The notes below the pieces were generated by a model. It saw only the letters and a list, made by a program, of their open reading frames with translations. It was not told the origin of the DNA and ran no database searches. A stretch of 45,507 nucleotides of DNA from Candidatus Kaiserbacteria bacterium RIFCSPLOWO2_01_FULL_50_24 (GTDB lineage: Bacteria > Patescibacteriota > Minisyncoccia > Phycocordibacterales > UBA2100). The position numbers and the translations under genes were made by a program. The stretch is taken from NCBI GenBank assembly GCA_001783335.1, contig MFLU01000019.1, forward strand, positions 1 to 45,507. Direction: 5' to 3'. Numbering within the stretch: the first letter of the stretch is position 1; each line of letters starts with the position of its first letter. Below are positions 1 to 45,507 of this stretch, in pieces.

Positions 1-72
1 CTCGCCTTCGGCGAGGATTTCACGGGGTGTAAGAGTTTCTAAACTCGTTATTACTCGTTAAGAACCTCTAAC

Positions 73-264
73 ATGAAAAAAACCGACCTAGCAAAATATT
101 CCGTTTCCGACTTACACAAGGAGGTTGCCGAAAAGCGCTCAGCGCTTCGCACATTTCGTTTTGGTGGCGCAGGTAGCCGTACACGGAACGTCCGAGAGGG
201 AAGAGAACTGCGCAAGAATATCGCTCGCCTTTTAACAGAAGTTGCCTCGCGAAGAACAAAATAG
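73..264 (+). CDS. rpmC: 50S ribosomal protein L29
   Basis: 63 aa, LRTFRF...RELRKNIARLLT motif; directly upstream of rpsQ. Confidence 0.93.
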   Translation: MKKTDLAKYSVSDLHKEVAEKRSALRTFRFGGAGSRTRNVREGRELRKNIARLLTEVASRRTK

Positions 265-283
265 TACCATGGTGAGTCTTCCT

Positions 284-523
284 ATGAGTGATACAGAAAA
301 AGGCAAAGTATTTTCCGGCGTTGTGGTAAAAAGCGCCATGAAAGACACGGCAACGGTTGCGGTGGAGCGCTATGTAAAGCACCCGAAATACAAAAAGTAT
401 ATTCGTCGCACTAAGAAGTATCTTGTGCACGACGTTGGCAACACGGCTCTAATCGGTGACAAGGTTATGATTCGCGAAACGAGGCCCATATCCAAGCGTA
501 AGTATTTTACTCTAGTGAGATAG
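284..523 (+). CDS. rpsQ: 30S ribosomal protein S17
   Basis: GVVVKSAMKDT...HPKYKK...HD...ETRPISKRK; start could be 269. Confidence 0.96.
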   Translation: MSDTEKGKVFSGVVVKSAMKDTATVAVERYVKHPKYKKYIRRTKKYLVHDVGNTALIGDKVMIRETRPISKRKYFTLVR

Positions 524-566
524 CTTGCATTTCTACGAACTACGTTCTACACACTATCCTATCCCT

Positions 567-938
567 ATGCTCCAAGATCGTTCCATCGTTCAAATAGCAG
601 ACAACTCCGGCGGTATAACCGGTAGGGTGTTTAAAATTCTCGGCGGGACACGGAAACGTACTGCCGAAATAGGCGACGAACTCGTCCTTTCTATCCAGAC
701 CGCACAGCCAAGAAAATCGGTGAAAAAGAAAGACATACACCGCGCGGTGGTTGTGCGCCAAACCAAGGCGTTTCGTCGCAAAGACGGTTCTTACATACGA
801 TTTGACGAGAACGCCGTAGTCTTGGTGGAAAAAGACAAAAAAGAACCCAAAGCAAATCGCGTATTTGGGCCTATTCCTCGCGAGGTGATCGAGCGCGGGT
901 ATCAAAAAGTAGCGTCGCTCGCGCCGGAAATCTTATAA
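567..938 (+). CDS. rplN: 50S ribosomal protein L14
   Basis: ADNSG, RRKDGSYIRFDENAVV, RVFGPIPRE, SLAPEIL; ATG at 567. Confidence 0.97.
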   Translation: MLQDRSIVQIADNSGGITGRVFKILGGTRKRTAEIGDELVLSIQTAQPRKSVKKKDIHRAVVVRQTKAFRRKDGSYIRFDENAVVLVEKDKKEPKANRVFGPIPREVIERGYQKVASLAPEIL

Positions 939-940
939 GT

Positions 941-1252
941 ATGCGTATAAAAAAAGGCGATAAAGTCATAGTTACTGCCGGCAAAGACCGCGGGCACACA
1001 AGCACGGTTATTCGCGTTTTACCACGCAAAGACCTTGTTGTTGTGGAGGGCGTTAATGTGGTGAAAAAACATCAGCGTCGTACCGCAAAAAGCCGCAAAG
1101 GCCAAATCGTTTCGCGGCCGATGCCGGTGCATATCTCTAATATTATGATTATTGACCCAAAGTCCGGAAAACCGACACGCATCAAGATCGTTCGTGGAGA
1201 GGACGGAATGCGGAAGCGCGTGGCCGCAAAAAGCGGACAAGAACTAAAATAG
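941..1252 (+). CDS. rplX: 50S ribosomal protein L24
   Basis: IKKGDKVIVTAGKDRG KOW motif, VEGVN, PVHISN. Confidence 0.97.
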   Translation: MRIKKGDKVIVTAGKDRGHTSTVIRVLPRKDLVVVEGVNVVKKHQRRTAKSRKGQIVSRPMPVHISNIMIIDPKSGKPTRIKIVRGEDGMRKRVAAKSGQELK

Positions 1253-1281
1253 TACGTAGTTAGTAGTACGTAGAACGTAGT

Positions 1282-1827
1282 ATGAAAACAGAAACAAGCC
1301 AGAACAAAATATTCAATGCTTTGAAAGCGGAGCTTGGTTATACTAATCCGATGCAGACGCCTCGGGTGGAAAAGGTGGTGGTTTCTTCGGGTGTCGGCAA
1401 AATAAAAGATCAAAAACGCCGCGATTTTATAGCGGAGCGGCTTGCGCGCATCACGGGCCAGCGCGCGGCACCCCGTGGTGCCAAAAAAGCAGTAGCGAAT
1501 TTCAAAAGCCGCGTGGGCGATGTTGTCGGTTTCCAGGTAACACTGCGTGGGAAGTACGGCGAATCGTTTTTGCAAAAGCTTATCCATATTGTACTCCCAC
1601 GCGTAAAGGATTTTCGTGGCATCAAGCCGGACTCCATAGACGAAATGGGGAATATCACCATTGGTCTGAAAGAGCACACGGTGTTTCCGGAAACCTCGGA
1701 CGAGGACTCAAAGGATGTTTTTGGCCTCGCCGTAACCATCGCCACAACGGCAAAAAATAAAAAAGAAGCCGCGGCGTTTTTACGTCACCTCGGTCTTCCG
1801 CTTCGGGAAGCAGAAGTAAACAAATAA
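1282..1827 (+). CDS. rplE: 50S ribosomal protein L5
   Basis: PRVEKVVV, ITGQ, VTLRG, LPRVKDFRG, FPE motifs. Confidence 0.97.
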   Translation: MKTETSQNKIFNALKAELGYTNPMQTPRVEKVVVSSGVGKIKDQKRRDFIAERLARITGQRAAPRGAKKAVANFKSRVGDVVGFQVTLRGKYGESFLQKLIHIVLPRVKDFRGIKPDSIDEMGNITIGLKEHTVFPETSDEDSKDVFGLAVTIATTAKNKKEAAAFLRHLGLPLREAEVNK

Positions 1828-1900
1828 TCGCTTCGCTCATATCGCATATTCGCTCACCAATCGTGAAAGCGAGCGTTCACGATATTGCTCGCTATCGGCG

Positions 1901-1935
1901 ATAAAAAGATGACCACCGCAAGGTGGTCGTTTTCT
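1901..1935. terminator. probable bidirectional intrinsic terminator
   Basis: gatgaccacc-gcaa-ggtggtcgtt hairpin with A-run before and T-run after, between convergent rplE and the antisense ORF. Confidence 0.6.
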
Positions 1936-1936
1936 G

Positions 1937-2179
1937 TCAGGCGCAGCAATTTTTCTTTGGCGAGGGGCGGTGTTGCACAATATAGCGAATGATTTCCGTT
2001 AAATCGGATGTAGGTTTCAGGTACGTGCCTTTTTGCAGCCATAAAAATCTATATCGATAGGTGGTAAGCTCTACTTTCTGCGAGGCACGTATCGCTTTGT
2101 CCACCAGTTCGGTATCGCCGTTGGCAAGAAAATTCAACTTGTCAAAAAGCTCGCTTGTTTGCCGCGACATGACCCGCAT
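1937..2179 (-). CDS. hypothetical 80-aa protein, antisense within the spc operon
   Basis: ATG at 2179 preceded by GGGGAG SD, own sigma70-like promoter and terminator. Confidence 0.6.
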   Translation of the reverse strand: MRVMSRQTSELFDKLNFLANGDTELVDKAIRASQKVELTTYRYRFLWLQKGTYLKPTSDLTEIIRYIVQHRPSPKKNCCA

Positions 2180-2205
2180 TGGAGGCTCCCCTGTTTCTGG
2201 CGAAT

Positions 2206-2267
2206 AGTATATCACGGGAGGCAGGCAGGTACAATAGGTTGACTTTGTAGAATGTGTTATGTATATT
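2206..2267. promoter_or_regulatory. divergent sigma70-type promoter pair
   Basis: minus strand TTGTAC-17nt-TATACT with TG extension (2234..2206); plus strand TTGACT-17nt-TATATT (2239..2267). Confidence 0.6.
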
Positions 2268-2444
2268 GACCTTGCCTCGTTGGGGGCCTTGTTTTTGAGT
2301 GATCCTGGTGCGCTGGGATATCGCAGGAACAAGGTCACGCAGGGAAGCGCCATAACTTTTGCCGCAAGGTATGAGTGCAGGACTTCCGGCTCCTCCTTTT
2401 GGGCAACCCCTCGACTCCGCTCGGGGTAAAACTCTTCGAGTTTT

Positions 2445-2630
2445 ATGGCAAAAAAATCACTCATTGCGAAGGCAAAAAGAACGCCGAAGTTTTCGAGCCG
2501 CACGGTGCGGCGCTGTTTTAAGTGCGGTCGCCCGCGCGGCTTTATGCGCACGTTCAACCTGTGCCGCATTTGTTTTCGCGAAGAAGCTCTCGAAGGCCAT
2601 ATACCAGGCATAAAAAAATCCTCATGGTAA
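2445..2630 (+). CDS. rpsN: 30S ribosomal protein S14, Zn-binding short type
   Basis: 61 aa, [10 protein letters not shown]...LCRICFRE...IPGIKKSSW. Confidence 0.97.
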
Positions 2631-2860
2631 TGTTTCAAATTAAAAATTAAAAGCGAAAAATGAAAAACGACAACGAAAAATTAAAAGTTAGACCCAAGGG
2701 TACCCTCGATGGGAATATAAACCGGCGCACCGGTTTCCGGCTCCTCGGCTCGGAAATGCAAAAGAGTACTTTTGCATTTCGCTCGCCCTACGTCGCCAGT
2801 AGCTTTTAACTTTTGACTGTAATTTTTACCTTTTCGTTTTTACTTTTTCATTTATTTAGT

Positions 2861-3250
2861 ATGGATCCTGTCGCAGACCTCATTGTTCGTCTTAAAAATG
2901 CCGGCGCGGCTGGCAAGCAGTCGGTTTCCATACCGTTTTCAAATTTAAAGAATGCCATTGCCGAAAAGCTGCAGGATGCGGGGTATGTTCAGGCGGTGGA
3001 AAAGAAAGGAAAGAAGGTGCGAAAAACTTTGGATATTACGCTAAAGTACGACGAGTCTGGCGCGCACGTTATTCATGACGCACGCCGCGTCTCGAAACCC
3101 GGTCGTCGCGTGTATAAAAGCGTTTTGGAGATTGTGCCGGTTCGCTATGGCCATGGGGCGCTTTTTCTGTCTACACCAAAAGGCATAAAGACCGATAAGG
3201 AGGCGCGTCAAGAGAAAGTGGGCGGTGAGGCACTTTTTGAAATATGGTAA
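2861..3250 (+). CDS. rpsH: 30S ribosomal protein S8
   Basis: MDPVADLIVRLKNA, RVSKPGRRVY, LSTPKG, GGE. Confidence 0.97.
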   Translation: MDPVADLIVRLKNAGAAGKQSVSIPFSNLKNAIAEKLQDAGYVQAVEKKGKKVRKTLDITLKYDESGAHVIHDARRVSKPGRRVYKSVLEIVPVRYGHGALFLSTPKGIKTDKEARQEKVGGEALFEIW

Positions 3251-3310
3251 GCTTCCGCCCACGATTTGGAGTTTGCGAAGCGAATTTCAAATCGTGGGTT
3301 GCGGAAGCTT

Positions 3311-3367
3311 ACCCTGTGAAATCCTTGCGCGAAGCGCAAGGACGCCCTTCGGGCGATTTCACAGGGT
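3311..3367. repeat. three-way-junction palindromic repeat (family A variant)
   Basis: ACCCTGTGAAAT...ATTTCACAGGGT enclosing two small hairpins. Confidence 0.8.
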
Positions 3368-3419
3368 GGAAGTTGTTTAGTAAAACTTATGAACACTAGT
3401 GAATTAGTCGCACTTAATA

Positions 3420-3475
3420 ACCCCAGTGAAATGCCGCTTTGCGGCTCCTCGCCTTCGGCGAGGATTTCACGGGGT
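3420..3475 (+). repeat. three-way-junction palindromic repeat (family A)
   Basis: ACCCCAGTGAAAT...ATTTCACGGGGT; 3' half identical to 1..28; near reverse complement of 17332..17387. Confidence 0.85.
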
Positions 3476-3593
3476 GTATGCCAAAGGCATATCGTGTCTT
3501 CGCTCGCGTATCATGAAAGCAAGCTTTCGCGATTCCGCTCGCTAGACACGATAAGATTTGCTAAGCTCGCTACGCTCGCTAAGAATCTCTAAC

Positions 3594-4136
3594 ATGTCTC
3601 GTCTTGGAAAACTTCCGATACCAATCCCCGCGGGAACAACCGTGTCTGTTTCTGACGGCGTAATAACCGTGAAAGGAAAAGGCGGGACCTTGTCTCGCGC
3701 TCTCCACCCGGCGATTTCCGTTTTCGTGGGAGAAAAAGAAGTGGTGGTGGCATTGGTAGCAAAAACGCGTCTCGCTCGCGCACTGTGGGGAACGTACGCG
3801 GCACATGTTCGCAATATGGTGTTAGGTGTCACGACACCGTTCGTAAAGAAACTCCAGATAGAAGGTATTGGATACAGGGCGGAACTTACGGGTTCGTCTC
3901 TGAAACTATCGGTTGGTTTTTCGCATCCGGTTCTCGCACCAGTTCCGCAAGGACTTTCCGTATCGGTAGAAAAGAATATAATCACCATCTCCGGTGCCGA
4001 TAAAGAATTAGTTGGTTCATTTGCGGCGGAGGTCCGTAGTATTAAAAAGCCGGAGCCATATAAGGGCAAAGGCATTCGGTACGAAGGCGAGATTGTTCGT
4101 GAGAAACAGGGCAAGAAAGCGGTGGTGGCCGCCTAG
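3594..4136 (+). CDS. rplF: 50S ribosomal protein L6
   Basis: MSRLGKLPI, GIGYRA, GFSHP, KPEPYKGKGIRY. Confidence 0.98.
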   Translation: MSRLGKLPIPIPAGTTVSVSDGVITVKGKGGTLSRALHPAISVFVGEKEVVVALVAKTRLARALWGTYAAHVRNMVLGVTTPFVKKLQIEGIGYRAELTGSSLKLSVGFSHPVLAPVPQGLSVSVEKNIITISGADKELVGSFAAEVRSIKKPEPYKGKGIRYEGEIVREKQGKKAVVAA

Positions 4137-4194
4137 GAAAGCAGATCAAATATCAAAAAGCAAAAATCAAAATGACAAACCAGAATGAAAAAGT

Positions 4195-4545
4195 ATGAAA
4201 ACGAATACGTCAAAAATTCAGCAACGTACGCGACGACACCGGAGGGTGCGGGCCAAAGTTTCAGGCACTGCGGTACGTCCGCGTTTGTCCGTATACAAGT
4301 CAAACATGCGGTTTGTTGCACAGATTATTGACGATGAGCGCGGGCAAACGCTCGCGGCCGTGTCTTCCTCCAAAGAAAAAGGCAAGACACCTCAAGAACG
4401 CGCAGAGAGTGCGGCGAAAACTCTTGCAAAACAGGCGCACGAGAAGGGAGTAGAGTCGGTAGTATTCGACAGAGGCGGATTTAAATATACAGGCACTGTT
4501 AAGGCGTTTGCAGATGCCGCGCGCGCTGCCGGATTACGATTTTAA
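4195..4545 (+). CDS. rplR: 50S ribosomal protein L18
   Basis: RPRLSVYKSN, AQIIDD, VVFDRGGFKY. Confidence 0.97.
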   Translation: MKTNTSKIQQRTRRHRRVRAKVSGTAVRPRLSVYKSNMRFVAQIIDDERGQTLAAVSSSKEKGKTPQERAESAAKTLAKQAHEKGVESVVFDRGGFKYTGTVKAFADAARAAGLRF

Positions 4546-4723
4546 GAAAAATAACGAGCGTTAGCGACTATATTTTTCTTAATCCTGCACCTTTTACCAA
4601 ACTATGGACAACATTACTCACAACATGATTTCACAGTACTATTCAATCTCAAACAGCGTTTCTCGCATGAAAGGTGCTGGGTGTAAGATTCTCTAATTCA
4701 TTTCATTCATAACAAAATCTAAC

Positions 4724-5317
4724 ATGGATAAAGACACGACAACACAGAAAAAAGATGGTGCGCATGGTCAGGCTCCGGGGACGGGCTCTACTGAAATGGC
4801 ACATGCGTCCGAGCGGCGAGCATATGTGCCACGCGAGAGTCGCGGTCGAATTCCACGCGGAAAGGGGCGTGGGAGGGATGACCGGCGAAGCGAGTTTGCT
4901 CAAAAGCTCATAGGGATTCGCCGCGTTGCGCGTGTTATGGCCGGAGGGCGTAGGTTTAATTTCAGTGTTGCCATGGTTCTCGGCGACAAGAAGGGGCGCG
5001 TTGGAGTCGGCGTAGGTAAGGCGGCAGACACCGCGCTTGCGATTGAAAAAGCAATGCGCGACGCGAAGCGCAATATGATTACGGTGCCTCTCACGGAAAA
5101 CAAAAGCATTTCACATAACATCGAGGCAAAGTACTGTGCCGCAGTTGTAGAGATACGCCCGTCGCCGGGGCGCGGACTTGTGGCAGGCTCTTCAGTACGA
5201 GCCGTTTTAGAACTCGGCGGCATTACTGATATAACGGCAAAGATCCTTTCGCGCAGTAAAAATTCGATTAACAATGCGCGCGCGGCGATTGAAGCATTGC
5301 GTAAGATCACGAAGTAA
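4724..5317 (+). CDS. rpsE: 30S ribosomal protein S5
   Basis: RRVARVMAGGRRFNF, GRVGVGVGKA, GLVAG. Confidence 0.97.
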   Translation: MDKDTTTQKKDGAHGQAPGTGSTEMAHASERRAYVPRESRGRIPRGKGRGRDDRRSEFAQKLIGIRRVARVMAGGRRFNFSVAMVLGDKKGRVGVGVGKAADTALAIEKAMRDAKRNMITVPLTENKSISHNIEAKYCAAVVEIRPSPGRGLVAGSSVRAVLELGGITDITAKILSRSKNSINNARAAIEALRKITK

Positions 5318-5325
5318 ATCTATGA

Positions 5326-5570
5326 TATTCCAATCTACAAATCATACGAATACTGCGAATGGCTATGAATTTACAAAAAGCACCAAATTCCAAGCACCAA
5401 ATCACAAACAAACCACAATGACCAAAATTCAAAGCACAAAACAGAATGCGTTTGGGACATTGGTATTTGGAATTTCGGTATTGTTTGGAATTTGGAATTT
5501 GGGATTTGTAATTTGTCATTCTCCTTATATTGTAACTGTTCGTATATTGGTATAAATTCGTATAATTGAC
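5326..5570. repeat. nested inverted low-complexity repeat at the usual rpmD position
   Basis: A/C-rich short-period arm (about 5385-5443) and G/T-rich complementary arm (about 5450-5515), nested in a second pair (tacgaat / attcgta). Confidence 0.7.
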
Positions 5571-5578
5571 ACATCCTT

Positions 5579-6037
5579 ATGCAGCTACACGAATTACAAA
5601 GGCCCTCTGGCATAAAGCGTGCGTATCGCCGAGTGGGTAGGGGACAGTCGTCAACGCGCGGAAAGCAATCCGGACGAGGTGGTAAGGGGCAAACTGCGCG
5701 CGCTGGGGCAAAAATTCGCCCAGAATGGCGCGATATAATCAAACGGCTTCCGAAACTTCGGGGGTGGGGCAAAAACCGCAGACGTGGCGTTGTGGCTACG
5801 CGGCCACGGCCGAAGGTTGTCTTACTTTCACGCGTGGAGAAAGCGTTTAACGCCGGGGAAGAAGTAACGCCGCGAACACTTCTTGAGAAAGGACTCATAC
5901 GCGGTGTTGGCGTATCATCACTCGTAAAAATAATCGGAAATACTCTGGTTACAAAAAAGCTTCTGCTGAAAAATATCGCCGTTTCCAAGCAAGTGCGTGC
6001 GGCGATAGAGAAGGTGGGTGGCTCTATTACTGCATAA
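5579..6037 (+). CDS. rplO: 50S ribosomal protein L15
   Basis: RVGRG..RGKQSGRGGKGQTAR, RLPK, IEKVGG. Confidence 0.96.
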   Translation: MQLHELQRPSGIKRAYRRVGRGQSSTRGKQSGRGGKGQTARAGAKIRPEWRDIIKRLPKLRGWGKNRRRGVVATRPRPKVVLLSRVEKAFNAGEEVTPRTLLEKGLIRGVGVSSLVKIIGNTLVTKKLLLKNIAVSKQVRAAIEKVGGSITA

Positions 6038-6043
6038 AATACC

Positions 6044-7318
6044 ATGATGGAAACATTTTTCAGAAAATTAAAACTTATCGTCAAAGACGAGACGTTGCGC
6101 GCGCGCGTTCTCTTTGTGCTCGCGGCGCTCGTTGTATTTCGCTTGCTTGCCGCGATACCGACGCCAGGCGTTGACATGAACGCCTTGAGCTCGTTTCTCG
6201 CGGACAATCAATTTTTTGGGCTTCTGAACATTTTCTCAGGTGGCGGATTTTCTAACCTTTCCATCGTGATGCTTGGGGTGGCGCCATACATTACCGCGTC
6301 CATCGTAATGCAGCTGATGACCGTTCTCATTCCGCGCCTGAAGCAGATGTATCAGGAAGAGGGAGACGCGGGGCGAATGCGATTCATGCAATACTCGCGC
6401 TACCTCACAGTGCCGCTCGCTTTTATTCAGGCCTTCGCGTTTCTCCTGCTCTTACAACAAAATGGCATAGTGCCATCGCTTGACGCACTCGCTCTCCTTG
6501 TCAACATATTCGTTATTGCCGGCGGTTCCATTCTTCTCATGTGGATTGGCGAGCTTATTTCCGAATTTGGCGTTGGAAATGGCGTGTCGCTCATAATTTT
6601 CGCAGGCATTGTGGCGAGTATTCCATCGTCGCTCGCGCAGTTCATATTCTCGTTTGACACTGCACAGTTGCCGGCATACATCGGTTTTACCGCTGCCGCG
6701 GCGATAATTACCGCGGGTGTTGTGTTCATCACCGAAGCGGAGCGTCCAATTCCCGTTACCTATGCGCGACGCGTGCGCGGGTCAAAAGTTCTCGGCGGCA
6801 TATCCACGTATCTTCCGCTCCGTGTAAATCAGGCGGGCGTCATGCCGATAATTTTCGCGCTCTCTATTCTTCTTATTCCGCAAATGTTCGCGACATTTCT
6901 TGCTAACACCTCTATTCCGTTCATAGCGGCGGGTGCCGCGGCGCTCGTGGCCGCATTTGCAAATCAGTGGGTATACGGCGCACTCTACTTCTTCTTTGTT
7001 TTCATCTTTACTTACTTTTACACGGCGATTACGTTCGAACCGCATCAGGTTGCAAAGAACCTGCAAAAGAACGGTGCGTTTATTCCCGGTGTGCGACCAG
7101 GGCTTACAACTGCTGACTACCTCGGCAATATCATTACGCGCATTACGCTTGTGGGGGCGCTTTTCCTCGGCACGCTGGCAATTCTACCACTCATTCTACA
7201 GGGTATAACGGGCATCACGGCCGTTACCATAGGTGGCACCGCGCTTCTCATTGCCGTCTCGGTTGTGCTTGATTTGGTAAAGAAAATAGACGCACAGACC
7301 TCAATTCGCGAATACTAA
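6044..7318 (+). CDS. secY: preprotein translocase subunit SecY
   Basis: multi-TM; GVAPYITASI, GVGNGVSLIIFAGI, AGVMPIIFA, FIPGVRPG, GGTALLI. Confidence 0.98.
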   Translation: MMETFFRKLKLIVKDETLRARVLFVLAALVVFRLLAAIPTPGVDMNALSSFLADNQFFGLLNIFSGGGFSNLSIVMLGVAPYITASIVMQLMTVLIPRLKQMYQEEGDAGRMRFMQYSRYLTVPLAFIQAFAFLLLLQQNGIVPSLDALALLVNIFVIAGGSILLMWIGELISEFGVGNGVSLIIFAGIVASIPSSLAQFIFSFDTAQLPAYIGFTAAAAIITAGVVFITEAERPIPVTYARRVRGSKVLGGISTYLPLRVNQAGVMPIIFALSILLIPQMFATFLANTSIPFIAAGAAALVAAFANQWVYGALYFFFVFIFTYFYTAITFEPHQVAKNLQKNGAFIPGVRPGLTTADYLGNIITRITLVGALFLGTLAILPLILQGITGITAVTIGGTALLIAVSVVLDLVKKIDAQTSIREY

Positions 7319-7384
7319 TTTGTATTCGCGAATGTGTGATTCACGAATCGCGAATCGCGAGTTATAATTCCTAAATCTTGAATC

Positions 7385-7990
7385 ATGAATCTTGAATCCT
7401 CGCATTCCAAACGAGTAGTAGTTATCGCTGGACCCGCCGGGAGCGGTAAGAATTCGGTAGTGCGTGACATCATGGGGCGTTGCTCCAATTGCGTGCGACT
7501 GGTAACTGCAACAACGCGCGCAATGCGCTCTGGTGAGCGTGACGGCGTTGATTATTATTTTTTTACTCCCGAGCGTTTTGATGAGAAAGTCGCCTCCGGC
7601 AACATTCCAGAGCACCGCTTTGTGCCCGCACTGAATGTGTTATATGGCACATATCTTCCGGACCTAAAGAAGCGTCTTGCCGAGAAAAACACAGTTATAT
7701 TTGCAACGGTAGATATTGAAGGTGCGCGGTATCTGAAAGACAACTATAATGCGACGACCATCTTCATCATGCCGGAATCTGTAGAGCAGTTCGAGGGTCG
7801 GCTTAAGGTGCGAAATCCGGAATGGTCTGATGGGGAGTTCAGGGTGCGCCAGGAAATAACAGAAAAAGAATTACAAGCGCATGCCGAGCAATACGACTAT
7901 CGTGTGGTGAACGCAGACGGGGAGTTGGAGGAAACCGTAGACGAGATTATCGCCATTCTCAAGAAAGAAGGATATAATTTAGTTGCGTAA
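7385..7990 (+). CDS. gmk: guanylate kinase
   Basis: GPAGSGKN P-loop; TTRAMRSGERDGVDYYF; YGT. Confidence 0.92.
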   Translation: MNLESSHSKRVVVIAGPAGSGKNSVVRDIMGRCSNCVRLVTATTRAMRSGERDGVDYYFFTPERFDEKVASGNIPEHRFVPALNVLYGTYLPDLKKRLAEKNTVIFATVDIEGARYLKDNYNATTIFIMPESVEQFEGRLKVRNPEWSDGEFRVRQEITEKELQAHAEQYDYRVVNADGELEETVDEIIAILKKEGYNLVA

Positions 7991-7992
7991 TT

Positions 7993-8595
7993 ATGTTGCC
8001 AGAACAACCGCTCACCACTGCTTTCTTCGGTGTTTCGGGAGCTGGCAAGGGAACACAAGCGGAATTGCTTGAAAACTATTTGCGTGCACACGATTCCGCT
8101 CGGGAAGTGCTACGCCCAGAAATGGGCAAGTTGGCGCGCGCCTTTATGGATACAGGCACGGCATTTGCCGAACACGCAAAGCGCATCTTGGCACGCGGAG
8201 GACTTTTGCCGTCATTTATTCCAATTTATCTTCTTACTACCTTTTTAAACGAACAATGTACTGGAAGCGAACACGTTATTCTTGACGGTGTTTCTCGTCG
8301 GGCCATGCAGGCACAAGCGTTAGATGAAATGATGCGCCTATTGGAACGGAAGCCACTTCGCGCGATAGTTCTAAATGTTTCAATGGAAAGTGCCAAACAA
8401 CGACTTTTGTTACGGGGCAGATACGATGATACGGATGAAGCTATTGAACAGCGATTTTCATGGTACGAGGAGAATGTCGTTCCATCATACCAAGAGTTGG
8501 AAAAACTTGGGTGGAACGTGTTTCACATTGACGGTGAACCGGATATTGAAACGATTCACAAAAATATTCTTTCGGTGTTAGGTTTAGAAAAATAA
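7993..8595 (+). CDS. adk: adenylate kinase (short, LID-less type)
   Basis: GVSGAGKGTQA, ILDGVSR, RGRYDDT; canonical position before map. Confidence 0.85.
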   Translation: MLPEQPLTTAFFGVSGAGKGTQAELLENYLRAHDSAREVLRPEMGKLARAFMDTGTAFAEHAKRILARGGLLPSFIPIYLLTTFLNEQCTGSEHVILDGVSRRAMQAQALDEMMRLLERKPLRAIVLNVSMESAKQRLLLRGRYDDTDEAIEQRFSWYEENVVPSYQELEKLGWNVFHIDGEPDIETIHKNILSVLGLEK

Positions 8596-8621
8596 GGAGT
8601 ATGGCGACTATATTTTTCTCA

Positions 8622-8702
8622 ACCCCCGTGAAATGCGCCTTCGGCGCTCGCCGCTTTGCAGGGTACAGTCTTGCACCCTGCTTTGCGGCGAGTTCACGGG
8701 GT
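8622..8702 (+). repeat. family A palindromic repeat with an extra nested hairpin
   Basis: ACCCCCGTGAAAT...TTCACGGGGT with inserted gcagggt..accctgc arm. Confidence 0.8.
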
Positions 8703-8743
8703 ATAAGAATCTCTAATTCGCTCCGCTCGTAAGAGCTTCTAAT

Positions 8744-9595
8744 ATGATAGTGAAAACAAAAGGAGAGCTTGAAGTGCTCCGCGAAGGCGGAAGGCGGCTT
8801 GCGCGGCACGTCAGGACGATTTGTGAAATGGTGCGGCCGGGCGTCACGCCAAAACAGCTTGAAGAAAGGGCGCGCGCGATGGTGGAATCTGATGGCGATA
8901 CACTTGCGTTTTACGGCTATGGAGGGAAGCGCGACATTCCGTTTCCGGCGGGTCTTTGCATTTCGGTGAACGATGTTATCGTCCATTGTCCGGCGAGCGA
9001 GAGTGATGCGGCATTCGAGGACGGTGATATCGTGTGCGTTGACTTCGGTATTAAACACGACGGATTGTTCACTGACCACGCGGTAACAGTTATTGCGGCT
9101 AGCGAGGAGCGAAGTGGGAGAGCACTCTCTCACACTTCGTCCGAGCGAAGACGCAAAAAGAGGTTACTGCCGATTATTGCCGGAGTGCCAAAAGGCAAAG
9201 ACGACGAGCGTTTACTTTCGGGTACAAGAGAAGCGCTTAGAGATGGAATCAAAGCGGCACGCGTGGGAAACACGATAGGGCACATAGGTGAGGCGGTAGA
9301 GCGCGTTGCAAAAAAGTATAATTTCGGTTTTCCCAAGAATCTCGGCGGGCACGGCGTTGGGCGCGCGGTGCACGAGGAGCCGCACATACACAATTTCGGG
9401 AAAGGGGGCGAGGGCGCGCCAATCGTAGAAAATATGGTTCTTGCGATAGAGCCGATGATGACGCTTGGCTCGGGCGAGCTTGTGCTTGACGCCGATGGCC
9501 ACTCCTACCGAACTCGCGATGGTTCCCGCACAGCACACTTTGAACACACTGTTCTCATCACAAAAAATGGTGCCGAAATCCTCACGAAAGAATAA
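8744..9595 (+). CDS. map: methionine aminopeptidase type I, with a 28-aa insertion
   Basis: CISVND..VH, GD...VDFG, TDHA, GHGVG..VHEEP, AIEPM, AHFEHT. Confidence 0.96.
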   Translation: MIVKTKGELEVLREGGRRLARHVRTICEMVRPGVTPKQLEERARAMVESDGDTLAFYGYGGKRDIPFPAGLCISVNDVIVHCPASESDAAFEDGDIVCVDFGIKHDGLFTDHAVTVIAASEERSGRALSHTSSERRRKKRLLPIIAGVPKGKDDERLLSGTREALRDGIKAARVGNTIGHIGEAVERVAKKYNFGFPKNLGGHGVGRAVHEEPHIHNFGKGGEGAPIVENMVLAIEPMMTLGSGELVLDADGHSYRTRDGSRTAHFEHTVLITKNGAEILTKE

Positions 9596-9609
9596 TGTAC
9601 AATGCGTCC

Positions 9610-10880
9610 ATGAAAGTGGACGTATTGCTCGTGGGGAGCGGCGGGCGTGAGCATGCGCTTGCATGGAAGTTGAAGAAGTCGTCGCGACTCGGGAAGCTTT
9701 ATATTGCGCCTGGGAACGGTGGCACGCAGTCTGTAGGAGAAAATGTACCGATTGGGGTGATGGAGTTTGAAAAACTCGCAAAATTTGCGGAAGAAAAGAA
9801 TATCGGTCTCACGGTGTGTAGCGTGGACGATCCGCTCGTCGGCGGTATCGTTGATTTTTTCAAGCGCGCGACCTTCGCATTTTTGGGCCAACAAAAGATG
9901 CGGCTGAGATAGAAGGTTCGAAAGCATTCGCAAAGCAATTAATGCGCGACGTCGGTATTCCGACGGCAGATTTTTCAGTATTCACGAATTACGATGAAGC
10001 CATGCGGTATGTTCAGGAGAAGGGCGTTTCCATTGTCGTGAAAGCGAGCGGGCTTGCGCTTGGGAAGGGTGTTGCCGTGTGTCGTACGCTCGGCGAGGCA
10101 GAAACGGCGCTCAAGGAGATCATGCTCGACAGGGTTTTCAAGGATGCCGGCACGAAAGTCGTCATCGAGCGCTATCTCGAAGGACAGGAAGTCTCTATTC
10201 ATGCACTCTCGGATGGCAAGACGCACGTGATGTTTCCGGTGTCGCAAGATCATAAGACGATAGGAGAGGGGGATACTGGAAAGAACACGGGTGGCATGGG
10301 CGTTATCGCGCCGCTCTCGTTTGTTTCTGCCGAACTCATGCAAGAGATTGAGCGCATGATCGTGAAGCCAACATTTGATGCGCTTCGGAAAAAAGGTATC
10401 GAGTATAGCGGTATTCTCTACCCCGGCCTCAAGCTGACATCGATGGGACCGAAGGTGCTCGAATATAATGCCCGCTTCGGCGACCCAGAGTGCCAGGTTT
10501 ACATGCGACTCTTGAAAACCGATTTACTCGATATTTTGGACGCGTGCGTTGACGGCAAATTGTCGGATCAGCAGATAGAATGGAACACTGGCTTTGCCGC
10601 GAACATCGTGCTCGTCTCCGGCGGATATCCCGACGAATACAAAAAAGGATTGCCCATAACGGGCATAGGGGAAGCAGAAAAAGTTCCTGGTGTCGTTGTC
10701 TTCCACGCCAGCACGCAACATCAAGGTCCGGCCTTGATGACTGCTGGTGGGCGCGTTCTGAGCGTATCCGCAGTCGGCGCGACCTTGAAATCAGCGCTTG
10801 ACCGCGCATATGAAGCTGTCGGCAAGGTCCGCTTTGAAGGTATGTATTTCCGTCGTGACATTGGCGCTAAATCGTTGTAG
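9610..10880 (+). pseudogene. purD: phosphoribosylamine--glycine ligase, one frameshift at T-run 9855-9860 (probably sequencing error)
   Basis: VGSGGREHA, APGNGG in first frame; VKASGLALGKGV, NTGGMG, EYNARFGDPE, GGRVL, FRRDIG in second; one extra T restores GIVDFFQARDLRIFGPTKDAAEIEGSK. Confidence 0.9.
10719..10739 (+). repeat. 21-nt RAYT-associated palindrome, in frame in purD
   Basis: CATCAAGGTCCGGCCTTGATG identical to 33681..33701 and 34322..34342. Confidence 0.9.
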
Positions 10881-10901
10881 GTACGATGGTATAATTTCGT
10901 A

Positions 10902-13742
10902 ATGCCTCCGACATTTGAGAAATCGCTCGTTGCGAGCCAGGAAAAATTTAAGTCCCCGCAAGAAGAGCTGGCGTATTTGCGCGAGCGGGTGCGGGAGAAG
11001 GAGCACGCTCTTGAAAACCGCGAGCCGCTTGAGCGCGAGCGCGTGGCGCGCCGCGAGGTCGCGGTGTATGCCGAACAACATCCAGCAACTGTACTGCACG
11101 AGGAAGTAGTCATGCCGGAATATGAGAGCGTGCGCCATGCACTCGCACTTGAATCGGAAGAGCATGACGTTCAAATAGACGAGCTTTTAAGGATTGTGTC
11201 GGAGCGTGGAATCAGGAATGCACTTTCGGTAGTTGCCCGCATGAAGAATGTGCATCTTGAAGACGATCTTCACCGCGCGCTTGTGCGCTATATTGCCGAA
11301 GGTCTGCCGGAAAAAGGTCTTCCCCCAGCATATCAGGTTAACCGCGCGCTCCACCTCGTTCTTTTTGAGATTCATCCGCAGGCATACAACGGCAGAGGCG
11401 AAAACGAACAGCATAAAAAACTTGCCGAAGTGCTTGCTTCTTCAGAACAGCTCTATGCCGGTTTGCTCCCGCTCATAGGACGAAACGAAGGTTTCGCACT
11501 TGAAATCGCCGTGCCGGAAGGCACCGAAGAAGCGACTCTTTACTTATCAATTCCTAGGACGCGCCAAGCGCTAGCAGAGCGCCTCATAGCTTCGGTTTTT
11601 CCGAACGCTCACATTGAAGAGGCGCGCGGCGACTACAACATATTTAATTACAAAGGAGAGCATGCAGTCGCATATGCGACACTGAAACAGCATCCGGCGT
11701 TTCCTCTGAAAACGTACGATCAGTTTGAACATGATCCTCTTAACGTCCTTCTCGCGTCGTTCTCAAAAATAGCAAAACACGGTGAGGGTGCGGCGGTGCA
11801 AATTGTAGTGGGGAACGAGGGCGACCGTTACAACGCGCACTACAAAAAGATGATGCGCGAGCTTGAAAAGGGGCGCCATGTATCTGACGCACTTTCTGTT
11901 TCGGAAACGGCGTTTGGCGATGCGGTGCACGATTTTACAGAAGCCATATTTTTTTCTAAACAGAAAGAAGAGAAAAAAGAGCGGGAGCTTCGTCGCGGGT
12001 CCGATCAGGTTGCGACAGAGGAGATCGGGCGCAAAATCGGAAGCCGCATTGTTCCCGTGAATATTCGCATCGTGGCATCCGCCGCCACAAAAAAGAGGGC
12101 AGTGGAATTGGTGGATAATCTCGTGGCGCCGTTCAATCAATTTGACGATGCGCGCGGCAATCGCCTTCTGTTTACACACGTATCATTTTGGAGCAAAACC
12201 TCTTTCCTGCGGGATTTCACCTACCGCCTTTTTAACAATGCGACCGCGTGTCCCCTGTCGCTCGCGGAATTGACGGCAATGTTCCACTTTACCGCCGAGC
12301 GCGTTACCACCTCGCGCGAATTGAAGCGGGCGCACGCCAAACAATCGCCCGCGCCGGTTGAGATGGCGCACGACGGAATCACCGTTGGTATAAATCGCTA
12401 CGGTGCGACGGAGACCCCCGTTCTTTTTGGAGCACAAGATCGCCTGCGCCACGCCTACGTTATTGGACAGACAGGAACCGGAAAAACGGGGCTCATCAAG
12501 AACATGATTATGCAAGATATGAAAAACGGCGAAGGTGTGGCGTTCATTGATCCGCACGGAAATGATATAGAAGATATTCTCGCAATGGTGCCGCCGGAGC
12601 GCGCGCAAGATGTAATCTATTTTGATCCGGCGTATACAGCGCGCCCCATGGGGCTAAACATGCTTGAATACGATACGAATAGGCCGGAGATGAAAACATT
12701 CGTGATAGACGAAGTGTACGGTATTTTCCGCAAATTATACGCAGATATTCCGGAAGCATTTGGGCCGATGTTTGAACAGTACTACAGGAATGCCGTTCAG
12801 CTCGTCCTTGAAGATCCAGCAAGCGGAAATACTTTTTTGGAAATCCCTCGTGTTTTTGCGGATACGTCGTTCAGAAACCTGAAGCTTTCTCGCTGCAAAA
12901 ATCCTATCATCGTGCAATTTTGGAAAAAGATTGCTGAAGCGGCCGGCGGAGACCCGGCGCTTGAAAACATCGCGCCCTACATCACGTCCAAGTTTGATGC
13001 CTTTCTCACAAACGATATTATGCGCCCCATTGTGGCGCAGGAGCACTCGGCATTTAATTTTCGCGACATAATGGATGGGAAGAAAATTTTTATAGCAAAC
13101 CTCTCTAAAGGACGCTTGGGCGACCGCAACATGTCGTTGCTCGGACTCGTCCTTGTTTCAAAGTTTCTGCAAGCGGCATTTTCACGCGTGGACCCCGTTA
13201 GAAGTCAGAAAGTACAGGTTTCTGGCGGTATGTACAATGAAACTCACCTGACTTCTAACGGGGTGAATACTCGCGGTGGTAATTTACCAACGTTTTACCT
13301 CTACATTGACGAGTTCCAGAATTTTGCGACGCCCTCTATCGGTACGATTCTTTCCGAAGCGCGAAAGTACAAGCTCGCGCTCACCGTGGCGCACCAATTC
13401 ATCGCGCAACTTTCGGAAGACATCCGTGATGCGGTTATCGGGAATGTCGGCACGAAATTTTCGTTCCGTATCGGCACCACAGATGCAGAGTTTCTGGAAA
13501 AACAATTCAGCCCCATTTTCACCGCATACGACCTTGAAAACCTTCCCAATCGTCACGCGTGCGCTTCGCTTCTTGTAGACGGCGTGCCCGCACAGCCATT
13601 CACTTTGCGAACTACCGACTTGCCGCACATGGATTATGCGCGCGTGGATGCCATCAAAGAGCTTTCGCATACACAGTACGGCAGGGCCCGCGAAGAAATA
13701 GAGGAAGAGATACGCACCAAATTCCGCGAAACGCCGGATTGA
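10902..13742 (+). CDS. VirD4/TraD/HerA-like (DUF87-type) P-loop ATPase
   Basis: DRLRHAYVIGQTGTGKT Walker A, FIDPHG, LYIDEFQN Walker B, LSEARKY..L..AHQ. Confidence 0.85.
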   Translation: MPPTFEKSLVASQEKFKSPQEELAYLRERVREKEHALENREPLERERVARREVAVYAEQHPATVLHEEVVMPEYESVRHALALESEEHDVQIDELLRIVSERGIRNALSVVARMKNVHLEDDLHRALVRYIAEGLPEKGLPPAYQVNRALHLVLFEIHPQAYNGRGENEQHKKLAEVLASSEQLYAGLLPLIGRNEGFALEIAVPEGTEEATLYLSIPRTRQALAERLIASVFPNAHIEEARGDYNIFNYKGEHAVAYATLKQHPAFPLKTYDQFEHDPLNVLLASFSKIAKHGEGAAVQIVVGNEGDRYNAHYKKMMRELEKGRHVSDALSVSETAFGDAVHDFTEAIFFSKQKEEKKERELRRGSDQVATEEIGRKIGSRIVPVNIRIVASAATKKRAVELVDNLVAPFNQFDDARGNRLLFTHVSFWSKTSFLRDFTYRLFNNATACPLSLAELTAMFHFTAERVTTSRELKRAHAKQSPAPVEMAHDGITVGINRYGATETPVLFGAQDRLRHAYVIGQTGTGKTGLIKNMIMQDMKNGEGVAFIDPHGNDIEDILAMVPPERAQDVIYFDPAYTARPMGLNMLEYDTNRPEMKTFVIDEVYGIFRKLYADIPEAFGPMFEQYYRNAVQLVLEDPASGNTFLEIPRVFADTSFRNLKLSRCKNPIIVQFWKKIAEAAGGDPALENIAPYITSKFDAFLTNDIMRPIVAQEHSAFNFRDIMDGKKIFIANLSKGRLGDRNMSLLGLVLVSKFLQAAFSRVDPVRSQKVQVSGGMYNETHLTSNGVNTRGGNLPTFYLYIDEFQNFATPSIGTILSEARKYKLALTVAHQFIAQLSEDIRDAVIGNVGTKFSFRIGTTDAEFLEKQFSPIFTAYDLENLPNRHACASLLVDGVPAQPFTLRTTDLPHMDYARVDAIKELSHTQYGRAREEIEEEIRTKFRETPD
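13192..13264. mobile_element. miniature inverted-repeat element inserted in frame in the ATPase gene
   Basis: perfect 17-bp terminal inverted repeats ACCCCGTTAGAAGTCAG / CTGACTTCTAACGGGGT. Confidence 0.8.
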
Positions 13743-13816
13743 CCCACACACTTACTTTCGGTTTGCGCTTTGCGCGTTCTGGCTTTACCAGAACAAACCG
13801 AAAGTAAGTATGCGGG
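13743..13816. repeat. conserved-end hairpin element (family B)
   Basis: CCCACACACTTACTTTCGGTTTG ... CAAACCGAAAGTAAGTATGCGGG. Confidence 0.75.
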
Positions 13817-13870
13817 AGTTGCGGAGCCGCTTTAATTGTGTACACTTTCGCAGATGATTGGTAGAACGTT

Positions 13871-14944
13871 ATGAAATACGAAAAAGAATTCCCACTTTTT
13901 AAGACAAAAGTATCCGGAGTAACCCCGAAGTTTGATCTTTCAACACCCGAAGGTCGGGCCGGATATTTTGAAGCAAAAGCGGGCGAAGATATTCGCAAGC
14001 TAAAGGAGTACCTTAAAAGCCATACGTTTGTTGCCTATCTTCTTGCAAAGAAAAGCGCTGGCAAAGGCACCTATACGAAATTGATGCGGGAGATATTCGG
14101 CGACGTTATTGCCCACGTTTCCGTGGGAGACGTTGTGCGCGCAACACATCGGGTAATGGAAGATGAGTCCGAACACGCGACACGCTCTGAAATCATGGAA
14201 TATCTTGAGAAGCATTATCGCGGCTATATGTCGCTCGACGACGCGGTCAAGGCACTCCTTGGGCGCGACACAAAGAGCTTGTTACCCTCGGAGTTCATTC
14301 TTGCGCTCGTCAAACGCGAAATAGACGCGCTTCCGCGCGGTGCTCTGTTTATAGATGGTTTTCCTCGCGAACTGGATCAGGTGTCGTACGCGTTCTTTTT
14401 TCGCGACCTCGTTAACTACCGTAACGACCCGGATATTTTCATCGCGATAGATATTCCGATGAGCGTCATTGACGAGCGTATGAAGTATCGCGTGGTTTGC
14501 CCTACGTGCCAGACCCCGCGTAATGTCAAACTGCTCGCAACTAAGAATGTCGAGCATGATCAATCAAGTGGCGAGTTCTACCTGCTTTGCGACGAGCACG
14601 GAGAGCGCATGGTTGCCAAAGAGGGGGACACGGCAGGTATTGAGCCAATTCGTGCTCGCTTGGAAAAAGACGGCCAATTGATAGACAAAATGTTCTCTCT
14701 CCACGGTGTCCCAAAGATACTTTTGCGCAATGCGGTTCCGGCGGATACGGCGCTCCAATACGTTGACGATTATGAGCTTACACCCGAATACAGCTATAAG
14801 TGGGACGAAAAGAGCCAGAAGGTAACGACAAAGGAATCTCCGTGGACCATTAAGGATGACGAGGGTGTGGAAGTATACAGCTTGCTCGCTCCCGCAGTGG
14901 TCGTTGTCCTCATAAAGCAACTCGTGTCGGTCTTGAAACTCTAG
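13871..14944 (+). CDS. adenylate-kinase-like nucleoside monophosphate kinase, long form
   Basis: AKKSAGKGT P-loop variant, HVSVGD, FIDGFPR, LID-like CPTC...LCDEH. Confidence 0.7.
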   Translation: MKYEKEFPLFKTKVSGVTPKFDLSTPEGRAGYFEAKAGEDIRKLKEYLKSHTFVAYLLAKKSAGKGTYTKLMREIFGDVIAHVSVGDVVRATHRVMEDESEHATRSEIMEYLEKHYRGYMSLDDAVKALLGRDTKSLLPSEFILALVKREIDALPRGALFIDGFPRELDQVSYAFFFRDLVNYRNDPDIFIAIDIPMSVIDERMKYRVVCPTCQTPRNVKLLATKNVEHDQSSGEFYLLCDEHGERMVAKEGDTAGIEPIRARLEKDGQLIDKMFSLHGVPKILLRNAVPADTALQYVDDYELTPEYSYKWDEKSQKVTTKESPWTIKDDEGVEVYSLLAPAVVVVLIKQLVSVLKL

Positions 14945-14977
14945 TTGCATAATCGGATGGTGCTATACTAGAAAGTA

Positions 14978-15105
14978 GCGGCGGGTACAAAACCTGCAAC
15001 CAAAAAATAGGGCAGTCCGATTATCGCTGTGCGTCGTCAGAATCAAACTCGGGCGTATATGCTGTGGACTCCCACCTGGATTCATACCAGGTGCGTGCCT
15101 GCCGT
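14978..15105 (+). ncRNA. candidate structured ncRNA, 6S-like architecture
   Basis: extended -10 TGcTATACT upstream, 11-bp closing stem, central bubble, apical stem, terminator downstream. Confidence 0.45.
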
Positions 15106-15141
15106 CCCAAAAAACTTCGCTTCACGCGAAGTTTTTTGGGA
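15105..15141. terminator. intrinsic terminator
   Basis: tcccaaaaaacttcgc ... gcgaagttttttggga hairpin containing a T-run. Confidence 0.7.
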
Positions 15142-15163
15142 CTTGCTGTAGTAGTATGGAGCG

Positions 15164-15547
15164 ATGGAGCGAAAGCGGTTGTTGTATTTACAGGGCGCAG
15201 TTGCGACACTCGTTGGCTCCCTTCACCTTGTCGGCCTTGAGCATTTTTTATATTGGAAACTATGGTGGTACGACATTCCTACGCACTTTTTGGGCGGCGT
15301 ATGGGTGGCCCTCGCCTTATTGTGGGTGAGCGCGCTTCTCGGTGTGCGTATACGATGGTTTATCGTGCTTCTTGTGGTTCTTGCGGTCGGCGTTTTGTGG
15401 GAGCTTTTGGAGTTCGGAACCGGATTTACGCCTAAAGAAAACTATGCTCTTGACACCATTCTGGATCTCATCATGGATGTGGTCGGTGGTGTGTGCGGTG
15501 TGTGGGTAGTGCATACATTCAATAGCTCGCGCAGTGGTAGAATATAA
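15164..15547 (+). CDS. small 4-TM membrane protein (VanZ/DUF2238-like)
   Basis: WWYDIPTHFLGG, LWELLE, DTILDLIMD pattern. Confidence 0.65.
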   Translation: MERKRLLYLQGAVATLVGSLHLVGLEHFLYWKLWWYDIPTHFLGGVWVALALLWVSALLGVRIRWFIVLLVVLAVGVLWELLEFGTGFTPKENYALDTILDLIMDVVGGVCGVWVVHTFNSSRSGRI

Positions 15548-15549
15548 GG

Positions 15550-16251
15550 ATGGAAGAGCATACACGCGAACATGACACGCATACTGTTGTGCCGTACCCA
15601 AAAGATATGCGCGCATTTGCGCGTTATGCGCACGGTCACACGCTTTTGAAGGTCGCTGTTTCCGGCGCCGCCGTCACCGGCTATTGCGGATTGGATGTTT
15701 TTGAAAAGGCAAAAGAAATTGGGCGCGAAATCGCGCGACAAGGCGCCGCGATTGTTACCGGTGCCACAACCGGCTTTGCCTTTTATGCCACGATGGGCGC
15801 GAAAGAGGAGGGCGGATTTTCCATTGGCTTTTCTCCCGCCGCGACGGAGCGCGAGCACATGGAAGTATATAAACTCCCGCTTGATTATATGGACATCATC
15901 ATTTACACGGGATTCGGCTATGTTGGCAGAGACCTACTCATGATACGCGCATCGGATGCAGTTATTATCGGATGCGGGAGAATAGGCACCATAAATGAGT
16001 TTGCGGTAGCGTTTGAAGACAGGCGCCCCATAGGGATAGTTGACGGGAGTTGGGAAACGGATGAGATATTGAAAAACATCATCGATACGGCACATCGCGA
16101 GAATCCGCGTGTCTTTACGGATTCTGATGCAAAATCGCTTGTGGAGCACGTGATAGCGCAGGTCAAGAAAGATAAGCAAGAACTCAATTTTGTGTACAAC
16201 AGCCGTGATGGTGTGGGGGGAACGGGCAAGAACGCGGAGGTTATTCTTTAG
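15550..16251 (+). CDS. LOG/SLOG-family nucleotide-binding protein (TIGR00725-like)
   Basis: GREIA..GA.IVTGATTG, YTGFG..GRD, GRIGTINE. Confidence 0.8.
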   Translation: MEEHTREHDTHTVVPYPKDMRAFARYAHGHTLLKVAVSGAAVTGYCGLDVFEKAKEIGREIARQGAAIVTGATTGFAFYATMGAKEEGGFSIGFSPAATEREHMEVYKLPLDYMDIIIYTGFGYVGRDLLMIRASDAVIIGCGRIGTINEFAVAFEDRRPIGIVDGSWETDEILKNIIDTAHRENPRVFTDSDAKSLVEHVIAQVKKDKQELNFVYNSRDGVGGTGKNAEVIL

Positions 16252-16288
16252 CTCCTCCACTTCGTGTGTAGTTGGCGGAGCGGTAGTA

Positions 16289-16518
16289 GAACATGTCTGA
16301 AAACCCTTCGCTTCGTATGCATGTCTCTTCGGGGTCGCTGTCTGGGCTTGCTAGCCCAGCGCTCACTCTCGGCTCGTCAGCCTGCGAGAGACCCCGAAGA
16401 GACACGCCTCCTCGCTCCGGGTAAGCAAAGCTTTCCGGCAGCGCTCGTTCGGAAACGGAAAAATTCATTTTACCGTTTCGCTCACTCGTTTGCCGATAAA
16501 CAGTTTCAGGACATGCTC
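16289..16518. repeat. multibranched palindromic intergenic element
   Basis: outer gaacatgtctgaaa / tttcaggacatgctc, inner tgtctcttcggggtc / gaccccgaagagaca plus several small hairpins. Confidence 0.65.
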
Positions 16519-16522
16519 CAGT

Positions 16523-16867
16523 CTAGGAAAGTTTTTTGACGACGCGTGCAAATACTCCCGGATGGTCTTTTGCAAGCGTGGAGAGCACTTTTCTGTCAAG
16601 CGCCACGCCCTTTTTTTTGAGCACGTCTATCAGTTTTGAATATGAGAGACCATTCTCGCGGGCGGCGGCATTGAGACGCAGAGTCCACAGTTGACGCGCG
16701 TCGCGCTTTTTTGCTCTACGGTGTCTGAATGCATGTACTCCCGCGTGGAAGATGGCCTCACGCGCCACGCGTTGTTTTGTGGAGCGTCCGAAACGGTATC
16801 CCTTAACCTGCCGCAGAATGTTGCGGCGGCGCTTCATTGCAGTTGTTCCTCGTTTGACTCTACTCAT
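16523..16867 (-). CDS. rplT: 50S ribosomal protein L20
   Basis: MSRVKRG, KGYR, LWTLRLNAAAR, LDRKVLS. Confidence 0.97.
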   Translation of the reverse strand: MSRVKRGTTAMKRRRNILRQVKGYRFGRSTKQRVAREAIFHAGVHAFRHRRAKKRDARQLWTLRLNAAARENGLSYSKLIDVLKKKGVALDRKVLSTLAKDHPGVFARVVKKLS

Positions 16868-16913
16868 ATATTAGAGATTCTTAACGAATGATAATGAGTT
16901 TAGAAGCTCTTAT

Positions 16914-16967
16914 ACCCCGTGAAATCGCCGCGAAGCGGCGAGCGCCGAAGGCGCATTTCACTGGGGT
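16914..16967 (-). repeat. family A palindromic repeat
   Basis: ACCCCGTGAAAT...ATTTCACTGGGGT with two internal hairpins. Confidence 0.85.
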
Positions 16968-17001
16968 TGAGAAAAACATAGTTACCATACTCCTTAATTT
17001 T

Positions 17002-17184
17002 CTACAAAAATCTGCTTCTATCTGTGCGTGAAAAAGAGCCATTAACTCTCTGCGAACGTCGGTGGCGCTGACGCTCACTCCCGCTCCGCTTTGCGTTGAA
17101 GTGGTTGTGCCCGGCTGTGCGCGCCAAAATTTTCCCCGTACGGGTAACCTTGAGCCGCTTCAAGAACGATTTATTTGATTTCAT
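17002..17184 (-). CDS. rpmI: 50S ribosomal protein L35
   Basis: MKSNKSFLKRLKVTRTGKI...HNHF; between infC and rplT. Confidence 0.92.
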   Translation of the reverse strand: MKSNKSFLKRLKVTRTGKILARTAGHNHFNAKRSGSERQRHRRSQRVNGSFSRTDRSRFL

Positions 17185-17331
17185 GTGTTAGATTTTGTTA
17201 CGAGTTCATCCAGCACCTTTTATACACCGTGTGCTTGGTAAGGTGAAATAATACATTAGGGATTACTATTTGAATAATTTAAACTATCGCGCTTGAAAAG
17301 GTGCTGGACAGGGCGAGTTAGAAAATCTTAC

Positions 17332-17387
17332 ACCCCGTGAAATCCTCGCCGAAGGCGGGGAGCCGCGAAGCGGCATTTCACTGGGGT
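17332..17387 (-). repeat. family A palindromic repeat
   Basis: near reverse complement of 3420..3475. Confidence 0.85.
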
Positions 17388-17448
17388 TCGCAGTACTATA
17401 CAGTACCTTCTTCATTTTGCAAAAGTGGTGCTGGGCTAGCGGGCGCTT

Positions 17449-18012
17449 TCACGCCCCCGACTTTTTAGCTGTTTTATCAATCTCTATAACAACCGAGAGC
17501 CCTTTAGGTCCTTTTCTTATCTCGTCTGCAATCTTATACGATTCAGGTATTAACGCGAGAAAACGCTCTAAACGCTCCTTGAGGAAGTTGAACTCCATGT
17601 ACTTATAGCGTCCCCATAAAAAGAGGTCCACTTTTACGCGATGCCCCTCGCGGAGCCATAGTGCGGCTTTCGACGCCTTGATGTGCATGTCCCGCTCCGA
17701 TGTGCCCACTTTTACTTGTGTTGTTTTTGTTTCCGCGCTGTGCGCTTTCGCGCGAGTATCCCGATCTTTTCTTTTTTGTTCGTATTTAAATTTTCCATAG
17801 TCCATTATCTTTACTACGGGCGGATTTGCTTGTGCCGTAACCTCTATCAAGTCAAGTCCCGCCTCTTTGGCACGAGCGAGAGCATCGGGTGTTTTCATAA
17901 CACCAAAATTTTCGCCTTCGGGGCCAATCACGCGCACTTCAGGCACGCGAATGCCCTCGTTCATTCGTATGCGCTCCTTCTCTTTTTGTGATGTGTACTT
18001 GGTAAATCCCAT
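17449..18012 (-). CDS. infC: translation initiation factor IF-3
   Basis: NEGIRVPEVRVI, GLDLIEV, PPVVKIMDYGKFKYE. Confidence 0.97.
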   Translation of the reverse strand: MGFTKYTSQKEKERIRMNEGIRVPEVRVIGPEGENFGVMKTPDALARAKEAGLDLIEVTAQANPPVVKIMDYGKFKYEQKRKDRDTRAKAHSAETKTTQVKVGTSERDMHIKASKAALWLREGHRVKVDLFLWGRYKYMEFNFLKERLERFLALIPESYKIADEIRKGPKGLSVVIEIDKTAKKSGA

Positions 18013-18056
18013 CTTGGTGTTAGATACTATACATCTCTTGTGAATAGTGGCAAGCG

Positions 18057-19340
18057 TTATTCCCCGTGAAAGTCGTCATAATATTGCGGTCTCCCGAAAG
18101 GTTTCAGATATGCAAGCATGGTAAGGAGGGCCTCTTTTACGCGTTCTAGAAACGCTTGATATCCCGCAAGCTCCGTTCTTCTTTCTTCCGGAAGGTTCGC
18201 AAGGTCCGGAGAAGTGAAGGTTTGTTCGATGGGAAGAACGAGGGCGGTCGGATCTCTTCTTACGAGTGTTTCATCAGTGGCGTAATCATCACGTAGTTCC
18301 ACAATGTCTTCGCCCGACAGGAATAGTTCAAGCGATGTGCCAGTGCCTATTTCAACCACTATCGGCTCTGCGGACATCAAAATCCATTCGCTTAATATCT
18401 GCACCGCAGATGTCGCCTGTTTTTTTTCGGGCTGACCTTGAGCCGGCGTGGGCGGATGTGTCGTAGCGCGTGTCGCCGTTAGGTCTGGCGTTTGTTGCGA
18501 GGGAGGAGCTGTGGCGTGTTGTTGTTGGAGTGGCGCCTGCAGGTGTGGAACCTGTGGAGGATACTGAGGGGGGGGTTGAATCGGATTTTGCACTTGCGGC
18601 GCCGGTTGTTGCGGCGGCGCAAAAAGATTGCGCAGGGCGTTTGTTACGGACGCGGAAGGTGCAGGACCTGAATACGATGGCGTAACAATATTTAGAGGCG
18701 GTGTTCCGGAACATTGTTTTGTTACACCCTGGGCAGCGCAACGTGCGGATTCACCACCGCCGATTCCGGCGAGTATCATGTGTGGAAGGTCTGGTCTGCC
18801 GCGATATGTTGGGCGCGGAAAGCATACGCCGAGTTGCGGATTTGCTCGCGCAAAATTCATCATAGAGTCGTAATTCTTGTTCGCCGGGTGCACATCAATG
18901 GCTACTCCTCGCGTATGATTTGAGCCTGGTACGCCTCCGACTCGCGCGTTTTCTCCAGACAGACCGTCTCGGTATGTAGACGTGATAGTCACAGAGCCAT
19001 ATCTGGCTGTGTATGCTTGAAAGAATTGCGCGGCGCAAACTGCAAATGTCGCGTTGAGTTTTTGTATGTGTGCCGGACTCGCCGTGGTGCCGTTGCGTGG
19101 TAAACTCGTGAGGTATTGCTTTGCCAGAGCAACGTTTAGTCCTATATTTTCATCCGACGGTAACCAGCACGGGGAATTTATTGGTATTCCGGCGAGGGTG
19201 GCGAGGTCGCGTGTTGCTGCAGTTATTGGCACTTCGCCTGTGTTCGGGCACGTCTGTGCGCGTGCAAAAAAGGGAAGCGTGGCGAAAAACAAACACAACG
19301 CCAGAAAAGGGATTGTTTTTTTCGAAACCTGCATTGTCAT
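18057..19340 (-). CDS. secreted Zn peptidase M15-like (D-Ala-D-Ala/LAS fold) with Pro/Gln-rich linker
   Basis: signal peptide, ITSTYR, SNHTRGVAID (HxxxxxxD), DLPH. Confidence 0.7.
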   Translation of the reverse strand: MTMQVSKKTIPFLALCLFFATLPFFARAQTCPNTGEVPITAATRDLATLAGIPINSPCWLPSDENIGLNVALAKQYLTSLPRNGTTASPAHIQKLNATFAVCAAQFFQAYTARYGSVTITSTYRDGLSGENARVGGVPGSNHTRGVAIDVHPANKNYDSMMNFARANPQLGVCFPRPTYRGRPDLPHMILAGIGGGESARCAAQGVTKQCSGTPPLNIVTPSYSGPAPSASVTNALRNLFAPPQQPAPQVQNPIQPPPQYPPQVPHLQAPLQQQHATAPPSQQTPDLTATRATTHPPTPAQGQPEKKQATSAVQILSEWILMSAEPIVVEIGTGTSLELFLSGEDIVELRDDYATDETLVRRDPTALVLPIEQTFTSPDLANLPEERRTELAGYQAFLERVKEALLTMLAYLKPFGRPQYYDDFHGE

Positions 19341-19403
19341 AGATTTAATCTATTGTATCACTTTGGATACGAGAATACTGTGGCGCGCCAACCTTGTAGT
19401 GAT

Positions 19404-19435
19404 ACACCCGCATATACTTAAGTATATGCGGGTGT
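19404..19435. repeat. perfect 32-bp palindrome (collapsed family B element)
   Basis: ACACCCGCATATACTT|AAGTATATGCGGGTGT. Confidence 0.8.
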
Positions 19436-19523
19436 GTACAGGATTTTGTGCCATGCGTATTGGTGTATGGTATGTTGCGGTGGGGTCGCGTGGCGCGGCT
19501 TCGTTACAAAAGGGAGAAAAAGC

Positions 19524-20545
19524 ATGAGATTGAGGTTTTGTGCATTGGCAGGTGCGACGGCGCTAGGCGGCATGCTCGCGCTCACGGCGGCGCAGTCGCA
19601 GGATTTCGTGAGGGTAGACGGTTCCTCTACTGTGTTTCCAATCAGTGAAGCCATGGCGGAAGAATTCCAGAGGTCGCATGGAGCGCATGTAGTAGTTGGG
19701 CTCTCGGGCACCGGCGGCGGATTCAAGAAATTCTGCCGCGGCGACGTGGACATTACGGGCGCTTCGCGCCCGATAAAGCGCTCCGAGGCGGACGCGTGTA
19801 GAGGAATGGGTATTGAGTTTATAGAGCTTCCGATAGCGCTTGACGCTCTCGCGGTCGTCGTCAACCCGAGGAATACGTGGGTTGATTACCTCACGGTTGC
19901 GGAGTTGAAAAAATGTGGGAGCCCGAAGCGCAGGGGGTGGTTACGAACTGGAACCAAATTCGTGCTAGCTTTCCAGATCGCCCGCTTCGCTTATACGGCC
20001 CGGGCGTGGATTCCGGCACGTATGATTACTTTACGCTCGCCATAGTCGGAAAAGAGCATTACAGCCGGGGTGACTTCACGGCATCGGAGGACGACAATAT
20101 CCTTGTGCACGGCGTGGCAGGTGACACGAACGCACTCGGATTCTTCGGACTTGCTTACTACGCGGAGAATGAGGGTCGTCTGAAGGCGGCGCCGATAAAA
20201 TTAGACGATTTTGCCCCGGGAGTTCTACCGTCGGTGGAGAATGCTAAAAATGGCATCTACCAGCCACTCTCGCGACCAATCTTCATCTACGTGAACAAGC
20301 GGACGGCGGACGCAAAGGAGAACGTTTGGAAGTTTGTGGAGTTTTATCTGAATGTTCGGAACGCAGTTACACTTGTGACGGAAGTTGGTTATGTGCCGCT
20401 TCCAGAAGAGGGTATAAGAGCGTTTCAGCGTCGGTTCGCAAACCGAGATATTGGTAGTGCCTTCCTGGACGGCTCGCAAACCGGTATATCCATAGAAGAG
20501 CTCGTACGGATGCCTCTGCGATCAAATAGATTGAAAATTGACTGA
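19524..20545 (+). pseudogene. pstS: phosphate ABC transporter substrate-binding protein, frameshift at A-run 19908-19913 (probably sequencing error)
   Basis: [52 protein letters not shown]; one extra A restores ELKKMWEPEA. Confidence 0.9.
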
Positions 20546-20562
20546 ATTGGATGGACGAAAAT

Positions 20563-20594
20563 AAACAAAGGGGCGCACATGCCCCCCTTTTTTC
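20563..20594 (+). terminator. intrinsic terminator after pstS
   Basis: ggggc-gcacat-gcccc followed by T-run. Confidence 0.55.
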
Positions 20595-20768
20595 CGTACT
20601 GAATAGAGTCAAAAAAGAAAAAGCTCCGATTGTACGGGACTTATTGAATGTTTGTCGTTGCAGACCTGGTTATCTTTGCTTTGCCGCCATTGTACACCGC
20701 TACACTCTCTTTATATTTTTTGTTGAGCCGACGTATAAACGTTAGCATCGATGGCGTATACTATATGT

Positions 20769-21560
20769 ATGAATCACATGGGGCGGCGAGGGATTCGAGG
20801 GGCGCTCAACGACGTCCTAAACAACGAACAGTCGCGCTGGTACTTTGTCGTTAACGACAGCATCGCCGTTGTCATTCTTATTTCGGTCGTCCTACTTATT
20901 TTGGAAACGATCCCGTCCATCGGCGGCCTGTATCCCGCCTTTTTCTATAACGCAGAAATTGTCGTTATAGGACTTTTCACCACCGAATATTTTGTGCGGC
21001 TGTGGGTAGCGGAACACCCCCTCCTTTATGTGCGCAGTTTTTTCGGCGTCATAGACGCCGCTGCCATCCTTCCCGGCTTTTTCGTGATTCTCTTACCCAC
21101 TCTTTTCCCGCTCCACTCGCTCGTGGCGCTACGCATATTGCGGGTGCTTCGCATCCTACGCACGCTCCGGCTTGTGCGTTGGGTGTTCCCGACGGAACAT
21201 CGCCAAAAAATGGCGAAAGATTTTGCAGGTGGGCTAGCACTTTTCAACATGGAGATTTTCTTCTTTGCCTACTTCTCGTTCGTTGTCATAGCCGGTTCTT
21301 TGATGTACGCGGTGGAAAGTTCGGTGCTCGGCTCGCCTTTCGTTTCTATTCCCGACGGCATGTGGTGGGCGATAGTAACGATGACGACCGTCGGTTACGG
21401 CGACTTCGTTCCGGTAACGGCACTCGGCAAAATAGTCGCTTCGCTCACGATGGTATCGGGGCTCGTGCTTCTCGCAATGCTTGTCGCAGTCGTCGGCCGC
21501 ACGATGCAGACAGTGCTTTTTGGCTCGCCGCTCGAAGTGTTCGATAGAGACAGGCAGTGA
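20769..21560 (+). CDS. voltage-gated potassium channel (6TM, KvAP-like)
   Basis: S4 LRILRVLRILRTLRLVR; selectivity filter TTVGYGD. Confidence 0.92.
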   Translation: MNHMGRRGIRGALNDVLNNEQSRWYFVVNDSIAVVILISVVLLILETIPSIGGLYPAFFYNAEIVVIGLFTTEYFVRLWVAEHPLLYVRSFFGVIDAAAILPGFFVILLPTLFPLHSLVALRILRVLRILRTLRLVRWVFPTEHRQKMAKDFAGGLALFNMEIFFFAYFSFVVIAGSLMYAVESSVLGSPFVSIPDGMWWAIVTMTTVGYGDFVPVTALGKIVASLTMVSGLVLLAMLVAVVGRTMQTVLFGSPLEVFDRDRQ

Positions 21561-21683
21561 AAAAACGCTCGAAGGTGTCCCCTGTTTTTCATAGTAGTAT
21601 CAACTCATTTGGCTCACACTCGGTACACTCGACTCGCTTATACGCAAAAACGGAGGAATCGCCCTTGGCTCGTGTTGATGCAA

Positions 21684-21720
21684 AACCAAAAAGCCGCTCA
21701 TTGAGAGCGGTTTTTTGGTT
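21684..21720. terminator. bidirectional intrinsic terminator downstream of tmRNA
   Basis: aaccaaaaagccgctc-att-gagagcggttttttggtt. Confidence 0.75.
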
Positions 21721-21797
21721 AGTGGAGCCCCGCGTATGCTCGCGGGATTCTCACAAAATATAGTCGTCCTTCGCAAAGCTCAGGACTCGTTATTTTG

Positions 21798-22159
21798 TGG
21801 AGGTGTCGGGGAATGATCCCGAGTCCGAAGAAAAGTATGCACGGGTGTCTACGAGGCGTAGTTCATCTGAAGTTTTAAATGTGCCGAATAAAAGGTGAAC
21901 AGAAACTCGACACACCGAGTCCTAAGTCTTACGCGAGCGCAGGACTTCGCTCGCGAGTGCTTGAAGAATGACGCCCAACGAATTTACTCAAGCTCTACAT
22001 TCGTGGACGGCCGCTTAGGCAAAAGCGTAAGCAGGCTGAATCGGGGAAAGAACCCCGCCAGTGTTTTTCGCACTTGAATTTTTGAGGCAGTTTGAAAAGT
22101 TACCACAGCTTTGCCACGCTACGTACGATACCGTATCTTCGTCGAAGCCAGTCACCCCC
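21798..22159 (-). ncRNA. ssrA: transfer-messenger RNA; tag AKNTGGVLSPIQPAYAFA* at 22071..22015
   Basis: 5' GGGGGTGACTGGCTTCGAC, 3' GACTCGGG..CCCGACACCTCCA with G3-U pair, tag ending YAFA-stop, smpB nearby. Confidence 0.95.
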
Positions 22160-22231
22160 GAAGAATAAGCTTTCAGCTGTCAGTGTACAGCTTCTAGCAA
22201 ATATAAAACTCACTTTTCGTGAGTGGCTGGT

Positions 22232-22390
22232 TGAGTGCTTGCCCGCACACTTATGTTGGTGTTATTGCTCCGTGTTTTCGGACGATTGTCGTCTAACACA
22301 AAGTATATCAACTAAGCGTCTTTTATGGTTAGTGTTGGTTTTTGTAATAAAAACACAACACCAACACAAGTGTGGGGGCTTGAATGCGGC
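22232..22390 (+). repeat. family B hairpin element, left copy
   Basis: TGAGTGCTTGCCCGCACACTTA ... AAGTGTGGGGGCTTGAATGCGGC. Confidence 0.8.
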
Positions 22391-22438
22391 CCCCAGCCGT
22401 AGTTTTGCCCACTAGCAAAACTACGGCTGGGGAAATGT

Positions 22439-22621
22439 TTAGCGCGGATAGACCTTGTCCAACGGACGAGGATCGCCCGCGTCCGGCTCGTCTTCGAGCT
22501 GCTCTTCGTCGCTGAGGACCTTGGTTCGCGACGAGTCGTCGTCGTCAGGACCCCTCTTGGCCCTGCGTCGCCAGAGGAGGTCGTCCTCCTCCGCTATGTG
22601 ACGTATCTTCCTCGGGCCCAT
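22439..22621 (-). CDS. hypothetical 60-aa charged peptide
   Basis: strong SD AAAGGAGG before ATG; hairpin 22391..22432 directly after the stop. Confidence 0.6.
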   Translation of the reverse strand: MGPRKIRHIAEEDDLLWRRRAKRGPDDDDSSRTKVLSDEEQLEDEPDAGDPRPLDKVYPR

Positions 22622-22646
22622 GGCGGTACCTCCTTTTTTGTTGGTT

Positions 22647-22803
22647 GCCACGTTCAAGCCCCCACACTTACTTTGGCATCGTTGTGCGTGAACATAGAGA
22701 TAGTATCGCTAGGCTAGAATAACTCACCTTGCCGGAGGCGGATAGGTTCTCGTGAAGTACAACAGAAAGCAATGCCCAAGTAAGTGTCAGGGGCAAGCAC
22801 TCA
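22647..22803 (-). repeat. family B hairpin element, right copy (inverted)
   Basis: reverse complement has the same two ends as 22232..22390 with an unrelated middle. Confidence 0.8.
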
Positions 22804-22907
22804 TTTTTTCGCCCATGCACTAAAAAACCTTGCTACAACTTCCAAACACGAACACCTCGCTTGGTTTTTAGTGCGGGGTTTCGCGCTCCAAAATTCTTAT
22901 ACGAAAT

Positions 22908-23357
22908 TCATGGAGCACTCATTTTCAAAGTTCTGTCAATTCTTCGTTTCTCCTCGCGCGCGCGGATGTGTTGCCGCTTGTCTTGCTTTTTTCTGCCCCG
23001 TGCGATTGCTATCAAAATCTTCAGATTCCTCCCCTTATTATACACCCGAATAGGCACTATTGTCAAGCCCGATGCTCCCTCTGCAGAGGATATCCGCGCA
23101 ATCTCTTTTTTAGTGACCAAGAGCCGTCTCGTTCGCTCTGGGTCGTATGATTTTGGTGCATTGGCGATTTGCCATGCCGGAATACTCGCTCCCATAAGGT
23201 ACGCCTCATTACCACGAGCCACTACGCGCGCGCCTTTCAAAGACCCGCGCTTCGCACGCAGAGATTTCACCTCAAAACCGAACAATTCCAAACCCGCCTC
23301 CACTTCCTCGAGGAGTTCGTAATCAAATCTCGCCCGTTCGTTTTCTATCAGGCTCAT
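22908..23357 (-). CDS. smpB: SsrA-binding protein
   Basis: RARFDYE..E.EAGLEL.G.EVKSLR, RTRRLL, RGRKKQDKR. Confidence 0.97.
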   Translation of the reverse strand: MSLIENERARFDYELLEEVEAGLELFGFEVKSLRAKRGSLKGARVVARGNEAYLMGASIPAWQIANAPKSYDPERTRRLLVTKKEIARISSAEGASGLTIVPIRVYNKGRNLKILIAIARGRKKQDKRQHIRAREEKRRIDRTLKMSAP

Positions 23358-23448
23358 AAACTCTACTATAACTCATCGCACGCCGTCTGTCTGAACATGC
23401 TATTGTGAGAGTAGGAACTTTGACATACCCCGAGGAAAGGAGGACGAA

Positions 23449-24423
23449 ATGGAAATAGTAGAAAACGTCCTCGTCGTCGGGGACAAACAGATGGTGGCGG
23501 ATTTATTTCATCCAGTTGTGATGGGGCATGGTGGCTTACCGCGTTTGCGCACCGTGATAGCGCCGGGAGGCGCAAAATCCGGCCATACGATGGGAATGCG
23601 ACTTTGCGCGTTTCAGGAGATGGGCATTCATGCCAGTCGGTTTGACGCGGGGCTTGCCACATCGGCTGGATCATACAACATGGTCGGTTATTGTGCTGAG
23701 CAAACACACCTCATCTCAACGATGTATCAGGAGCTTTCGTGGCTTAACCCGAAAGTTTTTCTGTCTGCGCTCCGCGGAGATCATTTAGGACTTCTGTATC
23801 TGGAAAAAAATCTGCGGGAGATGCTTGATGTTGAAACGTTCAAAAAGTGCCACATGGATCTCACGATTGGCCTTTCCGATCTAAAAGCAAATTTGTTTCT
23901 CCACAAGGCAAAAGAAGCCGACGACATTTTTGATCTCATGTACGCGTCCTCGGCGCTGTTTCCGATTGTTCCGGGTCGGGTTATCAAAGGGGTGTATAGC
24001 ATAGATGGTGGATTTACACGCCGAAGCTTAATGGCGCATTGGATGCGCCACATACTTAGGGAGATATCGCAGGAGCAGGAGATGGATGTGCTTTTTCTTG
24101 CCAACCGACCGCACCCAAGTCACAGGAATTGGCTTACGGACTGGTTTGAGGAGTATGTGCTTTGGGGCGTCATGTACCTTGCGCTTGCTCGCTATCCCGA
24201 ATTGTTGCGTGGCGCCCGCTCCATTGATTTGAAAATGCGCAAAGCAGCGGAAGTATTTGGGCGGAAACATCCGCGCATACGCATGTGCGCGCTATACCCG
24301 ATGCCGGACGAGAACATCTACCCAAATGAATGGCGCCGATATATTTTACAACACCGCGGCGAGCGTACGCGGCAACGTACGGAAAAATTTCTGAAAGCGC
24401 TTAAACCAATTCGGGAAATCTAG
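23449..24423 (+). CDS. patatin-like phospholipase
   Basis: PGGAKSG glycine loop, ATSAG nucleophile elbow, ASSA, DGG; strong SD. Confidence 0.75.
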   Translation: MEIVENVLVVGDKQMVADLFHPVVMGHGGLPRLRTVIAPGGAKSGHTMGMRLCAFQEMGIHASRFDAGLATSAGSYNMVGYCAEQTHLISTMYQELSWLNPKVFLSALRGDHLGLLYLEKNLREMLDVETFKKCHMDLTIGLSDLKANLFLHKAKEADDIFDLMYASSALFPIVPGRVIKGVYSIDGGFTRRSLMAHWMRHILREISQEQEMDVLFLANRPHPSHRNWLTDWFEEYVLWGVMYLALARYPELLRGARSIDLKMRKAAEVFGRKHPRIRMCALYPMPDENIYPNEWRRYILQHRGERTRQRTEKFLKALKPIREI

Positions 24424-24505
24424 TGCTCTCATCAAGTTTTGCCACTCGGCGAAACTGAGGGGAGCATTTCCTTTTTAATTCAAATGTGTTATGATGTTTT
24501 ACGTT

Positions 24506-26440
24506 ATGACTGCCAAAAAGAATGCGGGTGGTGCCAAAAAAACACCAGCGCAAAAAGTGCCGCCACAAGGCCCGAGCATGTGGATGCAGTTTGCGATTGC
24601 ACTCGCAATTTTTCTGGTACTGTCGTCTGCGTATTCTCTGGCTCATGAGTATGTGTTTTCCGAGAATGAGGAGGTGCCACTCTCAAAGCTTGCTTCTGAT
24701 ATCGCGTCTGGTCTTGTCGTTTCTATTTCTGTGGAGGGGAGTACCGTGAAGGCAACATACGCAGACGAAAGCGTAAAGACGTCTAAAAAAGAACTAGAAA
24801 CCTCATTTACCGAGACGCTAAAAAATTACGATCTGACGCCGGAGCAAATGTCTGCGGTAGAAGTCACGATTGGCGAAGAGGGTGGTGTTCGCTTCTGGTT
24901 TTTTCAGCTTGCGCCGCTTCTTGTTCCCATCCTTCTCCTTGTCGGCATCATTTGGTACCTCTCGCGCCAGGTGCGTGGCGCCGGTATGCAGGCGTTCAGT
25001 TTCGGCCGTTCCATGGCGCGCCTCGTGTCGCCGGAGGACGAAGTACAACGAGTGATGTTCAGAGACGTGGCCGGCGCAAAAGAGGCAAAGTCGGAACTTT
25101 TGGAAATTGTTGATTTTCTCAAAAATCCAAAGAAATTCATCCAAATAGGCGCACGTATTCCAAAGGGCGTGCTTTTGATGGGGGCAAGTGGAACCGGAAA
25201 AACGTTACTCGCACGTGCGGTCGCGGGCGAAGCTGGCGTACCCTTCTTTTCCATATCGGGTTCAGAATTTGTGGAGATGTTTGTTGGGGTTGGAGCTTCG
25301 AGGACCAGAGATTTATTTCAAACAGCAAAAAAATCATCGCCCGCGATTGTCTTTATTGATGAAATAGACGCGGTGGGGCGCGTGCGCGGCACGGGAGTGG
25401 GTGGCGGCAACGACGAGCGCGAACAAACACTCAATCAGATTCTGGTTGAAATGGACGGTTTTGAGCCGAACGAGGCGTTAATCGTACTTGCAGCTACGAA
25501 TCGCCCCGATGTGTTAGACCCGGCGTTGGTGCGCCCGGGCCGTTTTGACCGCCGTGTTGTCATTGACCTTCCGGACCGAAAGGATCGCGAGGAAATTCTC
25601 ACTATCCACGCACGCAAGAAACCGCTCGGAGCCGACGTAAATCTCTCTGTTATTGCGGAGCGCACGCCAGGGCTTTCCGGCGCCGACCTGGCGAACGTAA
25701 TGAACGAAGGGGCAATACTCGCCGCGCGAGAAAACCGCAAAGAGATTACCCAGTACGATCTAGTTCGGAGTATTGAAAAGGTGATGCTTGGGCCGGAGCG
25801 TCGGAGTCATGTGCTCAACAAGAAAGAAAAAGAAATTACCGCGTACCATGAGGCGGGGCACGCGCTTGTGGCCAGCGTCTTGCCGTATGCCGACCCGGTG
25901 CACAAGATATCCATCATTTCCCGCGGGCGAGCCGCCGGCTATACTCTGAAACTTCCGTTTGAAGACCGGCGCATGCAGTCGCGTAGAGAGTTCTTAGACG
26001 ACATCGCGATGTCTTTAGGCGGATACGTTGCGGAGAAAATGGTGTTTGGCGATATCACCACAGGCGCTTCCAACGACCTACAGGTGCTCTCGGCGCTCGC
26101 GCGTGACATGGTGACGCGCTACGGTATGTCTGAAAAGCTTGGGCCAATAGCGCTTGACGCGGCACTCGGGAAAACACTTTTCGGACAGGGGATAGAGGGC
26201 GGCAACGATCGCTCGGACGAAACGGCTGAGCAGATTGACATGGAGGTGAAGTTACTTATTGGCAATGCGCACAAAAAGGCGACCGATATTATAAAAAAGC
26301 ACCGCAAGGTGCTGGATGCTATTGCCAAGAAACTCATTGAAGTGGAAACGATTGAACGCGACGAGTTCGAAAAGATTTTGATAGCGAACGGAATAACACC
26401 AAAGAGAAAAGAGGATATTGAACATGCTTCGTTGGTGTGA
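24506..26440 (+). CDS. ftsH: ATP-dependent zinc metalloprotease FtsH
   Basis: 2 [31 protein letters not shown]. Confidence 0.98.
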
Positions 26441-26667
26441 ACTCGGCAAAGAAAGTTTAGAAAATCACGAGCGTAGCGAGTAGATTTTCTTAACCCCGCT
26501 ACACTTTTGCATTTTTCTGATTGCAAAAGTGTGGTCGGGGAGGATATAGAACACCAGCCCATTGTTTAATTCTGTCTGTTGCTCTAGTGACTGTCTAAAA
26601 AATAGCCCGCCGCAGTTTTGCCAAAAAAGCAAAACTGCGGCGGGTACGTTGTCTGTCAACGCGCTGT

Positions 26668-27657
26668 TCAGCGTAGTAGTTGGTGCGCGCGCTCTATAAC
26701 AGAGCGAATATTCCATGGCTTCAAAATAGCGATAGAGCCGATGAATATGGAATCGCGTCCTCGCTCTAAACCTGCAGATACCAATTTATCCACATGGCTA
26801 GGGCGCAGTACTCCACCGCCGGCGCATATTGGCTTTGTTATACCGACATGTCGTATTGCCTCTATCTGTTCGCACACGAGCTTTCGCAAGGGCTCGCCAG
26901 ACAGGGCGCCGTTTCCGAACCGTTCGCTTCTCTTTGCAAGCGGCGATCCGTGCGGGAATAGTGTCTTCCAGTTGATTGCATCTCCGCGCACGCCGAAAGG
27001 AATGGCGTTAGACGTGCATAGTGCATCGCACGCAGGGTGCTTGCCTATACGCAACACGTCTAGAAGTGGCATGCACACATCAATTTTCACCACGAGCGGA
27101 ATACCGAGATGATTCATAACATCCAGCATTTCCAAAATTTCCTCTGCCAAAAGCTTCTCGGTGTGCACATTGGCACAACTCACATTGATTTGGAGTCCGA
27201 GTCGTTTGCGTAAAGACGGAATGAAATCAAGTTGTGTATTTAGAATATTCGTAAATCCGCGGCACTCTTTCATGCGCTGTGCCCTTTCGGGCGCAGCTGA
27301 ACCCCACGAAATCATAAATGGATTCTTTCCGTGCGCTTTCAGAAGTCCGGCAGAAAAAAGTTGTCCCGCGCCGGGGTTGGAAAATCCAATGGCGTTTAAT
27401 ACTATGCCCTGTCGCCGCGACCACCACACGCACTGCGGAAAAAGTTCTTGCGGTGCGTATCCTTCATGCCTGTCTGCGATAGGCATATTGCCTGCGTGCG
27501 AGGGGAGCGTTACTGTCTTTGCGACCGGCGTTGAGCCGGAAAAATCGTACCAGCGCTTGATTAGAGGCGCGCGGTGGAACCAGTATCCATCTTCCATAAA
27601 TCCGCGTAGTCCCGCCGCATCCAAACATGGGCCGAAATCTATTCCTCGGAGTATCAT
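26668..27657 (-). CDS. pyrD: dihydroorotate dehydrogenase family 1-like
   Basis: AKTVT...GN, LNAIGFSNPG, INVSCAN, VVKI, GALSG, AGGGV. Confidence 0.75.
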   Translation of the reverse strand: MILRGIDFGPCLDAAGLRGFMEDGYWFHRAPLIKRWYDFSGSTPVAKTVTLPSHAGNMPIADRHEGYAPQELFPQCVWWSRRQGIVLNAIGFSNPGAGQLFSAGLLKAHGKNPFMISWGSAAPERAQRMKECRGFTNILNTQLDFIPSLRKRLGLQINVSCANVHTEKLLAEEILEMLDVMNHLGIPLVVKIDVCMPLLDVLRIGKHPACDALCTSNAIPFGVRGDAINWKTLFPHGSPLAKRSERFGNGALSGEPLRKLVCEQIEAIRHVGITKPICAGGGVLRPSHVDKLVSAGLERGRDSIFIGSIAILKPWNIRSVIERAHQLLR

Positions 27658-27745
27658 TGCTCGTCTTCTTCTTTCTATTTTCTCCGCGTAGAACCATACC
27701 ACCCTTGTTGCAGGACTTCAAGCCGTTCGGTACGATGACTTACAT

Positions 27746-27817
27746 GCGCCCATAGCTCAAAGGTTAGAGCTTTCGGCTTATATCCGAAGGATCCTGGTTC
27801 GAGTCCAGGTGGGCGTA
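27746..27817 (+). tRNA. tRNA-Ile(UAU), CCA not encoded
   Basis: cloverleaf: GCGCCCA/TGGGCGT acceptor, TAGCTCAAAGGTTAGAGC D arm, TTCGG-CTTATAT-CCGAA anticodon arm, CCTGG-TTCGAGT-CCAGG T arm, A73. Confidence 0.93.
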
Positions 27818-27976
27818 CAAAAATAGGACTTTCCTAAAACCACTAACGCAACTACTTGCGTTAGTGAACGCGGCAAATGTGTGGCGTGTTGGGCGAAGGA
27901 AGGTGGCGCGTTGACATATACGGCTCGTACACACCCCACCACTTTTCTTTTTCAGTTCCCATGCCACAATGGGGGA

Positions 27977-29518
27977 ATGGCTACGTCATACAATAGTATT
28001 GCGATTGCATTTGCAGTCGTCGTCTTTCTCCTCCTCCCATTTGCTGTTAGCGCGGCAACGGTAAACGTGTCGGCAGGCGATAATTTCTTTTCGCAAAAAA
28101 ATATAACCATCAATCAGGGAGATACGGTTGTGTGGACGAATACCGGCGCTATGATTCATACCGTAACGGCGGATAACAACTCTTTTGACAGCGGTAATCT
28201 TTCGCCGGGGCAAACATACTCTCTTATATTTAATACACCTGGCACATATCCGTATTACTGCAAACCGCACGGCTCTCCCGGGGGCTTGGGCATGGCGGGA
28301 ACGGTGAATGTTGTGGCAGTGGCGACGCCGCCTGTACAAACGTCGTCTGGAACAACGACCGATGTATTGCGCGCGCAAATAGAAGATTTATTAAGACGCG
28401 TTGAAGTATTACAGCAGCGGATTGCGGCGGTGGGCGGCGGTTCTCCGGTTTCAACCAGCGTGGCGCCTTCGTCGGGATTTACATGTCCGCGTGTCGGTGT
28501 CACGCTCCGCCGCGGCTCTACAGGAGAGGACGTAACGCGTCTTCAGCAGTTTCTCGCACTTGATCCAAGCATCTACCCGGAAGGATTAGTAACTGGTTAC
28601 TTTGGAACACTCACTGAGGCGGCGGTGGCGCGTTGGCAAACGCGACACAATATCGTTTCAAGTGGCTCTCCGGAGACGACTGGCTATGGTCAGTATGGTC
28701 CGCGCACAGCGTCCTTGATGGCGGTGAAGTGTCAAGAAGCGAAAATGGGCGCCACCGGAGCGCAAGTGGGAGGGTTTATCAAAGTCTCCCCAATTTCCGG
28801 CAGCGCACCTCTTTCCGTGAATGTTGAGGCAACGATAAATACGACGCGCTCGTGCAACGTTGCAACATACACGGTGAATTTCGGCGATGGCTCACCGGTG
28901 GTTAATATCCCTATTTCTGCCGGTGTGTGCGCGGAGCAGAAGTATACGCTTACTCATATATACCAGTACGGCGGCACATACAGCATGGAACTGCTTGCGG
29001 GTGGCCACAAAACGCAAGCAACGGTTGTTGTTTCGGGCGCATCGCCTCCTCCGACCGTAACGTCTTCCTGTTCGACTGACATTGCCGCGGCGCAAGCAGA
29101 TGCATCTGGGAAGATTTGTACGCAAGTCGTCGCTAACCTTCTTTGTCCGTACAACAACTCCTACGTATACTCTGCGCCGAACGGATGCCAATCCGATTAC
29201 CTAAAGGCGCGGAGTTGGGTGGTAGAGAGCGAGTCAACTCTCACGGTAAAATACGGCGGCATGAGTATTACGCCTGATCCGAGCGGAAATTACCTCACCG
29301 TTGAGGCGTCATTTGACGTGGGCGTATGCGACGGGTACGTACTTTTGTGGGGAGATGGATACACCTCCAATCAGACATCAACCACGTCGTGCTCTTCAAA
29401 TTCCATAACGACAAAAACGCTTTCGCACACCTATTCGGCGGCGGGGACGTACTCCATAGAGCTCACGCGTGCCGACCAGAAAGAACTGGTGGAAGTGGTA
29501 ATCGTCGCCGATTATTAA
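27977..29518 (+). CDS. secreted cupredoxin + peptidoglycan-binding + PKD-like multidomain protein
   Basis: signal peptide; HTVT and YYCKPH..GM type-1 Cu ligands; LRRGSTGEDVTRLQQFL..TGYFGTLTEAAV..WQ; NFGDG/WGDG and HTY..GTY. Confidence 0.85.
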   Translation: MATSYNSIAIAFAVVVFLLLPFAVSAATVNVSAGDNFFSQKNITINQGDTVVWTNTGAMIHTVTADNNSFDSGNLSPGQTYSLIFNTPGTYPYYCKPHGSPGGLGMAGTVNVVAVATPPVQTSSGTTTDVLRAQIEDLLRRVEVLQQRIAAVGGGSPVSTSVAPSSGFTCPRVGVTLRRGSTGEDVTRLQQFLALDPSIYPEGLVTGYFGTLTEAAVARWQTRHNIVSSGSPETTGYGQYGPRTASLMAVKCQEAKMGATGAQVGGFIKVSPISGSAPLSVNVEATINTTRSCNVATYTVNFGDGSPVVNIPISAGVCAEQKYTLTHIYQYGGTYSMELLAGGHKTQATVVVSGASPPPTVTSSCSTDIAAAQADASGKICTQVVANLLCPYNNSYVYSAPNGCQSDYLKARSWVVESESTLTVKYGGMSITPDPSGNYLTVEASFDVGVCDGYVLLWGDGYTSNQTSTTSCSSNSITTKTLSHTYSAAGTYSIELTRADQKELVEVVIVADY

Positions 29519-29573
29519 ATTTCCTATTTCGCGGCGCGGCCTTGTTTATTGGCGTGTAATACCCCGTAGCTTA

Positions 29574-29712
29574 CCCCCACACACTTACTTTGATGTTGTG
29601 TTTTTTATTGCATGTCATGCACGTTTTCAAAAGTTATTTTGTAAAGAGACGGGACGCATAAAGCGTAAGTTCCAAAACACGCATGCAATGACATCAAAGC
29701 AAGTGTCGGGGG
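29574..29712. repeat. family B hairpin element
   Basis: CCCCCACACACTTACTTTGATGT ... ACATCAAAGCAAGTGTCGGGGG. Confidence 0.75.
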
Positions 29713-29742
29713 CTTGTCTCGCGGATCGACGGGCGACCTGTT

Positions 29743-31932
29743 TTATTCCCCATGTATTTCTTGAGATGCTGCTGTGGCGCGCGCCGCCAGCATGGGATTT
29801 TTAGAGAGAGAAGGATTTTCAGCAACCACCCTTCGCGCTTCGGTGCGGGCGGCTTCGATGAGTCGGGGATTCTTTAGCGCCTCCATACCTATATCAGAAA
29901 CACCCCACTGGCTTTTGCCGTAGAGGTCGCCCGCGCCTCGATTCTCAAGGTCGGCTTCGGCGAGTTTGAATCCGTCATCGCCTTTTTCGAGCGCACGCAA
30001 GCGTTTCATTGAAAGCTCACTTTTGGTTTCCGGCAAGAGAAAACACACGGGCGGGTGCTCCGAGCGCATAACTCTGCCGCGTAGTTGATGGAGCTGTGCC
30101 AATCCGAATCGCTCCGCGCCTTCAATGAGGATTGCGGTCGCGTTGGGGACGTTGACACCCACCTCTACCACGGACGTTGCGACGAGAATATCAATTTTTC
30201 CGTCTGCAAAATCCTTCATAACACTCTCTTTGTTCGGTTTTCCGCCGGAGGCGGACCCGCCTTTGGCGGGCATTGCACCGTGAAGAAGGCCGATTTCATA
30301 TTCCGGGAACACTTCCTTTTTTAGCCGCACGGCTTCAGCTTTCGCACTCTTGGCTTGAAGCGCGTTCCATTTCGCGGGGTCAGGCTCTTCCACACGCGGA
30401 CAGATGACGTACGCCTGCCTTCCCGAAGCAAGTTCTCGCCGTATCGCTTCGTATGCACGCTCGCGCTCGCTCGACTTTACGATTATTGTTGTTACTTTCG
30501 CACGGCCGGGCGGTAGTTCATCCAAAACCGAAATGTCCAAGTCGCCGTATATCGTGAGTGCGAGAGTTCTAGGAATGGGTGTGGCGGTCATACTTAGAAA
30601 ATGTGACGCCGAATCTCCTTTGTGCGCAAGCTCTCGTCTTTGCGAAGTGCCAAACCTATGTTGTTCGTCAACGATGCAGAACGCAAGGTGTTGGAACTTA
30701 ACGGATTTTTGTATAAGCGCGTGCGTGCCAACTAGCATTGCGATCTCGCCGTTAGCGACCCATTTCAAGAGTTGCGCACGCGAAATATCGGTCGTCTCTC
30801 CACGCTTCACTTTTGAGGGGAATTTCTTACAAATCTTTCCTGTGATGAGGGCTATGTTTATCGGAAGATGAGAGAAGTATTCTATAAATGTCTGAAAATG
30901 TTGTGTGGCGAGAATCTCTGTTGGTGCCATATAGGCGATCTGGAGGGTGCCCGAAGTTCTCTGTGGAGGACGTGAATGTACGACCGTGTACGCTGTTGCG
31001 GCTGCGACCAGGGTTTTTCCGCTCCCTACATCACCCTCCAAGAGTCGCGCCATCGGGTGGGGTTTCCCAAAATCCACAAGTATTTCGTTGATAGCTCGAC
31101 GTTGTGCTCCTGTCGGGGAAATGTCGAGCGCGGCAAGGAACTTTTCCGCATGTGCCTTTGCGTCGGTAATGGGAAACGAGGCGAGCGTATCGTTCTCCGC
31201 GCGCTCTTTCGCGCGCGATATCTGGAGCACGAATATCTCCTCGAACGCGAATCGTTTTCGTGCAGCTTCCGCCTCGCGCTCGGTTTTCGGTTTGTGCATC
31301 GCGAGGAGCGAACGCGTGAGGTTGGGAAGGTGATAGCGCTCGCGAATGTCGGCAGGGACAGGGTCTTCAAACCGCTTCAGTACGTCGGACGCCAATACTC
31401 GCTCGAGCGCGTGGTAGAACCAGCGTGACGTGACACCACGACTTTCTGGGTAGACCGGAAAATAGCTGCTAGCTCCTAGCTTCAAGCTGCTAGGAGACTC
31501 AAAAATACCTTGCGGCATCGCTCCAGCTGGCACGGCTTCCACTTCGGGGTTTGCGATGTATGGCCGTTCGGCTTTGCCGCCAACGGTGCCACTCAATTTC
31601 ACCACCGATGTTTGTGGCACATAAGATGCCATGTATGGCTGGTTGAACCACATCACCTTGACCTTTCCGGATACATCCTCGAACCACCCCTCGGTTACAT
31701 TGCGTTTGCTTTTCCACAACTTTTTTGCTTTTAGTTTCGTGAGAGCACCTATAAGGGCCACTTTTGTTCCAGGCACGAGTCGCGCCGCTTCTCCAGATGA
31801 ACCCGCGGCCTCATAACGGGCTGGGAAATGATAGAGAAGGTCTCTTACGGTCGCAACATGCAACTTTTTTAGTGCCGATTTCTGGAGTGGCGTAAGGCGA
31901 AAATGATTGTCGAGCATATCTTCGGGCGACAT
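29743..31932 (-). CDS. recG: ATP-dependent DNA helicase RecG
   Basis: RLLEGDVGSGKT, MAPTEILA, DEQHRFG, MTATPIPRTL, QLHQLRGRV; start chosen at ATG 31932. Confidence 0.96.
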   Translation of the reverse strand: MSPEDMLDNHFRLTPLQKSALKKLHVATVRDLLYHFPARYEAAGSSGEAARLVPGTKVALIGALTKLKAKKLWKSKRNVTEGWFEDVSGKVKVMWFNQPYMASYVPQTSVVKLSGTVGGKAERPYIANPEVEAVPAGAMPQGIFESPSSLKLGASSYFPVYPESRGVTSRWFYHALERVLASDVLKRFEDPVPADIRERYHLPNLTRSLLAMHKPKTEREAEAARKRFAFEEIFVLQISRAKERAENDTLASFPITDAKAHAEKFLAALDISPTGAQRRAINEILVDFGKPHPMARLLEGDVGSGKTLVAAATAYTVVHSRPPQRTSGTLQIAYMAPTEILATQHFQTFIEYFSHLPINIALITGKICKKFPSKVKRGETTDISRAQLLKWVANGEIAMLVGTHALIQKSVKFQHLAFCIVDEQHRFGTSQRRELAHKGDSASHFLSMTATPIPRTLALTIYGDLDISVLDELPPGRAKVTTIIVKSSERERAYEAIRRELASGRQAYVICPRVEEPDPAKWNALQAKSAKAEAVRLKKEVFPEYEIGLLHGAMPAKGGSASGGKPNKESVMKDFADGKIDILVATSVVEVGVNVPNATAILIEGAERFGLAQLHQLRGRVMRSEHPPVCFLLPETKSELSMKRLRALEKGDDGFKLAEADLENRGAGDLYGKSQWGVSDIGMEALKNPRLIEAARTEARRVVAENPSLSKNPMLAARATAASQEIHGE
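30241..30270 (-). mobile_element. 30-nt double-hairpin element in frame in recG (PAKGGSASGG)
   Basis: CCCGCCAAAGGCGGG + TCCGCCTCCGGCGGA interrupting LLHGAM-KP. Confidence 0.8.
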
Positions 31933-31940
31933 CTTCAGCA

Positions 31941-32084
31941 GTATACCCCCGACACCTTTCCGCGTCATTGCTTTGTGTTCCTGTTGTTTTACAGACTTCG
32001 GTCGCATGTTGATGAAAGCGCGTTCCCTATTTGACGTTGAGCGGGCAATAGAAACACAAGACGCAGAAAGGTGTGGGGGTATAC
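31941..32084. repeat. family B hairpin element upstream of recG
   Basis: GTATACCCCCGACACCTTTCCGCGTC ... GACGCAGAAAGGTGTGGGGGTATAC. Confidence 0.75.
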
Positions 32085-32391
32085 ATCGCGCTTGTTGTAT
32101 TTTTCCACCCCAAGCGGAGGAGGCGCACCTGTTTGGGAGACTTAACCCCAGCGGAGTCCAGCACCACTTTTGCACTTGGTACTCGGTAACTCCGGTTATA
32201 CGAACGCTTGCGTTTGCGTTTCGTACCACAACAGAACTCTCACTGCAAAAGTGGTGCTGGGCGTGAGCGGTCTCCCAAACAGGTGCGCTGACGGAGCGCC
32301 CACTTGTCCACACCCTCACCTCCACCCCCTTGCCAACCGCAAATCCATGGATATTATGGTCGTGTTAAAAGTTAATCATTAATCTGTTGCT

Positions 32392-32526
32392 ATGTTTTAC
32401 AGCGACGATGAGGATGATGTAAGCGAGGGGGTAGCAGAGGGTGTGTCTCTCGCCGGTCCGGAGGACGAGGACGAGGGTTTTGGCGGTGGAGTGGACACGG
32501 CAGTAAGTGAGAAGGAGTTTGAGTAG
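32392..32526 (+). CDS. 44-aa highly acidic peptide (below ORF-track cutoff)
   Basis: MFYSDDEDDVSEGVAEGVSLAGPEDEDEGFGGGVDTAVSEKEFE*, followed by a strong hairpin. Confidence 0.55.
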   Translation: MFYSDDEDDVSEGVAEGVSLAGPEDEDEGFGGGVDTAVSEKEFE

Positions 32527-32541
32527 TCAAAGTGTAAGGAG

Positions 32542-32597
32542 CAAAAACGCCCCGCCCCAGTTTTGTTTTGAGTCAAAACTGGGGCGGGGCGTTTTTG
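32542..32597. terminator. long hairpin / terminator
   Basis: caaaaacgccccgccccagttttg ... caaaactggggcggggcgtttttg. Confidence 0.7.
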
Positions 32598-32629
32598 TAT
32601 TTTGCATCTATGTGCACTATAGTTCCTCT

Positions 32630-33502
32630 ATGTCACAACACTGTTTTCTCAATGGAAAACTCGTTTCGCTTTCCAAGGCGACGCTGTCGGTGCACGACAT
32701 CGGTGTTCTGCGCGGGTTTGGATTGTTCGAGGCGCTCCGCACGTACAAAAGAAAACCATTTCATCTGGGCGACCACCTTCGGCGTCTCAAAAACGCCGCA
32801 GAACGTTTCAATATTCAAGTTCCAATGTCCGATGCAAAAATCGCGCGAGCGATTGACGCACTCGTCGCAAAAAATGTTTCGAAAAACAAAGAAGCGAATA
32901 TACGGATTATCCTTACGGGAGGTGAGGCGATTCACCTGATTGAATTCCGTCCCGCACACCCCACGTTCTACATTCTCGCCGAAGAATTCAAGCCGCCTCT
33001 CACGCAATACTATCAAAGTGGGTGCACACTTATCGTTCAGGAGTTTCAAAGACAGTTTCCGGAATATAAAACGACGAATTATATACAGGCCGTGTCGCTC
33101 CAAACGAAAATGAAAAAAGCGGGAGCGCTTGAGATTTTGTATGTGTCGGACGGCCTAGTGCGAGAATGTTCCGCAAGCAACATTTTTATCGTAAAGCGCG
33201 GTGTACTCGTAACGCCACACAAAATGATTTTGGAAGGCATTACGCGCAAAGTGGTGATTCAGGAAGCGCGCCGCGCCGGTATCCGTGTTAAAGAGCGCGA
33301 TGTCTCGGTGCAGGAGCTCTATAATGCAGACGAGGCATTCATCGCCTCAAGTTTCAAAGAAATTGTGCCGGTAATCAAAGTCGGTAACCGCAAAATCGGA
33401 AACGGCAAAGTCAGCCCCACAACCACACGCGTTATAGATCTTTTCCGAGCGGCAACACATCTAAACCATCAAGGCCGGACCTTGATAAATGTGGTATTGT
33501 AG
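32630..33502 (+). CDS. PLP-dependent aminotransferase class IV (IlvE/Dat/PabC family)
   Basis: RGFGLFEALR, HLRRL, YKTTNY, ECSASNIF, ILEGITR. Confidence 0.9.
   Translation: MSQHCFLNGKLVSLSKATLSVHDIGVLRGFGLFEALRTYKRKPFHLGDHLRRLKNAAERFNIQVPMSDAKIARAIDALVAKNVSKNKEANIRIILTGGEAIHLIEFRPAHPTFYILAEEFKPPLTQYYQSGCTLIVQEFQRQFPEYKTTNYIQAVSLQTKMKKAGALEILYVSDGLVRECSASNIFIVKRGVLVTPHKMILEGITRKVVIQEARRAGIRVKERDVSVQELYNADEAFIASSFKEIVPVIKVGNRKIGNGKVSPTTTRVIDLFRAATHLNHQGRTLINVVL
33467..33486 (-). repeat. RAYT-associated palindrome, reverse orientation
   Basis: CATCAAGGCCGGACCTTGAT, translated HQGRTLI at the aminotransferase C-terminus. Confidence 0.85.
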
Positions 33503-33512
33503 CATTATGGGG

Positions 33513-34217
33513 ATGAGGTCAATACAGTTCGCGCCCGGTGAATGGTACCACTGCTTCACGCGTGGCGTCGACAAGCGTCGCATTTACATGAACGAAAAAG
33601 ATGCTGAACGCTTTCTTATGTTGCTCTACATATGTAACAACACCAAGCCGGTTCATATCAGTAATCTTTGTCACCCACGTCATCAAGGTCCGGCCTTGAT
33701 GGATGTTTTGAGCTTAAAGCGTCATGCACCCATCGTGGACATTGGTTGCTATTGCCTAATGCCCAATCATCCGCACTTTCTACTACAAGAAAGGGACTAT
33801 GGCGGCATTACCACCTTTATGCAGAAGCTACTTACGGCGTACACGATGTTTTTCAACAAAAAATATGAACGAACTGGAACTCTGCTCTCCGGACGTTTCA
33901 AGGCAGTGCATGTGGAGAGTGATTCGCATTTTAGGAGGGTCGTTAACTATATTCATGCCAACCCCGCGGAGTTGTATGAGCCCAAGTGGAAAGAGGGGAT
34001 CGTTCGCAATGAGATGCAACTAAAGAAGAAGTTGCTTGCATATCCATACTCCAGTTTCCCCGACTACGAAGGTGTTGAGCGGCCGCACAATCTCATTGTG
34101 AATATCAATGCGGCAATGGAACACCTGCATAAAAAACCCTCATACAAGACCCTTATTGACGATGCGCGTACGTTCCACCGACAAGAACGAGATACGCTCA
34201 AGGAGTTGGCGTCCTAA
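33513..34217 (+). mobile_element. REP-associated tyrosine (HUH, Y1) transposase, RAYT/IS200-like
   Basis: YHCFTRG, LMPNHPH (HUH), GRFK, YIHANP catalytic Tyr, YPYSS; flanked by palindromic repeats. Confidence 0.9.
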
Positions 34218-34220
34218 CAC

Positions 34221-34346
34221 TACGCCACTCTCATCAAGGTCCGGTCTTGATGAGAACTACCGGAAGGTCGATGATTTCATGCTAAGGAACGATCATTTCG
34301 CCTTCCATCTTGCGTCACACTCATCAAGGTCCGGCCTTGATGAGAA
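34221..34346 (+). repeat. two 36-nt direct repeats, each containing the palindrome, 54-nt spacer
   Basis: tacgccactctcatcaaggtccggtcttgatgagaa (34221) and tgcgtcacactcatcaaggtccggccttgatgagaa (34311). Confidence 0.85.
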
Positions 34347-34568
34347 TCGCACAGCCGGCGGATCGGTCCCATAACATCGCGCGTGATGAAACTTTTTGCG
34401 GCGACGGCGCAAACCTAGGACTTACGAAACCCTGCATAATTCACTGAGCATTTTCGTTATCCATTCTCCAGATTTTCTCGCCCAGAGCATAAAACACACG
34501 CTTTTGGGTGTCAATAAAAAATCCTCGGCGCGTCTGTATAATGAGCGACGGAAGGAAGAGGAGAACAA

Positions 34569-35207
34569 ATGTCGCAAGAACGAATCTATTCGGCTCGTCC
34601 GATTAACACGTACACAGGGAAGGGTGCCGAGGTTGGGGATGCATATGTGGCATTTCTCAACAATAGATTTCCCGATGCCATTATCGTTGATCCAGGTAAC
34701 CCCAGAGGAGAGATATCGCGGCGAGCCAAAGAGCTCGTGGAACAGAACATGATTGATCCGGCGACGGGCGAGCGGTCGGAAAAATATTTCAGCGAACACG
34801 GCAGTAAATTTGTGATGGCGTATTTTACGGATGAAGTTGTGGAACCATGCACTATCGGTACCGGCCTTTTGCTCCCCGTTCTTCAAGGCGACAGACAAGC
34901 GTATGCGGTGGGTGTGGGCGTTGCTGCTGAAATGAAGAAAATGGATGACCTCCTTCGTCCCACGTGGTTGACCACGTGCACAAAGGTCGACCGAGGATTC
35001 GAATTTGCCATGTATCGCGTAACAAATATTACTCTCGACGAAGGGCGGGGAACTGATACGGTTTCAAAAAAGCCATTGTATCTTTTCCACGCTCGAAGCG
35101 GCGTATTTCACATGCTTTCGGTGAACGAAACGCGTGCGCGGATGTACACGCCGCGACTCGACGGTACATGGGATCGCGACAACCTACAGTCGTACTTTCT
35201 CGACTGA
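34569..35207 (+). CDS. hypothetical protein, possible nucleoside 2-deoxyribosyltransferase-like fold
   Basis: N-terminal RIYSARPI..Y, IVDP, GVGVAAE pattern; SD GAGGAG. Confidence 0.5.
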   Translation: MSQERIYSARPINTYTGKGAEVGDAYVAFLNNRFPDAIIVDPGNPRGEISRRAKELVEQNMIDPATGERSEKYFSEHGSKFVMAYFTDEVVEPCTIGTGLLLPVLQGDRQAYAVGVGVAAEMKKMDDLLRPTWLTTCTKVDRGFEFAMYRVTNITLDEGRGTDTVSKKPLYLFHARSGVFHMLSVNETRARMYTPRLDGTWDRDNLQSYFLD

Positions 35208-35231
35208 ACCACTTGACTTAAGGAGATGTGA

Positions 35232-35447
35232 GTGGAGAAAAAATATAAAGTTCTGAAAAATGGAAGCGAGGTGACGAGTGGTCGGCCGGGAAAATACGCC
35301 GGTTGGCGCCCCGGCAAAATATTCGGCCGCTTGGATTGCAAATCTGGTATGCGAATGAAAAAAGTAAATCGTGTTTTCTTTCTCACATGGGACGATGCCA
35401 TCGCGGCAGGATACCGGCCTTGCAAGAACTGCAAACCGACACCATAA
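35232..35447 (+). CDS. stand-alone Ada-type metal-binding domain protein
   Basis: IFGRLDC...NRVFF..WDDAIAAGYRPCKNCKP; SD AAGGAG before GTG. Confidence 0.85.
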   Translation: MEKKYKVLKNGSEVTSGRPGKYAGWRPGKIFGRLDCKSGMRMKKVNRVFFLTWDDAIAAGYRPCKNCKPTP

Positions 35448-35448
35448 C

Positions 35449-35493
35449 AAAAAATAACGCCCCACCGAAGTTTCTCGGTGGGGCGTAGTCTTT
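35449..35493. terminator. bidirectional terminator
   Basis: acgccccaccga-agtttc-tcggtggggcgt flanked by A and T runs between convergent genes. Confidence 0.75.
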
Positions 35494-35507
35494 TAAAGAA
35501 CAATAGT

Positions 35508-38500
35508 TTACGCCGGATTCGGCAGGAGCTCATTCCAGGGGAAGGGTTTATCCTTCTCTCCGATGTAGTCCTGCATCACTGTCGGCGTCAAATGGACAAC
35601 GTGAATTGGTCCGGAGTCCGGTCCCTCAATTGGTAGACCGATGAAGGCGACGCCGGAATTATTCTCCGGCAGTCCGCCAGCGAGTTCCGCGAACGAGTCC
35701 GTATGCGTTGCAGCCGGTCCCATCACGTAGAGGTCGCCCCCCGCGAAACACGTCGCGCAGAAGTGCTTGTCTCCCGTTATATGTACGACGGGCATGTTGT
35801 TGAGCATGGTTGAAGGATTGCCGCGTCTGCGGTTCACCTGCACCCAGCCGTGAAGCACGTCAAGCCAACTGTCCCGTTTCGGGGGCGTGTTGGCGAAGTG
35901 CAAGCCGTAGGTGAACTTGTTGTCCACGCTGACGGTGCCATAGCCGATTGCCTGGTCCTGGAACAGGAAGCCGCGAATGAGCCGCTCCATATCCAGCCCG
36001 GCAAGGTCTGGGTCGTTCTTGAGTCCTTGGCGCAAAAACTCTGCGACCATGAGGCCTTCGTGGAACATGCCGTCTGTCGTTTTCGTCGCGTGATTGCCGG
36101 AACCAAAGTTGATGATTCCGAGATCACGCATGTCGGGAAGGCGCGTATATTCGCTTATGCCGCGCACGATGACGCGGCTTCTATGCGCCCGCACGAGAAT
36201 CGCTTTGAAGACGTCTCGATACGGATTGATTACAGCATCCGTCAATTCAAGCATTTGGCCTGTGAGTAAGTGCGGAACGCGCACCGCAAGTTGTGAGGCG
36301 AGCGCGCGTGTGGTTTCGCGGTAGTGTTCTTGCAACCGCGTGCCGCCCAACGCTTCGGCTTCTTTCAGTCGCGCCGATAGATTCTGTAGTACGCGCGCGG
36401 TTGATTGCTCAATGTAGTGTATGCGCTTTTCCGTGCCGTAGTGGTTTCCGTGGAGAATATCGTCAGCCACGAGGAACATGCCGACATGAGCCGCGCCCGA
36501 TTTATCAATACCCGAGCGTTTCATAAGCTCAAGTGACGCTTCGGTGAGGCCGATTGGTGTGCCGTCGTGGCGAGTGAGGCGAACGCGCATGGCGCCGCCA
36601 ATGTGCGAGTCGGTTGCTTCCATTATCCAAAGCGTCTTTGCAGGCGTCTTAGGAGTCGTACTTTTGCCGATGTCTCGCACCATTTCAGACGTGAGCATTT
36701 TAGAGTCAACGCCGAGATCCGGATGCGTCGTCACAATGAGCATGCCACCGCTGTACATCGGGTCCGATACCGCTTTGGAAACGGCGAGCGGAACGCGCTG
36801 TCCGCGGGTGCGTTCAAGTATAAGGTTACGGTCAATGAGGGTCGGCGCCTCAACAAAGAAGCCCTCCCCGAACATCTTTCCGTCCTTATAGTTTTGCCGC
36901 GCCGTCTTTCTGAAATATACGGATGCGGGATGCATGACGACGGTCATATCAGGCAACATGCCCGCGCGCTGGCTTGGTCCATAGTTGCCAAGCTCCGCAT
37001 AGTAGGCACTGCGGTCGCCGGACGAGACGAATCGAAATATATGTTGGCTCTTGCCGAATTTCATGTATGCGCGACCTTGGTCCACCACCACCGCATTCGG
37101 GATTTTTTCCTCAATTTGCGTGATGAGGTAACTCAACGCGCGGTCGTATATCGTGCGATTCTGTTTCGGGTCAAAGTTCGTTGCGCGAGTACGGGTCTTA
37201 AGTTCCACCGCCTCGTCAAATTCCTTTTGCGCCTCTGCCACGGTGACTTCGGATTCTGCAATCAAACTCGAGTCGTCATCCTTACGCGCTTGGGCAAGAT
37301 TTTTCTTCGCCTCCGTAAGCATCTTGGCGGCATAGCTTGCGGCCGACGATGCTTCCGAGAACTTCTTGTGCTGTTGATACAACAGCTCAAAATACGTCAT
37401 GATGCGCACGATTGCGAGATCATCCGGCGCCAGTACCACATACACAGGCCCCGTGAATTCCGGTTTGCCGGTGGGGCGTATGCTCGCCTTGTACCATCCG
37501 CGAAGAAGCTCTGCGAATCGCTCCGCCGCGGTCATATAGATGGGCTCCATCGTCCCGCTTTCAATGATGCGGCGCGCTTCTTCCTGGTAGTGCTCCGCAA
37601 GCGCTTTCACATCCAGCTTGTTGCCGAGCACGAGGTCTTTCAAGAGGCGATTCGCACCGGTGGTTTTTTGGAACACGACCTCAAATAGGCCGCCGCCAAT
37701 AACCAGCGCGTCGCAATGCATCTTGCGCACTGTGGCGAGGCCGCACCGTACAAGATTTGATGCAATATCCTCCTCAAGGAAGGGAAGGCCGATTTTCGGC
37801 GCCGCGATAGCGGCAATATTGAATTGCACTTTGTCGCTATCGGGAAGCGCATGATAGGGCTTCTCGAATGTCGTTTCCTGCAACTCACGATCTTTTGCAT
37901 CGGTAAACGGCATGCGCAAGATGCCCGGCAGTGAATGTGCGGTCGTTTCTTGCGGCGCGCTCGTTCTGCCGTGCATGTCGTCAAACTTCGCTGCAATCAC
38001 CCACGCGGGTGGAATGCGTTCGCGCGAAATGCGCTTTAGGTCAGCGAGGAATTGATTCGCATCGCGGTCTACTTTGAGCGCCGCGGCAAGAAGTTGCTCG
38101 CGTTTCTCCACGTCAAAGTAGTACTCGTAGAGAAGGTCAAACAAGAGCGGCGTCGTGATGCTCGCACGGTGTTCCTCGGGCGACTTTTCCAGTACCACCT
38201 TTTTGAGAGCATCAATATTTTCCGGCGGCTTTGTGCCGGCCATAACGACGTCAATGATATCGGTAACGATTTGTCGCATCCCATGGAAGCGACTGCGCCG
38301 TTTTTCAAACTCCGGCACGGTGAATCCAAGTTTTGCTACATGGCCAAGAACTCTCTCTGCCGTTTTGAAGCGGTTGAGCGGCACCTTTTTTAGAAGCGCG
38401 GCGGCAAATTCGTCTGGCGACTTGTAGTTGCCGACACGGCGCATCAAGGTTTCAACTACCTCCTTGTCGCGCGCGTTAAGTTCTCTTTTAGAAACCGTCT

Positions 38501-38516
38501 TCTTTTGCCTTGTCAT
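35508..38516 (-). CDS. 1002-aa protein with calcineurin-like metallophosphoesterase domain(s)
   Basis: C-half TDSHIG, ADDILHG, SGNH, LH, GDKH; SD GGAGGT before ATG 38516. Confidence 0.7.
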   Translation of the reverse strand: MTRQKKTVSKRELNARDKEVVETLMRRVGNYKSPDEFAAALLKKVPLNRFKTAERVLGHVAKLGFTVPEFEKRRSRFHGMRQIVTDIIDVVMAGTKPPENIDALKKVVLEKSPEEHRASITTPLLFDLLYEYYFDVEKREQLLAAALKVDRDANQFLADLKRISRERIPPAWVIAAKFDDMHGRTSAPQETTAHSLPGILRMPFTDAKDRELQETTFEKPYHALPDSDKVQFNIAAIAAPKIGLPFLEEDIASNLVRCGLATVRKMHCDALVIGGGLFEVVFQKTTGANRLLKDLVLGNKLDVKALAEHYQEEARRIIESGTMEPIYMTAAERFAELLRGWYKASIRPTGKPEFTGPVYVVLAPDDLAIVRIMTYFELLYQQHKKFSEASSAASYAAKMLTEAKKNLAQARKDDDSSLIAESEVTVAEAQKEFDEAVELKTRTRATNFDPKQNRTIYDRALSYLITQIEEKIPNAVVVDQGRAYMKFGKSQHIFRFVSSGDRSAYYAELGNYGPSQRAGMLPDMTVVMHPASVYFRKTARQNYKDGKMFGEGFFVEAPTLIDRNLILERTRGQRVPLAVSKAVSDPMYSGGMLIVTTHPDLGVDSKMLTSEMVRDIGKSTTPKTPAKTLWIMEATDSHIGGAMRVRLTRHDGTPIGLTEASLELMKRSGIDKSGAAHVGMFLVADDILHGNHYGTEKRIHYIEQSTARVLQNLSARLKEAEALGGTRLQEHYRETTRALASQLAVRVPHLLTGQMLELTDAVINPYRDVFKAILVRAHRSRVIVRGISEYTRLPDMRDLGIINFGSGNHATKTTDGMFHEGLMVAEFLRQGLKNDPDLAGLDMERLIRGFLFQDQAIGYGTVSVDNKFTYGLHFANTPPKRDSWLDVLHGWVQVNRRRGNPSTMLNNMPVVHITGDKHFCATCFAGGDLYVMGPAATHTDSFAELAGGLPENNSGVAFIGLPIEGPDSGPIHVVHLTPTVMQDYIGEKDKPFPWNELLPNPA

Positions 38517-38728
38517 TTTCACCTCCATTGGTGTTTCAAACAACTCTCACTTCTGTCCTCAATGTAGCATCAGAAAACGCGAGTTTATATACGATTTTCT
38601 ATAGCACAACATATCCTTACAGTACGCAAATTCACCCTCCCCCTAACAATCCAAGAGGCGTCGCTTCTTGGATTGTTAGGGGATGAAAATAGCCACAATC
38701 CCGATTTATCGGGATTGCGGCTCTTGTG

Positions 38729-38890
38729 TCACTCCTCGTTTAACCGATCAAGCTCTTTTTCCAACTGTGCGTACGTCATTTGTCCTAGACGTTTTCGCAG
38801 TTCTATGCGTTTCTGCAAATCAAGCCCGCCATTTTTCGCGTGATCAAGGATGTTCTCAATTGCTCGGTATACGTCTGATTTTTCATACAT
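38729..38890 (-). CDS. hypothetical 53-aa helical protein
   Basis: SD GGGGAG; followed by two hairpins (38639..38683 and 38691..38722). Confidence 0.55.
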   Translation of the reverse strand: MYEKSDVYRAIENILDHAKNGGLDLQKRIELRKRLGQMTYAQLEKELDRLNEE

Positions 38891-39006
38891 TGTAGCTCCC
38901 CCATGCTTCCTGTTGTGCATTATACATTGTCACCGTAAGAGTGACAATTGTTGCATGTTGTGGCAGATGGGATACTGGAAACAGAGCATAGGGATGTAAT
39001 TCGGAG

Positions 39007-39717
39007 ATGGCCGTGAAAACACTTGCTGACCTAATGGAGCACCTGTCTCGCGTGTTCGGTCGGCGGCATCGGCTTTACCTTCCGAATGTCGCAGACCGTA
39101 CGTTCGCGCTTTTGTGCGCCGTGGATAACGTCCAAGACGGCGTGCGGAAGGGTGCGTCGAAGCGAGATCTCTCTGCCGCGCTTGCCGAGGCAGTGGCACG
39201 CACATTGTGCTGTGTTGAATCCTACGGAGACATACCTTTTGTAGAAGCACTTGCAGCGAAATACCCCCTTAATAAATGCATCTATTGTCATAAGCGACCG
39301 TGTGAATGCACCGAGAGGCGTGCTCACCACATTCTTGTAAAACCAAACAAGGTGCAGTCCAGCTGGTCGCTCAAGCAATGGTGCGGTTCGTTTCGTGCCA
39401 CGTATGGCAAAAAGAACAAAGAACGAGGCGCATATTATTGTCTCACGCGTCTTTTTGGAGAAGTGGCTGAGTTTGTTGCTTTGCAAATGCCGGGCGCGGA
39501 CAATGGGAGTTCTTCAGAAATACTCGAGCGGGACATTGCTTTTGAGCTCGCCGACATTTTTGCGTGGACCATTGCGGTTGCGAATGTGCTTGACATTGAT
39601 CTTGAAGCTGCCGTTTTGAAGCGCTATGGCAAGGGGTGTAGTGTGTGCAAAAAGGCCGTGTGCGCGTGTACGCATTTTGATATGCACCGCGCTTTGTGGC
39701 ACGTAAAGAAAACTTAA
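39007..39717 (+). CDS. tandem MazG-like NTP pyrophosphohydrolase with two Cys4 motifs
   Basis: LFGEVAE...ELADIFAWTIAVAN..DIDLE; CIYCHKRPCEC and CSVCKKAVCAC. Confidence 0.85.
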   Translation: MAVKTLADLMEHLSRVFGRRHRLYLPNVADRTFALLCAVDNVQDGVRKGASKRDLSAALAEAVARTLCCVESYGDIPFVEALAAKYPLNKCIYCHKRPCECTERRAHHILVKPNKVQSSWSLKQWCGSFRATYGKKNKERGAYYCLTRLFGEVAEFVALQMPGADNGSSSEILERDIAFELADIFAWTIAVANVLDIDLEAAVLKRYGKGCSVCKKAVCACTHFDMHRALWHVKKT

Positions 39718-39810
39718 CCCCCGTTCCTGAATGAGAGTGGGGGATTTGTTTTGCGGAGTTATTGGTCTGCAATATCCCACAGTCTACTGTGGGTATGTAT
39801 CGACGGAGGT

Positions 39811-39861
39811 GGTATATAGGGCAAATTAGGGCAAATCGTGCCCTAATTTGCCCTATATACC
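39811..39861. repeat. perfect 23-bp stem hairpin
   Basis: GGTATATAGGGCAAATTAGGGCA-aatcg-TGCCCTAATTTGCCCTATATACC. Confidence 0.85.
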
Positions 39862-39945
39862 GATAATTCTGTTGCATTTCAAAAGAGAATTTTCACGCCA
39901 TCATTCTTTAAATACTTACGTGGTGTATAAAAAAATTCTGTGAAG

Positions 39946-42900
39946 TTACCGAAGGCTTCTAAAGTAGTCAACCGATCTCTCGAGTCTTAAGATATCGGGG
40001 TTGACCGGAGGAGAAGAGACTTGCGGCGCGCTAATTCTAATATCGTTGAGCCATTGAGTTACCGCTTCGGTTCTAGAAAGCGCAGGGTCAGTCGGAAATT
40101 GCGGTGTGTTCGCGCTTACTCTTGAAAAGTTAATCGGAAGAGGTGGGGCGCTCCCTATTGGTTCAGCTCCTAAAACCGGTGCCTTAGCAATACGGCCAGT
40201 ATCCACGCTCCTCCACTGCGTCCCGGTCAGCCTTGGGTCGAAGTATACGCGCGATGTTCCATCTGCGGACAGAAACAGAGTGCGAGAGCCGTCTGTAGGC
40301 AGTGAAGTAGAAAGGGGTGGTCTTACGGTAATGGATTCCGCGCGGAAAGGAACGCCAATGGGCGAAACAGAATGTGGTCGAATAGGAGGTACAATACTGG
40401 GCTGGGGCGTTAAAAGACTAGGTGGTTCAATACGGGTGCTAATGCCGGTAGTGCTTCGGGGAGAAGCGCCAATAACAGCCGAGGGTCGAGAGACTACAAT
40501 GTTTGTGCCGGGAAACGCTAGTCCGGAACCAAGTTTCCACATGCCAACGCCGATAGGTGTCATAACGCCTACATCTGTTAGAGTTCGCCACTCGTTTCCA
40601 TATGGGTCAATCGCATCTATAAGTTCCTGCTCAGCACTGGGTGCAAAGCCGAGGAAGCCGATCTTTCCAAGTAAATTCTGGCTACTTTCCGCGATTACAC
40701 CTGCGGTTTTTGCAAGAGCCCATGATGATCCGTCCCATAAGACCTTCCCAAACTCAAGAGGATTAGAGATATTGTCTGTTTGAATAGCAGCCCCTATCGT
40801 GTCAGCATCTGTATTTGCCTTATTAGAGAAACTCGAAAATGCTTCCGAAAGTGCCCCACTCTCCGTCTGCCCTTGTTTCATCCGTTCTATCACTTGTTGC
40901 AAGTCTGGGTTTGGATTACCTGCCTGATACAGTGCGTAATTCTGATCGATTGCTCTCAATCGGTCCTGTGATTCACTAAGTAGCGTTCTCGCTATCATTT
41001 CTTGAGGGGGATTCGCACTTCTTGCCAGAAGGTCTTGCGCATAGGCGATTTGTGCCTGCGAATTTTCTCTAGCCCGCTCGAACGTTCCCTTTACGTGCAC
41101 GTCGACTTCCTCGGGATGTAAACTAATCACTCCGTTTGAAGCTGGAAGCGGTGCACCAAGCGTGCTTTGCCCACTCGCGATTTGTTGGTCCATAAATTTG
41201 AGCGTGGTCTGGTAGTTGTACTTAAGGTAAGAGTCGGCTTCCGCTGCAGTTTTACTATTCTTACGCCCATCCGAGGCCAACGTGTCTACATACGTTGATA
41301 TTTGTGCATCAGACTGACCCGAAACGAGCATGGCGTGTTCAATTCCTGCCACCGTAGGGCTTTGTCGTATGTATGTGTCCATCCCTTGCTCTTGCACGCG
41401 CTGCGCATAGGCCGCGTTTCCTCTAATGATCTGTCGCGCGGTGATGTCCTCCGAGAGTTGCTTATCCACCCCGCTCAAATATTCGTATATATCTGCTTGT
41501 GTTCTTCCCTCTGTTTTCATATCTTGAATATAGGAAGTTAGTTGACTTTTGTAGTCAGAAGCGTCCGTAGGGCCGACACCTGGAATTGTCTGCAGAGTCT
41601 GCAGTTTAGTATCGATATTCTCTAACGAGTATGAACCTGCCTGAGCATATAAGCGCTCAGAAGCGGCCTTATTTGCCCGAGCTCGTTGCTCCGCCTGTGC
41701 TGCCGCGTACGTGGCGAGATCGTTTAGGCTCGCAATCTCCGCTTTTCTTATTCTGTCTTGTTGAGCGAATTTGTACATGTCGTCGTAGTTATCCTGCAAG
41801 TACGCGTCCATGTCTGCCTGTGTTTCCGTGCCCCACGCTCCGGTAGAAACCAGTTGTTTGACGTATGTTGACACCTCTGTATCTGTTCTCCCAACATCTC
41901 GTAGCAAGTCTCCGATCTGTTGCGTTGTCCGGCTGTTTTCTAGGTACGTGGTCCGTTGGGTGAAATCCGCGAGACCTTGCAAACGATTAGTTGTTGCAGT
42001 ATTCACCCGTGCCTGATCATACGGCGGTGCCAAATCTGTGCTCTCTATTTTGCCTTGTGTTGTTTGAGAGGAGGGCTTGGTTGTTGCATCTTGCGTCAGA
42101 AAATCAACCTTTTCTCCTCGCCCATATACCAGAGGAGCGTCACCGTCAACTGCCTGACGGAGAGAGATCGGTAATTGCTCTCTTGTCAGTATGCCATTTT
42201 GGTCAGCTTGTAGATTTTTAAAGTATGAGCACGAATGGTCGTCGGAGGCACTAACATAAGAACATACATTGCCGGTTACGTTATATACCGTTTGTTCTGT
42301 TTCTCCGCGCGTCAAGCCTTTGAAGTATGTGTCGAAGTCGTTAAGCGTGGCTCCTTCGGCAAAAGAAGGGATTTTAAGCTCGTTTTCCTGCATAACAGGA
42401 GAAGAATCTAATTTTGACAAGATCGGGATGTCGGTGTCCGTCACATCCAAAGTTCGAACGCGTAATTGATCCGTCGCGTAACCAGTGGTAGTAATATTTT
42501 TGATCAACTTTTGTGAACAGGCTCCGAATTCATACGAACCAAACTGACCTGGGCACATATCAAATGCTCCAACGGCTCTGGCCATTTGTTCGCGTGCCGC
42601 ATAGTTGTTCTTGTAACCTCCCAGAGGATTCAATCCAACCGCATCGGCGCAGTCATTCCATGATGTTGGAGAACATTTTTTCGATTCAGCAGTGATGGAC
42701 AGTTTGATAAGCGCGGTTGCTTTTCCCTGGTTATCTAAATTCGATTTGCTGATCTGACGTACGTATTCACAAAGTCCTCGTTTGCACTGCTCCTCCGCCT
42801 GCAATCGAACTTCTGGCGGGAGATTTTCCAATTCATTCTCGCTTAACGTGTTCGGGTTTGGGGCTATCCCAACGTGATCTATTCCCTCATCTTGTGCCGC

Positions 42901-44457
42901 GCGAAAGCTTGGTTGTGCGGCCGCTCCGTCTGTTGTAACGGTTTCTCCGCCTGGCCGGAGCTGTGGAATCGGAACTCCTCCCGCGTATGTTTTGGGAGGT
43001 GCGCCGTCACTCAAGTCAACAACGGTGTCACTGCTCGCAACTGGCGCAGCAGGGACAGTAGGGGTAGCAGGGGCAGTGCGCAGGTTTGCAAGTACCTTTG
43101 GATTATCGCGTGCTGGGTTGTAGTTCTCAATGCCAGCGGCTTGTACGATCTTCGCTCGATCTGCCCCGCTGGAGGCACAGTCGGTATATCCGAGTCTTTT
43201 GCAGAAATCGAGTATGGAATTGCCTGTGTAAGAAGATCGAGCCACTTCTCGTATGCGCGCGTCTTCCGGGTCAACCGCCGTCTCAGTTTTTTGGAAGGTA
43301 TCTTTAGGCGGCGTGTACGTGAACGGCGTCAACGAAATTGGCTCGCCAGAACCTTGGCCATAGAGTTTCCCCCAGTCATATTCGGCAATCGCCGTAGCAG
43401 TTTTTTGAACGGTGTCTTTAATCGCAGTCGCAGTCTTTTGAGCAACATTTTTTGCCCCGTCATATATACCGGCAAGGCCGCTTCTCGATTCTTGTATCGT
43501 TTCCGCGCGGGTGTCGATGGGGGGCGCGGGGAAAGTGGACTCTGCCCGCGCGAAATCTATCCTGGACGGAAGATTGTCAGCACTACTTGGTACAAATCTG
43601 CCTGACGGTGGCTCGCCTGCCAACAATCGTTGTTGGTTGTCGTGGAGGAAATCGAGTCGCTCCTGTTTAATTTGTTGCTGTTGTGCGAGCCGCTCAAGTT
43701 CTGCTTCTTGAGAATCACAAACGGGTCCACTCCCACAGACCGAAACAAACTTCTCTATTTTTTCTATTTCTACCTTGCTTTCCTCTACTTGTTGTTCAGT
43801 TTCGTCTATCTCTGTGAATGCGTGTGTCACCGCACTTTGCGTGGCCGGGTCTATTACTCCCGCGTTTGTCAATATCGGAAGCCGATCCTCGGACACAGCT
43901 GCATCGAGCGTCTTTTTCAACCCGGCAAGTCGGGCCGCTGCGATACCGAGCGAACAGTCTATTTTTTGGGGATCTTGTTTTGGCACGATGCCGTCCTGTC
44001 TCGGCACCGTGTAGTATATGGTTCCGGGCGGCGCCTGACCAAGCCAACAGCTCACTTTAGGATCCGGATTCTTCGGATCGCTGCACGAACCCTGAAGGCG
44101 CGGAATGTCACTCGGACATTTTCCACGTTCATTTGGAGTAACGATGATGTACCCCTTCAGTTCCGTTATCGTGTAATTGAATCCCGGCTGACAAGACTGT
44201 ACGAGCCGTCCTATCTTGCTTTTGTCCGTTTGTTCTTGGCGGCACGCATAGTACACGTTGTATACAAGTCCGGTAATGTCCGAAGACTGATTATGCAAAG
44301 GAGGGATATCGTCTTGAAATTGCGGTGGGGTTTCATCTATTATCGCAGCGTTTACCACGGTCGCGAGAAGGATAATACTCGCAAGTATAGAAAAACCTGC
44401 TTGCGCGTAGCGCAGAGGCAAGCCGCAAGAGCATACCTCATTTTGAGGATCGTTCAT
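39946..44457 (-). CDS. large secreted/surface protein, 1503 aa
   Basis: N-terminal hydrophobic signal, Cys-rich domain, coiled coils, internal helical repeats, Pro/Ser-rich tail. Confidence 0.85.
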   Translation of the reverse strand: MNDPQNEVCSCGLPLRYAQAGFSILASIILLATVVNAAIIDETPPQFQDDIPPLHNQSSDITGLVYNVYYACRQEQTDKSKIGRLVQSCQPGFNYTITELKGYIIVTPNERGKCPSDIPRLQGSCSDPKNPDPKVSCWLGQAPPGTIYYTVPRQDGIVPKQDPQKIDCSLGIAAARLAGLKKTLDAAVSEDRLPILTNAGVIDPATQSAVTHAFTEIDETEQQVEESKVEIEKIEKFVSVCGSGPVCDSQEAELERLAQQQQIKQERLDFLHDNQQRLLAGEPPSGRFVPSSADNLPSRIDFARAESTFPAPPIDTRAETIQESRSGLAGIYDGAKNVAQKTATAIKDTVQKTATAIAEYDWGKLYGQGSGEPISLTPFTYTPPKDTFQKTETAVDPEDARIREVARSSYTGNSILDFCKRLGYTDCASSGADRAKIVQAAGIENYNPARDNPKVLANLRTAPATPTVPAAPVASSDTVVDLSDGAPPKTYAGGVPIPQLRPGGETVTTDGAAAQPSFRAAQDEGIDHVGIAPNPNTLSENELENLPPEVRLQAEEQCKRGLCEYVRQISKSNLDNQGKATALIKLSITAESKKCSPTSWNDCADAVGLNPLGGYKNNYAAREQMARAVGAFDMCPGQFGSYEFGACSQKLIKNITTTGYATDQLRVRTLDVTDTDIPILSKLDSSPVMQENELKIPSFAEGATLNDFDTYFKGLTRGETEQTVYNVTGNVCSYVSASDDHSCSYFKNLQADQNGILTREQLPISLRQAVDGDAPLVYGRGEKVDFLTQDATTKPSSQTTQGKIESTDLAPPYDQARVNTATTNRLQGLADFTQRTTYLENSRTTQQIGDLLRDVGRTDTEVSTYVKQLVSTGAWGTETQADMDAYLQDNYDDMYKFAQQDRIRKAEIASLNDLATYAAAQAEQRARANKAASERLYAQAGSYSLENIDTKLQTLQTIPGVGPTDASDYKSQLTSYIQDMKTEGRTQADIYEYLSGVDKQLSEDITARQIIRGNAAYAQRVQEQGMDTYIRQSPTVAGIEHAMLVSGQSDAQISTYVDTLASDGRKNSKTAAEADSYLKYNYQTTLKFMDQQIASGQSTLGAPLPASNGVISLHPEEVDVHVKGTFERARENSQAQIAYAQDLLARSANPPQEMIARTLLSESQDRLRAIDQNYALYQAGNPNPDLQQVIERMKQGQTESGALSEAFSSFSNKANTDADTIGAAIQTDNISNPLEFGKVLWDGSSWALAKTAGVIAESSQNLLGKIGFLGFAPSAEQELIDAIDPYGNEWRTLTDVGVMTPIGVGMWKLGSGLAFPGTNIVVSRPSAVIGASPRSTTGISTRIEPPSLLTPQPSIVPPIRPHSVSPIGVPFRAESITVRPPLSTSLPTDGSRTLFLSADGTSRVYFDPRLTGTQWRSVDTGRIAKAPVLGAEPIGSAPPLPINFSRVSANTPQFPTDPALSRTEAVTQWLNDIRISAPQVSSPPVNPDILRLERSVDYFRSLR

Positions 44458-44559
44458 GCTTCAATTTTACACTTGAAAAGACGCTCACACAATACGCTTT
44501 GGTGTGCGTGAGGTGAAAAACATCACTTAACTTTGTCGGTTCTCTGTTTTTCGAAACTT

Positions 44560-45507
44560 CTATCGCACAATAACGGTAGTTGTGGCGGATACAGTTGATG
44601 TTGCGCGGGTCGCGTTGCATAAGACAGAAAATCCCATTGTCGTCGAGAGGTTTGATGTTACGACGGTACCGCTAGACTCTCCACTTTCCACGAGTTTGGC
44701 ACCGTGTATATCGGTAATCGTGCATGAGGTAGTGAACACACTCGCCCATGAGAGCCTAGAAGTTAGACCAGGGTCGATTGTATTCGGGTTTGCGACGATT
44801 ATTACATGCGGGGTGAGAGATGTTGGCGCACTCATATCTTCGGGTTTCTTATCCGGCGACTCTTGCATTCTCTGTGATCTTTGGTTCGAAAAGAATCTGT
44901 TGAGCAATTCGCCGATACTTTGTCCTAGCGCGGTAAACGGGTTCTGGGACTGAGGTTGTTGAGGTTGCGGTACTTCTTGTTGCTGGTTCCGCGATGCGTC
45001 CATCGCTCTTTGCCACGCAGAGTTACGTTCTTGCACAATGCGCTCAAGCTCTTCTTGTGTGTATGTCGGGGGCGGCGCGGGAGGTTGTTGCCCGGGTGGT
45101 TGCTGTTGAGCTGGGGGTTGTTGCCCGGGTGGTTGCTGTTGAGCTGGGGGTTGTTGCCCTTGGATTTGCGGCGGCGGCCCCGATGGTGGTGCGGGAGGTT
45201 GAGAAGGAGGAGGCGGTGGATCTTCTGATGAGCCGGGCCAATCATTCAACCCCATTATACCCCCCACGAGTAATGTCGGGCAAAGTATCCAATGACGCAG
45301 GCAGAATTTGACGCCAGTCCAGATTCTATTACCGCCCGAAGGAGGATCGCCACCTCCTTCGCCTGAAGGCGGACTTCCACCTCCTTCAAGTGGGAGTTCT
45401 AGTTGAGTATTCGGCGCCGCAGGAAACGATCCAACCACTTCAGGGCGTGTTGTCACGAGCGATTCAAACGGCGCCGCGGGGAATGACCCAATCGGCGACA
45501 GCGGTCT
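44560..45507 (-). CDS. Pro/Gln-rich membrane or surface protein with C-terminal Ig-like domain, 5' truncated by window edge
   Basis: frame stays open to the window end; short hydrophobic segment; C-terminal ANPNTI..G.TS.LSW.S....C beta domain. Confidence 0.75.
   Translation of the reverse strand, partial: RPLSPIGSFPAAPFESLVTTRPEVVGSFPAAPNTQLELPLEGGGSPPSGEGGGDPPSGGNRIWTGVKFCLRHWILCPTLLVGGIMGLNDWPGSSEDPPPPPSQPPAPPSGPPPQIQGQQPPAQQQPPGQQPPAQQQPPGQQPPAPPPTYTQEELERIVQERNSAWQRAMDASRNQQQEVPQPQQPQSQNPFTALGQSIGELLNRFFSNQRSQRMQESPDKKPEDMSAPTSLTPHVIIVANPNTIDPGLTSRLSWASVFTTSCTITDIHGAKLVESGESSGTVVTSNLSTTMGFSVLCNATRATSTVSATTTVIVR
45084..45158 (-). repeat. 36-bp coding tandem repeat (GQQPPAQQQPP-type)
   Basis: gttgttgcccgggtggttgctgttgagctggggg unit repeated twice plus a partial copy. 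Confidence 0.8.

Follow-up and report, generated by a model that had tools for sequence, protein, structure and literature searches.

The window analysed here, a stretch of 45,507 nt from Candidatus Kaiserbacteria bacterium RIFCSPLOWO2_01_FULL_50_24 (GCA_001783335.1, MFLU01000019.1:1-45507; genome G000, 848.8 kb), carries six translation genes, rpmC, rplF, rpsE, map, rplT and rpmI, each preceded by a repeat-built spacer. An earlier note on this DNA had read these spacers either as a shared regulatory or translation-initiation element or as a mobile element targeting gene junctions, and the question is which of the two they are. Cassettes that run from stop codon to start codon matter here because the organism begins translation without the usual ribosome-binding site. 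The Shine-Dalgarno (SD) signal is absent genome-wide, no G-rich signal was found upstream of starts across the G000 genes, and the 16S tail of the host ribosome appears to lack CCUCC. The served genes are thus SD-less, as had been noted, but so is the whole genome, and the property is not special to them. A TANNNT hexamer ending 7-9 nt before ATG, a strong leaderless-promoter signal, precedes 205 of the 821 G000 genes; it is the commonest start context in the genome, and about a quarter of the genes look leaderless on this evidence. About 396 of 827 genes (crude gene calls) lack all three of leaderless-type promoter, coupled stop and cassette, and therefore the cassette is not the sole route to SD-less translation. 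The host is a tiny groundwater bacterium of a Kaiserbacteria-type CPR genus.

Direct reading of each spacer bore out the common layout: all six consist of a left (L) hairpin, an exchangeable core and a right (R) module, and the cassettes are about 110-340 nt long. The parts are as follows.

1-29, plus strand: 3' part of a family A three-way-junction core, severed by the contig end and identical to 3448-3478 (family D3)
30-71, plus strand: R hairpin (box 1, loop, box 2); rpmC ATG at 73, 1-nt gap
3251-3311, plus strand: long hairpin right behind the rpsH stop codon; weak palindrome-type matches only in Rfam
3312-3366, plus strand: family A three-way-junction core, copy 1, stem CCCTGTGAAAT / ATTTCACAGGG
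3377-3416, minus strand: L-type module, a two-box hairpin on the opposite strand (TAAGTGCGACTAA ... TAAGTTTTACTAA)
3422-3474, plus strand: family A three-way-junction core, copy 2
3475-3551, plus strand: small hairpin and family B core (CGTGTCT ... AGACACG)
3552-3592, plus strand: R module; rplF ATG at 3594, 1-nt gap
4543-4582, plus strand: L hairpin, its opening three bases being the rplR stop codon (4543-4545)
4583-4683, plus strand: family C core, stem CTGCACCTTTT / AAAGGTGCTGG, variable interior
4684-4722, plus strand: R hairpin; rpsE ATG at 4724, 1-nt gap
8585-8623, plus strand: L hairpin containing the adk stop codon (8593-8595), also a sigma-70-like match TAGAAA-18-TATATT
8624-8701, plus strand: family A three-way-junction core with enlarged second arm (fold of 8600-8746, z = -7.2)
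8704-8742, plus strand: R hairpin; map ATG at 8744, 1-nt gap
16966-17004, minus strand: L hairpin opening with the rpmI stop codon TAG (17004-17002)
16915-16965, minus strand: family A three-way-junction core of the rplT cassette
16871-16912, minus strand: R hairpin; rplT ATG at 16867, 3-nt gap
17395-17423, minus strand: sigma-70-like promoter match TTGCAA-16/17-TATAGT just 5' of the rpmI core, at the L position of the other cassettes
17333-17385, minus strand: family A three-way-junction core of the rpmI cassette
17188-17330, minus strand: split R of the rpmI cassette (box 1 17330-17318, box 2 17200-17188, then CAC and the rpmI ATG at 17184)
about 17307-17210, minus strand: family C core nested in the R loop of the rpmI cassette
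26457-26540, plus strand: partial cassette after ftsH with L hairpin and hairpin core; R and an adjoining start codon are absent

The first gene served, rpmC, encodes L29 by Pfam. The rplF spacer had been recognised correctly but placed at about 3377-3593; it is longer (3251-3593), and besides R it contains a hairpin, a pair of three-way-junction cores, one L-type module and a family B core. Taken alone, this R copy folds no better than shuffles. The unit of small hairpin plus family B core occurs also before SET and PBP genes, and in the relatives' loci L067 and L107. The L hairpin reported at 26457 is real and is followed by a hairpin core, and comparison of the L copy at 8585 with that at 17004 shows 5 differences over about 44 positions, consistent with the 38/42 matches given earlier. 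L and R are inverted relatives and pair with each other in minimum-energy folds; in five cases an L module read on the opposite strand matches the two-box hairpin pattern, as terminal inverted repeats. The box pattern TAA[GC]ANNN[CT]CTAA has 11 matches in the window, every one within the six spacers (100 shuffles: mean 0.23, maximum 2), and 39 copies in the whole genome, while for the 5' motif of the family A core the window has four occurrences where 0.06 would be expected. Rfam covariance models run over the window gave only a tmRNA and one tRNA as passing matches, and a search of positions 1-18000 up to E = 5 found nothing relevant and no Rfam family for the cassettes.

The two TAA boxes of R had been described as direct repeats. 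The boxes stand, but they are more than direct repeats, being mutually complementary and together forming one imperfect hairpin of about 16 pairs, with the boxes as arms and four TAA triplets. An alignment was made of 42 R modules (three species and, in addition, three junction loci). Of its pairing cells 88.9% are paired; shuffling gives 76.4%, and none of 500 shuffles is as high. Eight pairs are altered on both sides, and covariation scores 0.291 against 0.097, with slid controls at 0.092 or below. The pair adjoining the boxes is GC in 18 copies, CG in 13, AU in five and other in four. At its base the helix extends as far as the start codon, whose A and U are paired in 27 of 42 copies, and R ends 1 nt before ATG in 27 copies, 3 nt before it in 13 and at another distance in two. 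On their own, the R hairpins have little stability (-3.3 to -9.2 kcal/mol; z +0.1 to -2.6). Counting G-U against A-C in the family A stem, a test of the strand, gave 1 versus 1, and the 27 G-U pairs at the R helix base use the T of ATG, a base fixed by coding anyway; the hairpins could act at the DNA level.

The same boxes bear on the proposal that box 2 serves as the -10 element in an internal leaderless promoter starting at ATG, or that the boxes represent attI-like recombinase sites, an analogy drawn earlier. The boxes are indeed AT-rich and lie at -14 to -2, in a genome where leaderless-type promoters are the most frequent start context; yet the aligned R modules lack the TANNNT hexamer ending 7-9 nt before ATG, and the boxes, 13-16 nt apart, pair with each other as a hairpin. 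The sole tyrosine-recombinase match in the genome (PF00589; C1:3177-3698) lies on another contig, beside none of the listed cassettes. The attI analogy finds no support, and promoter and recombinase site together are the least probable of the explanations that we considered, with hardly any weight.

Placement of R is far from random; random placement would have spoken against a role at junctions. In 40 of the 42 modules the end is separated by 1 or 3 nt from the ATG of a genuine gene, and all those examined are in sense orientation. Among the 24 two-box hairpins of G000, 18 have an ORF (50 aa or more) starting within 4 nt downstream (7.9% of random G000 positions have a comparable start); two of the other six are followed by an ORF after an extra half box, and four are L modules on the opposite strand. 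In a second genome, G076, all 20 fetched R modules abut an ATG. Ribosomal proteins make up 12 of the 26 genes identified by Pfam downstream of R in G000, and EF-Tu, NusG, NusB, GroES, GroEL, DnaK, SSB and HU are among the others.

Such a list, headed by the most highly expressed kinds of genes, together with modules that are always sense, always at ATG and covarying in structure, in a host devoid of SD sites, would suit a host-encoded, non-mobile cis-regulatory RNA or translation-initiation element of a translation and chaperone regulon, diverged beyond recognition in relatives. Comparison between genomes speaks differently. The genes served vary between species: of the 20 G076 junctions read, only those of rplV (L061) and dnaK (L071) are common to G000. 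Across the genus, the R pattern occurs in 50 of 116 genomes with 0-37 copies each (reversed-pattern control, 0) and is absent from 66. Outside the genus it was found in 5 of 298 genomes, each of a different family, as nearly identical copies in other families of the order, and the exact family A stem is confined to G000 among 41 genomes. Orthologous junctions in relatives are mostly empty, the opposite of the presence at the same junctions in all relatives that would have spoken against mobility. At the rpmI-rplT junction, 14 of 28 relatives have 1-16 nt between the two genes, and three carry an R module; one empty site reads TAA-TAT-ATG, with the same right flank as in G000. At the grpE-dnaK junction none of 29 relatives has R, and the orthologous junctions of some R-less relatives have ordinary promoters and leaders. 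The empty junctions largely refute a conserved host regulon, and the variable copy number, the nuclease-bearing forms described below and the lack of an Rfam family also count against it; we regard it as quite improbable. Of the regulatory reading, what survives is a possible, even likely, part in translation initiation, not the regulon. The junction-targeting mobile element is supported by the empty orthologous sites, the patchy copy number and full-length forms bearing a GIY-YIG gene.

These full-length forms were recognised at four of 13 small GIY-YIG ORFs inspected in relatives (L107-L110), where the ORF, flanked by L and R, directly adjoins the following gene. It lies within a family A-type stem at L108 and L110 and within a family C-type stem at L107 and L109. 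Since the same core stems enclose a GIY-YIG gene in relatives, the window copies would be ORF-less derivatives; no GIY-YIG ORF was found inside a G000 cassette, and the two small GIY-YIG genes of G000 lie elsewhere. Five R-rich genomes have 4-8 GIY-YIG matches each against 1-3 in five R-free genomes, counts that were made in the same way for both, that include one long-frame match (over 400 aa) per R-rich genome and that compare groups picked by the counted feature. The cassette ORFs, of 84-89 aa, match the group I intron endonuclease model below the cut-off and are bare catalytic domains in which the joined DNA-binding domain expected of a GIY-YIG homing endonuclease was not found; the proteins may therefore be cargo and not the mobilising enzyme. 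As expected of a free-standing homing gene, the ORF lies between conserved genes at L107-L110 and the cognate junctions of relatives are empty. As in MITEs, the cassettes are small, ORF-less and multi-copy (the 24 two-box hairpins of G000), with copy number variable among relatives; the partner recognised as sharing L, stem and R encodes a GIY-YIG nuclease, not the transposase of an autonomous MITE partner. Reading of the junctions revealed no consistent direct target-site duplication at the two ends, which both carry TAA/TAG within the hairpin arms.

Transposases of the Y1 type were considered as well. If the cassettes were REP/REPIN-like repeats, their hairpins would be single-strand DNA recognition sites mobilised in trans by the Y1 (RAYT-like) transposases of the genome. 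G000 has seven Y1_Tnp matches, six of them above cut-off, L and R are inverted and able to pair as in REP doublets, and the mosaic modules recall BIMEs. Each of the seven Y1-type ORFs in G000, however, is bracketed by a private palindrome unlike L or R, none of 11 Y1-type ORFs in G076 and G105 has a two-box module within 300 nt, and the cassettes have a GIY-YIG gene in cis instead. This origin is very improbable, slightly more so than the host regulon. REP, BIME and REPIN elements of Proteobacteria are palindromic units of ~35 nt that form mosaics between operon genes and are associated with RAYT (Y1) transposases. The cassettes resemble them as palindromic mosaics with inverted doublets between operon genes, in a genome with Y1-type genes, but these genes are not next to L or R and the cassettes exceed 35 nt several-fold.

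The literature searched for these cassettes yielded no description of them, and several known systems are comparable in part. BOX elements of Streptococcus pneumoniae (boxA-boxB-boxC), Correia/NEMIS and ERIC/IRU are transcribed intergenic mosaic repeats, co-transcribed with their neighbours in known cases. Like them, the cassettes are short, ORF-less, multi-copy and intergenic, with inverted, pairing end modules and an exchangeable middle. Unlike them, as far as their general description (not their sequence) allows the distinction, the cassettes fill the junction exactly from stop to start, are always sense to the next gene, have an end hairpin that pairs with the start codon, and have full-length relatives with a GIY-YIG gene. 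The seg genes of T-even phages are free-standing GIY-YIG homing endonuclease genes that start in or beside a hairpin. A small GIY-YIG gene between conserved genes, starting at or in a hairpin and with its site empty in close relatives, is common to both systems; the cassette proteins differ in having no DNA-binding extension, and the cassettes in having conserved L/R flanks, many unrelated junctions per genome, and ORF-less copies far outnumbering the ORF-bearing form. At the intercistronic RNase III hairpins of phage T7 early mRNA and the stem-enclosed intervening sequences of rRNA, cutting splits cistrons apart and can release the start site of the following one. The cassettes share with these the imperfect hairpins between cistrons and long stems around an insert, but are mobile repeats, not fixed phage signals, and their processing is a proposal.

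The six spacers are probably ORF-less copies of a family of modular mobile elements residing in Kaiserbacteria-type gene junctions. L would be a hairpin, often promoter-like, that provides the stop codons of the upstream gene; the core would be a conserved stem, around the GIY-YIG gene in full-length relatives and with small hairpins or short cargo in G000; and R would be the two-box hairpin with its base reaching the next start codon. The element may spread by nuclease-initiated copying and recombination between L and R modules. The cassette would be co-transcribed with its operon, and copies would survive only where they act as self-contained intercistronic adaptors that keep the downstream, often highly expressed, gene translated.

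A purely selfish, functionless repeat could look similar, if fit and orientation were due solely to how the element inserts or which targets it prefers, combined with the loss of harmful insertions. The majority of the genus manages without R, orthologous junctions function with 1-16 nt spacers or ordinary promoters and leaders, the full-length forms carry a nuclease gene, and the R hairpins are thermodynamically weak. Against this, all but two of the 42 cassette gaps measure 1 or 3 nt while native coupled junctions of G000 range from -4 to >20 nt from stop to start, R sequences are near-identical between species whose L20 proteins are 63-74% identical, the helix is kept up to the start codon by covariation, the orientation of R is constant, and ribosomal proteins are strongly represented among the served genes. 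We consider the functionless repeat unlikely, although it has more in its favour than the other alternatives. The fixed distance of 1 or 3 nt to ATG and the constant sense orientation make a built-in role of the cassette in starting translation of the next gene likely.

How the adaptor would work is a more tentative matter. The mechanism that we prefer, and offer as a possibility, is an endonucleolytic cut in or at the base of R, for which RNase III, encoded in G000, is a candidate. Such a cut would leave an mRNA 5' end within a few nt of AUG, usable by leaderless-type initiation. Somewhat more speculatively, R may be a portable, SD-independent translation-start device carried on a mobile element, which would operate either as a processing site that makes an internal cistron a near-leaderless mRNA, or by an intramolecular helix at -4 to -12 in place of the missing SD-anti-SD duplex. 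If this is true, the device would be a new way of starting translation inside operons, horizontally spread among ultra-small bacteria.

The source genome (848.8 kb in 22 contigs, about 50% G+C) carries in this window, its contig C19, a cassette that fills the gap from a stop codon to the next ATG and consists of a left (L) hairpin, an exchangeable core and a right (R) module made of two boxes and a loop. The window contains 11 matches to the box pattern TAA[GC]ANNN[CT]CTAA, where 0.23 are expected, and all of them fall in the six spacers, before rpmC, rplF, rpsE, map, rplT and rpmI, to which the earlier note had assigned a common layout; the family A core motif is found four times against 0.06 expected. 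Direct reading bears out the L-core-R order in all six spacers, with the upstream stop codon overlapped by or inside the L hairpin and the R module ending 1-3 nt before the ATG, as had been claimed. The upstream genes use stop codons supplied by L: adk terminates 8 nt into its L module, and rpmI and rplR at the first triplet of theirs. The rplF spacer, previously placed from 3377, begins at 3251 and is compound, combining two cores with an L-type module, a family B core (a hairpin) and R, and in the rpmI spacer the R loop holds a nested family C core, a stem around a variable inside. No Rfam family fits the cassettes. A TAGAAA-18-TATATT pattern is present in L, and in the rpmI cassette a better promoter match occupies the place of L; a generic sigma-70 scan of positions 1-18000 gave 16 sites against 17.0 expected, thus no enrichment, with only two inside cassettes. 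TTGCYY-17-TATYAT is present in the sense direction in three and in the antisense direction in one of seven long family C cores caught by pattern, too few for a promoter inside these cores to be claimed. Window positions 1-72 and the end of contig C14 (about 4969-5034) are contig ends inside near-identical cassettes, so that the repeats break the assembly; genes that should lie between L22 (C14) and L29 (start of the window) are on neither of these two pieces.

The boxes, described by the earlier note as direct repeats, are complementary to each other as well. We aligned 42 R modules, taken from the source genome, from G076 (a second species) and from rpmI-rplT junctions at three loci in further species. 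In this alignment, 88.9% of the cells of a 16-pair helix pair against 76.4% in shuffles (none of 500 shuffles reaches 88.9%), eight pairs are changed on both sides, and slid controls collapse. The helix runs beyond the boxes, as the base 5' of box 1 covaries with the base 3' of box 2; this adjoining pair is GC in 18 modules, CG in 13, AU in five and other in four. The following pair is U-A, and its A is the A of the ATG in 27 of the 42 modules (1-nt spacer), while 13 have a 3-nt spacer and two an extra half box. Isolated R hairpins are weak (-3.3 to -9.2 kcal/mol), whereas entire cassettes fold much more strongly than shuffles (z = -4.4 for rplT and -7.2 for map). In the family A core, a three-way junction, the outer stem is conserved, shows compensatory variants (at one pair, GC 11 and UA 5) and encloses two variable hairpins.

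Across the source genome we found 24 two-box hairpins. An ORF of at least 50 aa starts within 4 nt 3' of 18 of them, against 7.9% for random positions, which excludes the random placement relative to starts that would have spoken against a junction role. In two others the ORF start follows an extra half box, and the remaining four are L modules read from the opposite strand. With variant-R cassettes added, 29 junctions are occupied, and 26 of the downstream genes were confirmed by Pfam. Twelve encode ribosomal proteins (S12, L11, L23, L22, S19, L31, L29, L6, S5, L35, L20 and others after the window); the others include EF-Tu, NusG, NusB-Nudix, GroES, GroEL, DnaK, SSB and HU, as well as GlmS, MAP, a PBP, a T2SS F protein, a SET protein and two more. 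Three-way-junction copies also lie directly upstream of the 16S 5' end. In G076, all 20 fetched R modules adjoin the ATG of an open frame, and the genes served are mostly different ones (L5, L24, S3, L10, S4, S9, L36, RpoC and ATP synthase subunits, from N-termini read by eye). Stop-to-start distances at native coupled junctions of the source genome spread from -4 to more than 20 nt, whereas the distance from R to ATG is almost only 1 or 3 nt, indicating that the spacing is constrained by the element and is not a leftover of the site.

A search of 41 genomes (24 of the same genus) found the exact family A stem nowhere outside the source genome. The R pattern is present in 50 of 116 genomes of the genus, in 0-37 copies, with none in the reversed control; outside the genus, it occurs in five of 298 genomes, which belong to five different families and carry nearly identical sequence. 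The rpmI-rplT junction was compared in 28 relatives, whose L20 proteins are 63-74% identical. The spacer is 1-16 nt in 14 of them, 35-52 nt of unrelated sequence in nine, and 73-185 nt in five, three of which have the R module; two of these three (loci L047 and L050) have recognisable L and R around a different core. One empty site reads TAA-TAT-ATG, with the same right flank as in the source genome. At the grpE-dnaK junction, R was found in none of 29 relatives, many of which have a TTGACA-type promoter and an AT-rich leader there. Mobility, for which the earlier note had looked to filled and empty sites, is supported by the patchy distribution of R together with the empty orthologous junctions. 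The cassette is shown to be a mobile, oriented, junction-filling element that keeps its last helix at a fixed distance from the start codon. A TAA target-site duplication is not supported, since the terminal TAA/TAG belong to hairpin arms. Contigs of four DNA runs, aligned to positions 1-18000, showed no clean join that skips a cassette. Three joints, at 4599/4669, 8626/8694 and 17222/17297, extend for 20-35 letters on their short sides and probably stem from other copies or organisms.

Other elements were also seen at gene junctions. Four relatives (loci L120, L133, L134 and L140) have the palindrome TTGTGCAAGTCTGACTTGCACAA in the grpE-dnaK gap, upstream of dnaK. Given its similarity to GACAAGTCAGACTTGTC, the private palindrome of one Y1-type gene of the source genome (contig C11), it may have arrived as a REP-like insertion and need not be a heat-shock operator. 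At rpmI-rplT of three genomes (loci L026, L034 and L053 of G022, G017 and G021), another element, CCCCAGTACCAYA ... CTAYGGGGCAGGCG, shares the stem ends CCCCAGT/ACGGGG with family A, and an open frame of 16-27 codons starts at an ATG just ahead of it. In the window itself, the rpsN-rpsH spacer (2631-2862) holds a different filler with A-rich/T-rich inverted arms AAAATTAAAAG .../... CTTTTAACTTTT and a GC-rich centre; its contig depth in four metagenome runs is 114-2393 against roughly 10 nearby, suggesting that related sequence is very common in the community.

In relatives, the core can hold a gene. A family A-type stem CCCTGTTAAAT ... ATTTAACAGGG encloses a GIY-YIG ORF of 88-89 aa in G057 and G076 (loci L108 and L110), and a family C-type stem CCCAGCACCTT ... 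AAGGTGCTGGG one of 84 aa in G077 and G076 (L107 and L109). All four units lie between L and R modules and adjoin the next gene, by reading L10, S14, S14 and a secretion ATPase; they account for four of the 13 small GIY-YIG ORFs that we inspected among relatives, and they mark the window's cores, which lack an ORF, as miniature derivatives. The encoded proteins consist of a bare catalytic domain. In G076, part of the short family C hairpins are reduced to the stem plus ...ATGAA... In the source genome, tblastn (E up to 10) found no GIY-YIG remnants in the cores and matched only two intact small genes outside cassettes, at C7:21710 and C3:18274; at C7:21660-21960, the 84-aa ORF lies in a perfect 19-nt inverted repeat, CCCCCACACTAATTAAGAC, without L/R modules. 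GIY-YIG matches of all kinds number 4-8 per genome in five R-rich genomes against 1-3 in five R-free ones, counts that include one long-frame (>400 aa) match per genome and come from small samples selected on the feature itself. The family A stem recurs, almost unchanged, in the P8 hairpin of the 16S group I intron, suggesting that the stem unit enters intron loops as well. The 617-nt rplE-rpsN spacer of the window (1828-2444) has a family B-like hairpin (1830-1900), a terminator-like hairpin (1911-1928) and an antisense ORF of ~75 aa (about 2170-1937) with GGAGCCTCC ahead of it, whereas in G076 and G077 a GIY-YIG-bearing cassette precedes the S14 gene.

Two other kinds of mobilising enzyme were considered. 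The source genome has seven Y1_Tnp (RAYT-like) matches in ORFs of 220-292 aa (window 33489-34346 and six other places), each flanked by a palindrome of its own that differs from L and R, such as CATCAAGGYCGGNCCTTGATG, found around the window copy at 33672, 34223 and 34313. The same holds for 11 Y1_Tnp copies in G076 and G105, none of which has a two-box module within 300 nt. Y1_Tnp ORFs with private palindromes in a 0.85-Mb genome constitute a REP-RAYT-like layout. The single tyrosine recombinase match lies away from cassettes.

A start-site model of the host contains no G-rich signal upstream of starts, and SD-like words precede 119 of 827 starts and occur in 77 of as many control windows, with crude gene calls (ORFs of at least 80 aa picked greedily, 88% of the genome covered). 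The top upstream words are TATAAT, TACAAT and TATACT, and 205 of 821 called genes have a -10 box (TANNNT with TGn extension) whose end is 7-9 nt upstream of the A of the ATG, suggesting that leaderless mRNAs are common and that the organism relies heavily on them. Introns of group I and group II, with ORFs that resemble endonuclease genes, interrupt the 16S gene (C16:80900-83696 and C20:1-1100; loci L001-L004). After helix 45 the 16S tail reads, by eye, GAAUUAUUCC, whereas that of E. coli is GAUCACCUCC; on this comparison by eye, the usual CCUCC anti-SD seems to have been lost. The window also encodes a tmRNA (21795-22159, 96.1 bits) and one tRNA (27746-27817).

We propose that the cassette would be co-transcribed or self-transcribed, and that R would enable translation of the next gene. 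The mechanism that we tentatively prefer is cleavage within R or at its base, which might leave a near-leaderless mRNA; RNase III is encoded in the genome (C12:2322-2711). Alternatively, the R helix at -4 to -12 could replace the missing SD duplex. Pairing of R with the 16S region was rejected, as the longest matches (7, 7 and 9 nt) are reached by 100%, 99.7% and 36% of shuffles. Nor is the cassette the sole route for genes whose start is neither leaderless nor coupled: by crude gene calls, 396 of 827 genes belong to none of the three classes.

Among known elements, the cassette comes closest to mosaic intergenic repeats (BOX, REP/BIME, Correia, ERIC) and to free-standing GIY-YIG homing endonuclease genes, having traits of each without matching either in full; in the titles and abstract openings of the literature we found no description of such cassettes. 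What is new is the proof that the boxes form one covarying helix extending to the ATG, the filled and empty junctions across the genus, and the finding that family A and family C stems both enclose GIY-YIG genes. To our knowledge, bare GIY-YIG nuclease genes are common in CPR genomes and unexplained; this element ties them to a mobile unit. Genomes below 1 Mb evidently tolerate an active family of junction-filling elements, and the cassettes affect gene calling, operon prediction and assembly, contigs of the source genome breaking inside them. The element sits exactly from stop to start before EF-Tu, chaperone and ribosomal-protein genes, maintains a helix that reaches the AUG, and is mobile between species. 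It provides a concrete, repeated, sequence-defined object for testing how CPR bacteria translate operon-internal genes without Shine-Dalgarno pairing.

Follow-up and report, generated by a model that had tools for sequence, protein, structure and literature searches.

A REP-like hairpin family beside and inside a RAYT-like transposase gene of a Candidatus Kaiserbacteria genome, with in-frame copies in protein loops

A 21-nt palindrome found on both sides of a transposase gene, inside that gene, and in frame within purD raises the question of how a hairpin repeat comes to be translated. A sequence-only reading had proposed a RAYT/REP system that writes a fixed heptapeptide into protein loops. 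The window analyzed here is the whole stretch of 45,507 nt, one contig of an 849 kb assembly of Candidatus Kaiserbacteria (Patescibacteria), of which ~86% is coding. The organism is a tiny bacterium from groundwater. A motif search of the window recovered the five sites given for the palindrome (hereafter family F1), compared with no match in 100 dinucleotide shuffles. The features are as follows.

9595..10880, + strand: purD, with GARS_N in the ORF 9595-9912 and GARS_A and GARS_C in the ORF 9942-10880
10719..10739, + strand: F1 copy in purD, exact, reads HQGPALM; beta-hairpin loop replaced with no net length gain
32633..33502, + strand: class IV aminotransferase gene of uncertain start, whose final 11 codons traverse the upstream F1 copy
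33467..33487, - strand: F1 copy upstream of the RAYT-like gene, one mismatch, loop in reverse orientation
33489..34217, + strand: RAYT-like HUH (Y1) tyrosine transposase, longest ORF, 242 codons
33681..33701, + strand: F1 copy inside the RAYT-like ORF, exact, codons 65-71, HQGPALM, in a low-confidence loop before the HUH strand
34232..34252, + strand: F1 copy downstream of the RAYT-like gene, 14 nt past the stop codon, one mismatch, in the stem
34322..34342, + strand: F1 copy downstream of the RAYT-like gene, 104 nt past the stop codon, exact

All copies in the window fold as DNA hairpins (8-11 bp stem, loop of 5 nt), with folding energies of -5.7 to -10.3 kcal/mol and z-scores from -3.1 to -7.5. 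A genome-wide count gave 16 copies on 10 contigs, and the family is not confined to the window. Four of the 16 lie inside Pfam-supported genes and two at gene ends, while the other 10 are intergenic or within ORFs without Pfam support. F1 is a short, repeated, dispersed hairpin palindrome, as REPs are, and its position is not strictly extragenic. In other genomes F1 was matched only with one mismatch, once or twice per genome, in 5 of the 60 compared (36 of them of the same genus), and the 16 dispersed copies are confined to this species. Their orientation relative to the local gene strand is unbiased (10 against 6), and only 2 of the 16 have GTAG or CTAC at a distance of 12 nt or less.

The identification of the transposase as a RAYT stands in the broader sense of a RAYT-like protein, with the HUH and Tyr motifs, the TnpA-REP fold, and flanking palindromes of its own. 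Residues H94, H96, Y154, H156, and N158 are invariant across 12 aligned sequences, and the protein passes the Pfam Y1_Tnp cut-off of 23 with 27.9 bits. Its AF2 model (pLDDT 84.7) has as top PDB match in Foldseek the E. coli RAYT-REP complex (4er8_A, E 7.3e-5, TM 0.65 by target length), followed by the TnpA structures of IS608 and ISDra2. The NCBIfam RAYT model (NF047646) scores 36.1 bits, under its cut-off of 80, and all 7 paralogs score 32-41 bits. These 7 RAYT-like paralogs share 30-63% identity within 849 kb, and the gene is not single-copy. Alignment of the paralogs places the true start probably at the ATG at 33507 or 33513.

Relative to the start of the RAYT-like gene, F1 lies at -22, +192, +743, and +833, and the copies at -22, +743, and +833 bear out the claim that the gene is bracketed by a cognate palindrome. 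The three-place hairpin pattern recurs, with different sequences, at the paralogs C10:101836 and C11:4406 and in other species. For 111 RAYT-like genes both flanks were complete; in 97 of them the two flanks have an 11-nt word in common, and in 35 a flank has one in common with nucleotides 160-250 of the gene. The genome as a whole is rich in such structures: perfect hairpins with a stem of at least 10 number 268, versus ~7 expected. About a quarter of them (66) fall inside 57 ORFs. There are some twenty palindrome families with at least 3 copies and at least five enzyme-hairpin pairs. The paralog-linked families have 7-24 near-matches each (at most 2-3 mismatches), short of the hundreds of copies of classical REPs.

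These repeats might instead serve the host in ways of their own, for example as binding sites for a host protein, in transcription or mRNA stability, or as signals for uptake, in which case their adjacency to HUH genes would be unrelated. The non-coding 14% of the genome harbors three quarters of the strong hairpins, which fits this idea, and roles of this kind have been proposed for REPs (PMC3733652). Yet each palindrome family tracks its own HUH paralog, the families are specific to a species, with different ones in different species of one genus, no Rfam family matches at these places, and by eye no T run follows the copies of the window. We consider this explanation very unlikely.

How are the coding copies read? 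In the window the frames are as first described: PurD and the RAYT-like ORF both read HQGPALM, and the aminotransferase tail reads HQGRTLI. The idea of a fixed heptapeptide fails beyond this: F1 encodes SRSGLDE in UvrB, where it is read in another frame than the PurD and RAYT-like copies, and YQGPALI in AsnB, and the aminotransferase tail differs as well. Only four of the six frames of F1 are open, and since the other two hold TGA, the sharing of a frame among coding copies is weak evidence. We read the peptide as incidental to the DNA palindrome, not as a designed tag, and its frame varies by gene.

Within real, Pfam-supported genes F1 is in frame in PurD, AsnB, and UvrB. In purD, a 1-nt deficit near 9862 causes a frameshift that splits off the N domain. 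Identical contigs from four public runs span both this frameshift and the F1 copy, and therefore neither is an error of a single assembly. An alignment of 22 PurD sequences upheld the proposal of loop replacement: the FHAxT-TxGGRV loop here does not exceed the length seen in most of the others. The same loop holds unrelated palindromes in 4 of the 22 genomes compared, and the replacement is length-neutral in all four palindrome-bearing species. In UvrB, F1 is a clean insertion of 7 residues relative to most of 24 orthologs, in a loop occupied by unrelated palindromes in 6 of 25 genomes compared. One copy in AsnB is a length-neutral replacement and a second is a plain insertion. Repair genes are recurrent hosts of in-frame hairpins here: UvrA, UvrB, UvrC, UvrD, LigA, RecJ, an HhH-GPD glycosylase, and Xth.

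Such palindromes could have been made or enlarged in place by fold-back or template-switch replication, copying one flank as its reverse complement, and then homogenized by short-patch gene conversion, with the RAYT-like enzymes as bystanders or suppliers of nicks. This would suit the length-neutral replacements in PurD and AsnB, the UvrB palindrome of 27 nt for a gain of 21 nt (part of one arm being native sequence), and the tandem duplications, each with one boundary in the hairpin loop, that adjoin three F1 copies, before or after. It would also suit the concerted evolution of internal and flanking copies at each RAYT-like gene (see below) and the PurD palindrome of genome G014, which has no second copy in that genome and whose left arm, MMEN, is near the usual KMEN of the loop. 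Against it, 16 unlinked identical 21-mers require some transfer between sites, the PurD palindromes of G006 and G004 belong to families that are dispersed over 11 and 6 places, respectively, and flank RAYT-like genes, and gene conversion requires flanking homology, which the target loops lack. We regard an origin in place as improbable. Neither cut-and-paste nor copy-in insertion explains the length-neutral replacement in PurD (4 of 4 species) and AsnB. A more far-reaching version of the enzymatic account, to which we give an equally low probability, is that RAYT-like enzymes and their hairpins overwrite short coding stretches by templated loop replacement of about the same length, aimed at a few loops including those of nucleotide-excision repair and of their own gene, where the internal copy would act as a self-limiting operator.

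The copy inside the transposase gene is not peculiar to this gene. Five of the 7 paralogs have a palindrome in the same loop, as do 31 of 118 relatives from Patescibacteria. Internal palindromes across Patescibacteria mostly match the flanks of their own gene. The stem also shows compensatory change: the copy here has CAT...ATG where the C10 paralog has CGG...CCG, around a shared CAAGG...CCTTG core, and the flanking copies of each of these paralogs, 60-63% identical, are altered in the same way as the internal one.

These observations could mean that the internal copy is a selected cis-regulatory site, a hairpin in the gene or mRNA that the enzyme would bind, limiting its own expression, and that selection and not chance landing keeps it there. 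A perfect stem of at least 8 at residues 55-85 occurs in 31 of 118 RAYT-like genes, compared with 1, 4, and 7 of 118 when three other windows of these genes serve as controls, and in this genome all five internal palindromes match their own flanks despite the many families present; both would agree with such a role, as would the compensatory changes. Nevertheless, 87 of the 118 genes lack the hairpin, and on the tree of the 118 genes its state changes at least 22 times (27.7 +/- 1.7 in shuffles, with 1 of 500 at or below 22), so the hairpin is not stably kept. Loops with a hairpin are ~3 residues longer (median 32 versus 28), as repeated gain would give, and the hotspots in PurD and UvrB are similar without any such role. 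The one classical RAYT compared, rayT of E. coli K-12 (a single genome), has no internal copy and no word of at least 10 in common with its flanks. A selected site is thus possible but doubtful.

The account that we favor, and consider likely, is that the enzyme encoded at 33489-34217 has the 21-mer as its cognate REP-like hairpin, that it spreads this hairpin, and that the surviving coding copies sit in tolerant loops. By analogy with E. coli TnpA-REP, for which hairpin binding, cleavage, and strand transfer are described in vitro (PMC3479197), the enzyme would nick and join single-stranded hairpin DNA. In a genome so densely coding, the survivors would be copies that are free of stops, in frame, and in tolerant surface loops, and we propose that this is why copies lie in loops, repeatedly the same ones across species. 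The internal copy would belong to a hotspot loop common to the gene family; most likely it arose by local action of the enzyme or by gene conversion with the flanking copies, and might then, speculatively, serve as a putative binding site for self-regulation. The link between enzyme and repeat is entirely one of position. Several observations count against this account: the score under the NCBIfam cut-off, the missing GTAG tag, and copy numbers in the tens, as well as the length-neutral replacements in PurD and AsnB, the lack of orientation bias, the repeated changes of state of the RAYT-loop hairpin, and the single-copy palindrome of G014. Of the proposed RAYT/REP writing system, the in-frame copies in real genes and the enzyme with its own palindrome remain, and the fixed heptapeptide does not.

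These results point to REP/RAYT-type systems in the Candidate Phyla Radiation, in which one genome holds many small families, and provide a natural substrate pair (the 21-mer and a 242-residue enzyme) for studies of RAYT-type target choice. They bear on the frequent hosting of such repeats by repair genes, and odd loop insertions in CPR proteins may often be hairpin repeats, which matters for annotation. If templated replacement were true, hairpin elements would be a regular source of protein-loop variation in reduced genomes, through an enzyme reaction not described for HUH transposases.

RAYTs usually occur at about one copy per genome and REPs at hundreds. To our knowledge, nearly all work on REP/RAYT systems has dealt with Proteobacteria and has treated them as extragenic elements. 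The present system resembles the REPtrons of Proteobacteria (E. coli TnpA-REP, 4ER8) in its HUH Y1 fold, His-hydrophobic-His motif, catalytic Tyr, bracketing palindromes, and dispersed copies. Unlike these, it has ~240 residues versus 165, scores below the NCBIfam RAYT cut-off, comes as 7 diverged paralogs in one genome, each paired with its small hairpin family, and has an ORF-internal copy in about a quarter of RAYT-like genes. It also lacks the GTAG tetranucleotide at the hairpin foot that E. coli TnpA-REP requires (PMC3479197).

The starting premise that REPs are normally extragenic is not strict in the literature: in-frame intragenic REPs have been published, and uvrA, uvrB, ligase, and further repair genes account for many of them (Di Nocera et al. 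2013, PMC3733652, supplementary lists aside). As far as that comparison extends, the F1 copies are likewise short, in frame, and in known genes including repair genes, and they differ in phylum, in the occupation of one loop by unrelated palindromes in several species, in some loop replacements without lengthening, and in having a transposase gene as host. The same paper equates some intragenic repeats of R. conorii with RPE-4 and RPE-6. In the literature surveyed, again leaving those supplementary lists aside, we found no transposase gene that carries a hairpin of its own in one fixed loop across many lineages, no unrelated hairpins recurring in the same PurD and UvrB loops across species, and no codon-for-codon loop replacement by a hairpin.

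With IS200/IS605 elements (IS608, ISDra2), whose transposase recognizes hairpins near both gene ends, the present system shares a Y1 HUH transposase. Unlike them, it shows no identical copies of a whole element (paralogs are at most 63% identical), its hairpins spread alone, and the 16 F1 copies show none of the orientation bias of IS608-type lagging-strand targeting. Rickettsia palindromic elements are similar in being in-frame palindromic repeats within protein-coding genes, tolerated in the products. Classical RPE-1 is much longer, and we know of no linked transposase described for it, whereas the units reported here measure 21-44 nt and adjoin HUH genes.

The 21-nt REP-like palindrome lies at the five sites of the window where the sequence-only reading had placed it, exact at 10719, 33681 and 34322 and with one mismatch each at 33467 (other strand) and 34232. 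In 100 dinucleotide-preserving shuffles of the window, no match to it appeared at up to three mismatches. As single-stranded DNA, every window copy is predicted to fold into a stem of 8-11 bp with a 5-nt loop (-5.7 to -10.3 kcal/mol, z from -3.1 to -7.5). A reading of these copies as terminators was rejected, since none is followed by a T run, as judged by eye, and Rfam has no match there. The assembly comprises 848,802 bases in 22 contigs with 50% G+C, the window being its contig C19, and contains 16 copies on 10 contigs at up to two mismatches. Ten of these are oriented with the local majority gene strand and six against it, as counted on fragmented contigs. The core was looked for in 60 other genomes, of which 36 belong to the same genus: it is present in five, as only one or two copies with one mismatch, and absent from the rest, so that the family is specific to this species among the genomes searched. 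When the 16 copies were tabulated as coding or intergenic, four fell in Pfam-supported genes, two at gene ends and ten elsewhere.

Copies of the 21-nt palindrome in the genome, by gene context
Inside a Pfam-supported gene: PurD, copy at window 10719, read HQGPALM
Inside a Pfam-supported gene: RAYT-like gene, window 33489-34217 (+), copy at 33681
Inside a Pfam-supported gene: asparagine synthase (AsnB), copy at residue 175, read YQGPALI
Inside a Pfam-supported gene: UvrB, copy at residue 430, read SRSGLDE, in another frame
Gene end: class IV aminotransferase ORF, copy in the final 11 codons
Gene end: TPP-enzyme ORF, copy at codon 11, 34 codons ahead of the first Pfam domain
Elsewhere: remaining 10 copies, intergenic or in short ORFs with no Pfam match

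Translation of the window ORFs agrees with the reading frames first proposed for the coding copies. The frame shared by three of them had been taken as a sign that a fixed heptapeptide is written into proteins. We dropped this argument: the UvrB copy is in another frame, the one in the aminotransferase tail is on the other strand, and TGA is present in two of the six frames of the 21-mer by direct reading, which makes three coding copies sharing a frame weak evidence for a chosen peptide. What stands of the initial interpretation is a RAYT-like enzyme with palindromes translated in frame, while the chosen peptide and the one-off copy inside the RAYT-like gene do not.

The ORF at 33489-34217 passes the Pfam Y1_Tnp model (27.9 bits, cut-off 23) and reaches 36 bits against the NCBIfam RAYT equivalog, far under the cut-off of 80; all seven paralogs of the genome are also under this cut-off. 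A search for the RAYT family in control genomes returned no loci. Residues H94 and H96 (HUH), Y154, H156 and N158 are kept in an alignment of 12 relatives, and the AlphaFold2 model built on that alignment has a mean pLDDT of 84.7 and a pTM of 0.84. Since a PDB sequence search with the protein gave no match at E up to 1, a fold search was needed to place it. The top solved-structure match is 4er8_A, the E. coli REP-associated tyrosine transposase with a REP hairpin bound (E 7.3e-5, TM 0.65 by target length), and IS608 TnpA and ISDra2 TnpA come next. Fold, motifs and context thus favor a RAYT identity. The curated family score speaks against it, as do two differences from known systems: the GTAG tag needed by E. 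coli TnpA-REP is found at only 2 of the 16 copies, and the seven paralogs depart from the one-copy rule of RAYTs. We call the protein RAYT-like, as by fold, motifs and context it appears to resemble a working RAYT. The aminotransferase gene upstream of its gene is present in one of 24 same-genus genomes in a synteny search.

Beyond what is observed of fold, motifs, architecture, dispersal, species specificity and in-frame copies, a mechanism can be proposed from E. coli TnpA-REP, which in vitro binds its own hairpin, cuts nearby and transfers strands (PMC3479197, portion consulted). By analogy, the enzyme would nick and rejoin single-stranded hairpin DNA, and this could seed new hairpin copies, preferentially close by. 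Selection would then spare only intergenic copies and stop-free in-frame copies in tolerant loops.

The copy inside the RAYT-like gene turned out to be a family trait, a point on which the evidence departs from the initial interpretation. Five of the seven paralogs hold a palindrome there (nt 175-233 of the gene), in each case identical to those immediately bordering that gene on one or both sides; its sequence differs from paralog to paralog. The HQGPALM of the window gene corresponds to RQGPTLP and GQGKALP in two close paralogs (63 and 61% identity). The core CAAGG...CCTTG is common to these three genes; the outer stem bases differ, being altered on both arms, and the changes in the two close paralogs recur in the copies that flank each of them. 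The likeness of inside and outside copies would be maintained by short-range action or by gene conversion.

The survey was then extended to this genus and to 80 named Patescibacteria records, which together gave 118 distinct RAYT-like genes. A perfect stem of at least 8 is present in the region of residues 55-85 in 31 of them, against 1, 4 and 7 in three control windows of the same genes, the third window being a weaker second hotspot near nt 480-516. Among the 33 genes with a stem of at least 7 at residues 55-85, both flanks hold copies in 15 cases, a single flank in 10 and neither in 8. The upstream and downstream flanks have an 11-nt word in common in 97 of the 111 genes with both flanks whole. 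Such a word is common to nt 160-250 and a flank in 35 of the 111, compared with 22 for the rest of the gene, which is about five-fold longer. In E. coli K-12 rayT, the sole classical RAYT control, no word of at least 10 is common to gene and flanks.

On a tree of the 118 genes built without the columns of the hairpin region, the internal-hairpin state requires at least 22 changes (27.7 +/- 1.7 in shuffles, of which 1 in 500 reaches 22), and the internal hairpin is a labile trait. The loop between two invariant anchors has a median of 32 residues with the hairpin and 28 without. In the AlphaFold2 model, the REP-coded residues 63-67 are the sole internal stretch with pLDDT below 50 and form the loop linking helix 36-48 to the HUH-bearing strand. 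We read this as a hotspot loop that is either repeatedly entered by the enzyme's own hairpin or repeatedly losing it. A regulatory role of the hairpin inside the gene is possible. In five RAYT-like genes of other Patescibacteria (loci L239, L244, L246, L248 and L251), the palindrome that flanks the gene is also present at a second internal site, nt 479-516, which follows the catalytic-tyrosine helix; two RAYT-like genes have palindromes at both internal places.

In PurD, the proposal that the repeat brings no net length gain was confirmed by alignment, the loop from FHAGT to TxGGRV being of usual length in this genome. Three other species have unrelated palindromes in the same loop, with stems of 11-14 bp and net gains of 3, 3 and 2 residues. 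Two of these are members of dispersed families, with 11 and 6 places, found on the flanks of RAYT-like genes in their own genomes. The third (genome G014, locus L035, around nt 2277-2303) occurs only once in its genome, which is 93% complete; its left arm reads MMEN, a near match to the KMEN normally seen in the loop, and the palindrome may have formed on the spot by inverted duplication. Fold-back or template switching is a live alternative, for some of the palindromes, to nicking and rejoining by the enzyme. We looked for a purD allele with an empty site and found none among protein relatives or in the contigs of four runs, which hold identical sequence or distant relatives and drop rare variants. 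Besides an identical 312-residue form (13 contigs), the protein search gave a version of it that lacks 36 residues; all further relatives are at 75% identity or less.

Relative to its orthologs, purD is also one base short in GAT TTT TTC AAG (window 9850-9870), and this deficit splits it into ORFs 9595-9912 and 9942-10880. Identical contigs of four runs carry the deficit. A -1 shift on T TTT TTC would restore DFFQARDLRI (DFFQARGLRI in the closest ortholog), and the split could correspond to a pseudogene, a split gene or ribosomal slippage.

Compared with most of 24 orthologs, the repeat lengthens UvrB by exactly 7 residues, and five other species have different palindromes at the same place (+7, +16, +7, +6 and +6 residues). 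Across 25 UvrB genes (50 kb), stems of at least 11 are all at residues 429-433 except one, at residue 332 in genome G011. The AsnB copy is length-neutral, in a comparison where the closest homolog is only 47% identical, and a second, unrelated palindrome at residue 375 of AsnB is a clean gain of 8 residues relative to 17 of 17 homologs. Insertion and loop replacement both occur among the coding copies, and the replacements may have arisen in one step or in two. The nick-and-rejoin proposal does not account for length-neutral replacement, nor for the use of the same loops in different species.

Two palindrome families pair different genes of different species: uvrA of this genome (L286, residue 372) with the uvrB loop of G014 (L114), and asnB of this genome (L093, residue 375) with uvrB of G011 (L122, residue 332). 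One pairing is a 42-44 nt perfect palindrome and the other is of the CCCCGTTAGAGGC type. Since the same palindromes occur in repair and housekeeping genes of different species, some families are common to species of the genus.

Genome-wide, we counted 548 perfect hairpins with a stem of at least 8 and a loop of at most 8, against about 95 in block shuffles, and 268 with a stem of at least 10, against about 7. The latter form 164 groups, 131 of them single. Three quarters of these strong hairpins lie within the non-coding 14% of the genome, so selection still acts against coding copies. Of the 268, 66 are located well within 57 ORFs of at least 150 residues from a crude gene call, and 47 of these hairpins are in 39 ORFs of at least 300 residues. 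Pfam supports 36 of these 39; the calls are greedy longest ORFs and not the output of a gene finder, and the other three may be spurious.

Genes hosting hairpins
Repair: UvrA, UvrB, UvrC, UvrD, LigA, RecJ, HhH-GPD glycosylase
Exonuclease III homolog: a stem-8 copy
Other hosts: ParB, ComEC, two recombinases, NusA, two tRNA synthetases
Further hosts: ATP synthase beta and gamma, IMPDH, Mur ligases

By simple arithmetic, about 1.9% of the coding length belongs to the seven repair genes, yet 8-9 of the 66 hairpins inside ORFs are found in them. The nick-and-rejoin proposal does not account for this apparent excess. UvrD has intein/Hint domains, an Ile/Val-type tRNA synthetase has an inserted His_Phos_1 domain and LeuRS an inserted NUDIX domain (UvrD and the two synthetases are at L262, L271 and L276, on contigs C1, C4 and C10). 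The window holds six perfect palindromes of other families, three of which have an inner ...CAGTTTTG / ...GTAGTTTTGC motif; the group with this motif has 6 copies, none inside a crude gene of at least 150 residues.

Other features of the window (palindromes perfect, with stems of 16-24)
15104-15142, palindrome
19404-19435, palindrome
22391-22432, palindrome
26606-26644, palindrome
32542-32597, palindrome
39811-39861, palindrome
21795-22159 (-), tmRNA gene
27746-27817 (+), tRNA gene; with the tmRNA gene, the sole Rfam matches in the window

Some copies of the 21-mer adjoin tandem duplications. On contig C2, two copies lie exactly 90 nt apart within a 90-nt tandem duplication (30323-30500; L001:3320-3500). 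The two copies after the window's RAYT-like gene are also 90 nt apart, in surroundings unrelated to those on C2. By eye, tandem duplications of a half-hairpin plus flank, with periods of about 18, 22 and 15 nt, adjoin three further places.

Copies linked to these duplications
L002:2994-3050 (C3 8993)
L009:2960-3030 (C18 17513)
L003:2790-2830 (C4 6809)

Beside these three copies, one duplication boundary falls in the hairpin loop, at TCC/GG or T/CCGG (slash at the boundary), which is suggestive of nicking or stalled replication at that point. The nick-and-rejoin proposal does not account for these duplications with one end in the hairpin loop.

The core of this system has precedents. In the portion of Di Nocera et al. 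(2013, PMC3733652) consulted, REPs are located inside genes in several species, many of them in genes for replication and global repair, among these uvrA, uvrB and ligase; the intragenic REPs are taken to include RPE-4 and RPE-6 of Rickettsia, and REPs overlapping the ends of RAYT genes are on record. A RAYT/REP system with translated copies is therefore of a known kind. In the literature searched, no REP or RAYT system is described for Patescibacteria. Nor did we find a description of a REP at a constant position within RAYT ORFs, of unrelated palindromes recurring in one orthologous loop, or of length-neutral loop replacement, all matters on which the supplementary lists of PMC3733652, outside the search, may bear; the portions consulted of PMC6006769 and 10.1101/119735 report no REP inside a RAYT ORF. 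Set beside these known systems, the points of interest here are the family-wide internal copy in RAYT-like genes and the recurrent loops.
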